Shown here: piece by piece, positions 1-64,000 of the stretch
Layout of the letters: the number at the start of each line of letters is the position of its first letter
Numbering within the stretch: the stretch's first letter is position 1
Sequence record: NC_135728.1
Direction: 5' to 3' (one strand)
Origin: a phage
Length of the DNA stretch: 64,000 bases
Made by a program: the position numbers and the translations under genes
Notes under the pieces: generated by a model
Told to the model about the DNA's origin: nothing
What the model saw: the letters and a program-made list of their open reading frames with translations, nothing else
Database searches by the model: none

Positions 1-63
1 TGAATTGCAGACTTGTTGAACTTATTACAGTTCTTTGCTACCGGGTTGTTCATTAAGCGCTCC

Positions 64-642
64 TCAGCGTTCATAGTAAATCTTATTTAACATTACCTCA
101 TCTTTTGCAGAAAGAATACCGAAATATGCATCACCGAATCTACCTGCAACAACCTCTGCATGATACATCACTTCGTTAATATCGTCAAGAGTGATAACTG
201 GATGACCGTATCTCTCTGAGTATTGTCTCAGAGTGCGATGTAGAGAGTCATCATCATAGGCAGACTTTTTAATATCGCAAACACGACGAATAGCCTTGAT
301 GTCGAAAAACCCTGTACGATACCAACCAAGAAAAAGGTTTCGTGCAGTGTCAACATCTACATCAATACCATCAAGAACCTTATCTACAAGATAGCTGTCA
401 TCCTTTGGACCTGCTTCCTTAGTGCGAATGTAGTTGCCATCTTTTCCAGGTGACAGCTCCTTCTCATCACCAACCTGCATGCCATCATTTGGCGGTGTTA
501 ACCACTTATCCGGATGCTTACGATCACGAGCGTTAGAATGATTACGCTGGAAACCTGGCTTCCACTTGAAAGTTTTCTCCATCTGTTCTTCATTCTGATA
601 ACGTTTTGCAATCTTTTCACGGTCATCTTTGCGTGGACTCAT
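64..642 (-). CDS. hypothetical protein (192 aa)
   Basis: Track ORF; GAGGAGG Shine-Dalgarno about 6 nt upstream of ATG at 642; no recognisable motif. Confidence 0.5.
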   Translation of the reverse strand: MSPRKDDREKIAKRYQNEEQMEKTFKWKPGFQRNHSNARDRKHPDKWLTPPNDGMQVGDEKELSPGKDGNYIRTKEAGPKDDSYLVDKVLDGIDVDVDTARNLFLGWYRTGFFDIKAIRRVCDIKKSAYDDDSLHRTLRQYSERYGHPVITLDDINEVMYHAEVVAGRFGDAYFGILSAKDEVMLNKIYYER

Positions 643-774
643 AGCTGCCTCCTCTTCAAGTTATAGAAAAACTCACTGTATCGCTTTGTAACGAGCTTTT
701 CTATCAAACTGGTGCGATTGCCTTACTTGGTATAGTTTATATGGCTGTGGAGCGATTTAGGGGCCTCATTGTCC

Positions 775-1010
775 GTTTCCACACATAAACTTTATCCAAA
801 CTCGCGCGGGAATCTCTCAACCGACTCCTTACGGCGCTGGCAAGCTTTCGTCGGTGGTCCACATTAGTGCTCGGCCTTTGGCCTGCGCTATCGCTTCGCT
901 CCCACACATGTTAACAGACCTGCATGTATGCACTTCTGTTATTGTGTGCACTATGGAGGCCCGGCATCTCGCCCCTCGTAGGCGAGTGCCAATGAAGGGC
1001 CGACACTACC
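775..1010. other. GC-rich structured non-coding island (candidate ncRNA or regulatory RNA)
   Basis: About 235 nt with no ORF in any frame, visibly GC-richer than its surroundings; nested complementary segments, e.g. GGCCC..CTCGCC-N7-GGCGAG..GGGCC. Confidence 0.3.
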
Positions 1011-1029
1011 TATAGAAAGTAATAAATTT

Positions 1030-1100
1030 AAAACATGGTACTTAGGATCTAGTATATTCTACATAAGTTAAGTATATGTACTTAGTACCATAAGTACTAG
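1030..1100. repeat. AT-rich dyad-symmetry element
   Basis: GATCTAGTA ... TACTAGATC inverted repeat and GTACTTAG direct repeats in an AT-rich stretch. Confidence 0.4.
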
Positions 1101-1145
1101 ATCTTTTATTTTTTATTATTTAGTTATTTTAGTTATATTCTTTAT

Positions 1146-1228
1146 GTGTCCGTATCACGGACAGTTAGTGTCCGTATCACGGACAGATGTGTCCGCGTGA
1201 CGGACAGTAGTGTCCGTATCACGGACAG
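1146..1228. promoter_or_regulatory. array of four tandem palindromic sites TGTCCG-N5-CGGACA (operator- or centromere-like)
   Basis: Four copies at 21-22 bp spacing; three identical (central TATCA), one with central CGTGA. Confidence 0.6.
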
Positions 1229-1302
1229 TTAATAGTTTCTGTTCCATGGTGAACATAAAACATACAAATCCTTATAGTACAGATATTTAAGTTTTTACTG
1301 GT

Positions 1303-1653
1303 CTAACCAGTTGTTGACATTCGAATAACTTCTTCTGGTGGCAAAACTTTGGAAAATGTGCATCTTTTACCTCTCCCTTGTGTGGATGTTTCAACAACTC
1401 CTGCACATTCTAAAGTTTTAACGCACGCTGCTGCTTTTGTTTTCTTTATCCCAACATCTGCTGCAATTTTCCTTGTGCTTGGTGTGAAGTGTGAATTTCC
1501 TCCAAGCTTATACCAGTTGTGCAGGTAGCAGTATACAATCTTGTCATACAAGTCAAGAACAACAACCTCCCCAGTTGTGTCATTCAAAACTTTTGACATA
1601 GATAGTATTTCAAGGGGGACTTTAAGATATAGCAGCTTATCCCCATCTTTCAT
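1303..1653 (-). CDS. small putative DNA-binding protein (HTH-like segment)
   Basis: 116 aa ORF; segment STRKIAADVGIKKTKAAACVKTLECAGVV resembles a helix-turn-helix; adjacent to the palindrome array. Confidence 0.45.
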   Translation of the reverse strand: MKDGDKLLYLKVPLEILSMSKVLNDTTGEVVVLDLYDKIVYCYLHNWYKLGGNSHFTPSTRKIAADVGIKKTKAAACVKTLECAGVVETSTQGRGKRCTFSKVLPPEEVIRMSTTG

Positions 1654-1700
1654 ATCTCCTGATTCTCCTTGTGTGGCAATTTTCTTTAAAATAGCAGGGA

Positions 1701-2255
1701 TTACTCCCTGCTGTCAATATCAAAACTCATTGCAATACGGTATGCCTCTTCTAATGGTAAGAGTCTCCCCCACACATCCCAACCGACATCAAACTGTCTA
1801 CCAAACAACTGTTGTGTGGTTCCGTGAGCATGACCGAACAGTTGGACTGATCCGTGATGCTTTCTGTTCCACGTTGCAAACTGGTAATGGCTCATACAGA
1901 TCAAATTCTTGTTGTGGCGAAGCTCGTAATAATCTACAACCTCATGACCGAACTCTTTCATAATTCTGACAGTCGTCCTTGTGTCATGGTTGCCACGAAC
2001 AAGAATAATATGTCCGTTCAACATATTTAGAATATCTGGAAGTAAGTTGTTGATATTCTTATCATTAGTGCACGCAATATCTCCCAGGTGGAACACAGTG
2101 TCTGCAGGTGACACAACTGAGTTCCACTCGGTGATGATTCCCGCATTCATACTGTCAAGATTGTGATCATATTGAGATCTGTGTTTTTGACATGAATCAA
2201 ACTCCATGACCCGCTGGTGGAGAAAGTGCGTATCGCTTGTTACAAAGTATTTCAT
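1701..2255 (-). CDS. calcineurin-like metallophosphoesterase
   Basis: Motifs SDTHF (DxH), HLGDIxxxN, GNHD, GHxH; start set at MKYFVTSDTHF with GAGGAA RBS (track ORF runs further upstream into the next gene). Confidence 0.75.
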   Translation of the reverse strand: MKYFVTSDTHFLHQRVMEFDSCQKHRSQYDHNLDSMNAGIITEWNSVVSPADTVFHLGDIACTNDKNINNLLPDILNMLNGHIILVRGNHDTRTTVRIMKEFGHEVVDYYELRHNKNLICMSHYQFATWNRKHHGSVQLFGHAHGTTQQLFGRQFDVGWDVWGRLLPLEEAYRIAMSFDIDSRE

Positions 2256-2262
2256 ACATTCC

Positions 2263-2673
2263 TCATTTAAGTTTAATGCAGTTTTTAAGCTGGCGTTCCA
2301 TACGATCCACAACCTTGTCTGGAACATCATGAATGCTTTTATTACCGTGGCGGTTTTCAACCACGATTACGGTATAACTATACCCATGACTGATTGCCAT
2401 GTCAACATATTCCTGCACATGTTTTTCTTTTGTAAACGTATTACTTACCACGATACGGTCGTATCCCATACACATCATATCTTCTACGTTATCTTTGCAC
2501 CATTTTGCTGCGAGTGTTACTTTACTTGCATCCCAGTTGTAATTGCCGTCATCGTCATACCAAAACATGTCATTCTCAAAATGTGGATACAGACCTTCTA
2601 AAGATAGCGCATTTGCCAGTGTTGATTTGCCAGACCCTGGCAGACCACGCACGATATATAGCATTTTAGACAT
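2263..2673 (-). CDS. P-loop kinase, polynucleotide 5'-kinase-like
   Basis: Walker A GLPGSGKST right after the start, as in T4 Pnk kinase domain; GGAGGA RBS before ATG at 2673. Confidence 0.6.
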   Translation of the reverse strand: MSKMLYIVRGLPGSGKSTLANALSLEGLYPHFENDMFWYDDDGNYNWDASKVTLAAKWCKDNVEDMMCMGYDRIVVSNTFTKEKHVQEYVDMAISHGYSYTVIVVENRHGNKSIHDVPDKVVDRMERQLKNCIKLK

Positions 2674-2701
2674 AGCAATCCTCCGTTTTAATTTTAATGA
2701 T

Positions 2702-2730
2702 AGTATACCTAACTGTTTTGTTAATTTCAA
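2702..2730 (-). promoter_or_regulatory. sigma70-like promoter (TTGAAA-17-TATACT) for the kinase/phosphatase operon
   Basis: Read on minus strand just upstream of the kinase RBS. Confidence 0.45.
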
Positions 2731-2791
2731 GTGTTGACACCAGGTTGTTTGTGTGGCAGGATAGACTGACAAAATGACAAATGAGGAACGT

Positions 2792-3709
2792 ATGATGAAG
2801 TATTTTAATGCAGATGACCTAGTAGACAAAGGTCTTGTAACCAGTCGGTATTATCCAGATCTTGGATTAAAGATCTATAAATATGCCAGAAAAGTATTCT
2901 ACAACAATCTGTGGCATTTGTCTCCGCGTTTACTGGAGTGCCGAGGTATTGTTGTTGGCAATGAGGGGAATGTTGTGGCATGGCCTTTCACAAAAGTATT
3001 CAACTTAGGAGAAAACTCCACCAACCTACCGGACAGTAAACTTGTTACTGCGGTAGAGAAAAAGAACGGATTCCTCGGTGTGGTATCATCTCATAAAGGT
3101 GAACTATTGTTCTCAACAACCGGGTCTCTTGATTCCCCATATTGTAACCTCGCAAAAGAAACCATCAGGGAGCAATGTGGTAATTTAGATCTTATCAAGA
3201 AGGTTATGGGCAATGAAAACATGACATTCATGTTTGAAATTTGCCACCCTTCAGATCCGCATATTGTTCAGGAAGATCATGGCGCATATTTGATAGGTTG
3301 CAGATATAATGATTCTGGAATAATGCTACCAGAAGCAGCTTTAGATGGGATTGCCAAATACCTTGGTGCAAAACGTCCTCACACTGTGCGTGAAATTCCG
3401 TTCAGCTATGCAAAAGAATTAGCTGCAGAAACAAGAGGTGAAGGGTATATGATTCGTAAGCCTTACTACCCTTATGATCTGCAGCTGAAGATCAAGTCTC
3501 CATACTATCTGGCACGGAAGGCAGTAATGAGGGGTAAAGCTTGGAAGATTTGGGATGATGATATCTTTAAACGTGTTGACGAAGAGTTTTACGGTATGGT
3601 AAAATTTATTCGTAGCAACTATACAGAAGATGTGTGGAATTGCTTATTAGAGCAGGAGCGTCGTGAGATACTGGACTACTATTTCCACAACGAGGACTAT
3701 ATGCAATGA
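2792..3709 (+). CDS. ATP-dependent RNA ligase-like nucleotidyltransferase (Rnl1/Trl1-type KxNG motif)
   Basis: Motif I-like EKKNGFLGVV (cf. Trl1 KANG, T4 Rnl1 KEDG); GAGGAA RBS before ATG 2792; divergent from the kinase/phosphatase genes. Confidence 0.55.
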   Translation: MMKYFNADDLVDKGLVTSRYYPDLGLKIYKYARKVFYNNLWHLSPRLLECRGIVVGNEGNVVAWPFTKVFNLGENSTNLPDSKLVTAVEKKNGFLGVVSSHKGELLFSTTGSLDSPYCNLAKETIREQCGNLDLIKKVMGNENMTFMFEICHPSDPHIVQEDHGAYLIGCRYNDSGIMLPEAALDGIAKYLGAKRPHTVREIPFSYAKELAAETRGEGYMIRKPYYPYDLQLKIKSPYYLARKAVMRGKAWKIWDDDIFKRVDEEFYGMVKFIRSNYTEDVWNCLLEQERREILDYYFHNEDYMQ

Positions 3710-4056
3710 AGAAGTGGATTGTGTGGCTTGATGATTTTAGAGATCCGTCAGATTATGGACTCCCAGACGCTCTGTGGCTAAAGAATTCTTCTGAGTTTAT
3801 GGATTTTCTTAATGATAAGAGAAAGCTCTACAGACGCGTATCTGAGTGGTATTTTGACAATGATCTAGGTGAAGTGCTTGAAGGGTACGACTGCTTCTCT
3901 GCGCTAGAGGAGAAATTTGTATTCGGAAAGCCACCACTTATTGACAACGTGATTATTTTCGTGCATACTTCTAATCCATCGGCAGCTCGTAAATTTATGC
4001 TTGCTGCTGACTCATTCAAGAAGTTTGGAATAGAGATCAAACAAAACATCTACTAA
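3706..4056 (+). CDS. hypothetical protein (116 aa)
   Basis: ATGA start/stop overlap with the ligase gene; no recognised motif. Confidence 0.5.
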   Translation: MKKWIVWLDDFRDPSDYGLPDALWLKNSSEFMDFLNDKRKLYRRVSEWYFDNDLGEVLEGYDCFSALEEKFVFGKPPLIDNVIIFVHTSNPSAARKFMLAADSFKKFGIEIKQNIY

Positions 4057-4064
4057 GGACATTT

Positions 4065-4826
4065 ATGCGACGACTGATTATTATCTCCGGTGCTGGTTTG
4101 AGCGCTGAATCTGGTATTCCAACTTTCCGATCTGGTAGCACTGCAATGTGGGAGAATTTCAGCATCGATGAGGTGTGCAACATCCACACCTTTGCCAAGA
4201 ACTACTATAAGGTGCATGACTTTTACAATGCACGTCGTGTAGCTCTGGGCAGTGTTGATCCTAACCTTGCACATCTTCGGATCGCTGAGTGGTATTCCCG
4301 CTGGCCTGGTCGTGTGATCAACCTTACCACCAATGTAGATGATTTGCTGGAGCGTGCTGGTGTAAAACATGAAGATATTTTACATGTCCACGGGTATTTG
4401 CCTGAAATCACCTACGAAGATGCTGAAGGTAACGATGTAATTAAAAATATCGGATACACGGAGGTAGATACAGGCAAGTATACCTGGGTTAAGCCTAATG
4501 TAGTGTTCTTCGGTGAGGTTGCTCCTAAGTATACAGACATGTATGACCTGTTGACATCTCTCACAAGCAATGATATGGTGATCCTGGTAGGTTGTTCTAA
4601 CACAGTTATTAATTTTAACTGGGAATTGTTTCCTGCTACTTGTAAAGGCACAAAACTGCTGATTGTAAACAAGTATGACTCGCAGAGTGCAGATGGAAGT
4701 GGCATTTCACGTAGCGACCTTTATCAATATGAGGATCGCGGGATCCCTGTATGGTTTAACGGTGCTGTTGACGCTTTCTCTGATAAAGCATTTATTGAAA
4801 CTGTAGAAAACTTTATGGAACTTTAA
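4065..4826 (+). CDS. Sir2-family NAD-dependent deacylase / ADP-ribosyltransferase homolog
   Basis: GAGLSAESGIPTFR (sirtuin GAGxSxxxGIPxFR), TTNVDDL, catalytic-His region LHVHGY, VVFFGE; no Zn-ribbon cysteines. Confidence 0.8.
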   Translation: MRRLIIISGAGLSAESGIPTFRSGSTAMWENFSIDEVCNIHTFAKNYYKVHDFYNARRVALGSVDPNLAHLRIAEWYSRWPGRVINLTTNVDDLLERAGVKHEDILHVHGYLPEITYEDAEGNDVIKNIGYTEVDTGKYTWVKPNVVFFGEVAPKYTDMYDLLTSLTSNDMVILVGCSNTVINFNWELFPATCKGTKLLIVNKYDSQSADGSGISRSDLYQYEDRGIPVWFNGAVDAFSDKAFIETVENFMEL

Positions 4827-4839
4827 AAGGAGACCTTTA

Positions 4840-5553
4840 ATGCTGAATACTAAACTGATCGACAACCTGGAAAAACTGTCTCAGCCTGAAAACTACCTTT
4901 GGTCTGCCAACTGGGTGGAAAACTGGAACCGTGTGGCAGCTAAAGTGAAAAAATCATACACACCATTCGAATTACAGCTTAGCTTCATTGAGGAAGAGTT
5001 CAATGAGGTTTTGGAAGAGCTGGAGAAAGGTGATGGTGGAGATCACCTGCTAAAAGAGGCCTGCGATCTTCACGTTGTCACAAGTTATGCCGCTTATCTT
5101 GTTAATGACAATCACGAAAAGTGGTCAAACCTGTTTGATAATCCACGAGGTCTTAAGTTCAAGATCGGTGAGTTCTATGATACACTGATCGCTGCGAAAA
5201 ACACATCCAAGCAAAGAGCGTCAGCTTACCGCTTAGCGGAGTTGTCAACAGCTTTGCTGTTCCAGCTTCGCGGAGATGTGTGTGGGATGATGCGGAAGGT
5301 TCTCAAATCTAATGACAGTAAGTTTGCACGGATCAACCATCTACGGCATTCACACGGTGCCAGTGCAGATATGCCTGCTGAACAACTCATCGAGTTGGAG
5401 ATTAAAGATCTTGAGCGTCGTTTTGGTGGTCGCTACGAAGGTTTCGTTGCTAAAGAGGAGTTCTACAACGGCAATAAAGTTATTATATTCCTTGACAGTA
5501 AAGGTAAGATTATGAAGCCTTCGAGCTTCAAGGATGTAACAGAGTATATTTAA
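4840..5553 (+). CDS. hypothetical protein; weak MazG-like NTP pyrophosphohydrolase resemblance
   Basis: AAGGAG RBS; segment IEEEFNEVLEELEKGDGGDHLLKEACDL resembles the MazG EExxE..D helix; assignment tentative. Confidence 0.5.
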   Translation: MLNTKLIDNLEKLSQPENYLWSANWVENWNRVAAKVKKSYTPFELQLSFIEEEFNEVLEELEKGDGGDHLLKEACDLHVVTSYAAYLVNDNHEKWSNLFDNPRGLKFKIGEFYDTLIAAKNTSKQRASAYRLAELSTALLFQLRGDVCGMMRKVLKSNDSKFARINHLRHSHGASADMPAEQLIELEIKDLERRFGGRYEGFVAKEEFYNGNKVIIFLDSKGKIMKPSSFKDVTEYI

Positions 5554-5559
5554 CAACAT

Positions 5560-5586
5560 AGCCGGGATTACCCGGCTTTACTTATT
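5560..5586 (+). terminator. rho-independent terminator
   Basis: AGCCGGG-ATTA-CCCGGCT hairpin followed by TTTACTTATT. Confidence 0.6.
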
Positions 5587-5615
5587 ATGGAAAGTATGCA
5601 GTGAGGTAGTCAGTT

Positions 5616-5924
5616 ATGTACAAGCATTCCAGAGATCTTGAAAAAGATGCTGTGTTTGGCGACCAGATGAAGGAGCTGATCAAACTTATTGGTAGAATGG
5701 AAGATAAGTTTGACACTAAAATCTACATCGATAGCAAGATCTTCAACCACAAAATATGGACAAATGTGTGTGTTGGGCTACATGGTGATAAAGATATTGT
5801 AAATTTGGTTGTAATAAAGTTCATAGTGTGGCAGAATAGGACTATACGTTATTCCGATCCACACTTACTTGTTTATCCTATAAAAGACCTACTACAGAAG
5901 GAGGACTGCAATGCCGTTATTTAA
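5616..5924 (+). CDS. hypothetical protein
   Basis: Track ORF with GAGGT RBS. Confidence 0.5.
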   Translation: MYKHSRDLEKDAVFGDQMKELIKLIGRMEDKFDTKIYIDSKIFNHKIWTNVCVGLHGDKDIVNLVVIKFIVWQNRTIRYSDPHLLVYPIKDLLQKEDCNAVI

Positions 5925-6180
5925 TCTTGCTAAACCTGTAGAAGCACACCAGTTTGACGGAAGCTCTTCATCAGTATCTGATCTGCAACGGTGGATTGAT
6001 ACTGGTGTGTTTACATCGTCGCCTGTTCGGACCAGAGATATTCGTCGCATGTGTGAGCTTATCGAGCCGTTTGGTAACCTTGTCTTGTACCAGGGAGATT
6101 GGCTAGTTGACTTTATGGGAGACTGGTTGGTAATGAGTAAAGAAGAGATGTTTAAAATTTTTAAGGAAGAGGCCGAGTAA
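5911..6180 (+). CDS. hypothetical protein
   Basis: AGGAGG RBS; stop overlaps the ligase start (TAATG). Confidence 0.5.
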   Translation: MPLFNLAKPVEAHQFDGSSSSVSDLQRWIDTGVFTSSPVRTRDIRRMCELIEPFGNLVLYQGDWLVDFMGDWLVMSKEEMFKIFKEEAE

Positions 6181-7463
6181 TGCATCAAATCAAAACAACA
6201 CTGTACGCACTGAACAAAGATGGCAGCTACCAACAGTGGAAAGTATTCACTGATGGCGAAAAGGTTATCGTAGAGTTTGGCAAGCTTGACGGTAAATTGC
6301 AGTACAAAGAGACGGTATGCACACCTAAGAACGTAGGTCGTGCCAACGAGACTACAGCTGAGCAACAGGCCGAGCTTGAGGCTATCAGCAAGTGGGAAAA
6401 ACAAGTCCGCCTGGGGTATGTTGAAAACATGGAAGATTGCGAGCAGGGTGTTGATCTTTTACCCATGCTGGTGCATGACTACCTGAAGCGTGGCAAGGCA
6501 CTTAAATTACCTTGCTGGATCTTGCGTAAGTTAGATGGTCTTCGTCTGCTTGTTGTTTTCCAAAATGGTGAGCCTAAATTTATTTCCCGTGGTAATAAGT
6601 CCTACCCTATTCAAGGAAAGCTTTTAGAGCAACTTCGTTCTTTCCATTCTACCACTAGGATTAAACAACTTGATGGGGAACTATACATTCATGGTCTTCC
6701 TTTGCAGAAAATAGTGTCTCTTGCTAAACGGTGGCGCACACAGGAAGAGATTCAGGCCGAGATCGATAAAGACTATGAGGCAGATAAAAAACGCCGTCAT
6801 GCAGCAATTAAGGCAGGCTTATCAACATACAAAAACTTCAACAAGGTAGATATTCCTGTCGATGTTGAGCCTGTTCGTGATGATTTGCGTTACGGCGGGT
6901 ACTGTAGCTACGATCTGGAGTATCACATTTTTGATATTCCTAGCGACAAGGTGTGGTGGGATCCAGAAACAGAGTCTGGGCGCTGCAAGGATCTTATGGA
7001 TGCAGAGGATACCGTTACCACTCTGATGCTTGATCATATCAAGGTTGTTGACGCAGAGCTTGCGTACACAGTTGATCATTGCGAAGAATCTGTTGGTATA
7101 TTCATGTCCGAAGGATATGAAGGTACTATCATGCGTAATTTCTGCGGTAAATATGAGTATGGTCAGCGAACATCTGAAGCATTGAAATGGAAAAAGTTCA
7201 ACGACGCAGAGGTGAAAGTTATTGACGTTGAGAAAGATAAGAATGATGAAGGTGTTCTTATCTGTGTTGACAAGGAAGGTGTTGTTGTTAAAATGAAGAT
7301 GAAAGGCACGCACGAGGAGCGTAGCTATGACAGGATGCAGGAAATGATCGGCAAGTTTGTCACCTTCAAATACCAAGCAAGGACAGAAGACAACAACTAC
7401 CAATTCCCTGTCGGTATCTGCGTCCGAAATGTTAACCCAGACACTTGGGAGGTGCTTGAATGA
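6180..7463 (+). CDS. ATP-dependent DNA ligase
   Basis: Motif I RKLDGLR (KxDGxR), motif III-like QLDGELYIHG, EGYEGTIMR. Confidence 0.8.
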   Translation: MHQIKTTLYALNKDGSYQQWKVFTDGEKVIVEFGKLDGKLQYKETVCTPKNVGRANETTAEQQAELEAISKWEKQVRLGYVENMEDCEQGVDLLPMLVHDYLKRGKALKLPCWILRKLDGLRLLVVFQNGEPKFISRGNKSYPIQGKLLEQLRSFHSTTRIKQLDGELYIHGLPLQKIVSLAKRWRTQEEIQAEIDKDYEADKKRRHAAIKAGLSTYKNFNKVDIPVDVEPVRDDLRYGGYCSYDLEYHIFDIPSDKVWWDPETESGRCKDLMDAEDTVTTLMLDHIKVVDAELAYTVDHCEESVGIFMSEGYEGTIMRNFCGKYEYGQRTSEALKWKKFNDAEVKVIDVEKDKNDEGVLICVDKEGVVVKMKMKGTHEERSYDRMQEMIGKFVTFKYQARTEDNNYQFPVGICVRNVNPDTWEVLE

Positions 7464-7586
7464 TGTAGGAAGGTTCAGCAGGTAACGGTAGCCAATTGAA
7501 TGATGGTTTTCAATCGGCACCTACATAACCACACTGTGTAGTGTTGTTGATTGTGTTAGTTATGAGTAAACTGGAGAGTATGAAAA

Positions 7587-8057
7587 ATGAAACTTGATAA
7601 AAATGTTCAACGAAAAGCTTTCTTGGATATGATCGCATATTCGGAAGGCACAGATAATGGTAGGCAACCCACTAAGGATCGGGGATACGATGTCATAGTT
7701 GGTGGCAAGCTGTTTAGCGATTACAGCAAGCATCCAGGTGTGTACGTTAAGCTAAATGCTAAACTTACCTCCTCCGCTGCTGGTCGTTACCAGGTTTTGG
7801 AGAAGTTTGCTAAACACTACATGGAACAGTTAGGATTGCCAGATTTTGGCCCTGCCAGTCAGGACAAGATTGCGTTGCAACTGATCCGTGAGTGCAAGGC
7901 TCTCGCCGACATTGACGAAGGGCGTATCCACGAGGCTATCCATAAATGCCGTTCCCGCTGGGCTTCGTTACCTGGTGCTGGATATGGTCAGCATGAACAG
8001 AAGATCGAGAAGTTGATCGAGGTGTTTAAAAAGGCAGGCGGTGTTGTCCTTGATTGA
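7587..8057 (+). CDS. endolysin, lambda R-type lytic transglycosylase
   Basis: Near-colinear with lambda R: QRKAFLDMIAYSEGTDNGRQ, GYDVIVGG, RYQVL, WASLPGAGYGQ. Confidence 0.9.
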   Translation: MKLDKNVQRKAFLDMIAYSEGTDNGRQPTKDRGYDVIVGGKLFSDYSKHPGVYVKLNAKLTSSAAGRYQVLEKFAKHYMEQLGLPDFGPASQDKIALQLIRECKALADIDEGRIHEAIHKCRSRWASLPGAGYGQHEQKIEKLIEVFKKAGGVVLD

Positions 8058-8060
8058 TCA

Positions 8061-8089
8061 TTGACATAACCACAAGGACGTGGTATTGT
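8061..8089 (+). promoter_or_regulatory. sigma70-like promoter TTGACA-17-TATTGT with palindromic spacer
   Basis: Spacer contains CCACAAGGACGTGG. Confidence 0.45.
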
Positions 8090-8120
8090 TACCTCATAAA
8101 ATGTTTAGGAGGGCTTAACC

Positions 8121-8327
8121 ATGAAAGATTTTCTGTTGGCAATTTTGTTCATGGCAGCATGTCTGGCCTGTGGTGTCGTGTTTGCAGGTGAAACAGCGTA
8201 TCTTGTCGATGTATATCGGGACAATGGTAAACGTATTTGCCTTTATGAGACAAGTCAAGGTGAGCTCTACGAGCTTGTGAAACAAGGCGAGGCTGGATCT
8301 TGTCCTCGCACCCATTTCTTTGAATGA
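8121..8327 (+). CDS. small lipoprotein (possible spanin-like lysis accessory)
   Basis: AGGAGG RBS; N-terminal signal with lipobox-like LACG; directly downstream of the endolysin. Confidence 0.5.
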   Translation: MKDFLLAILFMAACLACGVVFAGETAYLVDVYRDNGKRICLYETSQGELYELVKQGEAGSCPRTHFFE

Positions 8328-8336
8328 GGAGAATAC

Positions 8337-8801
8337 GTGGAAGACGGACGTTTAATGAAGTCTGAACGCAGGCTTATTGTGCAACTGATCCCAGAAACAG
8401 CTTGGTATAATAACCTCCGAAACGCTGTGAAGAAGAGTGAGTGGGATAAGATCCGTAAGAAGTGCTACAGAGAAGCCAACTACACTTGCGAGGTGTGCGG
8501 AGGTAAAGGCAGCAAACATCCAGTGGAGTGTCATGAACTTTACACTTTCGAAGAAGGAGTGATCCGTCTTGTCGGACTGATAGCGTTGTGCCCAGACTGT
8601 CACACATCGGTGCATCCTGGGTTAGCAAATATCCGTGGAAAGTATGCTCAGGCAGTTAATCAGTTGGCTAAGGTGAATAAGATCACCAAGGGTATGGCAG
8701 AGGCGTATTACCGAGACTGCTTTGCAGAGTGGCGTGAGCTTAGTAAAGTTCCAGAATGGAAGACTGACTTTTCGTGGATAGAGGGTTACCTTGATGGCTA
8801 A
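8337..8801 (+). CDS. HNH endonuclease
   Basis: CEVCGG ... HPVECHE ... CPDCH zinc/HNH-type motif; GTG start after GAGGAG. Confidence 0.65.
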   Translation: MEDGRLMKSERRLIVQLIPETAWYNNLRNAVKKSEWDKIRKKCYREANYTCEVCGGKGSKHPVECHELYTFEEGVIRLVGLIALCPDCHTSVHPGLANIRGKYAQAVNQLAKVNKITKGMAEAYYRDCFAEWRELSKVPEWKTDFSWIEGYLDG

Positions 8802-9084
8802 GAAACCTGTAAAAGAGAAATTTGATAAGACAGCTTTTGTATTCGATACACCTTTGGACGATATCATCAGAGGTATGCAAGCCTTGTATCGGAAGTCTGA
8901 ATCTGAGCAGCTGTCGGAATCAGAGCTTTACTGGTTGGGTTGGTGGGAGCTTAATCTACCTAAAGCTGAAAGCTCTGATCTAAAAACCGTTAAAACGTGT
9001 GCCCAAGAAAATGCTGCACTTGGAATTTACCACAAAAGAAAAAGATCAACAAAAAGCTCTCCAAGAAAGACTAAAAAGTCTTGA
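8794..9084 (+). CDS. hypothetical protein, basic C-terminus
   Basis: Track ORF; ATG at 8794 after GAGGG. Confidence 0.45.
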   Translation: MAKKPVKEKFDKTAFVFDTPLDDIIRGMQALYRKSESEQLSESELYWLGWWELNLPKAESSDLKTVKTCAQENAALGIYHKRKRSTKSSPRKTKKS

Positions 9085-9110
9085 CAAATGAGTCTCTGAT
9101 CTGATATTAT
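9081..9110 (+). promoter_or_regulatory. sigma70-like promoter TTGACA-17/18-TATTAT
   Basis: Consensus -35 and near-consensus -10 before gene 9144. Confidence 0.45.
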
Positions 9111-9143
9111 CAGTTAACTATTTATTAACTAGGAGAACTAGGT

Positions 9144-9452
9144 ATGCTTAAAATTTTTATTGTTGAAGATAAAGATATCGTCCAGTTGTATGCAAACGAG
9201 AATCACAAAGGTATGATTCTGAAGAAGGCAAAAAACCTTCATGAAAACACAATTCAACCGGGTGATGTAATTAAGATCTGTGGTTATATGATACCAGACT
9301 CCTTGATGAAAATAACCCACCACTGGGGGTCTAATCCGTTCCTTTTTGAAAAGTATTGGGATGTTGAGTCACTTATTGCAGAGAGTGATGATGCATTTCA
9401 TTACAGCATCCAACCATCTTGCAGAATAACTAACAGGAGGGGCTTTGAGTAG
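9144..9452 (+). CDS. hypothetical protein
   Basis: AGGAGAA RBS. Confidence 0.5.
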   Translation: MLKIFIVEDKDIVQLYANENHKGMILKKAKNLHENTIQPGDVIKICGYMIPDSLMKITHHWGSNPFLFEKYWDVESLIAESDDAFHYSIQPSCRITNRRGFE

Positions 9453-10584
9453 AGAATATCCACTTATTGAATCTGTAGATTGTCTTGCTGATCTTCTCGA
9501 ACCTGACGCTATAGTTTATTATGACTTCGACCAGGTTGCATATCAAGCTGCGGCAAGTTGTGAAAAAAGGACAATTGAGGTAACACACAAAGCCTCCGGA
9601 CGTAAGAAGATGTTTAAAACACGAACAGAGTTCTGGGGGCGGCAGAAAAACACCGTTGGTGGTTGGTTAAAAGCTGAGAATACCAACCGTGAAGCCGCAT
9701 GTAAAAAGGCTGGAAAGGAGTTTATTCCGTGGACACGCGAAGATTTCGATGTCTTGGATATCCAAACCCCTGATCCTGTAGAGAACTGCTTACACACAAT
9801 TAAGTGTAAAGCTAATGCAGTTCTTAACTATCTTGGTATTCCGGAAGAGCGATGTGTCGGGGTGTTGGGAGGCACAGGTAACTTCAGACTAGATCTTCCA
9901 ATGCCGGAAAGATACAAAGCCAACCGTAACAATACTCTTCGACCACTGCTGCTTGGAGATGCAAGACAGTATCTCCAAAAGCAGTATAATGCTCAAGTGA
10001 TCAACGGTATCGAGGCTGACGACTGGTTAGCTATCCAGCAATTTGAAGGTTGGAACCACTACCAAAAAACAGGTAAGTTCAACAAGTTTATTATCTCTAT
10101 TGATAAGGACCAAAGAACACTACCTGGACTTGTGTTCGATCCCATGCGAAACGATAAGGGAGATTTTGTAAGGGAAACCCCTATGCTGATCGATAACGGC
10201 ATGGGAAACATCTTCATGAAGCCTAATGGAGAGGTTGGTGGTTACGGAATGCTGTTCTTCGGATACCAAATGCTGTGTGGTGACTCTGCTGACAACATCA
10301 AGCCGTATCAAGGACTTATCGGTAAGGGTAAGTTCGGGGATGCCTCAGCATTCTACCTGCTGTCTCAGTGCAGCACTCCAAAGGAGATGTGGGTGGCTAT
10401 TATTGATCAGTACAAGAAGTGGTTCCCGAAAGGTGTTGTTAAGTATACTGACTTCAATGGCATTGATCGTAGAATTTCCGTAGGTCAATGGATGAGTATA
10501 ATTTTTGACTGTTTGTATATGAAGCGAACATTCAATGATCAAACAAAACTTGTTAACGTTCTTAGAAATGTTGGAGCAATTTGA
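9445..10584 (+). CDS. 5'-3' exonuclease / flap endonuclease (T5 D15-like)
   Basis: GIEADDWLAI (cf. D15 GVEADD), SIDKDQRTL, MLCGDSADNIKPYQGLIGKGKFGDA helix-3-turn-helix; TTG start after AGGAGGGG. Confidence 0.75.
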   Translation: MSREYPLIESVDCLADLLEPDAIVYYDFDQVAYQAAASCEKRTIEVTHKASGRKKMFKTRTEFWGRQKNTVGGWLKAENTNREAACKKAGKEFIPWTREDFDVLDIQTPDPVENCLHTIKCKANAVLNYLGIPEERCVGVLGGTGNFRLDLPMPERYKANRNNTLRPLLLGDARQYLQKQYNAQVINGIEADDWLAIQQFEGWNHYQKTGKFNKFIISIDKDQRTLPGLVFDPMRNDKGDFVRETPMLIDNGMGNIFMKPNGEVGGYGMLFFGYQMLCGDSADNIKPYQGLIGKGKFGDASAFYLLSQCSTPKEMWVAIIDQYKKWFPKGVVKYTDFNGIDRRISVGQWMSIIFDCLYMKRTFNDQTKLVNVLRNVGAI

Positions 10585-10916
10585 TGACTAAAAATGCTGT
10601 AGATAATGCAATTATGGAAGCTGTTTTTGAGGATGATCATACAACAGGGACACTTAAAACAAAAAACACATTTATTGTTGCCACAGGTATGTGGCGGTTG
10701 TACGAAGATGACACTATTGCATACATCTTGTATACTGATGATTACGCAGATGACCGTGTATGGTCTGCTGTTTTAAAAGAGGATTGTGAGCTGATTGAGG
10801 GCGAGCGGTTATGCATGTTCACCAGTGTGGAAACAGATGTTAAGCTTTGCTCTCTCGTCTTGTTCAAAGATAAGGCTTATGCTCCTGATGAAGGAGAGGA
10901 GGATGAGAGAGCATGA
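10584..10916 (+). CDS. hypothetical acidic protein
   Basis: Track ORF. Confidence 0.5.
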   Translation: MTKNAVDNAIMEAVFEDDHTTGTLKTKNTFIVATGMWRLYEDDTIAYILYTDDYADDRVWSAVLKEDCELIEGERLCMFTSVETDVKLCSLVLFKDKAYAPDEGEEDERA

Positions 10917-11542
10917 GAGAGCGTCTATTATCCATAGACCAGTCGTTGACACACACAGCTTGCGTTGTATGGGACGATGGAAAGCCTGTTCATAAGGTTG
11001 TGTTACGAACTCAAAGCTCATCTGCAAAAGAGAAGAAACCAGGGACGGTTTCTTTTGCAACAGCTGCTGAGCGCATTGACTGGATCTGCAAACAGGTCAG
11101 ATATTATATCCACACGCACGGAGTTGACACCGTGGTTATGGAAGGGCTTTCCTTTGGATCACGCGGTGATGCCACACGTGAGCTGGCTGGGCTGTTTTAC
11201 GGTCTTGAAATTATGCTTTGGGATGCCTTAGCTGATTGTGAAAATGACGGCCTGTTTAAGGTCCACACAGTGACACCAACAACTGCCAAAAAGTTTGCTC
11301 GTAGTCATCTTCCTGAAGAACTTGCTTTTGAGGAGAAGAAAAAGCTTGACAAAAAGACAGGTAAAGAGCATACTGTGAAGAAACCTGTTACAATGGATAA
11401 AAAGTTGATGGTTAAGGCCTGCGAAGTATCTGAACCTGGGTTCCTAGATGGGATCAATTTGGTACAAGGTAAGGCCGATCTCGCAGATGCTTATTGGATA
11501 GGCAGGGCTCATCTGGAGGGATTATCGCAAAGCGTAAAATAA
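10913..11542 (+). CDS. RuvC-like Holliday junction resolvase
   Basis: SIDQSLTHTACVV, VVMEGLSFGSRGD, C-terminal ADLADA; ATGA overlap with upstream gene. Confidence 0.6.
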   Translation: MRERLLSIDQSLTHTACVVWDDGKPVHKVVLRTQSSSAKEKKPGTVSFATAAERIDWICKQVRYYIHTHGVDTVVMEGLSFGSRGDATRELAGLFYGLEIMLWDALADCENDGLFKVHTVTPTTAKKFARSHLPEELAFEEKKKLDKKTGKEHTVKKPVTMDKKLMVKACEVSEPGFLDGINLVQGKADLADAYWIGRAHLEGLSQSVK

Positions 11543-12099
11543 GAAAGAAAGCTGTCAAAGCCCCAGTTCATAACGGGTGGTTAAAAGATTCTAAGGACAT
11601 AGCCAACTTTCGAAAAGAATTGTCAGAGGAGCAGGATGGTCTTGATCCGATCTTGTGCGAGCCACTTCGTAAGCCTTGTTTAGATCATGATCATCTGACT
11701 GGTCGTTGCAGGGGTGTTTTGTCTCAATGCACTAATACCTTTGAGGGATATGTGCTTAAATACTGGATGAAATACTGTAACGAGTATACAGATTGCAGTT
11801 TATCAGAGGCGTTGCGCCGGATGGCTGACTATTTGGAGAAAGACTACAGCGACTTCCCGCTCCACAAAAACTACAGAGATGATATGACAAAGTTCTTGAG
11901 GAGATGCTCTAAAGCTACGATTATTGCACGAGCAGAATCAGATCTAAATCTTGTCATTAATCCGGAGTGCACCAAGCATGAGGCTATTGAGTTCTACATG
12001 CAGGAGTTTATAAAGAAAACTGAGGAGAGAGATTTCTATGGGGATGAAAAAGGTATTCAATCCTTGCGACTCAGTCCTGATCAGGATGAAATACCGTAA
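11494..12099 (+). CDS. endonuclease VII-like HNH nuclease domain protein
   Basis: CLDHDHLTGRCRGVLSQCTN (DHxHxTGxxRGxLxxxCN); only start available in frame is TTG at 11494 with no RBS, 48 nt inside previous gene. Confidence 0.5.
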   Translation: MDRQGSSGGIIAKRKIRKKAVKAPVHNGWLKDSKDIANFRKELSEEQDGLDPILCEPLRKPCLDHDHLTGRCRGVLSQCTNTFEGYVLKYWMKYCNEYTDCSLSEALRRMADYLEKDYSDFPLHKNYRDDMTKFLRRCSKATIIARAESDLNLVINPECTKHEAIEFYMQEFIKKTEERDFYGDEKGIQSLRLSPDQDEIP

Positions 12100-12259
12100 C
12101 TGGAAAGGTGTTGTTGCAGATCGCTGCGTTACTGAGCCTAATTTATGGTTTGGATCTACAGAGTATCATAAAGAAGAGCAGTGGTTGATGCGTGCCTTCG
12201 ATGTAGACAAGGGCGAATATCGTGACTTCGCTTTAAAAGACATTCTTCAGTTTTACTAA
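12038..12259 (+). CDS. hypothetical protein
   Basis: GGAGAGAG RBS; overlaps previous ORF end. Confidence 0.35.
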   Translation: MGMKKVFNPCDSVLIRMKYRNWKGVVADRCVTEPNLWFGSTEYHKEEQWLMRAFDVDKGEYRDFALKDILQFY

Positions 12260-12271
12260 GGAATCTTAACG

Positions 12272-13255
12272 ATGATGACAAAGTTAACTCTTGAGCAAAT
12301 TTTAACACTAAAGCAACAGGGATACACTAATAGACAAATTGCTCGTGAATTTTTAGGCCGTGAGTCACGTGAGAGCTGGATCCGACTACAGCTTAAACGT
12401 GCACAAGAGAATATGTCAGAGATTGTAGGAGAAGCAACGGAGCGCTTCCTTGAAGAACACAAAGGTGCTAAAGTTTGGGTGTATGATACAGAGACATCCC
12501 CAACAAACGGCTGGTTCTTTGGGCACTATAAGACCAACATTCAAACCTGTGGTATTGAAGTTATGCCCTATATGCTAACTTTCGCAGGTAAGTGGTTAGA
12601 CAGCCCTAGTGTGGTTGACTGCGCTCTTCCAGATTACAAAATGTGGGATGAAGATATTCACAATGATCTCGAATTGATTCAGGATTTGTGGTATTATCTG
12701 GATAAATGCGATGTCGCAGTAGCCCACAATTCAGGTTTTGACTGCGGGTGGGCCAACCAACGATTTGCATTTCACGGGTTGCCTCCAACAAGCCCCTACA
12801 AAGAGGTTGACACCCTTAAAATGATCAAGAAGGCATTCCGTTTGAATGCAAACACTTTGGAGTATGCATGCAAATACTTCCAACTGGCCAGACAGAAACT
12901 GATTGATCACACATTTGAAATGTGGATCAAGTGTGTCCATGGCGATCTTGAGGCATTTAAACAGATGCGGGAGTATAATGTTGGTGATATCCTGTCTCTG
13001 GAAGGACTGTATTTGCTGGCTCGCCCGTTTGCTAAGCAGCACCCAAACATGTCATTGTACTACCAGGACGAGGAGCCAAAGGTTCGTTGCCCACGCTGTG
13101 GTGGAGAACACTTTCACGAGGAAGAAGCTTTGGCATATACTCAGCTGAGTGCATTTAAAACATACCGCTGCGAAGGTTGTGGATCTGTTGTTCGTGACCG
13201 TAACAACATCCGTACCAGAGAAGAAATGAAAAACACCCTGATTCAGATAATCTAA
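12272..13255 (+). CDS. DEDDh 3'-5' exonuclease with N-terminal HTH and C-terminal zinc ribbon
   Basis: Exo motifs YDTETS, HNSGFD, YNVGD; CPRCGG...CEGCGS; HTH-like LKQQGYTNRQIAREF. Confidence 0.6.
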   Translation: MMTKLTLEQILTLKQQGYTNRQIAREFLGRESRESWIRLQLKRAQENMSEIVGEATERFLEEHKGAKVWVYDTETSPTNGWFFGHYKTNIQTCGIEVMPYMLTFAGKWLDSPSVVDCALPDYKMWDEDIHNDLELIQDLWYYLDKCDVAVAHNSGFDCGWANQRFAFHGLPPTSPYKEVDTLKMIKKAFRLNANTLEYACKYFQLARQKLIDHTFEMWIKCVHGDLEAFKQMREYNVGDILSLEGLYLLARPFAKQHPNMSLYYQDEEPKVRCPRCGGEHFHEEEALAYTQLSAFKTYRCEGCGSVVRDRNNIRTREEMKNTLIQII

Positions 13256-13263
13256 CAATTATA

Positions 13264-13291
13264 GGGAGGCTTGCGCCTCCCTTTTCCTTTT
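13264..13291 (+). terminator. rho-independent terminator
   Basis: GGGAGGC-TTGC-GCCTCCC followed by TTTTCCTTTT. Confidence 0.6.
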
Positions 13292-13300
13292 GGAGGCACT

Positions 13301-14119
13301 TTGAGCAAGAAAGAGTCCAACGACAAATATTACACAAACCCTGAGTATGCAGAATATCTTGTTGGTAAAGTAAAAGACAAGTATGGGAATTGTGCATACG
13401 TTGAGCCTTCTGCTGGAAGGGGTTCTTTTTCAAAACTATTTTCAAAGATACTGTCGTACGATCTAGTACCAGATCCTGAATTTGAAGGACCAACACAGTG
13501 CATTCAGGCAAACTTCTTGGAGGTGCATCCTAAGGCAGATGTCTTCATAGGTAACCCACCATTTGGCAAGAATTCATCTTTAGCTTGCAAATTCTTTAAC
13601 CATTGTGCATCATTGCTAGAGCTTGGCGGGGCTATAGCCTTCATCTTGCCACGGACATTTGAAAAAATATTTTTTGCAAACAAACTGGACATGTCTATGC
13701 ACCTTGTCTACAGCGAAAGGTGCCCTAAGAACTCGTTTTTACTTAATGGCAAACCTTACGACGTGCCATGTGTTTTCCAAATTTGGGAGAAAAAGGCGTG
13801 CAATAGGGATCCTGTAGAGATTGGAGAGAATAAGTTATTTTCTTTTAGCACTCCGGATGACTACGACTTCTGTGTAAGACGTGTTGGGTATAATGCTGGA
13901 AAAGTATTGGGGGATGATGACCCAAAATCTGAAGAATCGACATATTTCATAAAATCTTTAGTTGACGGTGTTGACAGAGTGTTTGCCGAATGCTATTCTT
14001 CTTTTCAAGAAGAAGCAGGTAAGACTGCTGGAATGAAGAGTATAGGCAAGAAAGAACTACAATACATTTTGGAGACCCGGTATGATCAAAAGCATAGACT
14101 TGACCAAAGAACTTACTGA
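13301..14119 (+). CDS. N6-adenine DNA methyltransferase
   Basis: Motif I-like EPSAGRGSF then motif IV IGNPPFGK; start uncertain (TTG at 13301 after GGAGG; track start lies inside the terminator hairpin). Confidence 0.7.
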   Translation: MSKKESNDKYYTNPEYAEYLVGKVKDKYGNCAYVEPSAGRGSFSKLFSKILSYDLVPDPEFEGPTQCIQANFLEVHPKADVFIGNPPFGKNSSLACKFFNHCASLLELGGAIAFILPRTFEKIFFANKLDMSMHLVYSERCPKNSFLLNGKPYDVPCVFQIWEKKACNRDPVEIGENKLFSFSTPDDYDFCVRRVGYNAGKVLGDDDPKSEESTYFIKSLVDGVDRVFAECYSSFQEEAGKTAGMKSIGKKELQYILETRYDQKHRLDQRTY

Positions 14120-14540
14120 TGCAAAAGCTTTTGGTGAGACAGCGGTACAAAGAGGCCAGGCGATGGGACTGGCACTACCTTTCGTCTTAAAAGAGCACTT
14201 TACAGATTTTCAACTTATCAAAGGTGATAAGGGAATGCTTATCCTGGAGCATAAGTTGAGTAAGAAACGCTACAAAGTTGTTTTTAATTCTAAAGCCCCA
14301 ACAAAACTTGGATTCAGAACTTACAATCTCAACCCATCCTATACTAAGGGTGTTGGAAGGGTAGAACAACAGCATTTCAGTGCTAGAGCTTCTTTAGCCC
14401 CTTTGATGCTAAATTTCTCAGGAGTGGCTTTAGGATACCTTGATAAGAAAAGAGTTCTTCATGTCCGTTTCACAGACTTTGTAACGCTTTTAGCTAACAA
14501 CGAAGTTGATGAAAAGGGACGTGTAAAAACAAACTTCTAA
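14082..14540 (+). CDS. hypothetical protein
   Basis: Track ORF, GGAGAC RBS. Confidence 0.5.
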   Translation: MIKSIDLTKELTDAKAFGETAVQRGQAMGLALPFVLKEHFTDFQLIKGDKGMLILEHKLSKKRYKVVFNSKAPTKLGFRTYNLNPSYTKGVGRVEQQHFSARASLAPLMLNFSGVALGYLDKKRVLHVRFTDFVTLLANNEVDEKGRVKTNF

Positions 14541-14555
14541 TAACGCATAGTATGA

Positions 14556-14759
14556 TTGGAGACCGCAATGACACTAAAGTTAACAATTCCAGACAGCTTT
14601 TCAGAAAACTTTATCCCAGAAATGATGGGTAAGATGCGATCATTGCTTGATCAGATTGAGGAAGCTGTTTGGGAAGACGATGCTGTAGTGGCTAACGAGC
14701 TAGTAGATAAGTGTAAAAGTATTATTGATGCAGTTGAAGAATACTACGGAGGTTTTTGA
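14556..14759 (+). CDS. hypothetical acidic protein
   Basis: Track ORF, GGAGA RBS. Confidence 0.5.
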   Translation: METAMTLKLTIPDSFSENFIPEMMGKMRSLLDQIEEAVWEDDAVVANELVDKCKSIIDAVEEYYGGF

Positions 14760-15373
14760 TGGATATTATTGTTCTTAACGCCCCACCCAGCAGCGGTAAG
14801 GATCACATTGCAGATCTCTTGTTGGAAGCTATTCCTAACTCACACCATCGTGAGGTTAAGGAGATGCTCTTCAGCGTGGCAATTAAGGCAGCTGGTGTAA
14901 CTCCTCAACTCTGGAATGCACTTTATGACCGCCACTACAAAGAAGAGCCTTGCCCTTTCTTAATGATAGACGGCAAGCATGTTTCTCCGCGAGAGTGGAT
15001 GATCCATTGTAGTGAAAATCTGATTAAACCTATCTTTGGTGAAGATGCTTTCGGTAAGGCCGCAGTCACATCCTTGAAGAAAGATTTCCCTAAAGGTAAA
15101 GGGGTTGTTGTTTACTCCGATGGTGGATTTAAAGAGGAGCTGGCGTGCCTTAGTGAGTACGCATACAGCACAGGTGGAGATCTGTTGTTGTTCCGTATTC
15201 ACCGTGTCGGATATGACTGGGGAAATGATTCCAGAACCTATCTAAGTCTGGAAAAGAACGGAATAAAAGGGATTGAGTTCGATGTTGTAAATCCTGAAGG
15301 TGCACCTTGGGAATGTGCATCGGAGATTGTGTGCAAGTATATTGATGCTAAAGAGGCCCAAGAAGAATGTTAA
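14759..15373 (+). CDS. deoxynucleoside monophosphate kinase-like P-loop protein
   Basis: NAPPSSGKDHIADLL (SGKD as in T4 gp1 dNMP kinase). Confidence 0.5.
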   Translation: MDIIVLNAPPSSGKDHIADLLLEAIPNSHHREVKEMLFSVAIKAAGVTPQLWNALYDRHYKEEPCPFLMIDGKHVSPREWMIHCSENLIKPIFGEDAFGKAAVTSLKKDFPKGKGVVVYSDGGFKEELACLSEYAYSTGGDLLLFRIHRVGYDWGNDSRTYLSLEKNGIKGIEFDVVNPEGAPWECASEIVCKYIDAKEAQEEC

Positions 15374-15960
15374 TCGGAATTGATGTAGATTTGACACTGG
15401 TAGATTCAGGAACAGCATGGTGGGAGTGGTTGGAGCGTTTGTATGGTCCAGCCAGTAAGACAGTCGTTAAACCTTCTAATGGGCTGATGTATTACGATCT
15501 GTCAAAGTATTGGCCTGATCGCCCCAAAGAAAACATCATAGGACCTTTTGATTTCTGGAGTGATCCGTTCCTCTACGACTTCCTTAAGCCTGAAGAGGGG
15601 GCTATTGAGGTTATGAAAGATTTGGTGGCTCGCGGTCACAAGCTCGCATTTATCTCGGTATGCAAGAAAGGTCACCTTGCATCTAAATCAAGGTTCTTAA
15701 AGCGTTGGACCAGTGATTTTATGGATCTGGATGATCACACCCAGGGTCACGGCTTCTACGCCACACATTTCAAAGGTAATGTGGCTGTAGATGTTATAAT
15801 TGACGACAGGCATGAATACCTGAACCAATTCGCTTCACGACCTGAAGTTATTAAAATCCTAAAAGACACACCTTATGAGCAATTCGAGGAGTTAAAGGTC
15901 AGTGTTGACTATACCACTAATAGCTGGTATAAAATAGGAAAGTTTTTAGAAGGTATTTGA
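15367..15960 (+). CDS. HAD-superfamily hydrolase, 5'(3')-deoxyribonucleotidase-like
   Basis: N-terminal IGIDVDLTLVD (DxDxT). Confidence 0.55.
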   Translation: MLIGIDVDLTLVDSGTAWWEWLERLYGPASKTVVKPSNGLMYYDLSKYWPDRPKENIIGPFDFWSDPFLYDFLKPEEGAIEVMKDLVARGHKLAFISVCKKGHLASKSRFLKRWTSDFMDLDDHTQGHGFYATHFKGNVAVDVIIDDRHEYLNQFASRPEVIKILKDTPYEQFEELKVSVDYTTNSWYKIGKFLEGI

Positions 15961-15961
15961 A

Positions 15962-16162
15962 ATGGGCAGATGTTCTAAAGGTGGCGATCCTGTAGTCAGA
16001 TACGGTGACTGGCTGGAGGTATATGATCTGGGGGGCAAGCTAGTGTATGCCTCCAGGATCACCCAAGACATGTGCTCTGATATGTTTAACAGATACCTTG
16101 CATTTAAGGCTAACATAAGCCCAGACGAAATTTCCAAAATTAAAACAAGGAGAGCTAAATAA
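15962..16162 (+). CDS. hypothetical protein
   Basis: Track ORF. Confidence 0.45.
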   Translation: MGRCSKGGDPVVRYGDWLEVYDLGGKLVYASRITQDMCSDMFNRYLAFKANISPDEISKIKTRRAK

Positions 16163-17145
16163 TGCTAAAACTGTGCACTGCAAAGATTATTGCTGACAGC
16201 ATTTCCGAGAAAGGTAAGCGTATCACCACTTTTGAGCTAGAGTATCCTCGAATTATTCACTCAGAGCTTATGACGCACCGAGTGTTCAGCCGAAACGCCA
16301 TGTCTTCCCGTGCAGTACCTGTCGGCAAGATGCTGCAACAGATTGTGGAGAACCCTGCAATGCCAGTACGCTTCGGTGTAAATAAGCGGGGGATGGAAGA
16401 TGGTGGAGAACACGATCAAAAGATCCGTGTAGAGTACACTGACATGGAGTTAACTCCTGAAGAGTTTTGGAAAGAAGCTGCAAAAAACGCAGCTTGGCAT
16501 GCAGAGAAGTTCGCCCTTGCTGGTTACCATAAGCAAGTATGTAACCGCTTAGTGGAGCCGTTTCAGCGCATGAAAACAGTTGTAACAAGCACAGAGTGGA
16601 ATAATTTCTTCCATCTCCGTTGCTGGCACGATGCGGACCCTACTATTCAGATGTTGGCTAATTGCATGTGGGAGGCTCTTATGAATAGCACTCCTGAAAT
16701 CCTTAAACCTGGTCAATGGCACACACCATATGTAGAGCACGTTTATTTGGACGGCGAGTTTAACTATGCTGTACGTGACACAGAAGGAAAGCTTTGCATT
16801 CTCGATACTGGAGAAGCTCTGTCTATTAGTGCTAGTTGCTGTGCACAAGTATCTTATCGAAATATTGACAGCACGTTTGAAAAGGCAGACAGTGTGGCTA
16901 AAAAATTGATTGGTGGGGATCGTATTCATGCAAGCCCTTACGAGCACCAAGCAACACCTATGGATCACGATAACGCAATGGAACGTTTAAACTACTATCT
17001 ATCTTCATGTGAAATCACACAAGACAGCTGTGTTTGGCAGGAAGGTGTAACCCATCAAGACCGTGATGGTAAATTCTGGTCTGCCAACTTTTGTGGGTGG
17101 GTTCAGCACAGACAACTGCTTAATAACCACTTCGTGAAAGGTTAA
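16162..17145 (+). CDS. thyX: flavin-dependent thymidylate synthase ThyX
   Basis: ThyX signature region MTHRVFSRNAMSSR (HRxFSxNxxSxR); AAGGAGAG RBS. Confidence 0.8.
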   Translation: MLKLCTAKIIADSISEKGKRITTFELEYPRIIHSELMTHRVFSRNAMSSRAVPVGKMLQQIVENPAMPVRFGVNKRGMEDGGEHDQKIRVEYTDMELTPEEFWKEAAKNAAWHAEKFALAGYHKQVCNRLVEPFQRMKTVVTSTEWNNFFHLRCWHDADPTIQMLANCMWEALMNSTPEILKPGQWHTPYVEHVYLDGEFNYAVRDTEGKLCILDTGEALSISASCCAQVSYRNIDSTFEKADSVAKKLIGGDRIHASPYEHQATPMDHDNAMERLNYYLSSCEITQDSCVWQEGVTHQDRDGKFWSANFCGWVQHRQLLNNHFVKG

Positions 17146-17174
17146 TCCTATCACAGCGATAGGTAACTTTTGTG

Positions 17175-17203
17175 TTGACTAATATTATCAGATAATCTAT
17201 AAT
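17175..17203 (+). promoter_or_regulatory. sigma70-like promoter TTGACT-17-TATAAT
   Basis: Consensus -10 and near-consensus -35. Confidence 0.5.
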
Positions 17204-17243
17204 AATGGCTCACTTTGTTGGTGAGCCAGAAATGGAGACAGAT

Positions 17244-17705
17244 ATGAGTAATGTTATGATTCCTAAAAAGACATTTATTTCAGTTACTTTAGATTTCCTA
17301 TCTACCGTACCTGGGTTTAACGTTCGCACACGAAACGGTCTCCGAGCTGCACTCTTCGCCGTAGGCTTTGATTTAAAAAATATTGATGTTCTCCGTGGAA
17401 AAAACGTTCGATGCAAAAATAAGCCAACCCATTATCGAAAGGCAGATGTGTTTGCTGGTGTCATGCGTGCAGACTTTAGATACCCACAAATGTATAACGG
17501 TGTAGATATTTTAGATGTAGATAAAGCACCTGGTGAGGCAATGCTTGTTCAAGATCTTCCGTATGATATCCCAGTAGAAGATCGTGTTAATGTAAGAAAG
17601 TATACAAAACAATCTGAAAAGGCTGAAGATATTCATATTGTTGATGAACCTTTCAATTTTGAAGATCTGCATCGCCTAGAAAAATTATTCGGTATTGAAA
17701 GCTAA
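17244..17705 (+). CDS. hypothetical protein
   Basis: Start placed at MSNVM after GGAGA (track start 17205 abuts the -10 box). Confidence 0.5.
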   Translation: MSNVMIPKKTFISVTLDFLSTVPGFNVRTRNGLRAALFAVGFDLKNIDVLRGKNVRCKNKPTHYRKADVFAGVMRADFRYPQMYNGVDILDVDKAPGEAMLVQDLPYDIPVEDRVNVRKYTKQSEKAEDIHIVDEPFNFEDLHRLEKLFGIES

Positions 17706-17715
17706 GGTGGTGAAG

Positions 17716-17946
17716 ATGAGTCATAGCTCCAAGTGGAAGGATCTTGGTTTTGCAAGTCGGGCAGAGTATGTTGGTTGGCTTTGGTTCAACGGTCTGACAA
17801 ACGATATTAAAATGTATGATGATGTTTATTATGACGAGTATACAGGTAAAATTATAAATATCTCTGTAGAAGAGGATACCTTTATCCAGCAAGATACTGA
17901 TACCTGCCTTGATAAATACGTTAATGAAGTGGAGGAAGCAAATTGA
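17716..17946 (+). CDS. hypothetical protein
   Basis: ATG after AAGGTGGTGAAG. Confidence 0.45.
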   Translation: MSHSSKWKDLGFASRAEYVGWLWFNGLTNDIKMYDDVYYDEYTGKIINISVEEDTFIQQDTDTCLDKYVNEVEEAN

Positions 17947-20258
17947 TCACCAAGGTAATTAAAAGCAACGGATGTGAAGTGGCATTCGATCCAGAACGTT
18001 TAAATAAGGCAGCTATTTTCGGTGACGACGGTAACGGCAATTGGTCACACATTGCACTGGATGCATACAAACGACTGTATGATGGATGTACGACCAAAGA
18101 AGTTAACCAAGCTATCATAGACTCCTGTGTTAGCCGTAAAGACGAAGCACATTCCCGTATGGCTGGTCGTGTTCTTATTGGTCAGATTTATAAAGAGGCT
18201 TTTGGAGGGTTTACAAAGATCCCTTCATTACCATCATTTTACAATACCATGGTTGAGAAAGGGTATTGGGAGGATATGGGTTATAGCTTTACCGAGCTAA
18301 ATACTTTAGGCGCTGTTATTGACCACAGTAAAGATCTCGGTTACGGCTATGCAGTCCTTAAACAGTTTCGCGACAAATACGGGATCAAGGATACTCTTAA
18401 AGACACCCTGTTTGAATCTCCCCAGATGATGTTTATGGGGATAGCAATGGCTGTCATGAAGAATATGCCGAAAGAACGTCGTATCAACGATGTTGTAAAA
18501 TTATACACTTATCTGTCCGACTTAAAGATCAATGCCCCGACACCGTACTTAAACGGGCTGCGCACAGGTAAGACAGGGTATGCATCTTGTTGTGTAATAA
18601 AAGCTGACGATACAGCAAAATCTATTGGTGTGGCACGTGAAGTTGCGTACACTATGACGGTTAACCAAGCAGGTATCGGCTACTATTTATCATCAAGATC
18701 TGCAGGCGATGGTGTTCGTGGTAACACTATTAAACACATGGGTAAGATTCCATATTATCGAGGTATTGATGCTGGGGTTAAGGAGAACAGACAACAATCA
18801 CGTGGCGGTTCTGCAACAGTATCATTCCTTGCACTGGATCCGCAGATTGATGAGCTAATCCGTTTGAGAAACCCTATGACTGTTGCTTCAAAAAGAATCA
18901 ACACCATGGACTACTCTATAGGTATTAACAGGTCGTTTATCAACCGTGTGGCTAAGAATTTAGATTGGATGCTTGTTTCTTATAAGCACGCGCCTCAACT
19001 GCATGAGGGTATCTTCACCATGTCTATGGAGGAGTTTGATGCAGAGGTTGATCGTATCGCTAAAGATGACAGTATTCCTAAAACATGGATCCGAGCTAGA
19101 GATCTTGCTGTTGAGCTGATCACGCAGCGTACTGAGGTGGGAAGACTGTACGTATACTGGACAGATGAGATGAATAGACATACACCTTTTAAAGATGTGA
19201 TCTATTCAAGTAACCTGTGTGCAGAAATAGCCCTCCCGACAAAAGGCTATTCAGATATGCGTAATATCTTCAAGTACGATGCTGATGATGGCGAGGTTGC
19301 ATTGTGCTTCCTGTCATCTCTTGTAGCTGGAAGGGTTACCCCAGAGGAGTATGAGGATGTTGCATATTACACGGTGCTTATGATTGACAATGTTATGGAA
19401 ATCATGACATATCCGTATGAAAATATGGAGAGCACTGTTAAAAAACGCAGATCCATCGGGGTTGGCCTTACCAACGTTGCACATTTTATTGCCAGCCATA
19501 AGGTTACTTACGGATCTCCTGAAAGTAAACAGCTTGTTCACGATCTTGCAGAACTTCACAGCTACAGCTTGCATAAGGCAAGTTTACGGTTGGCAAAAGA
19601 GCGTGGTGTCTGCGAGTGGATGCATAAAACAAAATATCCAGAAGGTTGGTTACCAATCGACACCTATAACAAAGAGGTCGATAGCGTGGTGAAAGATCCT
19701 TCTCTTAAACAGGATTGGGAAGGGTTACGTAAAGAAATCATTGAAAATGGTGGGCTACGTAATAGCGTTCTTGAAGCATATATGCCTAATGAAAGCTCTT
19801 CGCTGGCAACAAACACCACTAACGGGGTTTATCCTGTCCGTGAGCACATTATCTTTAAAAAATCGCCACAAGGGCAGGTGCTGTTTATCGTTCCTGAATA
19901 CGATGAGCTGAAAGAGTATTACACTTCGGCTTGGGACGTTGATACTAACGACATGATCGATATGTATGCTGTGATTCAAAAATTCACAGGCCAGGCAATC
20001 AGCGCGGATTTATACATAGACTACACCAAGTTGAAAGATGGTAAAATTTCAATGAAGGAGCAGCTAGGGTACCTTATCCGTGCCACTAAATTCGGGATGA
20101 AGACATGGTATTATTTAAACTCCAGGGTTGGTGCTGGTGACTCCTTGGCAGAGGAACTTCATGCCAAGAAACAAGCTGAAGATGAAACCAGAAAGAACTA
20201 TCCTTTGATTGCAGATAGTTCAGTTGAAGATCCGTATTGCGAAAGCTGTGCATTGTAA
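17943..20258 (+). CDS. nrdA: ribonucleotide reductase class I large subunit
   Basis: N-terminus ITKVIKSNGCEVAFDPERL (cf. T4 NrdA), active-site NLCAEIALP, C-terminal CESC; TTG start after GGAGGAAG. Confidence 0.9.
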   Translation: MITKVIKSNGCEVAFDPERLNKAAIFGDDGNGNWSHIALDAYKRLYDGCTTKEVNQAIIDSCVSRKDEAHSRMAGRVLIGQIYKEAFGGFTKIPSLPSFYNTMVEKGYWEDMGYSFTELNTLGAVIDHSKDLGYGYAVLKQFRDKYGIKDTLKDTLFESPQMMFMGIAMAVMKNMPKERRINDVVKLYTYLSDLKINAPTPYLNGLRTGKTGYASCCVIKADDTAKSIGVAREVAYTMTVNQAGIGYYLSSRSAGDGVRGNTIKHMGKIPYYRGIDAGVKENRQQSRGGSATVSFLALDPQIDELIRLRNPMTVASKRINTMDYSIGINRSFINRVAKNLDWMLVSYKHAPQLHEGIFTMSMEEFDAEVDRIAKDDSIPKTWIRARDLAVELITQRTEVGRLYVYWTDEMNRHTPFKDVIYSSNLCAEIALPTKGYSDMRNIFKYDADDGEVALCFLSSLVAGRVTPEEYEDVAYYTVLMIDNVMEIMTYPYENMESTVKKRRSIGVGLTNVAHFIASHKVTYGSPESKQLVHDLAELHSYSLHKASLRLAKERGVCEWMHKTKYPEGWLPIDTYNKEVDSVVKDPSLKQDWEGLRKEIIENGGLRNSVLEAYMPNESSSLATNTTNGVYPVREHIIFKKSPQGQVLFIVPEYDELKEYYTSAWDVDTNDMIDMYAVIQKFTGQAISADLYIDYTKLKDGKISMKEQLGYLIRATKFGMKTWYYLNSRVGAGDSLAEELHAKKQAEDETRKNYPLIADSSVEDPYCESCAL

Positions 20259-20264
20259 TTTTAA

Positions 20265-20281
20265 AGGGGCTTCGGCCCCTG
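20265..20281 (+). terminator. hairpin after nrdA (weak terminator or attenuator)
   Basis: AGGGGC-TTCG-GCCCCT with only a short U tract. Confidence 0.3.
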
Positions 20282-20297
20282 TCTTAGAGGTAGAATA

Positions 20298-21386
20298 ATG
20301 GCTGTATTTAATGCTGAGAACACTGCTCATAAAACTGGTGACTATCCGCTGTTTTTAGGACAGCAAATGGGTATGTACGACTCTATTAACAAAAAATATC
20401 CACAACTGTTCGAACTGTACAAAAAACAAAAAGAACAAGACTGGGCAGAGGATGAAGTGGATTTGTCGCAATCTATTTCAGATTTTGTAACATGCTCCAA
20501 GTCAACTTATGACGTGATGGTGCAGACCTTGATGTGGCAATGGGAGGCTGATAGCGTTGCGGCAAGATCGATCATCTGCCTCTTTTCACCATTCATCACT
20601 AATAGTGAGCTTTTCACTCTATTGATGAAACAGTCAGAGATTGAAGTTCTTCACGCACTAACCTACTCAGAGATTGTTAGACAATGCCTTCCTAATGCTC
20701 GGGAGATTATAGAAGAGATTCAGGAAAACCAGAACGTACTGAGCAGATCTGGAGTTATTGTCAAATACATGCAAGAGCTTGAGGTTATTGGTGCAAAATA
20801 TCGACTGGATCCTTTTAGTGTTGAAGAAGATACTGTGCGGAAATGCATTCTTAGAGCGCTTTTTGCACTTTTAGCTCTAGAAAGTATTGAGTTTATTGCA
20901 AGTTTTGCATGCACTTTCGCAGTAGCTGAACAGGGTATTTTTGTTCAGGTGGCACAGCTTGTTCAAAAAATCATGCTTGACGAAATGCTACATTCGAAAG
21001 GTGATTTTGCCATCATTGATATCCTGCTTAATGATCCAGCATGGGAGAAAAGCTTCCTTGAGATAAAGGGAGAGTTAAAAGAGATTCTTGATGAAGTACG
21101 GACCAAGGAGTACGGTTGGAGTGACTATATTTTCAGCGAAGGAAGAGCGATTATAGGTCTTAACTCACCGTTGCTTAAAGAATGGGTTGACTATAACTGC
21201 TCACCGATTTATGATTACTACGACATCGACAAAGACTTTGTGCCGCCAACAAAGGACCCGCTACCGTTTATGCAGGTGTGGATGAAACCTTCATTGCAAC
21301 AGACGGCTAACCAGGAAATGTCGAACACCGACTACCGAGTCAACACAACTGTTAACGACGCTGAAGAAGAAATTTGGGAGTTTTAA
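20298..21386 (+). CDS. nrdB: ribonucleotide reductase class I small subunit
   Basis: Ferritin-like segment LLALESIEFIASFACTFA; position after nrdA. Confidence 0.85.
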   Translation: MAVFNAENTAHKTGDYPLFLGQQMGMYDSINKKYPQLFELYKKQKEQDWAEDEVDLSQSISDFVTCSKSTYDVMVQTLMWQWEADSVAARSIICLFSPFITNSELFTLLMKQSEIEVLHALTYSEIVRQCLPNAREIIEEIQENQNVLSRSGVIVKYMQELEVIGAKYRLDPFSVEEDTVRKCILRALFALLALESIEFIASFACTFAVAEQGIFVQVAQLVQKIMLDEMLHSKGDFAIIDILLNDPAWEKSFLEIKGELKEILDEVRTKEYGWSDYIFSEGRAIIGLNSPLLKEWVDYNCSPIYDYYDIDKDFVPPTKDPLPFMQVWMKPSLQQTANQEMSNTDYRVNTTVNDAEEEIWEF

Positions 21387-21389
21387 TAT

Positions 21390-21668
21390 ATGAGCTGTGA
21401 AAAATCTTTTTTCTTTATTATTTACGGTAAAGATAACTGCCCACATTGTGTAAGAGCAAAAGAATTTGCAGTCAGTAAAGGTCTGCCTTTTGTATATAAG
21501 ACACTTGGAGAGGGATACACAAAAGAAGAGCTTATTGAGAAGTGTAGTCCAATCGTCCCAAGAACGTTACCGCAGATCTTCTTAGAAAGCGATCTTGATA
21601 GTGTCCATGTAGGTGGTGCCGACGATTTCATCTCTTTTGTTAAGAATGATTTTGGAGAGAAAAAGTGA
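21390..21668 (+). CDS. glutaredoxin-like redoxin (NrdH/NrdC-type)
   Basis: CPHC active site near N-terminus. Confidence 0.7.
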   Translation: MSCEKSFFFIIYGKDNCPHCVRAKEFAVSKGLPFVYKTLGEGYTKEELIEKCSPIVPRTLPQIFLESDLDSVHVGGADDFISFVKNDFGEKK

Positions 21669-23788
21669 AAGTTGTAAAACGGGACGGTAGAGAAGAGGTC
21701 TATAACGGAATTAAGGTGATCAAGGCGGCAGAGTCCGCCTTACTTGAGTCTGGACATACTGAAGAAGAAGCTTACCGGATCGCCTGCGCGGTTAATGAAG
21801 TTGTTGCTAACAATCTACCAACCGACCAGTGCACGATCTCTGTAAAAAATATCCATATCCTTGTTGAAGACGCTCTTATGGATATGGGTTTAAAATGTGC
21901 AGCCAGAGAATACATCCAGTATAGGCAGACAAGAGATAATAACAGAGAGGCAGGTGGAAAACTGCTTGCAGATATTAGTGGCTTCTTGGATCGCACTTGT
22001 GATGAATTTACAAAAGAAAACGCAAATAAGCCTACCAACCATGTACACACTCATCGTGACCTGCTTGCAGGCATCCTTAGCAAACACCTTGCATCAACAC
22101 AGATCCTGCCAGACCGTGTCTCCGAAGAGCACAATAAAGGCTTCATCCATGTGCATGATCTTGATTATTTGATCAGTCCGTTAACAAACTGTTGTTTGGT
22201 AAATTATCCAGATATGCTGGAAAACGGATTCAACATTGGTAACGCCCATGTCAGTAAGCCGAAGTCAATAGGGGTTGCAACAACAATCCTTAGCCAAATC
22301 TCTAGTGCGGTAGCTAGTGCTCAATATGGCGGTCAGACTATGAGCCATATTGATCATTATCTGGCACAGTATGCTGAAGCAACCTATGAGAAGAACCTTA
22401 AATTTTGCCAGGAACATTGGTTGCCAGATGCTGAGACTGTTGCAATGCAAATGACAGATAAAGACGTATTTGACAGCATGCAGACTTTGCTCTATCAAAT
22501 CAATACGTTAACTTCTGTCAACGGGCAAACTCCATTCATTACATTAAGTTTGGGTCTGGACACCTCAGTATTTGGTAGAATGATTACCAAAAACTACTTG
22601 AAAGTCCACAAAATGGGTCTTGGTGAAGAACGTATCACACCTGTGTTCCCTAAAGTGCTGTTCTTCCTAGAAGAGGGTGTCAACATGAACCCTGGAGATC
22701 CTAACTATGATTTGAAACGATTAGCTCTGGAATGCTCTGCAGAGCGGATTTATCCTGACTTTGTTTCTGTTCCACTAAATCGTAAAGTGACAGGCTCGAC
22801 AGATGGCAAAGTAACGAGCATGGGTTGCCGGAGTTTTCTTAGCAAATACAATGACTTGGAAACAGGTGAGGAGAAATACCTCGGCAGATTCAATTTGGGT
22901 GTTGTTAGTCTTAACCTACCAATGATTGCGGCAAAAGCTAAGACGGAAGGTGTTGATTTCTTTGCCGTTCTTGACGAATACCTGGATCTTGCATACGAGG
23001 CTCACCTTGTAAGGGTTAACCGTCTAAAAGGAACAAAGGCAGGGCAGAACCCTATCATGTGGTGTGAAGGTGCTCTTGCTCGCCTGGATCCTGAAGAGAG
23101 TATTGATAAACTCTTCTATGACGGGTACGCTTCCATCAGTATTGGGTATATTGGTGTGTATGAAACCTGTCAGATTTTGGGCAGGGAGGGTGACAAGGCT
23201 TTAGCTCTTGGAATACTTCAGCACATGAGAGATGCTTGCGAGCGATACAAGAAGGAAAGTAGACTAGCGTTTAGCTTGTACGGCACCCCTTCTGAGAGTC
23301 TATGCTATAAAGCTGCAACCTGTCTGGATCGTGAATATCCTGAAGTGTTGAAGCACGAGCATGAATATCTCACCAACAGTTTCCATCAGCCAGTGTGGAT
23401 CAATAGCTCTCCTTTTGATAAGTGGGAATATGAGGAAGGTTTTGCTATGATCTCCTCTGGTGGCAACATCGGGTACGTAGAGACACCAAATCTGAAAAAC
23501 AACTTAGATGCTTTAGAGGCTCTTGTTGACTTCGGGTATAAACACATTATGTATTTTGGTATTAACCAACCTGTGGATAAATGTCTCAAGTGTGGTTTCT
23601 CTGGTGAGTTCAGTGCAACAGCTAAAGGCTTTGTATGCCCAGAGTGTGGAAACCATGAAGAGGGAACGATCAGTGTGATCAGACGTGTATCCGGGTACCT
23701 GTCTAGTCCAAACTCCCGTCCTTACAATAAAGGTAAGCAAGCGGAAGTTATCGAGCGGGTTAAGCACTATGGAAGTTGTAGTTGCTGA
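21665..23788 (+). CDS. nrdD: anaerobic ribonucleoside-triphosphate reductase
   Basis: ATP-cone-like N-terminus, C-terminal zinc ribbon CLKCGF...CPECG and glycyl-radical motif RRVSGYL; GTG start overlapping upstream stop. Confidence 0.9.
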   Translation: MKVVKRDGREEVYNGIKVIKAAESALLESGHTEEEAYRIACAVNEVVANNLPTDQCTISVKNIHILVEDALMDMGLKCAAREYIQYRQTRDNNREAGGKLLADISGFLDRTCDEFTKENANKPTNHVHTHRDLLAGILSKHLASTQILPDRVSEEHNKGFIHVHDLDYLISPLTNCCLVNYPDMLENGFNIGNAHVSKPKSIGVATTILSQISSAVASAQYGGQTMSHIDHYLAQYAEATYEKNLKFCQEHWLPDAETVAMQMTDKDVFDSMQTLLYQINTLTSVNGQTPFITLSLGLDTSVFGRMITKNYLKVHKMGLGEERITPVFPKVLFFLEEGVNMNPGDPNYDLKRLALECSAERIYPDFVSVPLNRKVTGSTDGKVTSMGCRSFLSKYNDLETGEEKYLGRFNLGVVSLNLPMIAAKAKTEGVDFFAVLDEYLDLAYEAHLVRVNRLKGTKAGQNPIMWCEGALARLDPEESIDKLFYDGYASISIGYIGVYETCQILGREGDKALALGILQHMRDACERYKKESRLAFSLYGTPSESLCYKAATCLDREYPEVLKHEHEYLTNSFHQPVWINSSPFDKWEYEEGFAMISSGGNIGYVETPNLKNNLDALEALVDFGYKHIMYFGINQPVDKCLKCGFSGEFSATAKGFVCPECGNHEEGTISVIRRVSGYLSSPNSRPYNKGKQAEVIERVKHYGSCSC

Positions 23789-23791
23789 TAC

Positions 23792-23821
23792 TTGACAAAA
23801 GCCACAAGGATGTGGCATATT
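23792..23821 (+). promoter_or_regulatory. sigma70-like promoter with palindromic spacer
   Basis: TTGACA then CCACAAGGATGTGG in the spacer; weak -10 (CATATT). Confidence 0.35.
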
Positions 23822-23851
23822 ATTGACACACAGTGAGCTAGGAGGTACAGT

Positions 23852-23968
23852 ATGTCTAAAGGTATTTATAAAATTTGCAAGTGTGGTTGTCGTTGCAATC
23901 TTCGTTGGTGCAAGGCACTTGATGATTTTATTTGGCATTGCCCTGAATGCGATGCGGAGTACTTATAA
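23852..23968 (+). CDS. small cysteine-rich (zinc-ribbon-like) protein, 38 aa
   Basis: AGGAGGT RBS; MSKGIYKICKCGCRCNLRWCKALDDFIWHCPECDAEYL; shorter than track threshold. Confidence 0.4.
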   Translation: MSKGIYKICKCGCRCNLRWCKALDDFIWHCPECDAEYL

Positions 23969-24119
23969 GCATAAGGGGTCGAAATGCGGAAATCTATCAA
24001 GAAAATCAAGATAAGATTGTTGGTACTGAAGCGTAAGTATAAAAAGTTATACGGCTTCATTAAATGGACTTTTATAGGTTTATCTTGAATAGAAGCACAC
24101 CACAGAAGAGAGGTTCCTT

Positions 24120-24356
24120 ATGATAGGTGTCTGTGTAAAAGCTAACAGATGGTTTACATTCGGTAAGGATTACGAAATTATCTTTCATTCGGACAGAGCC
24201 ACAACAGTAGAAAGCGATGATGGGTGCTACTGGTTCGTTAGTTACCATGGTGATGGGTATTATAGATCTACTGATTCCAGAGGGGAAGAAGCTGTTTTCT
24301 TAGATAGAGCTTATTGTGGGCCTGAATATCCCTACCTCAAAGAGGATAAGGAATGA
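24120..24356 (+). CDS. hypothetical protein
   Basis: GAGAGG RBS. Confidence 0.5.
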   Translation: MIGVCVKANRWFTFGKDYEIIFHSDRATTVESDDGCYWFVSYHGDGYYRSTDSRGEEAVFLDRAYCGPEYPYLKEDKE

Positions 24357-24826
24357 ATGTTGTTAATATTATAGAGTGTAGCATGGTTGACGGCCCAGGC
24401 ATTAGGACAACGGTGTTCTGTTCTGGTTGCCCACATCACTGTGTCGGTTGCCAAAACAAAAGTGTTTGGTCACCAGCTAAAGGTGAACCGTTAACAAATG
24501 ACACTATTGAGAGTATACTTCACTCTATAGAGCCGAAACATATTACTGGCGTTACATTATGCGGTGGCGAACCTTTAGCGCCTTACAATATCGATGGTAT
24601 GTACTCGATCATTCGCGCTATCCGTGAACGCTTCGGCAACACAAAAACTATCTGGGTGTACACAGGGTATTTGTTTGAAGAGGTTCCCGATCACATTAAA
24701 GATAGTGTCGATTACATTATGGATGGTAAGTACGAAAAAGATAACCCTACCAAAAAAACCTTCAGAGGTAGTGATAACCAAAGAATGTTTAAAAAGGTAG
24801 CAGGCGGTTGGGTTCAGGTTGACTAA
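24353..24826 (+). CDS. nrdG: anaerobic ribonucleotide reductase activating protein (radical SAM)
   Basis: CPHHCVGC (CxxxCxxC) near N-terminus; ATGA overlap with upstream gene. Confidence 0.85.
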   Translation: MNVVNIIECSMVDGPGIRTTVFCSGCPHHCVGCQNKSVWSPAKGEPLTNDTIESILHSIEPKHITGVTLCGGEPLAPYNIDGMYSIIRAIRERFGNTKTIWVYTGYLFEEVPDHIKDSVDYIMDGKYEKDNPTKKTFRGSDNQRMFKKVAGGWVQVD

Positions 24827-24829
24827 TTG

Positions 24830-24859
24830 TTGACAAAGCTTTGTTAAGTTGGTTATAAT
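24830..24859 (+). promoter_or_regulatory. sigma70-like promoter TTGACA-18-TATAAT
   Basis: Consensus hexamers, followed by a GGAGGTG RBS. Confidence 0.6.
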
Positions 24860-24882
24860 TAGGAAAGCAGAGGAGGTGCCAA

Positions 24883-24996
24883 ATGGCTAAAAAAGCCTTG
24901 AAGAAGGCGTACAAAAAAGAAATTGCGCTTGAGCTTAAGAAAAAACACAAGCGTGAAAAGAAACATCATGAGGATGAAGAGGGGGTGCAACAGTGA
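24883..24996 (+). CDS. small lysine-rich protein, 37 aa
   Basis: GGAGGTG RBS; stop overlaps GTG start of next gene (GTGA). Confidence 0.35.
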   Translation: MAKKALKKAYKKEIALELKKKHKREKKHHEDEEGVQQ

Positions 24997-25343
24997 CACA
25001 AGAACGTATCGATTTGGCTAATAAGTTTGTAGATCTCATTTTGCCACGGTTAGTTACTCAACATGCAGACGCTATTTCTACTAATCTTGATGGCTTACGC
25101 CTAATGCTGAATCGCACAGATGACCCTCGTATTCGGGCTGATTTAGAAGCCTCTGCCAACAAACTGGAAAAGTTCTTGCAAGTAGACACGCAAGAAGCCT
25201 TACACAAGATTATGGTGGAAGGTTTCTCTAAAGAATTTACCATTAAAGAGCTTAAGGAGCTGATCCACCAAGAAGAGATGAATATCCGAGTTCAGGCTGT
25301 TGCAAGCAGCATGGAAGCGGCTATTGAAAAACTGTTGCAGTAA
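24993..25343 (+). CDS. hypothetical protein
   Basis: Track ORF, GTG start after GAGGGGG. Confidence 0.5.
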   Translation: MTQERIDLANKFVDLILPRLVTQHADAISTNLDGLRLMLNRTDDPRIRADLEASANKLEKFLQVDTQEALHKIMVEGFSKEFTIKELKELIHQEEMNIRVQAVASSMEAAIEKLLQ

Positions 25344-25381
25344 AAGTACTTGACACATCTCAATCTGAAAGGAGTCCCAAC

Positions 25382-26170
25382 ATGGGTCGAGCTAAAGAAA
25401 CAAAACGCATGCGTGATGAAGCTAGAGAGGCTCGCAAATCTGATCGCCTGCGTAAGGCTGCTGAGAAATTTGCTGACGAACGAGAGCACACAGCTCCAGC
25501 TCTCCGACCAATGAATAAAAAGCAGCAAAAGTATCTTGATTATCTAGGGTCACGTAAGATTATTATTGTAAACGGTGTGTTTGGATCCGGTAAGACATTC
25601 ATGGCATCTGCATATGCAGGTGATCTTCTGCGTAAGAACGAGATTGATAAGATCATTGTTGCACGTCCTTACGTTCAGACAGGAAAGACTTCAGGATTTA
25701 AACCTGGAAATGCAATGCAGAAACTGTGGCCCTATCTTAGAAGCATGATGGACACGATTTGTCGTCGTGTTGGCAAAGGTGCTTTTGCCGCAATGCTGGG
25801 AGACGGTCAGAACAGCCGTATCGAGATTTGTGAGGTTGAAAGCATTCGTGGTCGTAGTTTCGATGAGCGATGCTTTGTCCTGATTGACGAGGCACAGCAA
25901 ACTAACCCTGAAGAAATGTTGTCAATTATCACAAGGATCTCTGATCAGGCCACTCTTGTAATTATGGGAGATAATAGTCAACGTGACATCCCTGGTAAAT
26001 CTGGCCTTGCATGGGTGACAGATTTCTTTACTCGTCATCCAGATCCTGAGGTTGGAATGATCAGCTTTGATAGTCCAGACGATGTCGTTCGTTCCGGGTT
26101 GGGTCGTCAGATTGCACTCAATCTTATTGAGGATCGTGCAAATCATATTTGGACCCCTGTTTCCGAGTAA
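25382..26170 (+). CDS. phoH: PhoH-like ATPase
   Basis: Walker A GVFGSGKTFMA, Walker B LIDEAQQ; AAGGAG RBS. Confidence 0.85.
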   Translation: MGRAKETKRMRDEAREARKSDRLRKAAEKFADEREHTAPALRPMNKKQQKYLDYLGSRKIIIVNGVFGSGKTFMASAYAGDLLRKNEIDKIIVARPYVQTGKTSGFKPGNAMQKLWPYLRSMMDTICRRVGKGAFAAMLGDGQNSRIEICEVESIRGRSFDERCFVLIDEAQQTNPEEMLSIITRISDQATLVIMGDNSQRDIPGKSGLAWVTDFFTRHPDPEVGMISFDSPDDVVRSGLGRQIALNLIEDRANHIWTPVSE

Positions 26171-26214
26171 CACAGAAGGGTGGTTATTCCACCCTTAGAT
26201 ATCTAAAACAGTTG

Positions 26215-26243
26215 TTGACAAATAGGTAAGCTTTAGATATTAT
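26215..26243 (+). promoter_or_regulatory. sigma70-like promoter TTGACA-17-TATTAT
   Basis: Preceded by GGGTGG-TTATT-CCACCC hairpin after phoH. Confidence 0.45.
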
Positions 26244-26268
26244 TATCGGACAAGGAGAAGGAGATAGT

Positions 26269-26580
26269 ATGGCTACAGTACAAGAGAAACTGAATAAAAT
26301 ATACTGCCTGTTTGTCTATAACGGCGAGACAATTCTGGCATATAAAGGATCCAAGAATGTATGGATCAAGGACAGTGGTGGTAATATAATCAACTTAGCG
26401 TTGCTACGTGAGCGCCGACACAGATTCTTTATCGAGTCTCGGATTATTGAAAGCAGCACCTGCTACAGAACAGGCGATAAAGTAATTGTTGACAATGATA
26501 CGTGGTATGTGGTAGACTGGCAATCATTGAGCTGTGATGCTTCTGACAATCGTAAGTATTCTATAGTGATTGCTAAATAA
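26269..26580 (+). CDS. hypothetical protein
   Basis: AAGGAGA RBS. Confidence 0.5.
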   Translation: MATVQEKLNKIYCLFVYNGETILAYKGSKNVWIKDSGGNIINLALLRERRHRFFIESRIIESSTCYRTGDKVIVDNDTWYVVDWQSLSCDASDNRKYSIVIAK

Positions 26581-26639
26581 AGGTAAATGTGAATCAGGTT
26601 TAATAAATAGCTTTCAACTTCCAATATTAAGGATTTCTC

Positions 26640-27689
26640 ATGAATTTAACACCTCGCAGCACCATGGTACACGGCATGAAAGAAAAACAGAACGGTTTCG
26701 AACCTATGAGTAATAAAATGTTTGGTATGCCAGGTGGTATTATGGAAACATACAGCTACCCAACACCAGTTGTTGACCACGTTCTTTATATCGACGATTT
26801 GGAAGACTTACAAGATCATATGTCTCGTCTACAGACGATCCGTATGGCTCAGCCGGAAGAAAGCATTCGGGTGATCATCAATAGCCCTGGGGGTTGCGTG
26901 CACATTGCAATGGCTTATCTGCAGGCATTCCGTGAGTCTCAGGCAAGCGTTGTTGCACATGCTGAAGGGATGTGCTGCTCTGCGGGAACAATCTTATGGC
27001 TGGGTTGCAAAGAGCGCACTGTTGCTCCGGACACAGAGTTTATGTTCCACTACTACCAAGGTGGCACCTATGGTAACGGTGTGAACATGAATACCCAGAT
27101 CAACTACTGGAAGAAACGTTTTGAACGCCTGATCGAAAAATACTACGGTGGGGTGTTAACAGAAGATGAGATCGCATCCATCACAGCTGGCGGTGAAGTG
27201 TGGTTAGATGGAGAAGAGCTGGCATCTAGAACTGGTGCTATCATTCTGGACGATGAAAACATTCAGCGCATTCAGAATGGACAGAAACCGAAAAAGCTTT
27301 TGGCAAAAAGTGATGAAGAAGGTGTGCTAGGCGAAGCAGGCCTGCCAGAGATTCACCAATGCACATCTCTGGACGAGCTGGTTCATGCTGTTGAGTCTGC
27401 AAAAGCAAATGGTATGAAAGATGATGTTCACACTGTGTTCCTGAATCTGCAGATGGAAAGTGGCGAGACAGTCAGGATCGCCCTGGGTGAAATTACTTCA
27501 GAAGATCTGCAGCGATTCTCTGTCGTCGAACTTCAGGATATTCTGTCTCAATTGAAGACTACTCTGAACGGCGGTGAAGAGGTTAAGGTGAAAGACAAGA
27601 CCCGCAAGCGTCTGATGGACAATATCATTAAAACAGCAAAAGAGCTCAATGAAAAAATCCTGGGTTCAGGAATTGTCGAAGAAGCTTAA
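26640..27689 (+). CDS. ClpP-like (S14-type) serine peptidase domain protein with C-terminal extension
   Basis: INSPGGCVHIAMAYLQAF and GMCCSAGTIL resemble the ClpP core and nucleophile region. Confidence 0.5.
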   Translation: MNLTPRSTMVHGMKEKQNGFEPMSNKMFGMPGGIMETYSYPTPVVDHVLYIDDLEDLQDHMSRLQTIRMAQPEESIRVIINSPGGCVHIAMAYLQAFRESQASVVAHAEGMCCSAGTILWLGCKERTVAPDTEFMFHYYQGGTYGNGVNMNTQINYWKKRFERLIEKYYGGVLTEDEIASITAGGEVWLDGEELASRTGAIILDDENIQRIQNGQKPKKLLAKSDEEGVLGEAGLPEIHQCTSLDELVHAVESAKANGMKDDVHTVFLNLQMESGETVRIALGEITSEDLQRFSVVELQDILSQLKTTLNGGEEVKVKDKTRKRLMDNIIKTAKELNEKILGSGIVEEA

Positions 27690-27702
27690 ACATTAATTCT
27701 AA

Positions 27703-27725
27703 AGCCCTCTTCGGAGGGCTTTTAT
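27703..27725 (+). terminator. rho-independent terminator
   Basis: AGCCCTC-TTCG-GAGGGCT followed by TTTT. Confidence 0.7.
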
Positions 27726-27740
27726 GATCTGGAGATTTGC

Positions 27741-28274
27741 ATGACTTGTGCTAGAAAACCTGATGAACAACGTAACGCATACGATGAGTATGTGACACCG
27801 GAGTGGTGTGCAGAAGGGCTGTATGACCTTATTCCGTTCCCAGAGGACTGGACCTACTTAGAGCCTTGCAGGAATAGTGCCTCAGGTGTGTTCTACTCCC
27901 GTATGCCGTTAGGATCTGCATGGGGAGAAATCCAAGAAGGTGTTGACTATCTGAATACAGAATACAACCATGTTGACTGTATTATCACCAACCCACCATA
28001 CAGTCTGGCCCGTGAGTTTGTAGACAAGGCGTTGAAAGATGCTGACGTAGTTATTATGCTTTTGCGTCTTAATTTTCTGGAAAGCAAAGCCAGATTTGAA
28101 TGGTGGCTTGATAATGCACCTACCACTGTGATCACAATATCTAAGCGTCCATCATTTCAATCAAATGGTAGAACTGACGGGCAAGCATATGCATATTTTG
28201 TGTGGGATAAGAAAAACCGTTTAGACTTGCCGCCATTTATGTGGTTGGCACCCCCAGAGGTAGACCTGAAATGA
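27741..28274 (+). CDS. small Dam-like N6-adenine DNA methyltransferase
   Basis: CIITNPPYS (NPPY motif IV) in a 177 aa protein. Confidence 0.65.
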   Translation: MTCARKPDEQRNAYDEYVTPEWCAEGLYDLIPFPEDWTYLEPCRNSASGVFYSRMPLGSAWGEIQEGVDYLNTEYNHVDCIITNPPYSLAREFVDKALKDADVVIMLLRLNFLESKARFEWWLDNAPTTVITISKRPSFQSNGRTDGQAYAYFVWDKKNRLDLPPFMWLAPPEVDLK

Positions 28275-28555
28275 AAATGAGTGCTAAGGACAAATTACAC
28301 CAACTGGCGCTAAAACGTCCTGTAACGCTTCCTGACGAGCTTAACTCTATTTATGATGCGATTGTAGGGGAGATACAAAATAAAGCGTTAGCAGGCTTTC
28401 TGGGATGCGGATTTTCGATAAATCTACCCTCGCATCTCTCAGATTACTTCCCGCATATTGTTGGGGATTTGAGGGCAGGAGGTCTGCAGGTAGATGTTGT
28501 TGGCATCTCTCCAGAGAAAAATAACACGGTTGCCTACTTGACAGTAACTTGGTAG
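28271..28555 (+). CDS. hypothetical protein
   Basis: ATGA overlap with MTase stop; GAGGTAG RBS. Confidence 0.45.
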   Translation: MKMSAKDKLHQLALKRPVTLPDELNSIYDAIVGEIQNKALAGFLGCGFSINLPSHLSDYFPHIVGDLRAGGLQVDVVGISPEKNNTVAYLTVTW

Positions 28556-28589
28556 TTGTGTATTGTTGTTATCAACAAGGGGGTCATTT

Positions 28590-28829
28590 ATGTACAAGTC
28601 ATTTTCAATTTACTCAAGACAGGCGAAACATTACACAGAGATTCTAATCACTCAGAAAAAATCTGTAGAAGGTGAGTGGGAATATCATCATAAAATGTTG
28701 CGTCCAGACTGGGTTTTTGATAGGCTTATTGCTATGATCCCTCTTGGAGAAGTATACCCTCTGACAGGTCATAGGGATGCTTGGGATTTAATTGATTACA
28801 TAGATTCATTTAAGGAGCCTAGTGTATGA
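28590..28829 (+). CDS. hypothetical protein
   Basis: ATG after CAAGGGGG. Confidence 0.45.
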   Translation: MYKSFSIYSRQAKHYTEILITQKKSVEGEWEYHHKMLRPDWVFDRLIAMIPLGEVYPLTGHRDAWDLIDYIDSFKEPSV

Positions 28830-29224
28830 AGATTGAGATCACTAAAGAAGGTAAGAAAGTGTCTGGCGATTATGCAACAGTAATTCGGGATGTAATGTTC
28901 GAAGTAACCCAGACTGGTACGTCTAAGGTTGGTCAAACGGTAAGTGTGCAAGGTAATATTGCCGCAGGTGAAAAGATAATCATCGTGATCAAAGGACAAG
29001 ACCCTGTGGAAGGAACAGTGGGCCGAGGAGGCTACCTGTGTATTTCTGAAGAACCTCGTATGCTGGTTGCTGATAACTCCACAGGTAAAAAGCGGGTATG
29101 TAACACGGACGAGGTGATGATTATCTATCCAGTCAACCCAGATGATCCGGCAACATGGATTGTGGGAAATGAAATCTTCTCTTTAGAAGAGTTATCCTTC
29201 CCAGCTCCGCGCTCTGTTCAGTAA
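28826..29224 (+). CDS. hypothetical protein
   Basis: ATGA overlap; AAGGAG RBS. Confidence 0.5.
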   Translation: MKIEITKEGKKVSGDYATVIRDVMFEVTQTGTSKVGQTVSVQGNIAAGEKIIIVIKGQDPVEGTVGRGGYLCISEEPRMLVADNSTGKKRVCNTDEVMIIYPVNPDDPATWIVGNEIFSLEELSFPAPRSVQ

Positions 29225-29263
29225 TAATTTATCTTACCAGGGACGGTAGAAGTAGGAGGTAGC

Positions 29264-29497
29264 ATGAAAGTTAAATTTCTTACAGATTTAGGGTACCCTT
29301 CCTTGGTTGACTGTGTTGGTAAAATTGTGGAAGCAAAACGGCTATCTGCAAACGAGAATGTTGTCATGGTTAAGGGAAAAGATTTATTAGCTGCAGGTGC
29401 AGAGTCTGGCAGGGTCTCTCCTGACTATACGTATTACCTGTCTTTAAGTAATCTACCAGAACGAGGCGGCAAAGGCCTTGAAGTTGTGGAGGAGTGA
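29264..29497 (+). CDS. small acidic protein, paralog family A
   Basis: MKVKFL... start, acidic VVEE C-terminus; GTAGGAGG RBS. Confidence 0.5.
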   Translation: MKVKFLTDLGYPSLVDCVGKIVEAKRLSANENVVMVKGKDLLAAGAESGRVSPDYTYYLSLSNLPERGGKGLEVVEE

Positions 29498-29502
29498 CAG
29501 GT

Positions 29503-30027
29503 ATGCTTCTGATTAACTGGGAAGACCTCTATGGGGACAAAGACCCTGTTGCGTTTGTTGATCGTAGATGGAGATATACTGAAGAACAACTGGCTGCAAA
29601 AAATTTAACTGCAAAACGCAGAAAGATCATCCAGTGCAAGTATAAATACGCACAGTTTGCTGCAAAAGTGTCTCCCCAAATCGAGAGCTTTGTGCTTAAA
29701 TTGTATGACGAGTACCTCAAATTCAAACTGGATTTTGTACAGGTATACCGTGCACAGATACGCCCAGATACCAGCATTTGTAGATGGAAGGTTGTTTGTG
29801 ACGGTAAAGATTTGCCACTCAGCTTGACAATTGAGCAGCGTTGGGGGTATCATGAGTGCGGTCTGTATGAGACTTGGGATGTCATTGTAGATCCTGCTAA
29901 GTACCTGAACACAGAGGAGCTGGAATATATCAATAAGGTTATTCTCGATATGTTTTTCAGATACACCTGTGAAAACTCTGAGAAAGAACGGGATAATTTT
30001 CTTGACACCATCAGCAACCATCTGTAG
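29503..30027 (+). CDS. hypothetical protein
   Basis: ATG after GGAG (track start is GTG at 29494). Confidence 0.5.
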   Translation: MLLINWEDLYGDKDPVAFVDRRWRYTEEQLAAKNLTAKRRKIIQCKYKYAQFAAKVSPQIESFVLKLYDEYLKFKLDFVQVYRAQIRPDTSICRWKVVCDGKDLPLSLTIEQRWGYHECGLYETWDVIVDPAKYLNTEELEYINKVILDMFFRYTCENSEKERDNFLDTISNHL

Positions 30028-30057
30028 TATACAATTTAACCTACAAAGGGAGGGCTA

Positions 30058-30294
30058 ATGAGTATAAATGTTGTGCTAATAGGTTACCTGGTAATAGCAG
30101 TTATAACAGCGGTATTCTTGACAGGTATATGCATCGTGTCTAGACGAAGGGTGAAGTTTGATGATTTTATCACCATCATCACTGCTGCACCTTTTTGGCC
30201 TATTGTTATCTTCATCGTAATAATGTGCCTAGTTGATTACTACAAGAATATCCGTAAGGAGAAAAAGGAGAGTAGGGATGGAGACCGCGCCTAA
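30058..30294 (+). CDS. small membrane protein (two predicted TM helices)
   Basis: Hydrophobic stretches VVLIGYLVIAVITAVFL and FWPIVIFIVIMCLV; GGGAGGG RBS. Confidence 0.5.
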   Translation: MSINVVLIGYLVIAVITAVFLTGICIVSRRRVKFDDFITIITAAPFWPIVIFIVIMCLVDYYKNIRKEKKESRDGDRA

Positions 30295-30495
30295 AACTGT
30301 TTATACTGTTCTTAAAGAGATTGCGTTCTACGCAGATCTTAGCCAGGCACCTTTATGGGAAAAGAGCATGTATTTAAAATGGTGCGTTAATTTATGGAGA
30401 CCTTCCAGTGTTTCAAGCCATGTTTATTGAGATGCTATCTGGGGTATTGTTACTGGTAGCCATCTTAGGTGGTGCAGTTCTGATGTATAACTATC

Positions 30496-30699
30496 TTGAA
30501 AAAGGAGACAGCAATGGCAAAAAATAAATCTTTAGAGCAGGCTGAAAACCTTCTCCACGAGCTAGTAAAGGAGTGGAAAGTTGAATACTCAGATTTTAAT
30601 GCACGAGAGGGTGAAGATTATTGGCCTACGGAGCGCTCAGAGGGCGAATGGTATCAAGATTTTATAGAGTGGTTATATCAGACGTGTGATGAGGGGTGA
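30496..30699 (+). CDS. hypothetical protein
   Basis: AAGGAGA RBS. Confidence 0.5.
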   Translation: MKKETAMAKNKSLEQAENLLHELVKEWKVEYSDFNAREGEDYWPTERSEGEWYQDFIEWLYQTCDEG

Positions 30700-30701
30700 C
30701 G

Positions 30702-31157
30702 ATGTTTGTTAAATATGTAAAAACGTGCCTCAACAGTCTTGGCAGAGAGCATTGGTACACCTTACTTGAAAAAGGAGAAATTTTAACAAAATCTGGAAAG
30801 ATAACTTTGATACCCTTGGACGATAAAGACCCGTCACTCCTTGTCATAGATGATTACGTTACAGGTGTGTCGTACGAGGTCTCTGTGGAGAGGTTAATAC
30901 GCAGATCTGGAGGTCCTTATGACCGAAGAGAGTATGTTTTCGATTCTGTTACAGAGAAGGAAGATCCGTCTCTAATGTTCAGGATGGTAATCAGAGATAT
31001 GAGGTCATCTATAGACAGGATCGTAAAGGACATTAAGGAGCCTTTTAGGGTAAAAGTTAAGAAGTTTTTTGATTCTAAGATTAACATACTTGCCGTTGTG
31101 CTAGGCGTAATTCAACTTCTGTTAATTTTGCACTATCTTGAACTGTTGTTTAAGTAG
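30702..31157 (+). CDS. hypothetical protein with C-terminal TM helix
   Basis: C-terminal ILAVVLGVIQLLLILHYL. Confidence 0.5.
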   Translation: MFVKYVKTCLNSLGREHWYTLLEKGEILTKSGKITLIPLDDKDPSLLVIDDYVTGVSYEVSVERLIRRSGGPYDRREYVFDSVTEKEDPSLMFRMVIRDMRSSIDRIVKDIKEPFRVKVKKFFDSKINILAVVLGVIQLLLILHYLELLFK

Positions 31158-31217
31158 TGTGCAATAAGGCACAAAGGATGTGCCATAACTAAATAAACTA
31201 AGAAAGAGGTAGAGAGA

Positions 31218-31565
31218 ATGCCAAAGATTAAATCGATATTAATGTGGGTAGCTGTTGTGGCTTTTGTAGGATACTGGACTTGGGAAACTGAATTAAAAGA
31301 TATCGGATATACCAGTCTTGAGAACAAGGCGTGCATTGGCATAACCGATGCATTCAGGCAAAATGCTATGGATCACGAATGTGTCGATGCAGACATAGAT
31401 GAGAAACTGTCTAAGGACAAAGACTTCTACCACGGGTATGCTTTGCTTGATAGTGGAGACACTGTAGAGTTCTGGTCGTGGTTCCGTAAAGATGGAACAA
31501 TAAAAACAGCAGTAAAGATCTCTAACAAAGAGTTAATGCTGTTGCAGCAGAAGGAGGCTCAATGA
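31218..31565 (+). CDS. hypothetical protein with N-terminal TM/signal segment
   Basis: AGAGGTAGAGAGA RBS; N-terminal ILMWVAVVAFVGYW. Confidence 0.5.
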   Translation: MPKIKSILMWVAVVAFVGYWTWETELKDIGYTSLENKACIGITDAFRQNAMDHECVDADIDEKLSKDKDFYHGYALLDSGDTVEFWSWFRKDGTIKTAVKISNKELMLLQQKEAQ

Positions 31566-31849
31566 TCTGGATATCCTATGCTGATGGCACCATGCTGTAT
31601 ACTGCAGGTACCAGATATGAGGTTCAGGAGAACGATAAAAAATTTATCGTAAGAACATTTGACAAGGACGACAACCTTTTGCTAGAATTAACTTACAAGG
31701 TTGGGGATGTATCTAGCATCCAGTTGGATTGCGGTCATAAAGATAACCCACTCAAGAAACCTGGGGTAGGTAAAGCTTCAGAAAAACGCCTGTCTCGTAT
31801 TGCAGAAAGCGTTTCTGCACAAAAATCTAAGAAGGGGACTAGAAAATGA
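31562..31849 (+). CDS. hypothetical protein
   Basis: ATGA overlap; AGGAGG RBS. Confidence 0.5.
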   Translation: MIWISYADGTMLYTAGTRYEVQENDKKFIVRTFDKDDNLLLELTYKVGDVSSIQLDCGHKDNPLKKPGVGKASEKRLSRIAESVSAQKSKKGTRK

Positions 31850-32040
31850 AAAACTTACGTTTTAACACTTATTACTACAACACATTGAATGATTTGTATT
31901 ATATTGTTCGAAGTAAAAGTCCTGAAACAGTCCTATTCTGCCGCGAACCTTTCAAAGGGGAGGAAGTAGAGTCTGAGATGAATGTTAGCCATATTACCTC
32001 TTTGTTGCTCTCAGGTGCAATGGAAGAAGCAATATTCTAA
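31846..32040 (+). CDS. hypothetical protein
   Basis: ATGA overlap. Confidence 0.45.
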   Translation: MKNLRFNTYYYNTLNDLYYIVRSKSPETVLFCREPFKGEEVESEMNVSHITSLLLSGAMEEAIF

Positions 32041-32059
32041 ACCAGGCGGGAGGGTTTTT

Positions 32060-32245
32060 ATGAAGCACTATTGTCTGTCTGGTAGAATGGGTGCAGATTG
32101 TGATTGGGTTTTCTTAAAACTTGTCAGTATTCGAGAGTTCATCCCAGAGGAAGAGCAAGAAAGTGAGCTGATGTCATGGATCAACCATTACGGTAACACT
32201 TTTCGGCATGTTAAGGTGGAAGAGTTGCCAAGCGAGGCTGATTGA
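32060..32245 (+). CDS. hypothetical protein
   Basis: ATG after GGGAGGG. Confidence 0.4.
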   Translation: MKHYCLSGRMGADCDWVFLKLVSIREFIPEEEQESELMSWINHYGNTFRHVKVEELPSEAD

Positions 32246-32247
32246 CT

Positions 32248-32337
32248 ATGATTGCATCAATATTAACGTTTATGGGCGGCGTGGCATTCGGATTCATTGT
32301 TTGCCTGTTTATAGTGATTATGTCTATGCGAGGCTGA
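32248..32337 (+). CDS. hydrophobic micro-protein, 29 aa
   Basis: MIASILTFMGGVAFGFIVCLFIVIMSMRG; packed between two genes. Confidence 0.35.
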   Translation: MIASILTFMGGVAFGFIVCLFIVIMSMRG

Positions 32338-32340
32338 ATT

Positions 32341-32637
32341 ATGAAACTTTTTGAGTGGTTTAAAAAGTTTAAATATAAAGCTGTAGCCATCGTGCCATGG
32401 TCCATTCAATGGGTGGACGATGAGGGATTACCAATTCCAGGTGATAAAGACACGGGATACTGGATCATGCTTGAAAACGGGTTTGGAAAGCGAAAATATA
32501 CGTGCACAAACTCTACTCGATCTGCACTTAATAGAGTGCCTGGTTACAAACTTATGGTTGTGTGGAAAATGTCAGGGGTGCCTCCAGCTAATGCTCAATT
32601 TCTTACTGACAATCCAACCACGGTGGAGGGAGATTGA
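32341..32637 (+). CDS. hypothetical protein
   Basis: Track ORF. Confidence 0.5.
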   Translation: MKLFEWFKKFKYKAVAIVPWSIQWVDDEGLPIPGDKDTGYWIMLENGFGKRKYTCTNSTRSALNRVPGYKLMVVWKMSGVPPANAQFLTDNPTTVEGD

Positions 32638-32639
32638 TA

Positions 32640-32921
32640 ATGAAAAAGATTAACAGTGGTGAAGTTGAGTTTAAACTTGTCGGGAAAGGCACTTACTGGG
32701 AAGTTCGTCAAAAGGTATATTTGTTCGGTCTTATTCCCTATTGGTCTAAATTCTACTGGGGAGCTAACGAGTTGGGAAGATACGCCACCAAATCAATGGC
32801 ACTTATTGGTATAGCAGAGTACATTGCAGCCAGAGATAGGGTTGGAGACACTTATTACTATACTGCGGACGATATTCGTAACAGTGTTTACGTCCCACAA
32901 CCACCTGATGGGGACCGTTGA
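32640..32921 (+). CDS. hypothetical protein
   Basis: ATG after GGAGGGAG. Confidence 0.5.
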   Translation: MKKINSGEVEFKLVGKGTYWEVRQKVYLFGLIPYWSKFYWGANELGRYATKSMALIGIAEYIAARDRVGDTYYYTADDIRNSVYVPQPPDGDR

Positions 32922-33145
32922 TGAAAGTTAAAGTTTTAGATTCAAGCTTCTATATTGGTCAGGAGCCTTTAGTAGGGAAAGTGTTTACTGCTGTCCCTAA
33001 CGAAGATTATCCTGACCTTTTAAAAATAAAAGGTGCAGATCTTATTGCCGCTGGTGCATCTCAGGACTGCTTTGACAGTCAGTGGACCTACAACTTTGCC
33101 CTAGGTGAGGATGTAGAGGTAGTGGAGGACGATCATGAAGGTTAA
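32921..33145 (+). CDS. small acidic protein, paralog family A (cassette 1)
   Basis: MKVKVLDSSFYIGQ...LIAAGA...VEVVED. Confidence 0.55.
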   Translation: MKVKVLDSSFYIGQEPLVGKVFTAVPNEDYPDLLKIKGADLIAAGASQDCFDSQWTYNFALGEDVEVVEDDHEG

Positions 33146-33389
33146 AATTCTTGATTCTAACGTCTACTTGGGACAATCCTTCCTGAAGGGAAAGGTCGTT
33201 CCTGCGGTATACTTTGAAGGGTTGCCGTGGGATGATCCTGTGCGGCAACATCACAGTTATGTAGGCCACAACGTGGTGTTTATCTTGGGATCAGACCTGA
33301 TCACCGCTGGTGCACCTGAATATTATTTCGGGGAAGAGTCCTATTATGCCTTTGGGGTAGGGTCAGATGCGGATATTGTAGAGCTGTGA
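33135..33389 (+). CDS. small acidic protein, paralog family A (cassette 1)
   Basis: MKVKILDSNVYLGQ...LITAGA... Confidence 0.55.
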   Translation: MKVKILDSNVYLGQSFLKGKVVPAVYFEGLPWDDPVRQHHSYVGHNVVFILGSDLITAGAPEYYFGEESYYAFGVGSDADIVEL

Positions 33390-33401
33390 TGGGTAACCGT
33401 T

Positions 33402-33800
33402 GTGAAAAATAAACTGTTTAAAGTTACAATGAAAATTCGCGGAGCTTGGAGCGTAAAGCAAGGGCGTATTCCGGAATTTGAGAAAGACTTCTACGTAGTC
33501 TCCACCTCGGAGGAGGCTGCATGCTGGCAGGCTGGCTATGCCTATGCAAGAACCTGGTACGAAGGATACCAGACCGGGGGATATGACGGAGAAATTATCA
33601 GCAGAGGTGTGGAAGAAATTAATGTGTTGACAAGTGAAAAAGTTTTTGTTATAGTGCATCCAGATTCCAGAGTGAAGCATTACTGGAACGCCAGAACAAA
33701 AACTTGGACACCGTTTGCAGATTCTGCTACGCCACTTTTAAACCAGAAAGCTCTTGACTCTGCCCCAAGTTATGGGATTGTTGAAGAAAAGCTAAACTGA
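33402..33800 (+). CDS. hypothetical protein, paralog family B (cassette 1)
   Basis: Shares LFKV..., HPDS..YW..TWTP.. with 35607-36002; GTG start. Confidence 0.55.
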   Translation: MKNKLFKVTMKIRGAWSVKQGRIPEFEKDFYVVSTSEEAACWQAGYAYARTWYEGYQTGGYDGEIISRGVEEINVLTSEKVFVIVHPDSRVKHYWNARTKTWTPFADSATPLLNQKALDSAPSYGIVEEKLN

Positions 33801-33817
33801 AACAGTGAGGTACTAAC

Positions 33818-34108
33818 ATGATGGATTTAGTTCTGGACACGGATAACACCGGAGAGTTTAAAAAGGATGGTGTAACAAGCGTTGACCAATCCTTCCCTGC
33901 CAAGATTGACTCAAAATGGACCTACAAGTTCGATGGAGAGATCTTCGCAAATGATGAGAAGGTTGTAGATGCTGCAGCCATTTTGAACGCTCTAGGGTAC
34001 GACCCTGTGAATTCTTTGATCAAGGATCCTGTTGAGTTTGCAGAGTATGTTCGAAAAATGGCAGATCTTGCTGTGGATATTTTAAAAACTATCGACGACA
34101 AGCTGTAA
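33818..34108 (+). CDS. hypothetical protein
   Basis: GTGAGGT RBS. Confidence 0.5.
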   Translation: MMDLVLDTDNTGEFKKDGVTSVDQSFPAKIDSKWTYKFDGEIFANDEKVVDAAAILNALGYDPVNSLIKDPVEFAEYVRKMADLAVDILKTIDDKL

Positions 34109-34114
34109 AAACTG

Positions 34115-34143
34115 TTGACACAACGCTTCAGATTTAGTATCAT
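34115..34143 (+). promoter_or_regulatory. sigma70-like promoter TTGACA-17-TATCAT
   Basis: Directly upstream of the HPF homolog. Confidence 0.5.
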
Positions 34144-34190
34144 TGTTTTCAAAGAGGGTTTGGTTCCCTCTTCTTTAAAAGGAACACGTT

Positions 34191-34508
34191 ATGCAAATTG
34201 AAATCACTGGCAACGTAGAAATCACTGAAGGTATGGTGTCTTTCATTTCCCACAAAATGTCTAAGCTGGAGCGTTTGCACCCATCTGCCAACTATGCACG
34301 TGTGAGTGTAAAAGTTGAAAATGATCACCAGGAAGTTATGGCGTTCATTTTTGACAATTCTGGAAAAGAAGTTATTGCCAAGGCTAAAGGCAGTGATGCT
34401 TACGAGGCAACTGACCGTATGGTAGATGTTGCAGCACGTCAGCTGGCTAAATGCGGTGGAAAGAAAGGTAAGGGGAAAGGCAAAGTAAAGATTGACTTTG
34501 GAGAATGA
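34191..34508 (+). CDS. hpf: ribosome hibernation promoting factor / RaiA-family homolog
   Basis: Colinear with E. coli HPF: MQIEITGNVEITEGM...KLE...VKVE...GSDAYEATD...ARQLAK, plus a basic KGKGKGK tail. Confidence 0.85.
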   Translation: MQIEITGNVEITEGMVSFISHKMSKLERLHPSANYARVSVKVENDHQEVMAFIFDNSGKEVIAKAKGSDAYEATDRMVDVAARQLAKCGGKKGKGKGKVKIDFGE

Positions 34509-34517
34509 GGTGCTACA

Positions 34518-34619
34518 ATGGGTGTGATTAAGAAATTAGTCCCAAATGTAGAGATTGCATGCTTTGAAATTATGTTTGCAATCGCAGTTGTAGTTAATGT
34601 GTTAGGTTACGGCTATTAA
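34518..34619 (+). CDS. hydrophobic micro-protein, 33 aa
   Basis: GAGGTG RBS; MGVIKKLVPNVEIACFEIMFAIAVVVNVLGYGY. Confidence 0.35.
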   Translation: MGVIKKLVPNVEIACFEIMFAIAVVVNVLGYGY

Positions 34620-34645
34620 TATCAAATAATTGAGGAGACCTCTAA

Positions 34646-34915
34646 ATGAAAATTAAATTATTCAAAACCGAGCTGGCAGACAAAAACTGTGGACTGGTTG
34701 AAGGCATGATTGTCGAAGCACAACCAGTTGACTATATGAAGGTGGTTCGTGATGCCCTGGGTGAAGGTTTTGATCTGATGGAGCCAGCTCTGCGAGAAGA
34801 TGTTATCGAGATGGCTAAAAAGCACACACCTGAAGGCATGGTGGTGTTTGTTGCACCGGGTAACGGAGAAGAGTTGATTGTAACTCCTGATGTGTATGAG
34901 ATTGTAGAGGAATAA
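34646..34915 (+). CDS. small acidic protein, paralog family A
   Basis: MKIKLFK... start, EIVEE end; GAGGAGA RBS. Confidence 0.5.
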   Translation: MKIKLFKTELADKNCGLVEGMIVEAQPVDYMKVVRDALGEGFDLMEPALREDVIEMAKKHTPEGMVVFVAPGNGEELIVTPDVYEIVEE

Positions 34916-35006
34916 TCCTGCTTGGATTAGCAGGCTTCCTCGATAAGGAAGGTTTGTAATTATTTGTGGGAAAGGAATCCCAATCTCTTACCAGAGGTGA
35001 TACTAT

Positions 35007-35270
35007 ATGATTGTTTATTTTAAAACTTCAGGTGGATACCCTGATTCTCAAAGCTTGATCGGAAAAACGTGCACAGCATACTCACCTCTTGATGAGGAGG
35101 TAGGCGATATTCTACGAAATATGTATCGGATTGATCCTCAAGAAGCTTTTGATCAAAATCTTGTATTTGTCAAGGGCTCAGACATGAAGTCTTTGGGAGC
35201 ATTCCCTGAAGCAGATGATGATGCCGTTTATTCGTTCATGACTCCTTTTGAAGCTATGGTTATTGGGTGA
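35007..35270 (+). CDS. small acidic protein, paralog family A (cassette 2)
   Basis: GAGGTGA RBS. Confidence 0.5.
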   Translation: MIVYFKTSGGYPDSQSLIGKTCTAYSPLDEEVGDILRNMYRIDPQEAFDQNLVFVKGSDMKSLGAFPEADDDAVYSFMTPFEAMVIG

Positions 35271-35275
35271 TAATA

Positions 35276-35607
35276 TGAAAGTACGCTTTATTGGTGAAAC
35301 AATTCCTGTGCATCTCCGGTCGCCTGAGGATTCTGCAGATCTTGCATCTCAAAAGGCGAGAGGCTATGATAAGAAAGTAATCTCAACCGATGTAGTGCTT
35401 GAGGCTACTAGTCTACCTGACCCCGCTGCATTCTTTAATCATTATGGATACTATTTCAGCAATCTGATGAATATCGGTGAGCTTGTGTTTATTAGTGGTG
35501 GAGAAATTGTTAGCAAGCTTGGCGGCGATCCGGATGTCTTTCATGAAACCTGTCCTTTTGCATTTGTGGTGGGTTCAGATGTGGAAGTTATTGAGGAGGT
35601 GCGGTAA
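35276..35607 (+). CDS. small acidic protein, paralog family A (cassette 2)
   Basis: MKVRFIG... start, VEVIEE end. Confidence 0.5.
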
Positions 35608-36002
35608 TGGTAAGCCTATACCGTGTTGAGTATAGCTCAGATACTGTATACAACGTAAGAAGCAAAGATCGCAGCGACAGAGTGCAAGAAATGTATGTTC
35701 TTGCCGACAGTCCGTTATCTGCAGCGTTCAAGGCAGGGGCTCTTGCATCTCGTTGGAAATTTGAAGGCGGATCTTTCTATGAAGAAACCCTTGAAGATTC
35801 TGTTGTTATTTCTTCTGTAGAGGTTTCAGATGACTACGAAGGGAAAAAGTTCGTAATGCGGCACCCACACAGTAACATTGCGTACTACTGGGATGTTCTG
35901 AACAACGAGTGGACCCCAGATCTTCAGAAGGCTACTGTGCTAACACCGTTTTTGGCAGATAAGTTCCCACCAGAAGGTAATTTATCCGCACTGTTTCAGT
36001 AA
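35607..36002 (+). CDS. hypothetical protein, paralog family B (cassette 2)
   Basis: LYRV..., HPHS..YW..EWTP.. shared with 33402-33800. Confidence 0.55.
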   Translation: MVSLYRVEYSSDTVYNVRSKDRSDRVQEMYVLADSPLSAAFKAGALASRWKFEGGSFYEETLEDSVVISSVEVSDDYEGKKFVMRHPHSNIAYYWDVLNNEWTPDLQKATVLTPFLADKFPPEGNLSALFQ

Positions 36003-36020
36003 TTTTCTTGCACACAGGTG

Positions 36021-36050
36021 TTGACAACACCAACCCTGTGTGAAATAATA
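36021..36050 (+). promoter_or_regulatory. sigma70-like promoter TTGACA-17-AATAAT
   Basis: Consensus -35, moderate -10. Confidence 0.35.
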
Positions 36051-36081
36051 CCTTCATCTTAACAAGACAGGAGACTGATTG

Positions 36082-36339
36082 ATGAAGATTAAATTGAAAA
36101 ACCTTGAAACGGCAGAGATTCAGGACGGTGTAGATTTCCGTTCTAAAGATGGTGACATCTTAGAGGTAAATCTTCCAACCTACGAGCTGATTAAAGGTTT
36201 TGGCAACGTTCAGGAAGAGGATATTCCAGAAATTCTTATGATGTTGATTCTTGACGGAACTGTGTTTGTAGGTGAAGGTGAGAACGCTATTGCAATCCCA
36301 GGCCATTTTTATGAAGTAGTTGACGAAGAGGTGCTGTAA
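36082..36339 (+). CDS. small acidic protein, paralog family A
   Basis: MKIKLKN... start, VVDEEVL end. Confidence 0.5.
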   Translation: MKIKLKNLETAEIQDGVDFRSKDGDILEVNLPTYELIKGFGNVQEEDIPEILMMLILDGTVFVGEGENAIAIPGHFYEVVDEEVL

Positions 36340-36690
36340 ATGAAAGTAGAAATTACTGGTTTTGATGTTAGTGTGGTTCCGGAAGATATTTTAGCTAACT
36401 TACCGGAAGGTTTTGGTAACGGTGTTGTGGTGGATGCTGTTCCTCCTACCAAAGACATTCTGCTGCAGTATGGTGTAGCAGAGGAAGATGTCGATAAAGT
36501 TCTTACAATGATGGCAATCGATCGTGTTGTCGTTGTTAAAGGTCTCGATAATTTTGAGAGTGATCCTCTGATTATTCGCGGAGATGACTACAAAATCATC
36601 GATAATGAAGGCCAAGAGTTCTATGAGCCTTGTGCAGAAGATATTCTTAACTTATTACTGGAAGCAGGCACCGAAGAGGAGGACGAATAA
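36340..36690 (+). CDS. small acidic protein
   Basis: MKVEITG... start, EEEDE end. Confidence 0.5.
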   Translation: MKVEITGFDVSVVPEDILANLPEGFGNGVVVDAVPPTKDILLQYGVAEEDVDKVLTMMAIDRVVVVKGLDNFESDPLIIRGDDYKIIDNEGQEFYEPCAEDILNLLLEAGTEEEDE

Positions 36691-37019
36691 TGAAGATTGA
36701 CCCGTTACTGAAGGCTCGTGCAGAAAAAGCGTACACCATTAAGTTGACCAACTTGGTTCCTACTTGTCATCCGGATGTAGGTTGGCCAGAAGGTTTGGTG
36801 GAGGGAACTGTAACAGCTGCATACCTTCCTAACATCAAATACCTCATGGAAATCTTGGAGCTGGATGAGGAAACGGCAGAAGAGTTCCAGTTGGACATGA
36901 AACAAAGTGGGACTCTGGTTATTCACGGGTGGTACAATACTAAAGATGCAGAAGATCCTCTGGTAACTTCTAATCTGGCATATGAAATCTTAGGACCTTT
37001 GAACCTGGAGGAAGACTAA
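36690..37019 (+). CDS. small acidic protein
   Basis: TAATG overlap with the upstream gene. Confidence 0.5.
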   Translation: MKIDPLLKARAEKAYTIKLTNLVPTCHPDVGWPEGLVEGTVTAAYLPNIKYLMEILELDEETAEEFQLDMKQSGTLVIHGWYNTKDAEDPLVTSNLAYEILGPLNLEED

Positions 37020-37306
37020 TGAAAGATCTGGTTAAGATTAAGATTAAAGATACCAATGGAGAACTCAGCCATTTTGGAATTAATGATGGTGACGAGCTGA
37101 TCGCACACCTGCCTACCAAGGAGGTTGTAAGCAAAGCAGTTGCCGGAGAAGAAGCTGCAATGCAGGCTGCAGGTGTGGATGAAAACTATGTAGCTATGTG
37201 CATGTGCCGAGATCAGGTTGTTCTGTATAAAGCGTATCGACCAAACGGAGCCACGGAGTGGCTTGTATTCCGACCCGAAGGATATGAAATCTTAGAGGCA
37301 CTGTGA
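37019..37306 (+). CDS. small acidic protein
   Basis: TAATG overlap; MKDLVKIKIKD... Confidence 0.5.
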   Translation: MKDLVKIKIKDTNGELSHFGINDGDELIAHLPTKEVVSKAVAGEEAAMQAAGVDENYVAMCMCRDQVVLYKAYRPNGATEWLVFRPEGYEILEAL

Positions 37307-37395
37307 TAAATCTTGCCAAGGTTGCAACGGCACTGTTAATTATTTGCTGGTCAGTAACCTTAACACTGTGTCTTGTATTTCAGTGAGGTGCTTGT

Positions 37396-37659
37396 ATGAA
37401 CATCCTGATGTGGGTTATAGCAGTGGCGTTTGTTGCATGTTTTTGCTGCTGGGTTGCGGTGAGGATTTCTGTAGCTACCCTTCGGAAGTTGGGGTTCTCA
37501 GAATGGGATATTAATATCCTTTCTTTTCGCAATGAAACAATCTCAGCCGCCCTGCTTTGTAAGAAATTCAAGTGGGAACCTTGTGAGGTCATGAACTATC
37601 TAAGAACAGGTGATATTCCTGAAAGATTTAAAAAAGTTCTTGACGGCAAGGATAAATGA
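37396..37659 (+). CDS. small membrane protein (N-terminal TM helix)
   Basis: MNILMWVIAVAFVACFCCWVAV; GAGGTG RBS. Confidence 0.5.
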   Translation: MNILMWVIAVAFVACFCCWVAVRISVATLRKLGFSEWDINILSFRNETISAALLCKKFKWEPCEVMNYLRTGDIPERFKKVLDGKDK

Positions 37660-37687
37660 CAGTATAGTGACTAACAAGAGGTGAGGA

Positions 37688-37828
37688 GTGACTGATTTTA
37701 CTGAAGCTTTAATGATGGCCTTGTCTGTTTTAGCGCTATCGGTGTGTTTTGGGGCGTTATTCACATCTCTGGTTAAAGTTTTACATACAGTATTATTACC
37801 CAAGGAGCGCAGTAATGACGAAGATTGA
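37688..37828 (+). CDS. small membrane protein, 46 aa
   Basis: GTG after AAGAGGTGAGGA; TM-like ALSVLALSVCFGALFTSLV; overlaps next gene start. Confidence 0.4.
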   Translation: MTDFTEALMMALSVLALSVCFGALFTSLVKVLHTVLLPKERSNDED

Positions 37829-38066
37829 CTTGAATGCTGGCGACCATGTTGTTGTCAAATGCATCGGAGATTATCTTGGATTCACAATCGGCAATACTTA
37901 TGAGGCGGTAGTGGCGAAGGTTTATCATGATAAAGTCCTCAGTCTTGTATTTGACTGCGATGATGATGGGGATGACCGATACGTCTGTGAGGTGCTGGCA
38001 CGAGACGATAGTGAAGACCAGAAATTCCTGGTTATTGAACTGAACGGTATTTTTGTAGAACGTTAA
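37815..38066 (+). CDS. hypothetical acidic protein
   Basis: ATG after AAGGAG (track start is further upstream). Confidence 0.5.
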   Translation: MTKIDLNAGDHVVVKCIGDYLGFTIGNTYEAVVAKVYHDKVLSLVFDCDDDGDDRYVCEVLARDDSEDQKFLVIELNGIFVER

Positions 38067-38094
38067 TTTAAAACAACATAAGGAGACTCTTACT

Positions 38095-38400
38095 ATGGCT
38101 AAATCTAAAGTTGAACTGTTCACCTCTCTTCCTTCTGACACTGCAGAACGTGATCGCCTTCGCAAAACAATCGAAGAACTGGTGGAACTCCAGCTTCAGA
38201 TTAAAGATCTGAAAGATGCCATCAAGGATATCATTCTTGTTGAGAAGCAGGATCATCTGTATTCTCCTAAATTCATCAAATCTTTGGTGGCTACAGAGTT
38301 TGATATCCGCTACGAAGCTGAAAAACGTCGCGCTAAGATTGAAGAAGAGGTTGAGCACATGTCTGAGGCAGACATTCTGTTCAAACGCTCTGTAGAATAA
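38095..38400 (+). CDS. hypothetical protein (coiled-coil-like)
   Basis: AAGGAGA RBS. Confidence 0.5.
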   Translation: MAKSKVELFTSLPSDTAERDRLRKTIEELVELQLQIKDLKDAIKDIILVEKQDHLYSPKFIKSLVATEFDIRYEAEKRRAKIEEEVEHMSEADILFKRSVE

Positions 38401-38406
38401 TATGGC

Positions 38407-38436
38407 AGAGGGGCTACGGCCCCTCTTTCACTATTT
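38407..38436 (+). terminator. rho-independent terminator
   Basis: AGAGGGGC-TACG-GCCCCTCT followed by TTCACTATTT. Confidence 0.65.
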
Positions 38437-38452
38437 GCAAAAGGAACCAGCT

Positions 38453-38779
38453 ATGAGAATGCCAATCACTGTGAAAGAGCTAAATGAACGTGATGCAGGT
38501 GGTCTATGGCCTGCACGAAAAATCCGCTGCGTCTATATGAAAGAGAATCTTGAACATCTTGATCAACAGATCAAGGTCGGTGATATTTTCGAGGTCTTCT
38601 ACTCCAATCGTCGCAACTGGGAAACCATTCAGCCTTCTGGTTTTGTTCTTGCCAAACTTGACACTGGAGAAGTGATTATCCCTGGGTTGGATATTGTCTT
38701 CGAAATTATCCAGGAGTGGGATCCAGATAAGATTAGATACGAAGAATTATTCGGTAAAGGTATTATCAAACCTGTGTGA
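38453..38779 (+). CDS. hypothetical protein
   Basis: Start placed after the terminator hairpin (MRMPITV...). Confidence 0.45.
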   Translation: MRMPITVKELNERDAGGLWPARKIRCVYMKENLEHLDQQIKVGDIFEVFYSNRRNWETIQPSGFVLAKLDTGEVIIPGLDIVFEIIQEWDPDKIRYEELFGKGIIKPV

Positions 38780-38787
38780 GGTGGATT

Positions 38788-39087
38788 ATGTCTACAAAGG
38801 CGGCTAAATACTCCTATATGCCATCAACCTCTGCAGAGGTAGACTTTAGTTTCGATGTATTTCCACTGTTTGAGGTGGTTCTGGCATACCCTACAATACT
38901 ATCTACTCCTGAATCACTTGTGCCTGTTAAGTTGCAGAACGCTATGCATTCCATGCACTACAACAATAAATGTAGGCACAGATGGTGTCAGGACGAGGAA
39001 AAAGATTTGGATAGTTTGAGGGATTTTGACAGTCACCTTTTGACACCTTTCAGCTACTCCAACCTTGATAAGCCCTCATGGGTATAG
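38788..39087 (+). CDS. hypothetical protein
   Basis: ATG after GAGGTGGA. Confidence 0.45.
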   Translation: MSTKAAKYSYMPSTSAEVDFSFDVFPLFEVVLAYPTILSTPESLVPVKLQNAMHSMHYNNKCRHRWCQDEEKDLDSLRDFDSHLLTPFSYSNLDKPSWV

Positions 39088-39111
39088 CAAAATATCAAAT
39101 TTAAGACACCT

Positions 39112-39141
39112 AGGACGCTCTGTGGCGTCCTTTTCTTTATC
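39112..39141 (+). terminator. rho-independent terminator
   Basis: AGGACGC-TCTGTG-GCGTCCT followed by TTTTCTTTATC. Confidence 0.6.
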
Positions 39142-39300
39142 TGGTGCACGATTGCATACCTTGGGTAGTTAATCTCATTACAGAGCGTTTAAGAGCTTCC
39201 TACAAACAACTCCATATTTCGAGCGTAGCGAGAACGCACGTCCGTTTTGACCCAAATCACCATACGCTCGGATTTTAACCAAACCCTCGCGGCGTTTCTG

Positions 39301-39329
39301 TTGACACATTGCCGCTCCAGTGATAGTAT
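39301..39329 (+). promoter_or_regulatory. sigma70-like promoter TTGACA-17-TAGTAT
   Basis: Consensus -35, good -10. Confidence 0.5.
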
Positions 39330-39354
39330 CCACACATAGTCTGGAGAATATGGA

Positions 39355-39660
39355 GTGCACAATGAAAACATTGTCCGAAGTTTTGGTGGTGATCCTGATG
39401 ATCATTACGTCCATAGCGGCTGTTGCCGGAATACTCACGGGTGGAACATGATAAACACACATGCATCTGAAGAGACATCCAAAGGAGTGACTATATGTCC
39501 CTTGACTGAGCCAGTGCAAGAGGAAAACTTCGATTCTGAAGATTCTCCATCTTTGCTCCAGGTAGATCCTGAGGCTGATGACCTAACGTGGGAAGACATC
39601 GTAGATATCTGGTTCTCTATTATGCCTGAGCACGAAGAGTTCAGGGGTGGTAGACTATGA
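39355..39660 (+). CDS. hypothetical acidic protein (start uncertain: GTG 39355 or ATG 39448)
   Basis: GGAGAA RBS before GTG; alternative ATG 39448 overlaps the stop of the micro-ORF below. Confidence 0.4.
   Translation: MHNENIVRSFGGDPDDHYVHSGCCRNTHGWNMINTHASEETSKGVTICPLTEPVQEENFDSEDSPSLLQVDPEADDLTWEDIVDIWFSIMPEHEEFRGGRL
39362..39451 (+). CDS. alternative hydrophobic micro-ORF, 29 aa
   Basis: GGAGTG RBS; MKTLSEVLVVILMIITSIAAVAGILTGGT; mutually exclusive with the GTG-39355 reading. Confidence 0.3.
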   Translation: MKTLSEVLVVILMIITSIAAVAGILTGGT

Positions 39661-39781
39661 AGCACCGAGCCCACACAGGTTCCTCATGCTAAAGCATGGC
39701 CTGAAGAGGCAAACGTGTATAATTCCAGCGTATTGGGACGTATAAAACCCAGTTCACACTCTCATTTCCAGAGGAGATTTC

Positions 39782-39997
39782 ATGAAGATAGAAATATTTG
39801 GTGGGGCTGACAACACTCGTGGCCTGATTTACCTTGAATTCGATGAATCATACCTGCCAGAGGTGTTAAATATGGACTCTGTTGCTGAGGCTTTGGGAGT
39901 AAGTCCTAAAGATCTCCACTCTGGTGCTGAGATTGATGGTTGGGAGGAGACCATGAACATCGATTTCAGTGAAGTAGGGGATGAACCACTGGACTGA
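39782..39997 (+). CDS. small acidic protein
   Basis: GAGGAG RBS; last rightward gene before the non-coding hub. Confidence 0.5.
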   Translation: MKIEIFGGADNTRGLIYLEFDESYLPEVLNMDSVAEALGVSPKDLHSGAEIDGWEETMNIDFSEVGDEPLD

Positions 39998-40346
39998 CAC
40001 ACAATTAGTTGCCCGGCTAAAGTGCTGGGAGCACCCATAACACATCTTTCAACTAAATTTCCTACCACCACAATCACTTACCTCCCACACATGACTGTTT
40101 GCTTGTTTAGTGAGCAGTCATGCCTTGACATTCTTGCCTATCCTGATAAAATTAAGTTCTTCTCTTTTCTTTTACCGAGTAATTCGGGTTTTCTGTTCTC
40201 TTCGGTTTGAAGGGGTATGGAGATACACCTGAGTGAACAGGGTGAACAACCGAACCATTGGCTATGGCATTAGCATGGCGAAGCGGACGGGTGACGAAAG
40301 AGGGGCCGGAGGACACCAGTCACTGCCATATGATATATGGGTGATA

Positions 40347-40865
40347 ACCTGAAGAGTCTGAATAAGTGTTTAAGTACCAGTCAGAGGAAAAGGTGAATGG
40401 TAGCCGAAGGGGGAGGGGGGTTACCTGCTTCTGTAAACATGCATCTGAAATACTACTTTAGATAACCTGAACCTGCCTTTCTGACAAATATTCCCTATTA
40501 AACTTGAATTATTTATAGAAAATACCACAACACCACTTAAGTCTTTGATTTTACACACAAATCTTACAGATATTAAACCTCTCTATTTAACATACCTGTA
40601 ACATATACTATACTCCACCTGTCTGATCAATTTCCCCAACTACATCCCCATATTTTCCCTGTCTGTACTACCCCTGCCCCGCCGGGAGTCCCGTCATATC
40701 TGGCTTTCCAGCAAATATCACACCCACAAATATCATCACCTGAAGAGGGTTTCATCCCATAATACATGCCTTACCTGAAGAGCGCTTCATATACCCCGTA
40801 AATTTTTTAATTGACCCCCTCCCCGCCGCCGGAGGGGTTGGCTTTTCCCACACAAACCTGAAGAG
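40347..40865. repeat. dispersed direct repeats of ACCTGAAGAG (4 copies)
   Basis: Copies at about 40347, 40738, 40773, 40856; ACCTGAAC variant at about 40463. Confidence 0.5.
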
Positions 40866-41425
40866 TCAGCCAGAAATATCTGAACAGCCAGTTATACCAC
40901 GATTTTGTGCTTGTCCTACAGGAGTGCTTCCCTGTCAGGAGCCGGTAGCGACTGGAGTGCTGCCAGGCGGACGAAATGGGAATACTTCTCATTCTTATAA
41001 CAATTCTCAAATATCGAGGCAGTGAGGCAAATTAATAGGTGAGGCCGTTCACACAGTGGCACAACATTTGCAACCTATCTTGTGGGATTGAATGAGAATA
41101 CCTATCATTGTGAGAACTGTTATCATTACGGGCAATTTAACATAATACCCATTATGCGCACCACTGGCGATACATACAGGGATTTATAACATGAGTTACT
41201 GTTTACGTATATAACAATTATATTTCTTACTATTTGTGTGGGATATAGTTAGCAGCCGATAGATTAGATATTGACCTGCAGACTTCCAACCGTCTAGACG
41301 TCTAAACGCCCACACAACAAGGTTTATACATACATTACTGAATGTAAACAGGGCCGCAAAAATGCTACCATACAAGATTGTAAATTTTTCATGCAGCACT
41401 TGACAAAGAGGAGAAAAACTTGTCT

Positions 41426-41505
41426 GACACTTTAGACACAATAGTGACATAATATGACACCTTTGACACACTGGACACATTAAACATAATTGACATGCCT
41501 GACTG
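41426..41505. repeat. iteron-like array of GACA(C/T) repeats phased every 9-11 bp
   Basis: Eight copies: GACAC, GACACA, GACAT, GACAC, GACACA, GACACA, GACAT, GACT. Confidence 0.6.
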
Positions 41506-41540
41506 TTTACATAGCTAACTATTTACTAAAAAATGATAAG

Positions 41541-41852
41541 CCATGCCATTCGTTTGCATGATAAAGATTAGCAAGTTAATAATCTTTCGCTGGCTATGCC
41601 AGGTGACCTTTGGTCACCCCTTCGGGTGTTTCTATGACATAATATAAAAGCAGGGCAACTATTAGCAGATCATAGTTGCCTTGCTTGTTAACACCCTTGA
41701 GACGAAGGCTTTGCCTGAGTTTATGTCATGATTAACTAAATACAAGGCAACTATGATCTGATTAATAGTTTGCAGACAAACTATCACGGGGGTGATGGTT
41801 ACTGCTTTTATATTATGTCGCGACTCCGTCGCGCCATGCCATTCGTTTGCAT
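41541..41852. repeat. nested repeat complex: 19-bp direct repeat, 18-bp inverted repeat and internal palindromes
   Basis: CCATGCCATTCGTTTGCAT at 41541 and 41834; GACATAATATAAAAGCAG (41636) inverted at 41802; GGTGACC-TTT-GGTCACC; GGCAACTAT-N9-ATAGTTGCC. Confidence 0.6.
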
Positions 41853-42477
41853 AGTTGCCTTATTGTTACGAATAAAACAATTGCATTGTTAATGATTTCT
41901 TATCTTTCTCTTAGTCATCTAATGATTCCAGTCAGTCTAGTAATGTACAGTAAACATTAGACGACTAAAGATTTCCCTGTTTATGATAACTCACCGTGAT
42001 AATTTCAGGCTGTTTACTAAAAATGTTGACACCTAAGCTGATTTATGTTATGCAGTTTACACGAATAATTATTTTATGCAGGTATTGACTATTCCGTTAT
42101 TCTATGGTTGGAATAAATACTTAGCAGACTATAGAATGGTGAGCGTACGTAAATTCTGAGATCTGGCGGCTATAGTTATACTCGATTTTTCACGTAGAAC
42201 ACGCTTTTGTGAGTGTGTAAGTGTATGACTTATAAAGATTTTTAGTTGTTGACAAGATATTGAAGATGTGCATCAGGTTAAATTTTGTGCAATAGCGGCA
42301 TTACGTGCAATTCTGAGAGAGAAAACGGGTAAAAATGGCCCTGCTACCACAAGATGAAAGATTATGCAATAGTTATTTTTATATGTATATTTGTACAGTA
42401 GGGTTAATTGCTGGCTTGTTGATTATTCCACTTGCCAGGTGGGGCCGTTTGTGGTAGGAGAAATACAGACAAAAAGA

Positions 42478-42508
42478 AAGGGGCCTTTTAAAGCCCCTGA
42501 TAGTTTAG
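42478..42508 (-). terminator. rho-independent terminator of the leftward block
   Basis: On minus strand GGGGC-loop-GCCCC followed by TTTCTTTTT, just past gene 42517-42936. Confidence 0.6.
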
Positions 42509-42516
42509 TTAAGAAA

Positions 42517-42936
42517 TTATAATGATTCGTATATTTCAAAAATCCGATTTGCCAGGTCGTTACGGTAGCGGAATTTTTCCTCACGTTTGATCATCAGATC
42601 TTTAAAGCCATATTCTTTAAGCACTTCATTAACTTTATGGCGGCATACCTTCATATTATCTTGTGCGTCACCAATAAACTTGTTGCTATGGTGCATGGCT
42701 TTAATTTCTTCTTCCAGGACCAGGGCAACTATGCGGACCGGATCAAGCTGATAGGCGGTAACATCAATGCGGCATTGTAAACGGCTTTTTACGTCTGCCA
42801 CCGGATATACTGCAACCTCTTCCCCGTCAACATTGACAATAATTAGTTTACCATCGATTTCGAATCCTTTCGCCGCCGGACCGTGACAAAAAGCGTTATC
42901 AAAGCTATATGCCGGATTATTAGATTTAATGTTCAT
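42517..42936 (-). CDS. hypothetical protein
   Basis: Track ORF; AGAGGT RBS. Confidence 0.5.
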   Translation of the reverse strand: MNIKSNNPAYSFDNAFCHGPAAKGFEIDGKLIIVNVDGEEVAVYPVADVKSRLQCRIDVTAYQLDPVRIVALVLEEEIKAMHHSNKFIGDAQDNMKVCRHKVNEVLKEYGFKDLMIKREEKFRYRNDLANRIFEIYESL

Positions 42937-43081
42937 GGTGTTTTTACCTCTTAGTTAATTTTCTTACAACTTCCCTTCAAAAAAGAATATAGCAAAACTG
43001 CCGATCCTTGTCAACCAAGGATAGCATAATTTTTATGTGATCAAGGGGCTTTATTGCCCCCTGATCGTGCAACTTGTTGTA

Positions 43082-43345
43082 TTATTTGTTACTCATCCAG
43101 TTTTCCCAGGCTGCCTGATAATCTGCCTCACTGCGGCGGATCTCTTCTTGCTCTTCAAGTCGGATCTCTTCTTCCAGGTACCCCAAGATATCGGCTTTCT
43201 TGGTCTGGCGTAACATCCAATCATCTTTTTTACGGGTAAAGATCTTATATGCTTTCTCGCAAACCTCTTTTTTGCTACCTTTTTGGACTTCAAGAACTTT
43301 GTAGGCCATGTACTGAACTAGTTTAAGCTGATCAAGACGTTTCAT
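43082..43345 (-). CDS. hypothetical protein
   Basis: Leader CCACACAAAGAGGTAAAC before ATG. Confidence 0.5.
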   Translation of the reverse strand: MKRLDQLKLVQYMAYKVLEVQKGSKKEVCEKAYKIFTRKKDDWMLRQTKKADILGYLEEEIRLEEQEEIRRSEADYQAAWENWMSNK

Positions 43346-43405
43346 GATGTTTACCTCTTTGTGTGGTTCTGATTAGTGGGCCTCCCGGCCCGTGTCATTA
43401 TCTTA

Positions 43406-43678
43406 TTACTTACGGCGGCAGAATTCAAGCGTTTTTAATTGATAATCTTCCTCAGCCTGGAGTACAACCGCCTCGATCATTTCGTTGGCATTGTTGAAGC
43501 CATACCCTTTAGCGAACTCGTCCGCACCACCTTCGTGATCATGTTCTGCGTTCATCGCTTCCACAAAATGGAATTCCAAATTGTTGAGGTAGGGGCTTGA
43601 TGTGCCGTCTTCTTTTTCGATGAGATCCCAAATAGCATTAAAACGTGATTCGACTTCTTGATTAATCCAGCTTGACAT
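43406..43678 (-). CDS. hypothetical acidic protein
   Basis: AGAGGAAAACAC before ATG. Confidence 0.5.
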   Translation of the reverse strand: MSSWINQEVESRFNAIWDLIEKEDGTSSPYLNNLEFHFVEAMNAEHDHEGGADEFAKGYGFNNANEMIEAVVLQAEEDYQLKTLEFCRRK

Positions 43679-43896
43679 AGTGTTTTCCTCTCTTCTGGTT
43701 GTTGTGTGGGCACCTTTGCCCCTTCAAGATAAATGTTACCCCACCCCCTGGCAGATGTCAACGGTTTTTATAGTTCTTATATGACAGGCAGGCCTGGTGA
43801 TTGTCTCCCCCTGTTCCCAAGTGCCGCCCGTTTAATAAGAATAGCAAAAGGGGCCGAACAAGTCAACCCCAAAATCAGTACCAAAACACTTTTTAT

Positions 43897-44208
43897 TTAT
43901 ACGGTCCGGTCATTGGCCTTTGTCCAGGACCTGGCGATCCGTTTCCCAGTCACCTGGAACGGAGACTGCATTGTGTGTAGTGAATCCAGCGTAAGGGAGG
44001 ACCGTTTACGGCGTATCTTCAGGATCGCCAATGTATTGTCCATCTCACGGCCAGGTCCTGGGCGGTATGGTGTGCCTCCAGCGTTAAGGTTGATGATCTC
44101 ATGTATTGAGATCCGGCGTTGTTTTGCTTCCGCATCTTTGAAGATAGCCAGTGGAGGCGCTATGCGTTGCCGATACCAATCTAAAACGGTTGGCGTAATA
44201 GCGATCAT
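43897..44208 (-). CDS. hypothetical protein
   Basis: AGGGGGTAAAAT before ATG. Confidence 0.5.
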   Translation of the reverse strand: MIAITPTVLDWYRQRIAPPLAIFKDAEAKQRRISIHEIINLNAGGTPYRPGPGREMDNTLAILKIRRKRSSLTLDSLHTMQSPFQVTGKRIARSWTKANDRTV

Positions 44209-44396
44209 ATTTTACCCCCTATGTAGTCCGGTCGGTTTTTCTCTGTCATGCGTTTAAGCAATTCTTGCATATGGCCTATAGCTTGTAGCGTGTCTTCTTC
44301 CAGGCTTGAATCTACATAATCAGGATCGTCTATCACCTTTTTATGATTATGATAACGCAGTACCGCCAATACCTTTCTAACTTGTTCAGTATTCAT
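44205..44396 (-). CDS. hypothetical protein
   Basis: ATGA-coupled to downstream gene. Confidence 0.45.
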   Translation of the reverse strand: MNTEQVRKVLAVLRYHNHKKVIDDPDYVDSSLEEDTLQAIGHMQELLKRMTEKNRPDYIGGKI

Positions 44397-44412
44397 TTTA
44401 CATCGCCCTTAC

Positions 44413-44703
44413 TTATTGTTGGCGGTTTACGTAAGCTTTACCGTTTACCGTCATCGGCAAATCTTCCAGGCCTGGATCTTCCTTAAGGTCGCGAGCAAGT
44501 TCACCGCACCGGATACCCTCGAATCCGTAGTACTCTGTTGTACCGTCATTAAAAGTTTTAGTGGCAAGGCATAAGCGATAAGTAACCCCGATTCGATTGA
44601 CGGCATGAATATCCGTTAGATTAACCTCTTTTGCCAGCTCATTAGCCATTGCAGGCGCACTAAGTCCAACAACCAGGGCAACCACTGCGATCATCTTTTT
44701 CAT
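44413..44703 (-). CDS. secreted / periplasmic small protein
   Basis: Signal-peptide-like MKKMIAVVALVVGLSAPAMA; AGAGGA RBS. Confidence 0.55.
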   Translation of the reverse strand: MKKMIAVVALVVGLSAPAMANELAKEVNLTDIHAVNRIGVTYRLCLATKTFNDGTTEYYGFEGIRCGELARDLKEDPGLEDLPMTVNGKAYVNRQQ

Positions 44704-44794
44704 TGTGTCTATCCTCTTTCTGCTACGTTTAAGGCGGCGGTAACCGCCTGTTTATGATTTGTTGGTTAATTTTCGGGTATCGGTATAAATTAAA

Positions 44795-45010
44795 CTATGC
44801 TGTACGCTCAACTATAACAACGGTTTGGGGGATCTCCCCTTCCACCACTAGTAAGGCCTTTTTCTGCGTGATAGATATCTTTACCCGTTGCAGCGTGGCG
44901 GTGAAGTCTTTCATTTCGTCACGCGGTGTTTTAGTGCAGTACCAGATCTCAGGCTTGCCGATCTGTAAGTTGCGTAAAAATTCTGTTTTGCCCGTTTTGT
45001 TAGTGATCAT
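44795..45010 (-). CDS. hypothetical protein
   Basis: GGTGAGG RBS. Confidence 0.45.
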   Translation of the reverse strand: MITNKTGKTEFLRNLQIGKPEIWYCTKTPRDEMKDFTATLQRVKISITQKKALLVVEGEIPQTVVIVERTA

Positions 45011-45019
45011 TTGCCAACC

Positions 45020-45124
45020 TCACCCGATACCGTTGGAAGACAAGATCATATTAGACATGGTTGCAATCAGGCCAATACCCAGGGCAATAATCAAGATCAC
45101 TGCATCGATTAATTTCTGTTTCAT
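45020..45124 (-). CDS. hydrophobic micro-protein, 34 aa
   Basis: MKQKLIDAVILIIALGIGLIATMSNMILSSNGIG; fits between flanking genes. Confidence 0.35.
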   Translation of the reverse strand: MKQKLIDAVILIIALGIGLIATMSNMILSSNGIG

Positions 45125-45201
45125 GGTGTTTATTCTCTTCTGTTAGTAACCTTATTCATGGGGCCGCTACCACAGCCCCAGGGTAAGGCGGCTATGTGCT
45201 T

Positions 45202-45447
45202 TTAGTGTTTCATTCCAACCATCGCGGCACGGATCGCCGTAGTGCTGTACTTGAAGCCGTCCGGGGTCTTATCTTGTCCGGTTAGCTCCAGAAAAAGCAT
45301 CATATCCCGCGCCGCATCATTACGATTAGCATTAGCGTTAATAAAGCCTTGGGCCAACCGGTACAATGACTCATCGTTATTAATCCAAAGGCTTACATTC
45401 CAATGAGTTTTGTTTTTGTAACCGTTATAACCTTTATTGCTTTTCAT
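45202..45447 (-). CDS. hypothetical protein
   Basis: AAGAAGAGGTAAAC leader. Confidence 0.5.
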   Translation of the reverse strand: MKSNKGYNGYKNKTHWNVSLWINNDESLYRLAQGFINANANRNDAARDMMLFLELTGQDKTPDGFKYSTTAIRAAMVGMKH

Positions 45448-45539
45448 GGTGTTTACCTCTTCTTTGTTCCGGGGTGGCGGATCATTCTACCACCTTATGT
45501 ATTATGCTTTGTTAGATGGTTGTTTGTTGTCAAACTATT

Positions 45540-45719
45540 TTAACGATAATCATCGTACGCTTTATTAACCTGGCGAATATAACATTCAAAAGCTAGATCA
45601 ATAGATTCATATTCACGGATATACTCACCATAGGAAACCACATACATTTCTATAGCTTCCTCATATGCGAGGAGAATAGAATCTAAGCCTACGATCTCGG
45701 TCTTTGCAATAATAGCCAT
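45540..45719 (-). CDS. hypothetical protein, 59 aa
   Basis: AAAGAGGATAAAAATC before ATG; just under track threshold. Confidence 0.4.
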   Translation of the reverse strand: MAIIAKTEIVGLDSILLAYEEAIEMYVVSYGEYIREYESIDLAFECYIRQVNKAYDDYR

Positions 45720-45794
45720 GATTTTTATCCTCTTTGTGGTTGGTGGGGCTTGTTGCTCCCTTTGATTTATATATTACAGTTTTATATGGTCATG

Positions 45795-46028
45795 TCAACT
45801 ATTTTCAAAAAATTTTTCTGCTGTGATATTCTTCCCGGTAGGGTTCGCTACTTTCAAAATTCTATCATGCACCGGACGCCCGAAAGAATAAGATCCGTAT
45901 ACAGTAAACCAATAATCACCGTCAGGCTGTACTATTACCGCCGCATATGGTACGCCTTTTTCGTTTTTGCTGACAAAATAGATCACATTGCCATTAATAG
46001 CCTCAGCGCGTTTAATTTGTTCCATCAT
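45795..46028 (-). CDS. hypothetical protein
   Basis: AGAGAGGTAAAT leader. Confidence 0.5.
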   Translation of the reverse strand: MMEQIKRAEAINGNVIYFVSKNEKGVPYAAVIVQPDGDYWFTVYGSYSFGRPVHDRILKVANPTGKNITAEKFFENS

Positions 46029-46082
46029 GATGATTTACCTCTCTTTATTTTCATAATTGGGGCCTTTTCGGCCCCGCCAGGT

Positions 46083-46367
46083 TTATTTATTGATAGCGTG
46101 CAGCGGGAAAGCTACGCCAGGTTGATAAATAACCTTTACAACCTCATCAGGACAAAAGAAGTTGCAGAACTCACCGCAGTAGGCCTCATCCTCTTTCAAC
46201 TCTTCATTAACATACTCAAAAAAGTAGTCGATGCTTGGATAATCCTGGCCGGGATTATAGTCAACCATCGTTAATAATAACTCTTGATCATTCCGTAGGA
46301 TATGCATACCCGCTTTTAAGTATTTTGCTTCCATTTCTACTACATCGCCAGCGGTAACAATAGCCAT
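46083..46367 (-). CDS. hypothetical acidic protein
   Basis: TAGGAG RBS. Confidence 0.5.
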   Translation of the reverse strand: MAIVTAGDVVEMEAKYLKAGMHILRNDQELLLTMVDYNPGQDYPSIDYFFEYVNEELKEDEAYCGEFCNFFCPDEVVKVIYQPGVAFPLHAINK

Positions 46368-46500
46368 GATTTTAACTCCTATCTATCTGGTCAATGATTG
46401 GGGGCCTCCCCCCTCGACAACTCTTATTATCCATATTGTCGGGAATGATGCAAGTACTTCTTTAAAAATTTTTTAAGCGCCTTAGGGCCGTTGTAACGTC

Positions 46501-46531
46501 AAAACAATAAAGGCTATGCGATTGCATAGCC
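46501..46531 (-). terminator. rho-independent terminator
   Basis: On minus strand GGCTATGC-AATC-GCATAGCC followed by TTTATTGTTTT. Confidence 0.5.
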
Positions 46532-46569
46532 TGCTAGTGTTTAGGTCGCTGTAGGCCCTGCCTGGGGCC

Positions 46570-46920
46570 TTATTTTGCATTCTTGCCTGTATTGCCGCCA
46601 CGGTACCAGCGTTTGCGGTGAAAATGGTAATAATCCCCCTCGGCATTAAACATCAGATGATTTTCAATAACCAGCTTACGAAGGTGGGCCGGATCTTGTT
46701 CCATTCTTGCCAGATTCCGGCGGCTGTTACGTAAACGGATAAATTCCATATTCAGGCCGTTGATTGCAGCATGGATGTTAAAGTAACCACCTTTGAGACG
46801 TTCACGCATGGCGTTAAGCTCAACACAATATACAGATTTCTCACAAATCAAGGTATTAGCTAGGGCGCGGACCTGGGCAAGGGGGTTAAGCTCATTAAGG
46901 TAATATAATTTAACTTTCAT
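46570..46920 (-). CDS. hypothetical protein
   Basis: AGGTGA RBS. Confidence 0.5.
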   Translation of the reverse strand: MKVKLYYLNELNPLAQVRALANTLICEKSVYCVELNAMRERLKGGYFNIHAAINGLNMEFIRLRNSRRNLARMEQDPAHLRKLVIENHLMFNAEGDYYHFHRKRWYRGGNTGKNAK

Positions 46921-46937
46921 AAAATCACCTGTTGAAA

Positions 46938-47246
46938 TTAGTTTGAGAAAACATCGTTCACAATAGCGATCACAATGCCGCTCACCTTGTCACGGTCAAC
47001 AATGCACAAATCACCATAGATCATGTGGTAGTCTGGATGATCTTTCACAGAATAGTCAATAAGTGTTTTCTTGTCATCCAGCTTCGTAACTTCCATTCTC
47101 ATAACGATATGAGAATCATCAAAGGCATTATTCCGAAAAGTCATAGCCTGACCGCCAGGGCACCCAGTGATCTCCACTTCCACACCATCTACGATCTGAC
47201 CATCAAAGAAATAAAGATTATTAGCCTGGATAAACATGTCTATCAC
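46938..47246 (-). CDS. hypothetical protein
   Basis: AAGGAG RBS. Confidence 0.5.
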   Translation of the reverse strand: MIDMFIQANNLYFFDGQIVDGVEVEITGCPGGQAMTFRNNAFDDSHIVMRMEVTKLDDKKTLIDYSVKDHPDYHMIYGDLCIVDRDKVSGIVIAIVNDVFSN

Positions 47247-47281
47247 TCCTTGTTAACTGCGTGGTATTTTAACAGGGTTTA

Positions 47282-47311
47282 AATTTACTTTATTGATGGC
47301 CCTGGAGTCAA
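47282..47311 (-). promoter_or_regulatory. conserved promoter-hairpin element, copy 1 (TTGACT-18-TAAATT)
   Basis: One of three near-identical 48-bp elements; hairpin GATGGCC/GGCCATC spans the -35 and spacer. Confidence 0.5.
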
Positions 47312-47330
47312 GGCCATCTAAAAATAAATT

Positions 47331-47531
47331 TTACAGGCCTACAATCTCTTTGATTCGTTTAACCGCTGCCTCAGCGCCTTGGGGGTAAAAATTATGGTAA
47401 CCAATCACGCGAGTGATACTAATCGCCGTTTGATGATCTTCATAGTCGCCCTTGAAGATTTCTTGACCGTCAATCAGCACGGCAATTTTTTCTTCTTTTT
47501 TGAAGTTAATAACGCGGATATTGTTGCTCAT
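47331..47531 (-). CDS. hypothetical protein
   Basis: AAGGAGA RBS. Confidence 0.5.
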   Translation of the reverse strand: MSNNIRVINFKKEEKIAVLIDGQEIFKGDYEDHQTAISITRVIGYHNFYPQGAEAAVKRIKEIVGL

Positions 47532-47632
47532 TTTGTTTCTCCTTTCTGGTTTTTGTGGTGGTGGGGATTAGCTCCCCCCGTTGATTGTTATTATCCACAT
47601 TCCGGACCGGATTGCAACACCCCGGAAGAAAA

Positions 47633-47647
47633 TTTTTTTTTTTTTTT
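47633..47647. repeat. T15 homopolymer tract (A15 on the coding strand)
   Basis: Fifteen consecutive T; flanked by DnaA-box-like TTATCCACA at about 47589 and hairpin GGCCCCC-ATGATC-GGGGGCC. Confidence 0.8.
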
Positions 47648-47678
47648 AAAGATAGGCCCCCATGATCGGGGGCCGTTA

Positions 47679-47798
47679 TCAGTTACTTACAGCGATAAAA
47701 TACATCCCTACGCCTAACAATATTTCAAGGGCGATGATCTCAAGCCATACCATAGCACGGCGCGCCTTATCGGTGCGGGGCTTATCCTTGGTTGTCAT
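47679..47798 (-). CDS. small membrane protein, 39 aa
   Basis: GGAGGGAAGGGGGAG RBS; MTTKDKPRTDKARRAMVWLEIIALEILLGVGMYFIAVSN. Confidence 0.35.
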   Translation of the reverse strand: MTTKDKPRTDKARRAMVWLEIIALEILLGVGMYFIAVSN

Positions 47799-47818
47799 CG
47801 TCTCCCCCTTCCCTCCTG

Positions 47819-48040
47819 TTAGCAGTTACGTGGTTTGCAATGGCCCCCAGGAGTATTATCACCACGCACATTGCAAGAAAAATTATCTCTGTCGTTGTTC
47901 GATCCATTGTTATAAAATTCCTCAAGATCAGGCCTGAAAATAAAGCGTTCGTTATTGAATCCGTCACGCCAGGCGGCTGGCTTCAAATCTTCACTAAAGG
48001 GATTAATTAACGTGGCATTATTTAAACGGTTGGCCCACAT
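47819..48040 (-). CDS. hypothetical protein (alternative to track ORF 47782-47967)
   Basis: ATG after AGAGGAA (MWANRL...); overlaps a competing frame. Confidence 0.35.
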   Translation of the reverse strand: MWANRLNNATLINPFSEDLKPAAWRDGFNNERFIFRPDLEEFYNNGSNNDRDNFSCNVRGDNTPGGHCKPRNC

Positions 48041-48389
48041 ATTTTCTATTCCTCTCAAATAGGCGATCCGCCTCAGTTAAACATATCTCATGGGCTTGAT
48101 CTCTGGTTTTAGCCTCATCAAAAACCTGTTGTGCCAGGCTGCAGCGTAGGGAGACTGGAAGATCGCTATAATAGGCGTTGACAAACGTTTGAGCGTCGTA
48201 CAGGTCTGAAAATACTTTACCCTTTCTATTATTCCCCTTGTCAACAATTGCAAGGATAACCAATACAATAGTTGCGACTACCCCCAGGAAAATAGATATA
48301 ATAAACCATAAAAAGGCGGATCTTCCCATCTTGCCAGCGATCCAGGCGTTAAACAAGGCAACCAATACAGCCAAAATAATAAATTCCAT
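48018..48389 (-). CDS. membrane protein (two TM helices)
   Basis: Start MEFIILAVLVALF after AGAGGT; second TM FLWFIISIFLGVVATIVLVILAIV. Confidence 0.5.
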   Translation of the reverse strand: MEFIILAVLVALFNAWIAGKMGRSAFLWFIISIFLGVVATIVLVILAIVDKGNNRKGKVFSDLYDAQTFVNAYYSDLPVSLRCSLAQQVFDEAKTRDQAHEICLTEADRLFERNRKYVGQPFK

Positions 48390-48453
48390 TCTATGTACCT
48401 CTTTTACAGTTCTGATTAACAATAAGGCGGCAAATATGCCGCCTGTTACCTGA

Positions 48454-48834
48454 TTAAAAATTATCGCCGTAAATCTTTCCGCTTTCTACCCATACCACCA
48501 CGCGAGGCATACTATCCCACACGTCTTGTTTTAGATTGAGCGCGTGCAATTCTTCGGTGGTGCTCATACCGGGCACGGGCTGATTGTATACTGCAAAACG
48601 ACCGCCTGCATAATCATAGGCCAGGGTTAAATCACACTGGATCATCTTTTTGATCATGGCATTAAGCATGGCGTTAGCCGCATATTGATCACGTTTTAAA
48701 GGCAACTCTTTGATTAGTTTGCGATAGTTTTCGATATGGTCGCACACTGTTTCACGTGGAAGATCTTTCATATCCTCGCGAAAGGTAACCAGGTTAAACA
48801 TAACGGTGTCAATGGCTTTAGTGGTGCTTTTCAT
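48454..48834 (-). CDS. hypothetical protein
   Basis: Leader CCACACAAAACAAAGAGGAAAAC. Confidence 0.5.
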   Translation of the reverse strand: MKSTTKAIDTVMFNLVTFREDMKDLPRETVCDHIENYRKLIKELPLKRDQYAANAMLNAMIKKMIQCDLTLAYDYAGGRFAVYNQPVPGMSTTEELHALNLKQDVWDSMPRVVVWVESGKIYGDNF

Positions 48835-48922
48835 GATGTTTTCCTCTTTGTTTTGTGTGGGGCAAACGTCTTGCCCCTTGAGTTTTAATATAGCAGGTTT
48901 TTAGGTTATTGCAACACTTTAT

Positions 48923-49546
48923 TTATGAAAAAGTCATCTCGCCATATTCATCCACATCAAACCGCCAATCATTGGCCTCGATAAGGCCGATCAGGTTTTC
49001 GGTAGTAAATTGTTCAAGATAAGCTTGCTCCAGGTCTACGTAAACCTTGCGGGATAGCTCCCGTACCGTCTCGGTGATCAGCTCTTCCAGCTCTTCAACT
49101 TTGTCCTCTTGCTTGGTGGTCAGGTCTAGCCAATTAGTATCGATGCACCCTCCTATTGTGTTTTCGTGGTGATAATGGCTAAACGGGATACGTTCAACAC
49201 TGGCTGATAGTTCGCCATCGTGCATTGTGCCGAACAAGTGACGAATTGATCGGAACTTGGTCAGGGCCTTTACTTTACGCAAGAATTTTTCTAAATCCAC
49301 GTTTTCCGCACTGATTGACGCGCCGTCACCCTGGCACCAAAAGCCTGACCAATGTACTTCGGTATCTTCAAGGCCATACTCTGGAAAAACATATTCTTTA
49401 TAGTATTCAATTACACTTTCTGCAAAAAAGTTATCCCCGCTGTGTTCTTCTCTTTCGCGTACCATTTCAATGGCTTTTTCTTTTTGTTCGTCGGTCAGCA
49501 CGTCGAAAGATAAATTGTAACCTGTGGTAATGTTAACGGTGGTCAT
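48923..49546 (-). CDS. hypothetical acidic protein (207 aa)
   Basis: CAGGAGAAAATAT leader; no confident motif. Confidence 0.5.
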   Translation of the reverse strand: MTTVNITTGYNLSFDVLTDEQKEKAIEMVREREEHSGDNFFAESVIEYYKEYVFPEYGLEDTEVHWSGFWCQGDGASISAENVDLEKFLRKVKALTKFRSIRHLFGTMHDGELSASVERIPFSHYHHENTIGGCIDTNWLDLTTKQEDKVEELEELITETVRELSRKVYVDLEQAYLEQFTTENLIGLIEANDWRFDVDEYGEMTFS

Positions 49547-49621
49547 GATATTTTCTCCTGTTTTCTTTGTTAGTGGCGGGAAGTTTTCCCGCCTATGTTT
49601 TTTAATTATACTTATTGAGAT

Positions 49622-49882
49622 TTACTTGTCAACACTATTTTTTAAATTATTGTGGCGCAAAATGTTTAAAATCTTCTCAACGTCATCAACACGGCGGCAA
49701 TTTTTAAACGCTACCAATTGCCCCATGATTTTAATCACTGGGCGGCCTTGCCAGTGCCCCTGAAGAAAGCGCGCCTTGACTTTATCGGTGGAACTATCAC
49801 GCCACCAAATAGCCTTGTTGTTGCAGTAGTAAAAATTATTCAGGATAACATCAACTTTATCAAAATTTTTTAATTTACGCAT
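49622..49882 (-). CDS. hypothetical protein
   Basis: AAAGGAGTAAACGCC leader. Confidence 0.5.
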   Translation of the reverse strand: MRKLKNFDKVDVILNNFYYCNNKAIWWRDSSTDKVKARFLQGHWQGRPVIKIMGQLVAFKNCRRVDDVEKILNILRHNNLKNSVDK

Positions 49883-49914
49883 GGCGTTTACTCCTTTCTC
49901 TCTTTGATGTGGTT

Positions 49915-49942
49915 AGTATAGCTAACCTGTTGACGATGTCAA
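49915..49942 (-). promoter_or_regulatory. sigma70-like promoter TTGACA-16-TATACT
   Basis: Read on minus strand upstream of gene 49622-49882. Confidence 0.5.
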
Positions 49943-50063
49943 TGATATTTTTAACGCCACAAAACGGCCCTGGGCGATGTTTTCAGGTTAAAGGGGGCGA
50001 TTGCATAGGTGGGGGGCCTTTTTGGCACTTATAGGGCCAACCAGGGGCGCTATTCGTAGGGTA

Positions 50064-50093
50064 GAAATAAAAAGCCCCGCACGATGGCGGGGC
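50064..50093 (-). terminator. rho-independent terminator
   Basis: On minus strand GCCCCGC-CATCGT-GCGGGGC followed by TTTTTATTTC. Confidence 0.65.
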
Positions 50094-50101
50094 GTTGGTT
50101 G

Positions 50102-50299
50102 TTAGTTGCCTTTGTGGCGGTATCGTTCCGCCTGCCGTTCACGTTCCAAAAGGAGGCCCGGCAATTTACGATCATAATGATTTCGCCAGATCTTCCCAAA
50201 TCTTTTTGGCTTATTCAGTTTATTGTTACGCTGGCGGCGTTCCGGCAGCTCTTCGGAATCATGAGATCGCTTTACAATTTTCTCAAAATTAATCTTCAT
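50102..50299 (-). CDS. small basic (Arg/Lys-rich) protein
   Basis: Start MKINFEK after GGGGGGAATAT; overlaps upstream gene end. Confidence 0.4.
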   Translation of the reverse strand: MKINFEKIVKRSHDSEELPERRQRNNKLNKPKRFGKIWRNHYDRKLPGLLLERERQAERYRHKGN

Positions 50300-50642
50300 A
50301 TATTCCCCCCTTGCTAACTTCAATATTGGCCTGAATAGCCCGGATACGGCGCTTTATAACTTCCTGATCTGTGTGATCGTATCCCCAAAAGTCCACAATT
50401 TTTGCGCCCCCTGCCTCCAAGCGGTATAGTGTTTCCTGCATCTTGTAAGCCGGGATCGGTCGCGGTGTTACTTGGTCACCTTCTTTATTTTTATACTTTA
50501 TAATATAATCTTCGTTATCGTTGAATGTCCAAAATGGATATTCTGCAAGGGCGGTACTTCCTCTTTCCTTTTTATCCTGGATCTTGTTTACAATTAAAGC
50601 CGTAGCAATAGCGCCAATAATAAAACTAGCCCCGCTGATCAT
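50289..50642 (-). CDS. membrane-anchored protein (N-terminal TM helix)
   Basis: MISGASFIIGAIATALIV; AAAGGAGAAAGTA leader. Confidence 0.5.
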   Translation of the reverse strand: MISGASFIIGAIATALIVNKIQDKKERGSTALAEYPFWTFNDNEDYIIKYKNKEGDQVTPRPIPAYKMQETLYRLEAGGAKIVDFWGYDHTDQEVIKRRIRAIQANIEVSKGGIYED

Positions 50643-50716
50643 GTACTTTCTCCTTTCAAGGTGTTAATAAATTATCTTTATAGATGGCCCTGCAGCCAGG
50701 ACCACCGAAAAAATAA

Positions 50717-50962
50717 CTATTTCACAATGCCTACAAAACAGATCCCGCCTTCACCTATATAAGCAATATCGGTCACTTTGTAGTTGGTCAAGATCTGTTT
50801 ATTTAGATCATTAATAAAATCGGTCATTGCGTTGGTGTAGTTGTCTTCCGTATCTAAGGCATAATCCCAGGTGTAAACCTTTTTACGTCCGAAGCCTTTT
50901 ACCATGATACGGGCGCTTTTGGTGTTGGTAGGGGCATAATATTTGGTGATTAGTGCTGCCAT
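50717..50962 (-). CDS. hypothetical protein
   Basis: ATAGGAG RBS. Confidence 0.5.
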   Translation of the reverse strand: MAALITKYYAPTNTKSARIMVKGFGRKKVYTWDYALDTEDNYTNAMTDFINDLNKQILTNYKVTDIAYIGEGGICFVGIVK

Positions 50963-51004
50963 GGTTTTAACTCCTATGCATTAGTTCAGTGTTAACAGTA
51001 TAAA

Positions 51005-51034
51005 GTTTACTTTATTGATGGCCCTGGTGTCAAG
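51005..51034 (-). promoter_or_regulatory. conserved promoter-hairpin element, copy 2 (TTGACA-18-TAAACT)
   Basis: Near-identical to copies 1 and 3. Confidence 0.5.
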
Positions 51035-51051
51035 GCCATCTAAAAATAAAC

Positions 51052-51393
51052 TTACTCGTTTTCTTCCAGCTCCGCAAGCTCTTCTTTTGCTTCTTCCAAC
51101 TCTGTCTGCAATTCCTGATATTCTTCATCGTCCTCAATATCCAGGCTGTCGATGTAGTCGCTAAATCCGCAGCGGTAAGCGATAGGATCTAGCTCCTTGA
51201 GGATACGCGACGGAAGAAAAGAAATGTTTCCGATCATAATTTCGCCGTAGATCTCGTCCAACCATTCATCATAGTTTTCGTCGTACTTGTCCTCGTCGAT
51301 TTCAAAGTTATCGATCTTATTCTCAAGGTCTGCGATCTGTTTTTTCAGGGCAGCGATCTGAATAGCTTTTTCTGCGGCGGTCATAGTAGTCAT
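51052..51393 (-). CDS. acidic coiled-coil protein
   Basis: AAAGGAGAAAAACACC leader. Confidence 0.5.
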   Translation of the reverse strand: MTTMTAAEKAIQIAALKKQIADLENKIDNFEIDEDKYDENYDEWLDEIYGEIMIGNISFLPSRILKELDPIAYRCGFSDYIDSLDIEDDEEYQELQTELEEAKEELAELEENE

Positions 51394-51472
51394 GGTGTTT
51401 TTCTCCTTTTGTGTGTTCTGGGAAGTTTTCCCGTTTATGTGTTTAGTATACTGATCTAAGTTAGCTTGTCAA

Positions 51473-51592
51473 TTAAAAGTTTAAGAAAAATTTTGCGACA
51501 CTGTTGGCGCTACCCATCAACATTTGCGCCAGGATGTAACCAATGATGCAAACGATAATAGTTACCTTTGTGTGCTGGCGTGTAGTACTCAT
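51473..51592 (-). CDS. small membrane protein, 39 aa
   Basis: AGGGGG RBS; MSTTRQHTKVTIIVCIIGYILAQMLMGSANSVAKFFLNF. Confidence 0.35.
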   Translation of the reverse strand: MSTTRQHTKVTIIVCIIGYILAQMLMGSANSVAKFFLNF

Positions 51593-51624
51593 CTTCAAGC
51601 CCCCTTTTTAGCTTAACTGGGATT

Positions 51625-51654
51625 AGTTTACTTTATTGATGGCCCTGGTGTCAA
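51625..51654 (-). promoter_or_regulatory. conserved promoter-hairpin element, copy 3 (TTGACA-18-TAAACT)
   Basis: Near-identical to copies 1 and 2. Confidence 0.5.
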
Positions 51655-51672
51655 GGCCATCTAAAAATAAAC

Positions 51673-52068
51673 TTAGTAAGTTTTCAGTACTTTCCCGTCC
51701 AGTCTGTCAAGCTGGATCTCGATAGCTGCAGAAAACCTATTATAAACCACATCGCCCATGGAGTCCAGCCAATCTATGACGTTATACACCTGCTCTTTAT
51801 TCTTGCAAGTCCGGATCCGTTTCATTACGTAAGACGGATCAATATTAGTGCTCTCGTTGTTGTGGTCATGCGCCTGGCCTGCTGCATTAGTTATAGATTT
51901 TACAACCACCTGAAAGGGCTTTAAGGTGCCTTTTGCGTTCATCTCACGCGCTTTTGCGGCGCGGTTGTTATATGTTACACAACGGCGGCAAATGTTGACC
52001 AAATGCATATCAATAATTTTTTCATCGTTTGCCAGTTCGTTCATGATGCGGCGTACGTTCTTATTCAT
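51673..52068 (-). CDS. hypothetical protein
   Basis: AACACAAAGGAAAAAGATC leader preceded by GGCGGGAA-ACAT-TCCCGCC hairpin. Confidence 0.5.
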   Translation of the reverse strand: MNKNVRRIMNELANDEKIIDMHLVNICRRCVTYNNRAAKAREMNAKGTLKPFQVVVKSITNAAGQAHDHNNESTNIDPSYVMKRIRTCKNKEQVYNVIDWLDSMGDVVYNRFSAAIEIQLDRLDGKVLKTY

Positions 52069-52150
52069 GATCTTTTTCCTTTGTGTTGGCGGGAAACATT
52101 CCCGCCTTTTGTGCCTAGTTTACTTGAATTTTGCAGCGTGTCAATGATTT

Positions 52151-52549
52151 TTATTCGTGGGCGCATGTTACAATGTGCTTTTTATAGCCTAGATGATCAG
52201 CAAGTGCCGACAAAAACTCTTCTTCATAGATCCAGCCGTTGGCAGTGATCCCCATAGCATTTAATGCGCTCTCAAGTGCTGCGTTAGCTTTATCATAACC
52301 GTATCCGCTGGCCTTGCCGCCAGTATAACCGTACTTATTGTTCTTGCTGTCGTGCATCCAAAAGACGCAATAATGAGTATTACCGCTGGAGGCGGCATAA
52401 TACCGGATCTCAGCTACTTCGTGCAAATTATTGTCATCGTCCAGGCCCACCAGATTATAAGCCTTATAAAATCCACGATCACGGCGGCAGTTCTTGACAT
52501 CAGAAAAAGAAAAGTCCGCATTATCAAAATTAAAGGTGGTGGTTTTCAT
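52151..52549 (-). CDS. hypothetical protein
   Basis: AAGAGGATAAAATC leader. Confidence 0.5.
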   Translation of the reverse strand: MKTTTFNFDNADFSFSDVKNCRRDRGFYKAYNLVGLDDDNNLHEVAEIRYYAASSGNTHYCVFWMHDSKNNKYGYTGGKASGYGYDKANAALESALNAMGITANGWIYEEEFLSALADHLGYKKHIVTCAHE

Positions 52550-52613
52550 GATTTTATCCTCTTAGTGTCTTTTGTGCTTTTAGTGTATTTGGTGTCGTAC
52601 TATATGTCAATAC

Positions 52614-52811
52614 TTATTTTTTATTAAACCAGTGGTTGATCTGGCCTTTTGTCAGGGCGCAACGATTAAGCTGTTGCCGGGTATAGCTCTGACCACGACG
52701 GAATTTATAAAGGCCTTGCCCGTTGTTGATGGTTACATCCACCCGGCAAATCACTTGATCCGTGACCACCTGGCGAGTGTTGCGACGTACTTTGATTCCG
52801 TAGGCGTTCAT
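52614..52811 (-). CDS. hypothetical protein
   Basis: AAAGAGGATAAAAAATC leader. Confidence 0.5.
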   Translation of the reverse strand: MNAYGIKVRRNTRQVVTDQVICRVDVTINNGQGLYKFRRGQSYTRQQLNRCALTKGQINHWFNKK

Positions 52812-52899
52812 GATTTTTTATCCTCTTTGTTAATTAGTGCGGTGTTGTTCACCTTGCGATAATAAGAATAACAAGAACTGCCCGAGCTGTCAACCATTA

Positions 52900-53860
52900 T
52901 GTAAAATTATTTTTTGGGTAGAATTCTCCAGCCGCCACCCCTGCCAGGTTTGCAAGCTTTCACTCTCCCACCTGGTCAGTTAGGTCCTGCTAGGGCTGGC
53001 CCCGCCAGGTTGCAGCAGTTGACGCACTATGTTAGAAAAATTTTTTGAAAAGTGTTGACAACGGCCCCACCAGGTGGCACAATATACATATCGAAAGGAC
53101 GGCAGGCACCGGTGACGGGGGAGACAACCACCGGGGATGGGCGCTGCATAAAATGAGAACGGTTATCATTATCATTTAAAAATTTATGCAAAAAGTCCTT
53201 GCTTTCTTTGTCCTGTGTGATACTATAATAACAAGCCGGGGCAGCAGGGGCCGGGAGACAATCACCGGGCCTGCCCGTTATTCTGCAAACGAGAATGATT
53301 ATCATTCAAAATTCTAAATGAGAACTCCTCGCATTTAATAAATTTAATTAGCATGCTAATTACCATCCGTAACAATTTCCTATAAAACAGTATCCACTAA
53401 AATATTCCCATATAGAAATTTTAAAAATCCATTTCTGAAAACGAAAAATCGATTTCGTCCCCAAAAATTTCAGGTCGAGAGCCGGAACGATTTCCAGAAA
53501 ATCCGATTCAGAAAACGAAAAACAGATCGAGTACTGAGAAATTTATCGAGAAAAATTTTCAGAAAATTCAATCTTTGAAATGAAAAACAGATCGAGTACC
53601 TGGAAAGCTGCACCGCAACTTCAAGATAGTGGTTAGATTGTTACCATAGAAGGTCAAGGGTAAGTGGAGGGAGTTATAGTAGAAGGATGTGAGTATGTGC
53701 AGGAAATCTGTAATGGTGGTCTGGAATATGGTGCAAACGATAGGATGGGTGATTCAGCTTGTCGCGCCCACTCTGAAAAAATCCATTTTAGTTTTCGATC
53801 CATTTTCTGATTTTCTAAGGATTTTAAAATATCCAGCCCGGTGAAATATCAAAAGGAGGA
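52900..53860. repeat. about 1 kb ORF-poor region with several direct-repeat families
   Basis: CC..CCAGGT-type motifs; two related 80-nt units containing GGGAGACAA(C/T)CACCGGG and GAGAA(C/T)G(G/A)TTATCATT; three GAAAACGAAAAACAGATCGAGTAC-type repeats about 70 bp apart; AAATCCATTTTAG repeats. Confidence 0.55.
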
Positions 53861-53882
53861 AATCCATTTTAGAAATCCTCCT
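53846..53882 (-). terminator. probable rho-independent terminator
   Basis: On minus strand GGAGGA-loop-TCCTCC followed by TTTTGATATTTC, just past gene 53913-54242. Confidence 0.45.
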
Positions 53883-53912
53883 TACACTTGATATGCCAGG
53901 AATTTTCAAGTA

Positions 53913-54242
53913 TCAGCTGTCTTTGTTTTTAGGTTTGTACATGCGCAGAGGTATGGTCTTTGTAACATTCCATTTCCTCAACCCTTCCCAGCTCCAGTTG
54001 TGGGCGTGATACCCGGTTATGCATGCACTGCTGGCGTGATCATAGGCATAAGAGAACGCTATGCGTAACAGGTGGGGCCAGTCTCTCCACGGCTGTGGTC
54101 CGTAAGCCTTTCTCCAACACCGACATAAACTAAATGTCTCAAGAATAGGCAGGATAACAAATCCATACACCACCACCAAGATGATCAGCGCAATGATTGT
54201 CAGGAATACATACCCTGCAGTTGAAATGATGATCTCTGTCAT
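53913..54242 (-). CDS. membrane protein
   Basis: N-terminal TM IISTAGYVFLTIIALIILVVVYGFVILPIL; ATGA-coupled. Confidence 0.5.
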   Translation of the reverse strand: MTEIIISTAGYVFLTIIALIILVVVYGFVILPILETFSLCRCWRKAYGPQPWRDWPHLLRIAFSYAYDHASSACITGYHAHNWSWEGLRKWNVTKTIPLRMYKPKNKDS

Positions 54243-54433
54243 TTGTCATCCCCTTTACGAATATAGATGTGTGAGCCTGCCTGTATATAAATTTCTCGAC
54301 CATCTTCTGCAAAGATGTGGAATACACGGTCACCTTCGTATTCAACACGAGATATCTTCATAACGGTCTTCCCACCAGGAATGCGGATCTCATCCCCCAC
54401 AGCAATGTTCCATGCAGATTTAAGCTTAAACAT
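54239..54433 (-). CDS. hypothetical protein
   Basis: ATG after AGGAGGG (track start is a GTG 6 nt upstream). Confidence 0.45.
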   Translation of the reverse strand: MFKLKSAWNIAVGDEIRIPGGKTVMKISRVEYEGDRVFHIFAEDGREIYIQAGSHIYIRKGDDK

Positions 54434-54671
54434 CGACACCCTCCTTTGGGAACTTGAACTCTGGCATAGCCATATACGCTACAACAGGGTTGTGATCAAA
54501 GTAGAACTGACCATTAATTATCCCAGTTTTTTGCACATAGTCACCAGATCCTGCAAGAACAACCTCGCAAGCTCCGAAATCTACATTGCCATCCTCATCA
54601 GCCATGGCTACGATATACTTTCCAAGAGGCATGTTTTTAACGCCGTCTACAAATGTCCACTCTGTGTTCAT
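54426..54671 (-). CDS. hypothetical protein
   Basis: Track ORF. Confidence 0.5.
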   Translation of the reverse strand: MNTEWTFVDGVKNMPLGKYIVAMADEDGNVDFGACEVVLAGSGDYVQKTGIINGQFYFDHNPVVAYMAMPEFKFPKEGVDV

Positions 54672-54680
54672 ACTTTACCC

Positions 54681-55013
54681 TTAAGGTAGCCAGTAAACAA
54701 TCTCGCCTTTCAGCTTCATGTCGTTTCCAACATAAATTTGCCAGCCATCCATTTTAGCAACTGTAGGCCCAAAGTCATCCGCACCCCTTACCTCTTTCCA
54801 GGCTCCGTAGTCAGGTTGCCAGATATAGAATCCACCTTCTTTGTCCCATGCTCCGTACACTACGTTCAACAGGTTTCCCATTGCAACAATGGTGGGCCGT
54901 GGGAATAATACATCTACAGATGCGCCACAATTTCGAGTATCTTTTAAGTTGCAATCCCAAAAGATGTCTGCCAGTGTGGCGGCGATAGCTTTACGTCTTT
55001 CTAGTGTTACCAT
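54681..55013 (-). CDS. hypothetical protein
   Basis: Track ORF. Confidence 0.5.
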   Translation of the reverse strand: MVTLERRKAIAATLADIFWDCNLKDTRNCGASVDVLFPRPTIVAMGNLLNVVYGAWDKEGGFYIWQPDYGAWKEVRGADDFGPTVAKMDGWQIYVGNDMKLKGEIVYWLP

Positions 55014-55022
55014 ATATCATAC

Positions 55023-55214
55023 TCACTTGTTGTTAATAAGTTCTAAAACTTTCTGTCTTACTTTGTCAAGGTCTGTTGATTCAAAAACTGTGCGATATCC
55101 CCAACTTTGCCCATAGGAGTGACTGCAATCACCGTAGCACCATTGCTCAATTTGATAGTATTCAAGGAACGGGTGCTGTCTAACTATGATACCATCCCGG
55201 TTAAAAATTACCAT
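55023..55214 (-). CDS. hypothetical protein
   Basis: AAAGAGAGCG leader. Confidence 0.5.
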   Translation of the reverse strand: MVIFNRDGIIVRQHPFLEYYQIEQWCYGDCSHSYGQSWGYRTVFESTDLDKVRQKVLELINNK

Positions 55215-55277
55215 AATACATCGCTCTCTTTTAGTTTATGCGTATACTATACACTGCAGTTTTCAGATGTCAACCTC

Positions 55278-55472
55278 TTATAGATTGCTCCAGTACAATC
55301 GGCATTTACATTTTGGGCAATGAGGTTCTTTTATGTAATAACCATCAGTCTTTGGAACACTTTTTGGTGCAGTTTTAAGATTGTACCGAGTAAAACACCG
55401 GAAGCAGGTTACCTCTCCGACTTGTTGATCGTTGATCCACTCACCAGAGTAAAGCTCTTTCTTGTTTCTCAT
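55278..55472 (-). CDS. small zinc-ribbon-like protein
   Basis: CFRCF...CPKCKC; ATG after GGGAGAGAA; ATGA-coupled to upstream ORF. Confidence 0.45.
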   Translation of the reverse strand: MRNKKELYSGEWINDQQVGEVTCFRCFTRYNLKTAPKSVPKTDGYYIKEPHCPKCKCRLYWSNL

Positions 55473-55669
55473 AATTCTCTCCCTAATCCTCTGCAATCTT
55501 CTACCAGAATCTCCAGCCAGAAAGCACAAGGGAACACTTTAAGGATTGAATCTTTACTCGGTTCGGAAGTTCTTTTTCCGTAGGGCAGGTAGAAATACCC
55601 TCCTGCAGATTCGAACACGGCCCCTTCGGTCGTATCTATCACAGCCAGAATTAAGATTTTAGTCTCCAT
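55469..55669 (-). CDS. hypothetical protein
   Basis: GAGAGGGAG RBS. Confidence 0.45.
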   Translation of the reverse strand: METKILILAVIDTTEGAVFESAGGYFYLPYGKRTSEPSKDSILKVFPCAFWLEILVEDCRGLGREL

Positions 55670-55722
55670 AGTGCTCCCTCTCTCAATCGTTGTGGTGACT
55701 ATACCATCTCAAAAGTCAGCTG

Positions 55723-56181
55723 TCAACACTCTTTGTATTCCACCACGATAATATCTATATCAAAAGTGGCAAGGTTAATAACGTCCTCTACATGCTCCCA
55801 CTTCAAACCGCCTATGCCGCACCCGATTTTGGGGATGTAGAATGGTAAAGTCGATCCACTGAATACCTCATTGACCAGCTCAAAGCCTTTCAGGATTGAG
55901 AAATATTCAGCATTAGGCCCTGGGTAGAACTGAGTATACAGATTGATTCCGTAGACAATACCTCTCGGAGATGAGTGCTCCCATCGGGAGAACGCACCCA
56001 GTTTACTTAGGCAACCGTGTCTGGTCTCTTTGTCGGCTGACAATGCTTGAGGAAACTCACGGGCAATCTGTTTTGCTATGCCCTTACCCATCGTGTGGAA
56101 GCAGTTACAACCGTGGATCAGGTGACCAGCACCGCTCTTAAAAAGGGAGATTAAATCTCCCTCTACAGTATCAATAATCAC
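55723..56181 (-). CDS. macro-domain (ADP-ribose binding / processing) protein
   Basis: GDLISLFKSGAGHLIHGCNCFHTMGKGIAKQIAREFP and later IGCGIGGL match macro-domain landmarks; start uncertain (GTG 56181 or ATG 56220). Confidence 0.7.
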   Translation of the reverse strand: MIIDTVEGDLISLFKSGAGHLIHGCNCFHTMGKGIAKQIAREFPQALSADKETRHGCLSKLGAFSRWEHSSPRGIVYGINLYTQFYPGPNAEYFSILKGFELVNEVFSGSTLPFYIPKIGCGIGGLKWEHVEDVINLATFDIDIIVVEYKEC

Positions 56182-56596
56182 GGTATGCCAGCTCCTCTTC
56201 CGCAATTTCAAAAAACTCATCCCAACCTTGTGGCATATTTGAGTTGCCGAAGTGGCTTTCATAGTAAAGGTTCTCACCACTTGGAAGATAGAAATCTGTT
56301 ACCTCGTAGAATCCACAATCGTCGCACTCGCCTTCTTCAAACTTGGCCTCAACCTTAATACCGAGGAAGGTGAAAAGTTTATGTATATCTTCAGTTTCGA
56401 ACTCCCAGTGAATGTTGTTTTCCGCATCGGTGTAGAACTGGATCAGCAGACCATTGTCCAGTTTACCAAAATACTCTGTGAAGTAACTCCCTTCCCAGAA
56501 ATCTTTATGACAAATAATATCCATGCGCTTACCCATAATAATGGTGTGAGCGTTTTGGGCATCGTCATGAATCAGTTTTGGCATTTCATAGATCAT
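56171..56596 (-). CDS. hypothetical protein
   Basis: GGAGAA RBS. Confidence 0.5.
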   Translation of the reverse strand: MIYEMPKLIHDDAQNAHTIIMGKRMDIICHKDFWEGSYFTEYFGKLDNGLLIQFYTDAENNIHWEFETEDIHKLFTFLGIKVEAKFEEGECDDCGFYEVTDFYLPSGENLYYESHFGNSNMPQGWDEFFEIAEEELAYRDY

Positions 56597-56664
56597 CTTA
56601 GTTCTCCGGGTTCAACAGGTGGTGGTGCTACAGGAAGATCATAAAACATAGCTATCACAGTCTC

Positions 56665-56862
56665 TTACACAGGAATTGCTTCAAACAGGCCGTTATCTAT
56701 ACCGTCCTTCAGATAGAGATTATATTCTATGTCGGTATCTGTATAAAAGGCAGCATCCAGCATTCTATCTGTGAGTCCATCCATTGGGTGGAGAAACCAC
56801 CACCCACGCCAGTCAAAGTAACAGCCTGGTGCATCTTCTCTTACACGGATTCGATAAATCAT
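56665..56862 (-). CDS. hypothetical protein
   Basis: AGGAGG RBS. Confidence 0.45.
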   Translation of the reverse strand: MIYRIRVREDAPGCYFDWRGWWFLHPMDGLTDRMLDAAFYTDTDIEYNLYLKDGIDNGLFEAIPV

Positions 56863-56957
56863 GGGCAGTGGCCTCCTGTTAGTTATACATCCCAGTTTTC
56901 TTCGTTCATCACGTCCTCCAGTCTATGAAGTTATAATTGCACACCTTTCAACCTGTG

Positions 56958-57374
56958 TCAACAGAAAACTTCAACAAACTCTTCCACAGTTTTAATGTCG
57001 TGGGAAAAAGGTTTACGGCTATAACGGGCAATAGCACTATCAACCACCGCCCGGTACTCCAAATCTTCAGAATATTTCATGAAGCATTGCAGTGTTTCTG
57101 GACAGATAGCTAGATAGCTCCACCACCCTTCATCAGATTGATAGTCAAAGCCCATGCTCTCCAACCATGAAGCATATACTCCAGCACCCTCAAGCCAGTG
57201 GGTATTTTCATCCAGAAACTTGTTAACAGACATGTGAGCTTCTAAGCACTTGTCCAGCTCTTTTCCGTTAACCAGCCACGCACTGACTGTGGCACATCCA
57301 AGGTCTACAGATTGAGTTGACAGGTTGTATTGGTCATAGTTCTCAGGTTTAACAATGATATCTTCTAATGTCAT
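56958..57374 (-). CDS. hypothetical acidic protein
   Basis: AAGGAGA RBS. Confidence 0.5.
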   Translation of the reverse strand: MTLEDIIVKPENYDQYNLSTQSVDLGCATVSAWLVNGKELDKCLEAHMSVNKFLDENTHWLEGAGVYASWLESMGFDYQSDEGWWSYLAICPETLQCFMKYSEDLEYRAVVDSAIARYSRKPFSHDIKTVEEFVEVFC

Positions 57375-57436
57375 TTTTCAGATCTCCTTATACAAAAATG
57401 CCCCACCCTTTCGGGCAGGGCTATGTTAACTAGATG

Positions 57437-58663
57437 TTAGAAGGGGATGTCATCATCAAAGGCGTACTGTGCTGGATTCTGATCCATCGGGTCGTCTTCC
57501 CCATCATTTACAGGAGGAGCGTCTACAGTGTTTTGCTGTGGAGCTGCTTCCTGTTTGGCAGCCTGAGGTTCTTGATGGTCAGTTGACCCAGCACCGTTCT
57601 TGATCCAATCGTACAACGGCTCAGCCAGATTAGTCAACACATCTTTTGCTTCTGCAGTAATTGCCGCTGCAAAATCATCAACTTTCGTTTTCTTGTCAAT
57701 ACGGCGACAAGCGTTCAACACCGCATTACCGACACTGGCACCTACTTCATCTTCAGTTCGGTTGGTGGCTTGAGCATACTCTTTCTTAAGCTCAATGGTG
57801 ACTACGTGCAGTGCTTTAGCCACACCTAGTGGGTCGTCTACCTTAAACCCGCGATCCAGGATGATTTGCAACGCATTGATGCTATGCCCAGTCTCCACAC
57901 CAATAGGGTCGTAAGAGGATTTACGCTTGCCACCAGAGCCTTGAGTGCCGTTCTCTGCCTTAGGTGGGTAGGCTTTGAAACCACTGATAATGTTTCCGGT
58001 GTCTTTGTCAACAATGGCTGCAACACGACCACCTACCACCAGGTCTTTAAGCTGCTCATCAGTGACAACCATAGCACCTTCGCCAATCTTGTGGTCATTA
58101 ACAGTAACCACGTTGCCAACAATCTGAGCCACATCGCCATAGATGCGTAAAACGTCCTGATTGGCATTCTGCTGAGGTTTCTGCTTCTGACCTTGTGATT
58201 GTGCACCTTGTTGCTGTTTTTGCTGCTGAGTCGCTGCTGGAGCCTCTCCTGCACCCAGCTTAACCATCTTAGCCAGTGAGCCTTTGTAGTAGGTCTTACC
58301 GTTATGCTCGTTTGCCTTCAAAGGAATATTTACGATCCATCCTGTCGTTACGGTTTCCCACTTGTCATCAATCTTAACAGAGACAGAGTCTTGATGACCC
58401 GGTTTAAGCAGCTTATCACCCATGCTGATCCAGACTTCTTCACCACCTTGAAGCAGGTTATCAGAGGAATCCAGTTCAGAAATCAGTAAAGAGATGGTGT
58501 GGCTGGACTCAATTTTCTTACCTTGCCACACGGTGGTTTTAATACCTGTTGCAGGATCAGCCCCTTTAATAGGTTTGATGCTAACACGTTTGATCATACC
58601 GTGAGCCAGTAAAACAGTTTCACGCGGATTCATCGGGTTAGCAAATTGTTGAATAACGCTCAT
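57437..58663 (-). CDS. multi-domain protein with SSB-type acidic C-terminal tip (putative ssDNA-binding protein)
   Basis: C-terminus ...AFDDDIPF is the same hexapeptide as the E. coli SSB tip; Gln-rich low-complexity linker QQQKQQQGAQSQGQKQKPQQ; AAGGAGA RBS. Confidence 0.55.
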   Translation of the reverse strand: MSVIQQFANPMNPRETVLLAHGMIKRVSIKPIKGADPATGIKTTVWQGKKIESSHTISLLISELDSSDNLLQGGEEVWISMGDKLLKPGHQDSVSVKIDDKWETVTTGWIVNIPLKANEHNGKTYYKGSLAKMVKLGAGEAPAATQQQKQQQGAQSQGQKQKPQQNANQDVLRIYGDVAQIVGNVVTVNDHKIGEGAMVVTDEQLKDLVVGGRVAAIVDKDTGNIISGFKAYPPKAENGTQGSGGKRKSSYDPIGVETGHSINALQIILDRGFKVDDPLGVAKALHVVTIELKKEYAQATNRTEDEVGASVGNAVLNACRRIDKKTKVDDFAAAITAEAKDVLTNLAEPLYDWIKNGAGSTDHQEPQAAKQEAAPQQNTVDAPPVNDGEDDPMDQNPAQYAFDDDIPF

Positions 58664-59028
58664 TATTTATCTCCTTGTTCTTCGTTAGTGTTTGCCGTGT
58701 GTGCAAACCCTGCTTGAATTAATTTGTCCTGAACTTGAGCCAATAGGCCCATTGCAAAACTTGTGGTCCCAGAGAGGGCCATTAGCATATCTCGTTGTTG
58801 AGCTACCCAACCTAAGGCATAGTCCAAACGACGATATTTTTCTTCTTCGCGCAGAGCCTGAAATAATTGTTCAGCCTCCGGTTGTTGTGTGAGCTCCTGA
58901 AGTCTTCCCATGAAAGAAGAAAGCACTAGCAAAAGAGACACTTGATCTTTACTTAACCCTAAGAAAAATTCTTGAGGTTGTTCTTGCTCGTTCATCGCAA
59001 CCGACTCTTGATCGTTCATTTGTTCCAT
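58663..59028 (-). CDS. hypothetical protein
   Basis: GGAGA RBS; overlaps downstream start by 1 nt. Confidence 0.5.
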   Translation of the reverse strand: MEQMNDQESVAMNEQEQPQEFFLGLSKDQVSLLLVLSSFMGRLQELTQQPEAEQLFQALREEEKYRRLDYALGWVAQQRDMLMALSGTTSFAMGLLAQVQDKLIQAGFAHTANTNEEQGDK

Positions 59029-59111
59029 TATGGAATCTCCGATTTTATTTGAACAACATAGAAGGAGACACTATTTTAGCATCCCCTTCTGTAAATTACA
59101 ATATGTATTTG

Positions 59112-59357
59112 TTAGCCAATCACTTCAAAAGTTCCCCAATTCCCGTCCAGCAGGCAGGTGATCGGATCCCCATCGTCGTCAAAGATTTCAAAGTTCTCAG
59201 CATCCAGGATGTGGCCCTCGAACACAATACTTTCGTCGCCACCACCAGAAATAACAGCGTATTCCTTACCTTGAGTCAAGTTTTGACATCCTTTGCCACC
59301 AAAACCTACTTCAACACAACGTACTTTCTGTCCTGCGCGAGCAACTGCTTCAGTCAT
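59112..59357 (-). CDS. hypothetical protein
   Basis: AGGAGA RBS. Confidence 0.5.
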   Translation of the reverse strand: MTEAVARAGQKVRCVEVGFGGKGCQNLTQGKEYAVISGGGDESIVFEGHILDAENFEIFDDDGDPITCLLDGNWGTFEVIG

Positions 59358-59374
59358 CTTAAGGTCTCCTGATA

Positions 59375-59677
59375 TTAATCGTCAAGTTCAAAATAGATTT
59401 TAACAGCTTCATCAAAGATTGGAATCTCGATGTTGTTGATAAGCTGCCAAACTACCATATCTTTACCTGGGTCTGGGAGAATGTCAACCTTTCTCCATGC
59501 GCTGTATACCCAGTTCGGACCGCCTTCTGCACTAACTGGCAGATTTTCACCAGCTTCTTGTAGATACTTATACAGCAAAAGATATTCTGGATACTCTAGA
59601 ACACTGTCCTCTGTGGTATATAGCAGTTCACGGTATACTTTTAAGAACCCTGCTGGGGTGATGTTTTCAGTCTTCAT
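59375..59677 (-). CDS. hypothetical protein
   Basis: Start MKTENIT after AGGAGAAG (track start 59695 has a weak RBS). Confidence 0.45.
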   Translation of the reverse strand: MKTENITPAGFLKVYRELLYTTEDSVLEYPEYLLLYKYLQEAGENLPVSAEGGPNWVYSAWRKVDILPDPGKDMVVWQLINNIEIPIFDEAVKIYFELDD

Positions 59678-60056
59678 TTGCTGCTTCTCCTGCATTCATC
59701 AGATCTGCCATAGCGTCGCCCACGAAGAGAACAACCCCATCGTTCACCGCGTCAGCATCATCTTTGTTGACGTTGCTGAATTTAGGACACACAGCAATAA
59801 TCATATAGACACCGTTACCCATCTGAACTGTCCGTGTGGTGCACATCATGGCTGTATTTGTACCTTCTTTGAAGGCGAAGCCTTGAAGACGCTCCTCTAG
59901 AGTGTTACCGGTAGATTTCAGAAGCGCCAGCTCGTCCAAGGCATAGATGATATCTCCGGAAGTTAGTGTTGCCTTGCCATCAGATACCATAATCACTCCA
60001 TCAGCACCATCAAGCTTAGAGGCTTCAAAGATATTGATATCCCAAATATTTTTCAT
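59667..60056 (-). CDS. hypothetical protein
   Basis: ATG after GAGGAAG. Confidence 0.5.
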   Translation of the reverse strand: MKNIWDINIFEASKLDGADGVIMVSDGKATLTSGDIIYALDELALLKSTGNTLEERLQGFAFKEGTNTAMMCTTRTVQMGNGVYMIIAVCPKFSNVNKDDADAVNDGVVLFVGDAMADLMNAGEAANED

Positions 60057-60328
60057 CACGCTTCCTCATCATCTAAGTAATCATCAAGAGAGGTGAAGAT
60101 TTCACCGAAGTATTCTAAGATTTCTAGCTCACGTGTGGTGCAGCAAACATAATCGCCTTGGTCGTCCTTAATAGTGGCCTCTTTACCCAGAATATCTACT
60201 TCAAGTTCATCGTTCAACAGGACGGCCCCTGTGTAAACTTTGTCGGCTGTGCAGTCCCGAAAAGCAGAGTCTTTCTCCAGATAGTCTGGCTTAACCTTGG
60301 CTTTAATTCGTTGATATTGTTTGGTCAT
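60056..60328 (-). CDS. small acidic protein, paralog of 60392-60646
   Basis: Start MTKQYQ after AAAGGGGA; shares KP.Y...D.AF.DCT with the neighbour. Confidence 0.5.
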   Translation of the reverse strand: MTKQYQRIKAKVKPDYLEKDSAFRDCTADKVYTGAVLLNDELEVDILGKEATIKDDQGDYVCCTTRELEILEYFGEIFTSLDDYLDDEEA

Positions 60329-60359
60329 TGCTGTGGTCCCCTTTCGTTTTGATAGGGCC

Positions 60360-60388
60360 ATTATATTAGGCCCTATCACTGTTGTCAA
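60360..60388 (-). promoter_or_regulatory. sigma70-like promoter TTGACA-17-TATAAT with hairpin in spacer
   Basis: Read on minus strand; ATAGGGCC/GGCCCTAT palindrome overlaps the spacer. Confidence 0.4.
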
Positions 60389-60391
60389 GTA

Positions 60392-60646
60392 TTAATGTTC
60401 AGGTTTTACAAAAACTACCTCATTAACAGTGCACCAGACAGAGTCTCCTTCATCATCTTTAAAGGTAAGGCACTGTGCTGAGTTTTCCAGCTCATCAATC
60501 TCTTCTTGTGATAAAGGGGCCCCTTCTTCCAGAAGGGCTTTTACCAGAGGGTTCTCACAAAACTCTGCTTCATAGATTGCACCGATTGTGCAATCTTTAA
60601 AAGCTCGGTCATTTGCAACGCATTCTGGCTTCAAAGTAATTTTCAT
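60392..60646 (-). CDS. small acidic protein, paralog of 60056-60328
   Basis: AAGGAGA RBS. Confidence 0.5.
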   Translation of the reverse strand: MKITLKPECVANDRAFKDCTIGAIYEAEFCENPLVKALLEEGAPLSQEEIDELENSAQCLTFKDDEGDSVWCTVNEVVFVKPEH

Positions 60647-60722
60647 CTTGGCAGTCTCCTTAGTTATTTAAAAATCAACGCTTTGTTTGTGTGAAGCATC
60701 TTATATCTAATCTTACTTCTTG

Positions 60723-61094
60723 TCAATGGCTATTTTCAATCAGCCACACAGGGTCTAGGTAAATTTGTTGGCGTGTTGCCCAATGACAAACTTCATTGTA
60801 CATCTGAATCTCTTTGTCCGTCAGTTCACGAATAGGCTCATCTATGCCCTCATTTTTGTGGTAATCCCAGTCGGCATCGATTTCCCACAACCATGACTTG
60901 TTGTCACCACGCTTACGCACACAAAAGTCACCTGGACGGCCTGCCAATGCATTTAAGAACTCGTTCTCCGCTCGCTCCTGAAGAATACTAAGGAGCAAAA
61001 CGTTGGAGCATGACCGTAAAATATGCTTCAGCTCACAATCATCAATCTCAACTTCAATACGTTGTTTGACTGTGTGGGTACCTTTTACTAACAT
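60723..61094 (-). CDS. hypothetical protein
   Basis: Start MLVKGTH after AGAGGAGGTAGG. Confidence 0.5.
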   Translation of the reverse strand: MLVKGTHTVKQRIEVEIDDCELKHILRSCSNVLLLSILQERAENEFLNALAGRPGDFCVRKRGDNKSWLWEIDADWDYHKNEGIDEPIRELTDKEIQMYNEVCHWATRQQIYLDPVWLIENSH

Positions 61095-61104
61095 CCTACC
61101 TCCT

Positions 61105-61299
61105 CTAAACGAACTCTGCAAGAGTTGTGTTGTTCACTGCACCGCAGTAAATGGAGTATCCCAGCCCATTAGAGTGCAGAAACCACGGCGTGCCGAAATT
61201 ATCTTTCACGTAGACATCGCCGTTGTTTGTAAAGGGCCAATATTCTTCACCAAGGGTAAAATACCTATTCATACCTTCAGCAAGATACTTTACTTTCAT
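61105..61299 (-). CDS. hypothetical protein
   Basis: ATGA-coupled; GAAGAGGACC leader. Confidence 0.45.
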   Translation of the reverse strand: MKVKYLAEGMNRYFTLGEEYWPFTNNGDVYVKDNFGTPWFLHSNGLGYSIYCGAVNNTTLAEFV

Positions 61300-61523
61300 A
61301 GGTCCTCTTCAACAACTACAAACTTGGCAAGCAAAGTGGTTCCGTAGATATGATACTCACCGTTTGCGAGGTGAGAGATATACCAGGCAACCCCTTCCTC
61401 GTCTTTAATCATTTTGTTTGCACGAGCTTTATCGTAATAAACCTCGTAGGTCTTTCCTTCTTTAAAGAATGACAGGTCTGTCATCTTTTCTTCTACAAAG
61501 GTAGCTTTAACCAAAGTCGTCAT
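61296..61523 (-). CDS. hypothetical protein
   Basis: AAGGAGA RBS. Confidence 0.45.
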   Translation of the reverse strand: MTTLVKATFVEEKMTDLSFFKEGKTYEVYYDKARANKMIKDEEGVAWYISHLANGEYHIYGTTLLAKFVVVEEDL

Positions 61524-61804
61524 TGATCGGTCTCCTTCTTGTTAAGTCTGAATACTGCAATAATAGTATTCCCAAGGTGCAGTGTCAAGTCATTTCCAAG
61601 GTACCACAGCATCCCACGGTCATCTTTAATGAAAGGGTAACAATCTGGTGCCTTCCAGACATTGTACACTTTCCCAACCTGAAAGAAATCAGGCCCTGTT
61701 GGTATTTTGGTGCCAGGCCACACTTGAGATACCTGAACACACTCCACCTGCATAATAACAGGAATGGTCATGGATGTAAATGTTTTTGTTGGCTCTACTA
61801 CCAT
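61520..61804 (-). CDS. hypothetical protein
   Basis: Start MVVEPTK after AAGAGGAGA (track start 61894 would overlap the polymerase exon). Confidence 0.45.
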   Translation of the reverse strand: MVVEPTKTFTSMTIPVIMQVECVQVSQVWPGTKIPTGPDFFQVGKVYNVWKAPDCYPFIKDDRGMLWYLGNDLTLHLGNTIIAVFRLNKKETDQ

Positions 61805-61853
61805 AAAAGTCTCCTCTTTGCTCAACAGCACCTCCCTGTGCTGATAGTTTACA

Positions 61854-62207
61854 TTAGTGACAATCCCCCCAGTTACGACCACACAAGTATTCACCTGTGA
61901 TCTGGAACGGGACTCCCATCATTTTAGAAGCTTGCCAGAAGCAATGCACCACCATTTCACCCACAGGGCTCCAGATAAGTTCAAGCTTTCCGTCATCGTT
62001 CAGGATAGGATCGTACACCGTGTTTCCGTCTCTGTCAACCACTTCGTTTCCGTCCTCATCCTTGCGTGCCTTTTTGTACTTATGACCGTCGAACACATGA
62101 AGTTTGGCTTCCTGCTCTGCCTTAAATGCCTCCAGTTGCTCAATTGTGTCGAAGGTGTACACAGTCTTATACTTAGGCGTGTCAGGCACTTGAAGTTGGT
62201 ACTCATC
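61854..62207 (-). CDS. DNA polymerase family A, C-terminal exon (exon 2)
   Basis: Begins DEYQLQV, completing motif C (H|DE) with exon 1; ends GRNWGDCH like the Pol I C-terminus (GENWDQAH); same frame as exon 1. Confidence 0.7.
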   Translation of the reverse strand, partial: DEYQLQVPDTPKYKTVYTFDTIEQLEAFKAEQEAKLHVFDGHKYKKARKDEDGNEVVDRDGNTVYDPILNDDGKLELIWSPVGEMVVHCFWQASKMMGVPFQITGEYLCGRNWGDCH

Positions 62208-62483
62208 CAATAGTTCAGGTAGGTCGTTAAGCTACCCCGCACCATTACGTGCATAGCCATACGTTTTCACGTAGGATCGGACCATCTCATATTCCTATGA
62301 TAAGCAACCACAGGAATCCTCCCATTTCGACCGCACTTGCTGGTCTACTTCCTTTCGGAATGGCCTCTGAGCGTTCGCTCTTTTGAGCGCTTCGTTGCGG
62401 ATTACCTTGCCATAAGGTTTAGGCTTCCCGCAGTTAAAGAGGTTATTCGACATAGATTACTCTATGAAGCCACAATGTTATTT
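62208..62483 (-). ncRNA. putative group I self-splicing intron (276 nt) in the DNA polymerase gene
   Basis: Interrupts the ORF between the H and D codons of motif C; exon ends in U, intron ends in G; GUGG guide 11 nt into intron can pair with exon CCAU; P-like CUGCGGGAAG, Q-like AAUCCGCAAC, P7 strands GACCA / UGGUC. Confidence 0.65.
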
Positions 62484-64000
62484 ATGGTAATAAATAATAC
62501 GACGAACACCTTCATCGTACCACCCACGCTTCACCATTTGGTGGTGCATGAGTATCCCAACTAAGTCACACAGCGATGCACCACCATTTTGTTGGTATGC
62601 ATTAAGTAAAGAGTGTTTAGATCTGGTCCAGATAGCATGACCATCGAAAGAGTAGATAAACTTCTTACCTGTTGCTTCCCAGAATTTCTCCAGATCCTCT
62701 TTGCGCCCCTTAAGACCGGGGTTGGCATCCCAAAGTGCATCTATTACCCTTTGCCCCAACTCTGGAGAGATGTCCAACATATCTGCAACTTTATCTTTTT
62801 GTGCCCCGTACATAACACCATACGTGATAGGTTTACCGTCGTTACGGGACACCTCTCTGCCTGCTACTTTTGTATATGCCTCGGCATTGTTTTGGTGTGC
62901 GTCTCCGTTACTTACAACATCATAATACAGGCCGTTGTCGAACTCAAAGGCACCCCAAGCCCCGATAAGCTGCTCTAAGTTGGACCCGTCAATACCGATC
63001 TGAAAGTATCCGGGAGGAACACCCCATAGACTACGCATCTCTTTACCCATAACCACTTTAGGAGATGGTTTAGGCATGTTTGCACAAATACTGTGTTTCT
63101 GTCTGGAAGTGTTTGTTAGCCCAGAACTTTTAGCAGGAAGCTTATGGTCAATCTTCAAACGTGGGTGATTAAGAAGACCAGTATCAACCTTATCCTCCTT
63201 GATTGGGTCAAGGACCGATCTGCGGTTTCGCAATGATAACCACAAGACGATATCTTTAGCCATCTCTCCGTTCAATTTTTCAAGATTCGGACACAGGTGT
63301 CCAAACGTATCTTTCAGTTGCGGAGAAGTAATAAGTGCCCTGGCTTTTCTACGTATTTTCCCGAACACTTCCTTTTTAATCCTTTCGGAGTTAGGAAAGC
63401 TTCGGAACTTGTGCACGGTTGTCTGGAACTTAGCATCAGTTTTGTTCCAGAAGTTGATAATTAGGTCACAATACTCTGACTCTAAAAGCTCGTCCATATA
63501 AGCATATACTCGTGCATCAACATCTGCATCAGGTAGAGCTTTCTTCTTGCTGTCTTTAGTTACATCCTTAGTTCTCCACATTGTCGGGAGCCAGCCAGCG
63601 CTGATCAGATACCGCTTAATGTCGTCCTGATTGCTGATTTTCATAGGTATCTTGCAGTCCGGCATTCGCTTCTGCTGTAGATCACTTATTGCCTGATCCA
63701 TCAGCTCTTTAGGCAAAGGGTGTGGTGTGGAAGTTCCCTTAATATAGCCTCTCAAGAAATCAGCCATCTTATCGGGGTCTTTGCAGCCCATCTCTTCACA
63801 CCATTTTATCCCCATCTTGCTGACATCCCCTGTAGAGGTAAATGCTCTCTTAGGCGGGGCTTTGAACTCTAAAGCGCTCATGTCTACAGGATAGCCAAGC
63901 TTATCTTTTAACCATTTCCAACCATTATTAGAGATTGTCCCGTCTTGGTTAAACGGCTTTTCAGGGAACTTGGGCCGCTGAGACATTGACAGCTCTTTTA
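62484..64000 (-). CDS. DNA polymerase family A, exon 1 (partial; N-terminus may lie beyond the window)
   Basis: Motif B-like KPITYGVMYGAQ; ends ...VRRIIYYH (cf. Pol I RMIMQVH-DE); reading frame stays open upstream of the track start at 63986. Confidence 0.8.

Follow-up and report, generated by a model that had tools for sequence, protein, structure and literature searches.

A conserved, strand-biased multi-hairpin element beside the direct terminal repeat of rV5-like phages, with structural counterparts in other genera

The genomes of rV5-like E. coli myophages (genus Vequintavirus) carry, between two converging blocks of genes, a stretch without annotated genes, and the question raised by this locus is what a dense nest of direct repeats, inverted repeats and palindromes is doing there. 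The window analyzed here, i.e. the whole stretch of 64,000 nucleotides taken from record NC_135728.1, is a Vequintavirus sequence. It is matched at 80-95% identity by 119 phage records, nearly all of which are rV5-like (Vequintavirus) by classification or name. In rV5, the counterpart of the locus is an unannotated 2.6-kb stretch between gp158 on the plus strand and gp159, which converges on it from the minus strand. Positions 104013-106618 of rV5 correspond to approximately 40000-42515 of the window, and the repeats lie inside this gap of ~2.5 kb. Kropinski et al. 2013 (PMC3606486) labelled the rV5 interval 'non-coding', with ORFs absent. The rV5 genome was treated there as circularly permuted, and termini, repeats and structure are not described in that paper. 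A published announcement also calls Vequintaviruses circularly permuted, and the literature is inconsistent on this point.

Several observations bear on the position of the genome ends. The annotation of phage Gotham gives a repeat_region at 1-459 and again at 136567-137025, i.e. at both ends of the record, and in the alignment of Gotham with the window its first base corresponds to 40966 and its last base to 41424. This start base is shared, as several independent records begin where Gotham does. A 514-bp direct terminal repeat (DTR) is known from the related Klebsiella phage KPP-1, where its mapping relied on read coverage and PhageTerm and packaging is of the T7 type (PMC9862379). The boundaries of the KPP-1 and Gotham repeats are similar both on the left (..GCTA before and GACGGAC after the boundary in KPP-1, ..GCCA and GGCGGAC in Gotham) and on the right (CTTGACAAGGAGAGAGAATTGTGT in KPP-1 and CTTGACAAAGAGGAGAAAAACTTGTC in Gotham, each ending at the boundary). 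When the KPP-1 DTR region is compared with the whole window, its top local match (E 0.003) falls within 40966-41424, with an offset that roughly agrees, and the global alignment of the KPP-1 DTR with the DTR of the window gives a z of 5.2. Because of the Gotham annotation, the shared record starts and the likeness to the KPP-1 DTR, the 'non-coding' box of rV5-like genomes can be taken, from sequence comparison, to hold the genome termini. The G+C content at the locus is 0.377, compared with about 0.43 elsewhere. The cumulative GC skew reaches a peak and not a minimum at ~39-40 kb, which is not origin-like, although the direction of transcription, to which the rV5 authors ascribe the switch in strand composition (PMC3606486), explains the skew.

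Beside the DTR lies a multi-hairpin element of ~185 bases, located ~210 bases inside of the left terminal repeat (Table 1). Counted rightwards from the DTR edge, the left copy of the flanking direct repeat begins at 116 bp and the closing stem P1 at 212 bp. The repeats listed in the original prediction, which was made from the letters of the window, are all present in the sequence. The direct repeat, given there as 19 bp, has a true length of 20 bp, and the perfect 18-bp inverted repeat, which forms P1, was found as described. The palindrome GGTGACC-TTT-GGTCACC does occur between the direct repeats, but it lies outside the arms of the inverted repeat and not between them, as had been proposed. 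Between the arms are the GGCAACTAT-N9-ATAGTTGCC palindrome and a further copy of GGCAACTAT, both as reported, together with a second perfect 18-bp inverted repeat (41666-41683 / 41743-41760) that had been missed. The fourth GGCAACTAT site had been overlooked as well, and so had the neighboring DTR, the most important part of the context. The second inverted repeat is perfect in the window because one nucleotide present in all other aligned sequences is deleted at 41671.

The sequence GGCAACTAT occurs five times in 64 kb, compared with 0.49 expected, and four of these copies fall within 206 bp; chance is ruled out as the cause of this clustering. The inner helix of ~30 bp is built from inverted GGCAACTAT sites, and because each of its arms is itself palindromic, the sequence can fold either into local hairpins or into the long-range helix. 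A single A separates P4 from the 3' arm of P1. The GACAY motif of the tandem array is also found at the outer ends of P1. The copy number of the array differs between relatives, and the record of Shigella phage CM1 contains a perfect 523-bp tandem duplication composed of the DTR and the GACAY array, which suggests that the array may be part of the terminal repeat. The 33-bp insert at the hairpin apex was directly seen in the window, rV5 and A147, and judging by identity band (95-99%) apparently no more than 9 of the 117 records that keep the core have it.

Table 1. Features of the locus in the window, identity of its parts in 13 relatives, and 5' arms of the closing stem P1 in other genera
Feature	Position	Strand	Remarks
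Direct terminal repeat (DTR), 459 bp	40966-41424		one copy in the window, resembling a concatemer junction
Array of seven GACAY motifs	41426-41496	+	9-11 bp spacing; starts 2 nt right of the DTR edge
ACTGTTTAC / ACTATTTAC repeats	41502-41526	+	2 copies in the window, roughly 10 in rV5
20-bp direct repeat GCCATGCCATTCGTTTGCAT, left copy	41540-41559	+	98.8% conserved in 13 relatives; left breakpoint of the FV3 deletion
Optional insert, two small GC-rich hairpins	41596-41632	+	in about half of the aligned relatives
Hairpin GGTGACC-TTT-GGTCACC	41602-41618	+	within the optional insert
Hairpin CACCC-CTTC-GGGTG	41615-41628	+	within the optional insert; scored terminator-like on the plus strand
P1 closing stem, 5' arm GACATAATATAAAAGCAG	41636-41653	+	perfect 18-bp inverted repeat; invariant in 13 relatives
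Long inner helix, 5' arm	41654-41683	+	contains the GGCAACTAT-N9-ATAGTTGCC palindrome
Optional 33-bp insert, hairpin apex	41688-41720	+	
Long inner helix, 3' arm	41743-41773	+	GGCAACTAT plus degenerate ATAGTTTGC
P4 side hairpin AACTATCAC-GGGG-GTGATGGTT	41779-41800	+	one T.G wobble; invariant in 13 relatives
P1 closing stem, 3' arm CTGCTTTTATATTATGTC	41802-41819	+	complements the 5' arm perfectly
Small hairpin GCGAC-TCC-GTCGC	41820-41832	+	leads into the ..CGCGCCA motif common to other genera
20-bp direct repeat, right copy	41833-41852	+	right breakpoint of the FV3 deletion
Fourth GGCAACTAT site	41851-41859	-	overlaps the right direct repeat at its end
Identity, repeat arrays	41425-41539		61% (13 relatives)
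Identity, core left	41633-41687		98.6% (13 relatives)
Identity, core right	41743-41819		99.4% (13 relatives)
Identity, segment right of P1	41820-41861		100% (13 relatives)
Identity, right flank	41862-41945		92% (13 relatives)
P1 5' arm, Septuagintavirus A73			GACACTATAAAACGAG; 16 bp
P1 5' arm, Seunavirus PVP-SE1			GACACTATAACACGAGAG; 18 bp
P1 5' arm, 4MG / GAP31 / FENT2			GCGACACAATAACACG..; 19-20 bp
P1 5' arm, Mydovirus Mydo / KPP-1			AGCGACACAATAACACGGGAG; 21 bp
P1 5' arm, Henunavirus pEp01			GCCACCTATAAAAGCAAGTAG; 21 bp
P1 5' arm, Phapecoctavirus Mt1B1_P17 (different subfamily)			GCTAATAATAAGCCA; 15 bp

The region 41633-41832 folds as one long, branched, imperfect hairpin. Its folding energy is -92.6 kcal/mol as top-strand RNA, compared with -42.9 +/- 3.9 for shuffled sequences (z -12.7), while the z values are -10.7 for the bottom strand and -13.2 for single-stranded DNA. 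Among 1596 overlapping 200-nt segments across the 64 kb, the element is the most structured (GC-adjusted z -6.0). The top strand, which runs away from the DTR, is more stable than the bottom strand in all 16 lineages compared, the window included, with a margin of 2.8-17.9 kcal/mol under RNA parameters and 1.7-6.1 kcal/mol under DNA parameters. The lineage folds contain 69 G.U/G.T pairs on the top strand and 37 on the bottom strand. A large cruciform or a structured RNA of ~180 nt had been proposed for this sequence. The paired structure itself is upheld, being conserved and covarying, whereas the strand bias argues against a symmetric two-strand cruciform as the sole functional form, because the top strand folds better in 16/16 lineages. 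This bias points to one strand, the top, as the relevant one, and both a top-strand RNA and a displaced top-strand DNA fit it. The lack of wobble pairs in P1 was also considered as an argument for DNA and was dropped, as there are too few independent pair states for significance.

The window was aligned with 14 relatives, and identities were taken from 13 of them; FV3, which lacks the element, was left out. Core identity among the 13 other Vequintaviruses ranges from 98.6 to 100%. The rare variation in the core is confined to loops and the apex, and P1 and P4 never vary. The core and its symmetry are kept in 117/119 Vequintavirus records, and the symmetry recurs in five other genera. FV3, a propagated phage, is one of the two exceptions and lacks exactly 41560-41852, i.e. 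the stretch delimited by the 20-bp direct repeats. Its single direct repeat is a hybrid that combines the variant base of the left copy with the flank of the right copy, which indicates a precise deletion rather than an empty site. Given FV3, the element may be dispensable. An essential cis role, such as that of an essential packaging signal, is unlikely, unless that role is redundant or FV3 represents a cloning or PCR deletion.

The flanking 20-bp direct repeats, the resemblance of FV3 to an empty site, and a core that is more uniform than its flanks, as after a recent sweep, could be expected of selfish or neutral DNA, that is, of a small mobile element with a 20-bp duplication or of a palindrome kept perfect by template-switch correction. 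Such an origin is scarcely credible here. There is one copy per genome, an exact-pattern scan of 185,579 bacterial and archaeal species genomes found none, and metagenome matches occur only in contigs of whole-phage length (137-138 kb). The arms of the inverted repeat are separated from the direct repeats by 76 and 13 bp instead of forming the ends of the element, the counterparts described below hold the same position in genera without nucleotide similarity, and the FV3 junction speaks for deletion. A mobile element or insertion sequence was rejected on the negative scans of bacterial genomes and on a repeat geometry that is wrong for a transposon. A small protein-coding gene was also rejected. 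The ORFs at 41662-41787 (minus strand) and 41770-41892 (plus strand) have no PHROG match, and frame-breaking one-base indels between relatives fall inside them, at 41671 and in the G-run at 41788 in Murica.

Covariation could not be tested inside the genus because the stems are invariant there, and the test was therefore moved to other genera. In each locus searched, the counterpart region contains essentially one large perfect inverted repeat, with hairpins enclosed. A perfect inverted repeat of 15-22 bp is present in the A73, PVP-SE1, 4MG, GAP31, Mydo/KPP-1, FENT2, pEp01 and Mt1B1_P17 lineages, and the five genera with a counterpart are Septuagintavirus, Seunavirus, Mydovirus, Henunavirus and Phapecoctavirus. 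All variants of the P1 arm differ in sequence, and in each the partner arm is perfectly complementary. A common pattern can be recognized, in which the 5' arm begins with GACAY... or GCCAC..., has a central ATAA or ATAAAA, and encloses hairpins over 60-220 nt. The position is also common to these lineages, being a non-coding gap a few hundred bp right of the DTR and before the first minus-strand gene. The window fits both the pattern and the position. In the KPP-1 locus (L019), the DTR ends at 3330 and P1 starts at 3639, i.e. 309 bp right of the mapped DTR.

In Seunavirus, Mydovirus and Henunavirus, the order of parts is P1, P2 (CGATCA..), P3, a variable region, P4, GAGTTAC and the 3' arm of P1, and P3 is an invariant GTGTTATCGTGGC / GCCACGATAACGC. 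RNAalifold recovered the P1-P4 structure from 12 sequences of these three genera. Of its 52 pairs, 13 are changed on both sides, compared with 5.9 +/- 1.4 in shuffles, of which 0/500 reach 13, and slid controls give at most 6 doubly changed pairs. An explicit pair count over the 12 sequences found 96.3% of cells paired, and the covariation score is 0.182 vs 0.075. The stems that covary across these genera are P1, P2 and P4, and inserts are tolerated at the apices. A U.G pair occurs in the otherwise invariant P3 in 10/12 sequences, and G.U pairs occur in P4. Folding of both strands and covariation against related phages, two of the checks proposed with the original prediction, came out in favor of a paired structure. 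The prediction was to be abandoned if related genomes did not keep the symmetry, and this is clearly not the case. Because the symmetry is kept across five other genera with different sequence and with compensating changes, a base-paired structure of ~150-260 nt is under selection.

The relationship between the Vequintavirus element and these counterparts is looser. In both the window and KPP-1, P4 and then GTTAC precede the 3' arm of P1, and ..CGCGCCA follows P1 at a short distance; the stretch reads ...GTGATGGTTAC-TGCTTTTATATTATGTC-GCGACTCCGTCGCGCCAT in the window and ...TTGAGTTAC-TCCCGTGTTATTGTGTCGCT-CGCTACGCTCGCGCCAC in KPP-1. The invariant inner helix GYGTTATCGTGGC / GCCACGATAACGC and P2 (CGAT(C/T)A) are absent from Vequintavirus, which has palindromes based on GGCAACTAT instead. 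With nhmmer, the profile of the 3' segment from the other genera reaches 41799-41837 of the window only at a non-significant E of 9.6, and the 5' and whole-element profiles did not find the Vequintavirus element. Because sequence similarity alone is not significant, common descent rests on position and architecture. The Vequintavirus element can be called a variant of the same architecture, which occurs throughout the subfamily Vequintavirinae, and is not a proven homolog.

The clustering of short sites could also mean that the locus works as double-stranded DNA. It would then be a platform for protein binding, in which GGCAACTAT half-sites and GACAY motifs (CCACGATAACGC in the other genera) would be the iterons or operators to which a phage initiator, small terminase or regulator binds, and the hairpins would be a by-product of inverted sites. 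The over-representation of GGCAACTAT in one cluster, the phasing of the GACAY array at 9-11 bp with its recurrence at the outer ends of P1, and, in the other genera, a P3 helix that is invariant instead of covarying and whose 3' arm is directly repeated downstream are all in keeping with this explanation. However, P1, P2 and P4 change between lineages and stay perfectly paired, which binding sites alone do not need, and a consistent strand asymmetry is not expected of duplex recognition. As in iteron origins, four GGCAACTAT sites and seven GACAY motifs lie in an A+T-rich stretch, but the composition switch typical of an origin is not found in the window, where the skew peaks instead. A protein platform is therefore considered unlikely as the main explanation.

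Transcription termination is an obvious role for hairpins between converging gene blocks, and bidirectional terminators were expected between rV5 genes 163 and 164, where the authors found none (PMC3606486). A bidirectional terminator or insulator would also agree with a plus-strand hairpin followed by TTTTATATT, with a shared 18-nt tail that is U-rich in both directions, and with the Murica and Alma records, in which a terminator is annotated at this place, in Murica on the minus strand. Nevertheless, this role is very unlikely, because the converging blocks have stronger terminators of their own 0.65-0.8 kb away (plus strand 40816-40837, minus strand 42498-42479) and the terminator scan scored no minus-strand site inside the element. 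The plus-strand candidate at 41779-41800 was scored and has only 3 G-C pairs. In the other genera, the hairpins are followed by poor U-tracts, the scan of the KPP-1 element gave no terminator, and a perfect long-range stem of 18-22 bp is superfluous for a terminator.

The reading tentatively preferred, at somewhat less than even confidence, is that the element is a cis-acting DNA structure of the top strand, used in replication or in concatemer processing next to the DTR. The structure, its conservation, the compensating changes, the strand bias and the place next to the DTR are shown, and we infer DNA rather than RNA as the functional form, and a role in replication or processing. In this scheme, the single-stranded top strand would fold so that the 18-bp P1 encloses the inner helix of GGCAACTAT sites, with P4 immediately preceding the 3' arm of P1. 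Rightward extension of a 3' end that has invaded or annealed through the DTR would displace the top strand on the right of the DTR, and so would a fork moving rightwards across a concatemer junction. Once folded, this strand could be where the phage primase-helicase (gp230 in rV5) loads or begins priming. Another possibility is that a nick just beyond P1 lets it snap back and prime leftward copying across the DTR. Snap-back through the perfect 18-22-bp stem might then add a second copy of the repeat at each concatemer junction, as in a parvovirus-like 'rolling hairpin', although this particular step is itself doubtful. If true, this mode of forming genome ends would be new for a myovirus. FV3 leaves room for a DNA structure that is redundant or accessory.

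A close rival of the DNA reading, possible but on the unlikely side, is that rightward transcription from the genome end yields a structured non-coding RNA of ~190-330 nt. Such an RNA would represent a new phage RNA family and would work in trans, with regulation, priming of replication and an anti-defence decoy among the conceivable functions. A rightward transcript fits the top-strand bias equally well, and the G.U pairs, the covariation of P1, P2 and P4 and the tolerance of apical inserts are as expected of RNA. That FV3 can live without the element agrees with an accessory RNA. In the window, a near-consensus sigma-70 match, TTGACA-16-CATAAT (11/12), lies at 41463-41490, 146 nt upstream, and an invariant TTGACA is found ~140 nt upstream in 12 sequences of other genera. 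However, the match in the window is part of the hypervariable array and has no counterpart in Gotham, and the TTGACA of the other genera has no usable -10 box at a spacing of 16-18 nt. No conserved sigma-70 promoter was found upstream in Gotham or KPP-1, and such a promoter was rejected on these grounds. In KPP-1, part of the conserved TTGACA block reads as a weak minus-strand terminator.

The 3' end of such an RNA raises a similar difficulty. P4 and the U-rich tail ACTGCTTTTATATT are terminator-like and could end transcription, but termination at P4 would leave the 3' arm of P1 incompletely transcribed. Because transcription would stop inside this arm, the conserved perfect P1 would not be explained by RNA folding. 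Moreover, a fully Watson-Crick RNA stem of 15-22 bp is a substrate of RNase III, and the closing stem would be one. Rfam has no match for the element. With Rfam 15, the window up to E = 1 gave only a sub-threshold suhB-like match at 42464-42532, which overlaps the terminator behind gene 42517-42936, and four counterpart loci gave nothing. ARAGORN found no tRNA in the window, and a known RNA family or a tRNA/tmRNA was rejected on the Rfam and ARAGORN results. No Vequintavirinae transcriptome was found in the literature.

The element is real and strongly constrained, and it is only for its function that we infer beyond the alignments and folds. No published description of the element, of its conservation across genera or of its relation to the termini was found in the literature. 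The locus was previously known only as an unexplained non-coding box. The rV5-like phages and the PVP-SE1, KB57/KPP-1 and phAPEC8 types are widely used candidates for therapy and biocontrol. Papers disagree on circular permutation in this group, and the present comparison places fixed termini inside the 2.5-kb 'non-coding' region. The element gives annotators a landmark for consistent genome starts. It is also a deletable target for studying how replication starts or how the terminal repeat is duplicated and cut, and, if it acts as RNA, it would add a new phage RNA family.

Among known systems, the closest described region in style and position appears to be 'Repeat Region 3' of T5, which borders the left terminal repeat on its right edge and has been proposed as the region of the injection stop signal (Davison, bioRxiv 10.1101/866236). 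Both regions are non-coding and conserved, adjoin or straddle the inner edge of the left terminal repeat, and contain nested direct and inverted repeats, palindromes and a tandem array of short repeats, and the roles of both are putative. The terminal repeat of T5 is about 10 kb, unlike the 0.46 kb here, and sequence similarity is absent. The defining feature of the T5 region is an ordered set of eight DnaA boxes, whereas such boxes are not enriched at the Vequintavirus locus: TTWTNCACA with up to 1 mismatch occurs 12 times in 2.7 kb at the locus, compared with 3.2 per kb window-wide, and none of these boxes is in the element. A T5-like DnaA-box organization was rejected for this reason. Two-step injection belongs to T5 and is not known for rV5-like phages.

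A second comparison is with single-strand initiation signals and origins, such as the phiX174/G4-type signals, ssiA/ssiB of RSF1010 and plasmid sso, which are strand-specific folded DNAs of ~100-200 nt. They work only when their strand is exposed, and their structure is conserved more than their sequence. The Vequintavirus element is similar in being a strand-specific folded element that is kept as a structure. The known signals are defined by priming assays with primase or RNA polymerase, whereas the present element is known from sequence and folding, and they belong to single-stranded or rolling-circle replicons, unlike Vequintavirus.

T7 offers a third parallel. Hairpin DNA containing the terminal repeat is seen in T7 infection and is used in models of repeat duplication, as stated in a passage of PMC4281155 in which Chung and Hinkle 1990 is cited. 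Like the Vequintavirus genome, T7 has a short direct terminal repeat from which DNA is packaged and which must be duplicated from the single copy at the junction. An inverted repeat beside the terminal repeat can give hairpin DNA in both, which for the Vequintavirus element is a potential read from its sequence. The T7 hairpin is said to form on the other side of the repeat, compared with the Vequintavirus element. The latter is also much larger and is branched. In kind, the element resembles both the repeat and palindrome regions found close to phage termini and the strand-specific folded DNA signals.

The multi-hairpin element in the window differs from all of the aligned element-bearing relatives (13/13) by a 1-base deletion (GATCATAG vs GATCTATAG), through which an interrupted inverted repeat is turned into a perfect 18-bp pair. 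In Proteus phage Mydo, the P4 hairpin, a side hairpin that precedes the 3' arm of the closing stem P1, contains an additional insert of ~53 nt, which itself folds into more hairpins. Therefore, insertions are tolerated at hairpin tips. FV3 is the only phage found without the element among 119 records; the entire element is absent, and the deletion is bounded exactly by the two 20-bp direct repeats. This absence could be a real loss, or it could be a deletion that arose from cloning or from PCR across a strong palindrome.

The GACAY array may serve as a binding array for terminase or another protein. The copy number of the motif varies among relatives, and an 11-mer, TGACATAATAT, is common to the array and the start of the closing stem. 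The record of Shigella phage CM1 carries a perfect 523-bp tandem duplication that is composed of the terminal repeat and the GACAY array; either the terminal repeat is longer in CM1, or both copies were retained by assembly. A 10-mer, ACCTGAAGAG, is present in four exact copies, all of which lie within the non-coding stretch immediately left of the terminal repeat, and no further exact copies occur elsewhere in the 64 kb.

Positions of the repeats, sequence changes and gene in the window and in counterpart loci
Feature	Record	Position	Strand	Details
Palindromic tandem array	window	1146-1231		4 units of 21-22 nt; inside inter-ORF gap 643-1302
10-mer ACCTGAAGAG	window	40347, 40738, 40773, 40856	plus only	
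GACAY array	window	41426-41496		7 motifs; 9-11 bp spacing; begins 2 nt right of terminal repeat edge
11-mer TGACATAATAT	window	41445, 41635		
1-base deletion	window	41671		
Perfect 18-bp pair	window	41666-41683 / 41743-41760		
rV5 gp159 homolog	window	42517-42936	minus	
Tandem duplication	CM1 (L011, MK962749.1)	1067-2112		
Deletion of element	FV3 (L015, NC_019517.1)	~2160-2200		
Insert in P4	Mydo (L027)	~1700-1760		

The gene that comes first to the right of the non-coding region encodes a homolog of rV5 gp159. Its protein is ~90% identical to that found in Phapecoctavirus phages, which belong to a different subfamily, and the gene has no annotation at the matching position in Gotham, PMBT16, and FV3. 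Together, this identity and the missing annotations suggest a dispensable gene that was recently exchanged.

Near the start of the window, each unit of the tandem array is an internal palindrome, GTGTCCGT-AT-CACGGACA, and the array ranks second in structure within the window (z -4.3). In appearance, the array resembles a set of operators that a dimeric DNA-binding protein would recognize.

Follow-up and report, generated by a model that had tools for sequence, protein, structure and literature searches.

Promoter and stem-loop cassettes closely resembling PeSLs precede small early genes of an rV5-like coliphage

What are the short GC-rich hairpins that lie upstream of small leftward genes in this phage, and do they act in RNA or in DNA? 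The window (the whole 64,000-nucleotide stretch of DNA analysed, from record NC_135728.1) belongs to a Vequintavirus, an rV5-like coliphage with 98.6% identity to phage Murica. Between 42517 and 61804 it has 52 leftward ORFs, and the same interval of Murica is annotated with 52 CDSs (Murica151-202), so that the "about 55" small genes of an earlier reading made from the letters alone (the sequence-only reading) was roughly right. That reading called them ORFans, and indeed none of ten sampled products (0/10) has a known function. The phage's early, hyperplastic arm spans 42.5 to 52.9 kb.

It was also claimed that most leftward genes are preceded by a hairpin and a stereotyped leader. The pattern exists, at a frequency far beyond chance, but was counted too often: a hairpin followed by CACAAAG and a Shine-Dalgarno (SD) leader precedes 14 of the 52 genes, all within 42.5-52.9 kb. 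With a GC hairpin defined as a stem of at least 5 bp with at least 4 G-C pairs located at -62 to -16 of the gene, 14 of the 29 genes of 42517-52850 have one, where 300 dinucleotide shuffles averaged 1.6 and never exceeded 6. The sequence CACAAAGAGG (one mismatch or fewer) has 14 occurrences in the window where 4.5 would be expected, and an ACAAAG-type motif is found at about 11 genes in total. All five examples originally cited (43345, 45447, 48834, 49546 and 52068) do have a GC hairpin and then an A/C-rich leader, SD and ATG. In the second half of the region (53900-61804, 23 genes) the stereotyped leader is essentially absent; the stereotyped ribosome site is present at 1/23 genes there versus 16/29 in the first half, and only four hairpins lie at -62 to -16, of which the three inspected are a U-tailed terminator, a terminator-like structure and one that encloses a -10 hexamer.

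About a third of the small leftward early genes carry the full cassette. Read along the minus (coding) strand, it consists in order of an A/T-rich stretch, a strong sigma-70 promoter, 8-13 nt, a G-then-C stem-loop, a leader and a ribosome site. The stems are 5-9 bp long, and this one genome has eight or more stem sequences that are unrelated to each other; the 14 hairpins end 19-35 nt before the ATG. The leader that fills this distance is rich in ACA/ACAAAG and nearly devoid of U and, outside the SD, of G (A 53%; T 11.8% versus 24.6% in the region, p = 2e-10), and it runs into the stereotyped ribosome site (A)GAGG(T/A)AAAcAYC-ATG. The coding strand of these 10.4 kb (42.5-52.9 kb) carries at least 14 strong sigma-70 promoters, each with 9-12 of 12 matches, nine of which were independently predicted for rV5 (rV5 paper, Table S4). 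The distance from -10 hexamer to hairpin is 8-13 nt in 10 of 14 cases, and host RNA polymerase would start about 7 nt past the hexamer; from this we infer the transcription start sites, and the ten hairpins are thus predicted to begin between about +2 and +7, each on a primary transcript of its own. They would therefore stand at 5' ends and not in the interior of a single long polycistronic RNA, and only 3-4 of the 14 (44749, 45180, 46075 and 48444) are truly intercistronic. The sequence-only reading had missed the promoters, and its premise of a single early transcript cut into segments is not supported.

Nor do the structures look like the RNase III processing sites it proposed. Such sites would divide one long early RNA into single-gene messages, as happens in the early region of T7. 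Their intergenic position and their GC-rich stems without U tracts would suit that role, and the T7 R1-R5 sites likewise lie between early genes and lack U tracts. However, the T7 sites are long irregular hairpins or duplexes in a single transcript from three upstream promoters, whereas nearly every unit here has its own promoter, and the E. coli enzyme needs roughly one to two helical turns of double-stranded RNA (about 11-22 bp), for which stems of 5-9 bp are too short. When ten modelled 5' UTRs were folded, the stem-loop was in the predicted fold of all ten (ribosome site unpaired with a mean probability of 0.43-0.83), and no duplex longer than the 5-9 bp stem was found. With no matching Rfam family either, we consider RNase III sites extremely unlikely.

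The cassettes that have both promoter and hairpin are all on the minus strand, and each ends at the ATG of its gene. That of gene 43345 (43343..43428) has the weak promoter TTGAAT-17-TAAGAT, hairpin GGGCCGGGAGGCCC at 43378-43391 (in orthologues its stem is constant and only the loop varies) and leader ACTAATCAGAACCACACAAAGAGGTAAACATC; that of gene 43678 (43676..43761) has TTGACA-17-TAACAT (rV5 P168), hairpin GGGCAAAGGTGCCC at 43708-43721 and a CA-rich leader. Gene 45447 (45445..45533) has TTGACA with an uncertain -10, hairpin GGTGGTAGAATGATCCGCCACC at 45473-45494, a type present also in phage phiWec190, and leader CCGGAACAAAGAAGAGGTAAACACC. Upstream of gene 45719 (45717..45798) are TTGACA-16-TAATAT (rV5 P174), a hairpin at 45745-45760 with one mismatch that is a perfect GGGGC/GCCCC in relatives, and leader ACCAACCACAAAGAGGATAAAAATC. 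Gene 46367 (46365..46454) has a TTGCAT-type -35, GATAAT, hairpin GGGGGAGGCCCCC at 46400-46412 and a leader; gene 47531 (47529..47617) has TTGCAA-16-GATAAT, hairpin GGGGAGCTAATCCCC at 47563-47577 and the T-free leader ACCACCACAAAAACCAGAAAGGAGAAACAAA; and gene 48834 (48832..48914) has TTGCAA-16-TATATT, hairpin GGGGCAAGACGTTTGCCCC at 48859-48877 and leader ACACAAAACAAAGAGGAAAACATC. The last three are those of gene 49546 (49544..49632; TTGACA-16-TATAAT, rV5 P185; hairpin GGCGGGAAAACTTCCCGCC at 49575-49593; leader ACTAACAAAGAAAACAGGAGAAAATATC), gene 51393 (51391..51472; TTGACA-16-TATACT, rV5 P192; hairpin CGGGAAAACTTCCCA at 51419-51433; T-free leader GAACACACAAAAGGAGAAAAACACC) and gene 52068 (52066..52144; TTGACA-16-TAAACT, rV5 P194; hairpin GGCGGGAATGTTTCCCGCC at 52088-52106; leader AACACAAAGGAAAAAGATC).

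Parts of the cassette also occur separately on the same strand. Hairpin-leader modules without a promoter lie at 44701..44749 (intercistronic; hairpin 44732-44749, inverted in relative L009; gene 44703), 45122..45180 (hairpin 45159-45180; gene 45124) and 46026..46075 (hairpin 46059-46075, GGGGCCGAAAAGGCCCC, whose loop is flipped and stem extended to 9 bp in L004; gene 46028), each with the ATG of the gene named. Promoters without a hairpin are followed by the stereotyped ribosome site at gene 42936 (42934..43014; rV5 P164), by an A/C-rich leader and that site at gene 49882 (49880..49942; rV5 P186), and by leader GCACAAAAGACACTAAGAGGATAAAATC at gene 52549 (52547..52610; rV5 P195); at gene 52811 (52809..52893; rV5 P195A) the leader ends in TAATTAACAAAGAGGATAAAAAATC and the hairpin is at most 4 bp. 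In other cassette classes of the same genome the stem-loop lies over the -35 or -10 hexamer or within the spacer, and so cannot be part of its own transcript. One such element is a repeated 48-nt promoter cassette (51625..51673, with further copies at 51004-51052 and 47282-47330 and a variant at 50683-50715), in which the inverted repeat GATGGCC..GGCCATC surrounds the -35 hexamer. For intrinsic termination E. coli RNA polymerase needs a U tract, and a T-rich tail is missing from 13 of the 14 hairpins, which are therefore not coding-strand intrinsic terminators, in agreement with the sequence-only reading. The hairpin with such a tail, at 48425-48444 (48387..48444; rV5 terminator t184; then SD and the ATG of gene 48389), is probably a true terminator and not a leader hairpin.

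Is it the sequence or the pairing of the stems that persists in relatives? In 10 related phages the stems still pair, by way of G.U intermediates, a single compensatory change, replacement of an entire stem and flipped loops, although the evidence from covariation is thin, with few independent events in these close relatives. For example, the hairpin at 46400-46412 forms a series G-C to G.U to A-U (the compensatory case), that at 52088-52106 is replaced in L002 by GGCGGTTGAtacTCAGCCGCC, which still pairs, and four hairpins have flipped loops among relatives. By hand tally the internal wobbles are about 10 G.U on the coding strand versus about 2 A.C, and the sense fold of wobble variants is 3-6 kcal/mol stronger than the antisense fold; the hairpin at 45159-45180, with two sense-strand G.U pairs, gives -16.2 kcal/mol sense versus -10.1 antisense.

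These observations bear on two alternatives. The palindromes might be DNA elements, either operators through which a dimeric phage regulator shuts early promoters or cruciform or recombination signals for cassette shuffling. Near-identical 19-bp palindromes GGCGGGAAnnnTTCCCGCC at 49593 and 52106 (a shorter version is at 51433), recurrence of a few stem types in phiWec190, the classic operator position of about +3 to +22, inverted repeats around the -35 hexamer of four other promoters, and the loop flips and recombination junctions at cassettes all speak for this. We nevertheless regard it as improbable: the stems include at least eight unrelated sequences, substitutions preserve pairing and not sequence, half-changed pairs are mostly coding-strand G.U, an asymmetry that RNA is expected to show but duplex DNA is not, and hairpin-leader modules exist without promoters. 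The same asymmetry points away from terminators of antisense (rightward) transcription, in which the plus-strand tail would be the T-rich sequence complementary to the A-rich start of the transcribed region. A lax plus-strand scan did flag 6 of 14 (for example GGCGGGAAACATTCCCGCC TTTTGTGCC at 52088), and annotators of HdK5 and Murica labelled some hairpins "terminator", but 8 of 14 lack a usable plus-strand T tract (GTGTCATT, CTTCAAG, CTCGACAAC, CCGTTGATT and others) and no rightward genes or strong rightward promoters were found in the region, which makes this very improbable.

The cassette closely resembles the promoter-early stem-loop (PeSL) cassettes of the T4-type phages phi1, RB49, PST and nt-1 (Arbiol et al. 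2010, PMC2839356; Comeau et al. 2014, PMC4122927), and is a useful, fairly ordinary addition to them. The cassettes of this phage fall within the PeSL definition. Common to both are a strong early promoter of the sigma-70-like kind preceded by an A/T-rich stretch, a stable stem-loop that is often a G run and then a C run, a 3' end carrying SD and ATG, many copies before small genes without known function in variable regions, and indels between relatives with cassette junctions; all of the PeSL positional stem-loop classes are represented in this window. The lineage differs (Vequintavirinae here, Stephanstirmvirinae for phiWec190), as does the dominant class, which here has the stem-loop past the predicted start site, where it would be transcribed into its own mRNA, whereas in phi1 and RB49 it most commonly sits between the two promoter hexamers or over the -10. 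The stereotyped U-poor ACA/ACAAAG leader and the fixed SD-ATG spacer are additional here.

The PeSL authors proposed an attenuator or barrier role and measured terminator-like activity for one of their stem-loops, which cut lacZ expression as much as rrnB T1. Could the stem-loops act on read-through RNA from the upstream gene, stopping or attenuating polymerase or blocking 3'-to-5' exonucleases, so that expression is metered along a densely promoted gene array and the upstream mRNA is left with a stable hairpin at its 3' end? For about 18 promoters and 29 genes there are only about 6 U-tailed terminators, which must make read-through RNA frequent; 3-4 promoterless hairpins directly follow a stop codon; and stem-loops over a -35 or -10 hexamer would be present in read-through RNA only. 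On the other hand, 13 of 14 hairpins have no U tract, which casts doubt here on the termination ascribed to PeSLs; an efficient terminator placed 2-7 nt past its own start would abort that promoter's transcripts; and the tight 8-13 nt spacing to the -10 (9-11 nt in 12 of 13 phiWec190 cases) is unnecessary for attenuation. We judge this reading possible though rather unlikely.

To mobile early-gene expression cassettes of PeSL-like type, whose transcribed stem-loop most likely serves to stabilise or insulate the mRNA 5' end, we give an even chance. A stabilising role in RNA is the part of the sequence-only reading that stays plausible, detached from the segmenting of one transcript. Each small gene of unassigned function would be served by a compact, semi-repeated cassette, whose stem-loop would be the first structure of the mRNA after about 2-7 unpaired 5' nt, where it could limit 5'-end-dependent decay (RppH, RNase E) and lock up the variable 5' end, preventing it from pairing with the ribosome site. 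The A/C leader, poor in U, would be unable to fold, offer few RNase E sites and act as an ACA-type translation enhancer. We infer all of these effects on RNA stability or translation. Several points count against stabilisation. E. coli RppH needs at least 2-3 unpaired 5' nt, and with 2-7 such nt RppH action and RNase E engagement could still be possible. The same need is stated for the B. subtilis RppH-type enzyme in PMC3997798, and RNase E scanning is poorly obstructed by simple stem-loops (PMC11194081). The 3-4 promoterless modules and the terminator-like activity that the PeSL authors measured for one stem-loop also count against it, stem-loops over the -35 or -10 or in the spacer would favour a read-through-RNA or DNA-level role, and the constant promoter-hairpin spacing could be partly due to common descent of duplicated cassettes.

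Transcripts of T7 gene 10 (phi10) begin with a stabilising stem-loop. The E. coli ompA and papA 5' UTRs have, as here, a short stable hairpin a few nt from the 5' end, after which come an unstructured leader and strong ribosome site; references given in PMC3997798 report that both elements, the hairpin and the leader with its ribosome site, prolong mRNA life, and that E. coli mRNAs gain stability from stem-loops at their 5' ends (Emory 1992; Bouvet and Belasco 1992; Arnold 1998). Compared with ompA, papA and T7 gene 10, the 5' ends here are predicted, and 2-7 unpaired nt may exceed the limit for full protection. C/A-rich (ACA-motif) translation enhancers reportedly lie upstream of the SD in GcvB-target mRNAs of Salmonella and E. 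coli (Sharma 2007; Yang 2014), and our leaders resemble these in their ACA and CA runs just upstream of the SD and in being unstructured. Complementarity of the leaders to the GcvB R1 region was no better than that of random 41-mers from the region, and there is thus no sign that they are GcvB targets.

Cassettes that are alike are substrates for homologous recombination, which would add, delete and swap whole genes as described for T4-type PeSL cassettes. As aligned, gene gains and losses between relatives have their junctions within cassettes: in L010 the segment 51052-51625 is missing exactly between two copies of the 48-nt promoter cassette, a loss that recombination between the copies explains, and gene 45202-45447 is missing from L004 and L005 with the junction inside the stereotyped leader. 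Overall, 50 of 78 alignment breakpoints are in intergenic sequence, which is 22% of the total. Such modules are present in another subfamily as well, the phapecoctavirus phiWec190 having 19 of them in 13 kb, with promoters 9-14 nt upstream in 13 of the 19.

A megablast search with 42517-52000 found 302 phage records; the best match is Escherichia phage Murica, 98.6% identical along the full length of the query, and by this similarity the window is a Vequintavirus of the rV5-like myovirus group to which Murica belongs. We counted 52 leftward ORFs, each preceded by a plausible ribosome site, in 42517-61804, and the Murica counterpart has 52 leftward CDS (Murica151-202), nearly all labelled "hypothetical protein". 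All ten products sampled are of unknown function: their PHROGs matches are only to unknown-function groups, and no informative Pfam family was found for them (one DUF and one sub-threshold match), so the sequence-only reading was roughly right in placing about 55 small leftward ORFan genes here. Annotation offers a hint for only a few early genes, namely 50102-50299 (minus strand; T7 gp1.1-like in the Murica and A51.2 annotations), 42517-42936 (a Rel homology domain noted in Murica) and ~55723-56181 (a macro-domain protein according to the Murica and HMD-6 annotations). With the 207-aa product of gene 49546 as query, only two close loci turned up in IMG/VR, and a tRNA scan gave no match.

Within 42517-52850, a GC hairpin of at least 5 bp, at least 4 of them G-C, lies in the interval -62 to -16 ahead of 14 of the 29 genes, compared with a mean of 1.6 genes and a maximum of 6 in 300 dinucleotide-preserving shuffles. 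The stereotyped ribosome site (A)GAGG(T/A)AAAcAYC-ATG is present at 16 of these 29 genes and an ACAAAG-type motif at about 11, and CACAAAGAGG, with one mismatch or fewer, occurs 14 times in the window where 4.5 are expected. The five examples that had been cited (before 43345, 45447, 48834, 49546 and 52068) were all confirmed on reading the minus strand. The other half of the arm, 53900-61804, is different: its 23 genes are tightly packed and often overlap, only four have any hairpin in the same interval, and the stereotyped ribosome site appears once. Three of those four hairpins were inspected and are a U-tailed terminator (57400-57421), a long terminator-like stem (59060-59090) and an inverted repeat enclosing a -10 hexamer (60350-60378). 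The hairpin leader is therefore real and non-random (14 versus 1.6), but the claim that most leftward genes across 42517-61804 carry it does not hold, the true fraction being about one quarter to one third.

The 14 stem-loops are G-first/C-last, with folding energies of -5 to -16 kcal/mol, and 13 of them are followed by A/C-rich sequence rather than a T tract, which bears out the view that they are not intrinsic terminators on the coding strand. The one that qualifies, 48425-48444 (minus strand), has a U tract and is the predicted rV5 terminator t184. An Rfam scan of 42.0-62.5 kb with E up to 1 gave no match at hairpins or leaders, a pattern scan of IMG/VR for GGCGGGAANNNTTCCCGCC was uninformative, this being a generic GC palindrome that hit 115 unrelated contigs, and a MAFFT alignment of 12 paralogous modules was not structure-consistent.

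The main feature that the sequence-only reading missed is the promoters. A consensus scan found 67 sigma-70-like sites in 42.4-62.3 kb, versus 39 ± 7 in shuffles; almost all of the best sites are intergenic and on the coding strand, where at least 14 match 9-12 of 12 positions, and T/A-rich stretches lie upstream of the -35 hexamers. Nine sites coincide with independently predicted rV5 promoters (P164, P168, P174, P185, P186, P192, P194, P195 and P195A; Table S4 of PMC3606486); the rV5 paper also places terminators t164, t177, t181 and t184 in this arm and does not mention the leader hairpins. In 10 of the 14 cases the first paired base of the hairpin lies 8-13 nt past the -10 hexamer of the best upstream promoter, and 19-35 nt separate the end of the hairpin from the ATG. 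If transcription is assumed to start about 7 nt past the -10 hexamer (a predicted position), the stem-loop would begin at +3 to +8, leaving 2-7 unpaired 5' nucleotides, and would be the first structure of a predicted 42-52 nt 5' UTR. A literature search found no Vequintavirus or Phapecoctavirus transcriptome or mapped start sites.

One suggestion had been that the hairpins are RNase III-type processing sites that segment a polycistronic early transcript. Sites of this kind, as in the T7 early region, lie in a long polycistronic RNA made from a few upstream promoters, and here neither the premise nor the mechanism is supported. About 18 promoters serve 29 genes in 10.4 kb, with only about six U-tailed terminators, and ten hairpins sit immediately downstream of their own promoter, so the region is not one long transcript in need of segmentation. 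Stems of 5-9 bp are far below the roughly one to two helical turns of duplex, often with an internal loop, that RNase III needs, minimum-free-energy folds of ten modelled leaders show no longer duplex, and no Rfam family matches. Three modules without a credible promoter (44732-44749, 45159-45180 and 46059-46075) are truly intercistronic.

Between hairpin and ATG the leaders are 53% A, 18% C, 17% G (mostly the Shine-Dalgarno sequence) and 11.8% T, against 24.6% T on the region's coding strand (binomial p = 1.7e-10), and several have no T at all. The ribosome site is mostly open in predicted folds (mean unpaired probability 0.43-0.83), and the A/C leader sequence cannot pair with itself. Targeting of these C/A-rich leaders by GcvB was considered and rejected: duplexes with its R1 region average -12.9 kcal/mol, versus -13.1 kcal/mol for random 41-mers.

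A hairpin-by-hairpin comparison of the homologous arm from ten related vequintaviruses, among which gene content differs, shows that the stems are kept while their sequence turns over. At 46400-46412, three phages have GGGGG/CCTCC, with a G·U pair, in place of GGGGG/CCCCC, and two have GGAGG/CCTCC; RNAalifold scores that pair as GC 5, GU 2, AU 2; at 52088-52106 one relative has swapped the inner stem for a different but still paired sequence; an A-to-G change at 48859-48877 yields a G·U pair in four phages; and at 45745-45760 the window has a mismatch in a stem that pairs perfectly in most relatives. In four hairpins the loop has been inverted to the reverse complement. Loop sequence and orientation seem not to matter. 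Variants in which half of a pair has changed fold 3-6 kcal/mol better as coding-strand RNA than as the opposite strand, and internal pairs on the coding strand include about 10 G·U versus about 2 A·C, a hand-filtered and suggestive rather than rigorous count that we used because the raw automatic one (25 versus 23) takes in loci that are unrelated and stems that were spuriously extended. This wobble asymmetry speaks modestly for a functional coding-strand RNA, as against a site in duplex DNA or an antisense element; only modestly because there are few events, some of them not independent.

These comparisons bear on two alternatives. The palindromes might be DNA operators, as the 19-bp palindrome GGCGGGAAnnnTTCCCGCC forms two of the stems and recurs in shortened form in a third (51419-51433). 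This is improbable, because a single genome has eight or more stems of unrelated sequence and the substitutions maintain pairing, not sequence. That the stem-loops terminate antisense, rightward transcription is more improbable still: six of the 14 pass a lax plus-strand scan because the first transcribed bases are A-rich, the other eight fail it, and the region has no rightward genes.

The arrangement found here closely resembles the promoter-early stem-loop (PeSL) cassettes described in T4-type phages by Arbiol et al. (PMC2839356). These are ~100 bp units that combine an early promoter, strong and sigma-70-like, with A/T-rich sequence upstream of it and a stable stem-loop, "frequently containing poly-G followed by poly-C". 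The stem-loop lies within or next to the promoter, at one of five sites, of which one is downstream of the -10, and the unit closes at its 3' end with the Shine-Dalgarno sequence and ATG of the following gene. They concentrate ahead of ORFans in hyperplastic regions, and through recombination with one another they cause genes to be deleted, inserted and exchanged (PMC2839356). Encapsidated mini-circles are a further trait of this cassette type. All of the sequence-level PeSL features are present in the window: there are 14 G-first/C-last stems, ten of them 8-13 nt past a -10 hexamer, other positional classes occur as well, and a Shine-Dalgarno sequence and start codon form the 3' end, ahead of ORFans in a hyperplastic region. 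In architecture the modules are very probably PeSL-like early-gene expression cassettes, best filed as a form of that kind whose stem-loop lies mostly in its own predicted mRNA and whose leader is stereotyped and U-poor. Our literature search found no paper linking PeSLs to rV5-like phages.

Among the other classes is a promoter cassette of roughly 48 nt, gTTTATTTTTA-GATGGCC-TTGACAcCAG-GGCCATC-AATAAAGTAAACT, present on the minus strand in four copies (51625-51673, 51004-51052, 47282-47330 and a variant at 50683-50715), in which a 7-10 bp inverted repeat surrounds the -35 hexamer; this repeat could be an operator or the "overlapping -35" class of PeSL. At 60350-60378 (minus strand), TGATAGGGCC-TAATATAAT-GGCCCTATCA holds a -10 hexamer in its loop. 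On the plus strand, GCCACAAGGATGTGGC (23801-23816) occupies the spacer between TTGACA and ATATTAT, GGCACAAAGGATGTGCC (31168-31184) is similar to it, and further promoter-associated inverted repeats lie at 17206-17228 and 34152-34172. The rightward promoters P107 and P144 also have stem-loops downstream. Units of promoter plus stem-loop are therefore spread over the whole genome and are not a peculiarity of the leftward arm.

A role as an attenuator or 3'-end barrier for read-through RNA was proposed and partly measured by the PeSL authors (PMC2839356), and it fits the promoter-less modules and the -35-enclosing, -10-enclosing and spacer classes. The missing U tract sets most of the stems here apart from that role and argues against efficient intrinsic termination, and an efficient terminator a few nucleotides past its own start site would be self-defeating; we consider this explanation unlikely for the leader hairpins, yet it stays a serious rival.

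Comparison of related genomes points to insertions, deletions and replacements between cassettes, the recombination trait of PeSLs, by comparative inference only, and gives concrete cases of gene gain and loss. An IMG/VR contig lacks window positions 51052-51625, a 573-bp deletion, and, in place of the two 48-nt cassette copies that bracket this stretch in the window, has a single chimeric one, as would be explained by recombination between the two copies. Two relatives lack the gene at 45202-45447, its promoter and hairpin being fused to the next gene inside the stereotyped leader, and a third has a swapped, different hairpin-leader module at the same site. Fifty of 78 alignment breakpoints fall within the intergenic 22% of the sequence, and most of the rest are no more than 14 nt from a start or stop codon, a bias that is partly expected, since only changes affecting whole genes survive.

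Still greater regularity is seen in phiWec190, a phapecoctavirus (Stephanstirmvirinae), which has 19 hairpin-leader modules in 13 kb; 13 of the 19 have TTGACA-type promoters with 9-14 nt from the -10 end to the stem (9-11 nt in 12 of them), and they use a few stem types, some of them common to vequintaviruses. The PeSL-like "plug-and-play" cassette is thereby extended from T4-type phages to two further groups of large coliphages that serve in therapy and biocontrol, and the modules offer compact natural promoter/5' UTR parts for E. coli. The cassettes also explain recurrent annotation errors. Four annotated phiWec190 ATGs (locus 11703, 16232, 18005 and 21679) lie inside the leader-hairpin loop (..GTAGGGCGGCA-ATG-GTGCCGC..); these starts are almost certainly mis-called, the real ones lying past the A/C-rich leader. 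Some leader hairpins of HdK5 (locus 9572-9590 and 3203-3217) and some -35-enclosing repeats of Murica (locus 16772-16816 and 20159-20203) are labelled "terminator" although they have no coding-strand U tract.

As to function, the reading we favour is that the transcribed 5' stem-loop would stabilise or insulate the mRNA, while the U-poor, ACA-rich leader would hold the ribosome site accessible, with few RNase E sites and efficient translation; we put this forward tentatively, as nearly as likely to be right as wrong. The stem-loop that opens T7 gene 10 transcripts acts on the same principle. Stem-loops of the ompA type lie no more than about 4 unpaired nucleotides from the true 5' end, and mRNA half-life falls in an RNase E- or RppH-dependent way when the stem is removed. 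For the 5' UTRs of ompA and papA, stabilisation by a 5' stem-loop is well documented (references in PMC3997798). The 2-7 unpaired nucleotides predicted here, from start sites assumed 7 nt past the -10, may leave access to RppH and RNase E. Simple stem-loops are, moreover, poor obstacles to RNase E scanning (PMC11194081). With the stem-loop inside the predicted mRNA, it becomes testable whether the phage shields its early messages by 5' hairpins and U-free leaders during host-mRNA decay. It is a long shot that the GC stem-loop and ACA leader form a shared, mobile "phage mRNA tag" of Vequintavirinae and Stephanstirmvirinae for selective survival or translation of early mRNA; a few near-identical stem types, each about 10 nt past the -10, would then mark early transcripts while the phage destroys host mRNA, and a phage or host factor would recognise the 5' stem-loop, rather than the structure acting passively. 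rV5 encodes a homologue of T4 Srd, a protein that stimulates RNase E in T4.

Two other features of the region were observed. The DNA polymerase gene contains a 276-bp group I intron (62208-62483, minus strand) with no visible homing-endonuclease ORF; Intron_gpI at 62258-62493 (64.7 bits, gathering score 50, E = 1.3e-14) is the only Rfam match above its gathering score in 42.0-62.5 kb, and the segment is precisely missing from Murica, whose polymerase gene is continuous. About 1 kb at ~52900-53900, which divides the cassette-rich arm from the tightly packed one, has no convincing ORF, Murica179 being doubtful; short repeated units occur in it, such as "tactcgatctgtttttc", "ggattttc(t)g(g)aaa" and "aatgataat(c/g)at" together with GC-rich blocks, and it may be the "non-coding" box on the rV5 map.

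Follow-up and report, generated by a model that had tools for sequence, protein, structure and literature searches.

A Conserved Promoter-Leader Module at Two Loci of rV5-like Coliphages, Most Likely Encoding a Folded Leader RNA

Introduction

Judged by analogy, the nearest functional counterparts of the element described here would be the put RNAs of HK022, and the boxB hairpins of nut sites may also be close. The put RNAs are ~70 nt long and made of two stem-loops, and each genome has two of them, which act in cis on RNA polymerase as protein-independent processive antiterminators; the structure of putL starts at +3 of the early PL transcript (PMC9378689). The module resembles them in that a predicted structured RNA lies right behind an early sigma-70 promoter, with the 5' end of the transcript within the structure, and also in its two to three copies per genome, its two short stem-loops and its location in terminator-rich early regions. 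Compared by described architecture, it differs in that put is V-shaped, with two long stems, a triplex and no closing stem, whereas a ~55-nt hairpin or three-way junction is predicted here. The phages that carry the module are large lytic myoviruses rather than lambdoid phages, and two of its three units point away from genes.

The boxB pentaloop of P22 is GACAA, and the predicted apical loop of the module can have this very sequence, in a likewise promoter-proximal location. In contrast to the nut sites of lambda and P22, the stem is bulged and its closing pair is not conserved. Matches to boxA (YGCUCUUUA) number 33 in the window vs 30 expected, with none at the elements, and no N-like arginine-rich early protein was found among the window ORFs; the lone arginine-rich N-terminus among them belongs to a zinc-binding protein and precedes the start that is conserved in its family. 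Origin promoters (T7 phi1.1A/B, T4 oriF/oriG and pR at ori-lambda) offer a further likeness, namely tandem promoters directed into an AT-rich, iteron-bearing, gene-free region, but none of these is known to carry a conserved structured leader.

The rV5-like phages (Vequintavirinae, Stephanstirmvirinae) are widely used candidates for therapy and biocontrol; their replication origin and temporal control await definition, and the majority of their early genes are uncharacterized. A gene-free “non-coding” box was noted in the rV5 genome paper (PMC3606486), and neither transcript maps, small RNAs nor the motif string were found in the literature on rV5-like phages. The present element was initially recorded, in a first-pass annotation, as a 25-nt protein-binding repeat; a conserved promoter-leader module is the more fitting description, and the module is previously undescribed, with no match in Rfam, E. 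coli genomes or the searched literature. Together with its Fur-box-like operators and the repeat-rich regions nearby, the module provides testable handles on the control of early transcription or the start of replication. If it is true that the leader acts on RNA polymerase, put/nut-type control would extend beyond lambdoid phages.

Phage and Genomic Context

The window, the whole 64,000-nt stretch of sequence record NC_135728.1 that was analysed, is 98% identical to Escherichia phage Murica and belongs to an rV5-like E. coli phage of the genus Vequintavirus; ~300 rV5-like phage records (Vequintavirus) match it. From ~40 kb to 64 kb the annotated genes all lie on the minus strand and are small, “hypothetical” and early, with many sigma-70 consensus promoters and intrinsic terminators scattered among them. 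The proteins encoded beside the units gave no informative families. About 20 “Campylobacter jejuni phage” records (e.g., MG065690.1) are 93-98% identical to E. coli Vequintavirus genomes, and their host label is doubtful.

Copies of the Repeat

The repeat is real and not a chance occurrence. The 23-mer GGGAGACAATCACCRGGCCTGCC has exactly two exact matches in the window, at 43787-43809 (-) and 53253-53275 (+), and none in 100 dinucleotide shuffles, which confirms the earlier report of a 25-nt element common to the minus strand at 43.8 kb and the plus strand at 53.1-53.3 kb. Its 14-nt core, GGGAGACAAYCACC, has three window copies, at 43796-43809 (-), 53119-53132 (+) and 53253-53266 (+), the one at 53119-53132 being the third and diverged; for the complement of the core, no site was found in the window. 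The search was extended genome-wide in phage A135 (deposited as “Campylobacter phage A135”), a complete 143-kb genome ~98% identical to the window, which holds the same three copies and no others at ≤2 mismatches. A covariance model run on that genome likewise recovered the three known copies, the remaining hits being at chance level. No copies are expected by chance, and the view of a shared, functional-looking element is borne out by these counts and by the conservation described below.

The 25-nt repeat is the conserved centre of a ~55-nt element that stands behind three dedicated early promoters. The genome thus carries three promoter-leader units, A at ~43.8 kb (-), B at 53.1 kb (+) and C at 53.25 kb (+), in each of which a sigma-70 promoter on the same strand, usually with an extended -10, precedes the copy by 25-37 nt.

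Anatomy of the Three Units

Unit A begins with the TTGACT-17-TATTCT sequence that had been reported as promoter-like upstream of the 43.8-kb copy and is indeed present at 43866-43838 (-). This promoter (43838..43870) is TG-extended, with its -35 at 43866-43861 and its -10 at 43843-43838, and it is interlocked with the terminator-like hairpin of the upstream gene (43870-43850, -): the TTGACT lies within the loop, and the T-run of the terminator is the spacer of the promoter. This compact composite is kept in phAPEC8, ESCO37, nepoznato, CR8 and one further relative. The predicted leader (43785..43831, -) has its +1 at about 43831. Its predicted outer stem pairs CGGGCGG (43830-43824) with CUGCCUG (43791-43785) and encloses a predicted small hairpin, CUUG-GGAA-CAGG (43821-43810), followed by the core GGGAGACAAUCACC (43809-43796). 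Beyond the leader comes an AT-rich spacer with the AACTATAAAA repeat (within 43733..43784, -), which is present in 2-3 copies in JeffSchatz/nomine, and then a second strong promoter, TTGACA-17-TAACAT (43761-43733, -), for the gene at 43678-43406.

Both 53-kb copies also stand behind promoters on their own strand, a point that the first-pass annotation had missed. They lie in non-coding region 1 (52812..53912), where the flanking genes are all on the minus strand; B and C therefore run opposite to all of them, and no plus-strand ORF of note and no terminator follow. The promoter of B, TTGACA-17-(TG)CACAAT, has a conserved GC-rich spacer (53055..53083, +), and its orthologue drives a different element in UPEC06 and others. 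The leader hairpin of B (53102..53147, +) is predicted to pair GCAGGC with GCGCUGC in the outer stem, and includes the small hairpin CCG-GUGA-CGG (53109-53118) and the core GGGAGACAACCACC (53119-53132). It is followed by a Fur-box-like operator, AATGAGAACGGTTATCATTATCATT (53152..53175, +), which matches the Fur consensus at 16/19 positions. Unit C starts with TTGCTT-16-(TG)TACTAT, which overlaps a TATAAT (hexamers 53199-53226, unit 53199..53229, +). Its leader hairpin (53229..53288, +) is of the best-conserved type and is found by the covariance model with 49.9 bits (E = 6e-10); a predicted outer stem of GGGCA with UGCCC surrounds the core (53253-53266), after which comes an invariant ATTCTG. 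Two Fur-box-like operators follow, AACGAGAATGATTATCATT and the weaker AATGAGAACTCCTCGCATT (53288..53335, +).

A GC-rich motif, ..GCCAGG(T/G)G.., occurs inside the -35/-10 spacers of promoter B (53061-53077, +) and of the gene promoter after A (43755-43739, -), and it is also found in UPEC06 and JeffSchatz; the CCCYGCCAGGTT repeats upstream of B (52939-52950 and 53000-53011) carry it again. Its conservation within spacers suggests a factor-binding site. A 92-aa ORF (53027-53305, -) runs antisense across B and C; it is annotated as hypothetical in Murica (CPT_Murica179, no ribosome-binding site annotated), and small CDSs are similarly called over the element in several records. These calls are probably over-annotation of a non-coding region.

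Conservation in Related Phages

BLAST searches with the two loci matched 167 and 271 phage records, so the repeat proved to be conserved in relatives as well as commoner than chance would give. About 25 distinct phages, together with metagenome contigs, were compared: Murica, isim, JeffSchatz, nomine, rV5_ev156, EduardKellenberger, MiataMamis and APECc02 (Vequintavirus); PVP-SE1, SSE121, EspYZU08, LNA4 and FENT2 (Seunavirus); CR8, CR9, POP15 and P7_Pc (Certrevirus); phAPEC8, ESCO37, nepoznato and phiWec181 (Phapecoctavirus); SD2 and ECGD1 (Justusliebigvirus); and the unclassified relatives ABPH49, UPEC06 and A7_1. The promoter-plus-element unit is present in all five genera and in unclassified relatives, at two syntenic loci across Vequintavirinae and Stephanstirmvirinae, and most other intergenic DNA cannot be aligned among these genera. 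The A-type unit is found in the early block, on the gene strand and directly after a terminator; the C-type unit is found in a gap of ~1 kb that is free of genes, on the opposite strand. Synteny of the A locus is further seen in the upstream gene, 64% identical to CR8 gp158, and in a downstream gene, 90% identical to phAPEC8 gp246. By sequence comparison, A, B and C are paralogues, and A and C are orthologous to the units at the two syntenic places in both subfamilies.

A promoter of the form TTGnnn / 16-18 nt spacer / TAnnnT precedes the element in 32/32 instances from the ~25 phages, with TG before the -10 in 27, and the distance from the end of the -10 to the core is 25-31 nt, or 37 nt in the B type. 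The only invariant portion of the element is the asymmetric GAGACAAWCACC, and variants of the core include AAGAUAAUCACC, GGAGGUAAUCAC, GAGUACAAAACACC, AGGAAAGUCACC and GAAGCAAUCACC. The bases after CACC vary freely in relatives (AGGCC, GGGCC, GGGGA, GGACC, GAACC, ACCCC, GGAAG). An origin from E. coli found no support, 53060-53330 having no match in 5,426 complete E. coli genomes. A scan of IMG/VR with GGGCGGCACYTGGGA returned ~120 unrelated GC-rich contigs and was uninformative.

RNA Structure or Duplex DNA

For each of the three copies in the window, the promoter strand gave a better fold than its dinucleotide shuffles, with z = -2.6 (A), -2.7 (B) and -2.55 (C); on the opposite strand, C folds no better than its shuffles (z = +0.16). 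In all instances the RNA's predicted 5' end base-pairs with the sequence that follows the core. This outer stem is paired in 85% of cells for the C types and in 79% for all types, model-aligned, against 34-59% with a slid partner, but shuffle controls for cells paired (35/500 and 65/500) were not significant. Double compensatory changes in the stems are few, and the register of the outer stem differs between phages. Pairing between cognate 5' and 3' strands did not exceed that between non-cognate ones (permutation p = 0.99), and the two DNA strands had equal duplex energy. Applied to a naive MAFFT alignment of the full set of 31 instances, RNAalifold gave no consensus structure, since the register of the helices changes from one subtype to another; the subtypes were therefore analysed separately.

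Within the A/B types 100% of the cells of the small hairpin, C(C/U)UG-loop-C(A/G)GG, are paired, and the pairs change as CG/UG/UA and UA/UG. Six different GNRA sequences serve as its loop (GGAA, GGGA, GCGA, GUGA, GAAA and GCAA), with two exceptions (GGAG and AUG). The apical hairpin, GGGA-GACAA-UC(A)CC, is paired in 84% of cells in these types and is not formed in several C types. Its loop keeps the pattern G-N-Y-A-A (GACAA, GAUAA, GGUAA), and the pair that closes the loop is broken in 5/16 and is not conserved (A-U, A.A, A.C). Across the stem cells, G.U outnumbers A.C by 36 to 17. Flanks that keep a hairpin through wobble-type changes, together with the GNRA loops, point to the transcript rather than to duplex DNA. 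The modelled RNA structure is likely, with weak formal covariation, and an RNA-level function appears somewhat more likely than not.

Given the weak formal covariation, the reading of the core as a site in DNA keeps some probability. According to this alternative, the asymmetric GAGACAAWCACC, at ~+20 to +35, would be an operator in duplex DNA, bound by a phage or host protein that blocks or activates the promoters, and the hairpin would be incidental. Such an operator would agree with a core of invariant sequence between varying flanks, with covariation tests that are not significant and with units that adjoin obvious protein sites, namely palindromic operators; the fixed distance from the promoter fits it too. 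However, the core is non-palindromic, six GNRA loop sequences are maintained, the small hairpin shows wobble-only changes, G.U exceeds A.C (36:17), and C folds significantly on the promoter strand only. The CCGG/GGCC half-sites, from which a shared protein-binding site had been proposed, vary in relatives, and that proposal is not supported, given a promoter spacing and orientation fixed in 32/32 instances, a location in the initial transcribed region and hairpin flanks. An operator of this kind is considered unlikely.

Comparison with known RNAs did not assign the element to a family. At gathering score, Rfam 15 covariance models matched neither the window nor any of four relatives, and around the elements they gave only noise at E ≤10. 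A scan for intrinsic terminators reported none at the elements, whose tails (UAUUCUG, UCAUAUAA, CAUAAAAU and UAUAUA) have no U-runs; the hairpins are therefore neither ordinary terminators nor self-contained small RNAs.

Proposed Mechanism

The ~55-nt element is most likely a folded leader RNA and not a double-stranded protein-binding site, and it is likely that its functional form is the nascent RNA, whose 5' end closes a hairpin with the segment after the core. The first base of the leader would coincide with the transcription start of its early promoter or lie only a few bases from it; these promoters are of host type (sigma-70), mostly with an extended -10. In the A/B type, two features are predicted within the hairpin, namely a helix of 3-4 bp that ends in a GNRA tetraloop and an apical loop of the pattern G-N-Y-A-A that carries the core. 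By analogy with put and nut, the folded leader would act in cis, either on the RNA polymerase by which it was transcribed or through a factor recruited to that enzyme, and transcription could then continue past the downstream terminators and arrays of Fur-box-like operators into the two large non-coding regions. Taken as a whole, this predicted action in cis of a nascent structured leader on transcription is the best explanation at hand, and it is advanced tentatively.

Every unit, including a second copy in PVP-SE1, points toward non-coding region 1 or 2. This direction, and the confinement of the Fur-box-like operators to the same two regions, give the impression that the three units, the operators and both non-coding regions belong to a single regulatory system. 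A benefit from antitermination is harder to see at the level of genes, as B and C are antisense to the neighbouring early genes and the promoter after A could alone serve its gene. In the boldest and rather improbable version of the leader mechanism, the module would represent a new class of promoter-proximal regulatory RNA of large lytic coliphages, which makes host RNA polymerase resistant to roadblocks and terminators or licenses an origin, and which, through its wiring to the Fur-box-like arrays, puts entry into the two non-coding regions under the control of host iron status or of a phage repressor.

Operators and Non-Coding Regions

The Fur-box-like operators are 19-bp palindromes, AATGAGAAT-N-ATTCTCATT, with four sites in the window vs 0.07 expected, all in the two large non-coding regions (40975-40993, 41091-41109, 53152-53175 and 53288-53306, with a weaker site at 53317-53335). 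One such palindrome follows each of B and C, ahead of iteron-like 50-nt repeats, and tandem operator copies are found after C at the equivalent place in all genera. They resemble the E. coli Fur box, GATAATGATAATCATTATC, in being palindromes of the 6-1-6/7-1-7 type, and differ from it in the half-site, which is GAGAAT in the consensus and GATAAT here. Read on the minus strand, 53155-53173 shares 16/19 positions with the E. coli Fur consensus, and POP15 and CR8 contain a perfect Fur core, AATGATAATCATT. From this similarity, regulation by the Fur protein of the host, or else by a repressor of the phage itself, may be envisaged.

Non-coding region 1 contains, downstream of B and C, three iteron-like repeats of ~50 nt (53411-53599; AAAATCCxATTxAGAAAACGAAAAACAGATCGAGTAC), and UPEC06 has four different iterons (GAAAAACCYCTCAAGTTCT) at the equivalent place. 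The iterons make the region a candidate replication origin. Non-coding region 2 (~41000-42516), toward which A points at ~41.0-42.5 kb, includes nested perfect 18-nt inverted repeats (41636-41653/41802-41819 and 41666-41683/41743-41760), a 20-nt direct repeat (at 41540 and 41833) and a 30-nt block (~41135-41165; TTTAACATAATACNCNTTATRCGCAC) conserved in PVP-SE1, ABPH49, POP15 and CR8. Many deposited genomes start or end within it. The second unit of PVP-SE1, with its own promoter and operator, enters the equivalent of region 2 from the opposite side.

These surroundings suggest a closely related alternative to the leader mechanism, in which the units supply the promoters and 5' leaders for non-coding RNAs that activate or prime replication in the adjacent repeat-rich regions, and the hairpin stabilizes or positions the RNA, by analogy with ori-lambda activation, the primary origin promoters of T7 and the R-loop origins of T4. 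B and C would fire into a gene-free region of 1.1 kb with iteron-like repeats, with neither a plus-strand ORF nor a terminator after them, and other genera have their own iterons at that place; A and the second PVP-SE1 copy point to the second region with its nested inverted repeats, and the origin of rV5 could not be defined in its genome paper (PMC3606486). Against this, a second promoter, three genes and a terminator lie between A and region 2 in the window, R-loops would form less readily with the G-rich 5' half tied up in a hairpin, and the repeats are the sole feature that marks the regions as candidate origins. Like the operator, an origin-associated transcript is regarded as doubtful.

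Less probable still is a trans-acting small RNA or protein sponge, i.e., abundant short RNAs whose loop pairs with host or phage mRNA or titrates an RNA-binding protein. Multiple copies, strong promoters and a conserved single-stranded core would suit such a role, and GGA motifs recur in the loops, but no copy is followed by an intrinsic terminator (the tails read UAUUCUG or UAUAUA), the window offers no complement of the core, and GGA is expected in G/A-rich sequence. That the units are neutral duplicates, a promoter region copied within the genome whose similarity reflects shared ancestry, is very improbable: A, B and C are clearly paralogous, but both loci and the same core have been retained across two subfamilies while other intergenic DNA diverged beyond alignment.

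Other Known Elements Considered

Apart from the folded leader, which remains the preferred reading, several known elements were considered and rejected. GACAAT fits the NANNNT of a sigma-dependent pause element, but its T is A or C in half of the instances. A match to the RfaH ops element (GGCGGCACYTGG, 8/12) is without the essential T6 and too near +1, and a TGGCAC recalling a sigma-54 promoter has the wrong GG-to-GC spacing. Neither a DnaA box nor an IHF site fits. Mimicry of a CRISPR repeat is unlikely, as likeness to the type I-E repeat needs two insertions. A CsrA sponge was dismissed since GGA, though frequent, is expected in G/A-rich RNA, and a terminator on the opposite strand since its U-rich tail is not conserved in other genera.

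Further Observations

The orthologue of promoter B in Seunavirus, Certrevirus, Stephanstirmvirinae and UPEC06 is followed by a near-invariant GC-rich element of ~95 nt (..ACGCCACCCCACGGCGAAAAGGCGGGGCUAAC..GGAAGGUGGAUCGCCGGUAG..), which has no Rfam match. It is predicted to form a long stem with a covarying inner hairpin and a possible CCCC/GGGG pseudoknot, and on this model it is a candidate for a second new RNA. Region 1 of other genera also includes one small plus-strand gene upstream of the RNA elements, the product of which is either a protein of 80-88 aa of no family (Stephanstirmvirinae, UPEC06) or a DUF7170 protein (PVP-SE1, LNA4); neither has a homologue in the window. Elsewhere in the early region, a group I intron is located at 62258-62493 (-) (Rfam RF00028, 64.7 bits, E = 4e-14).
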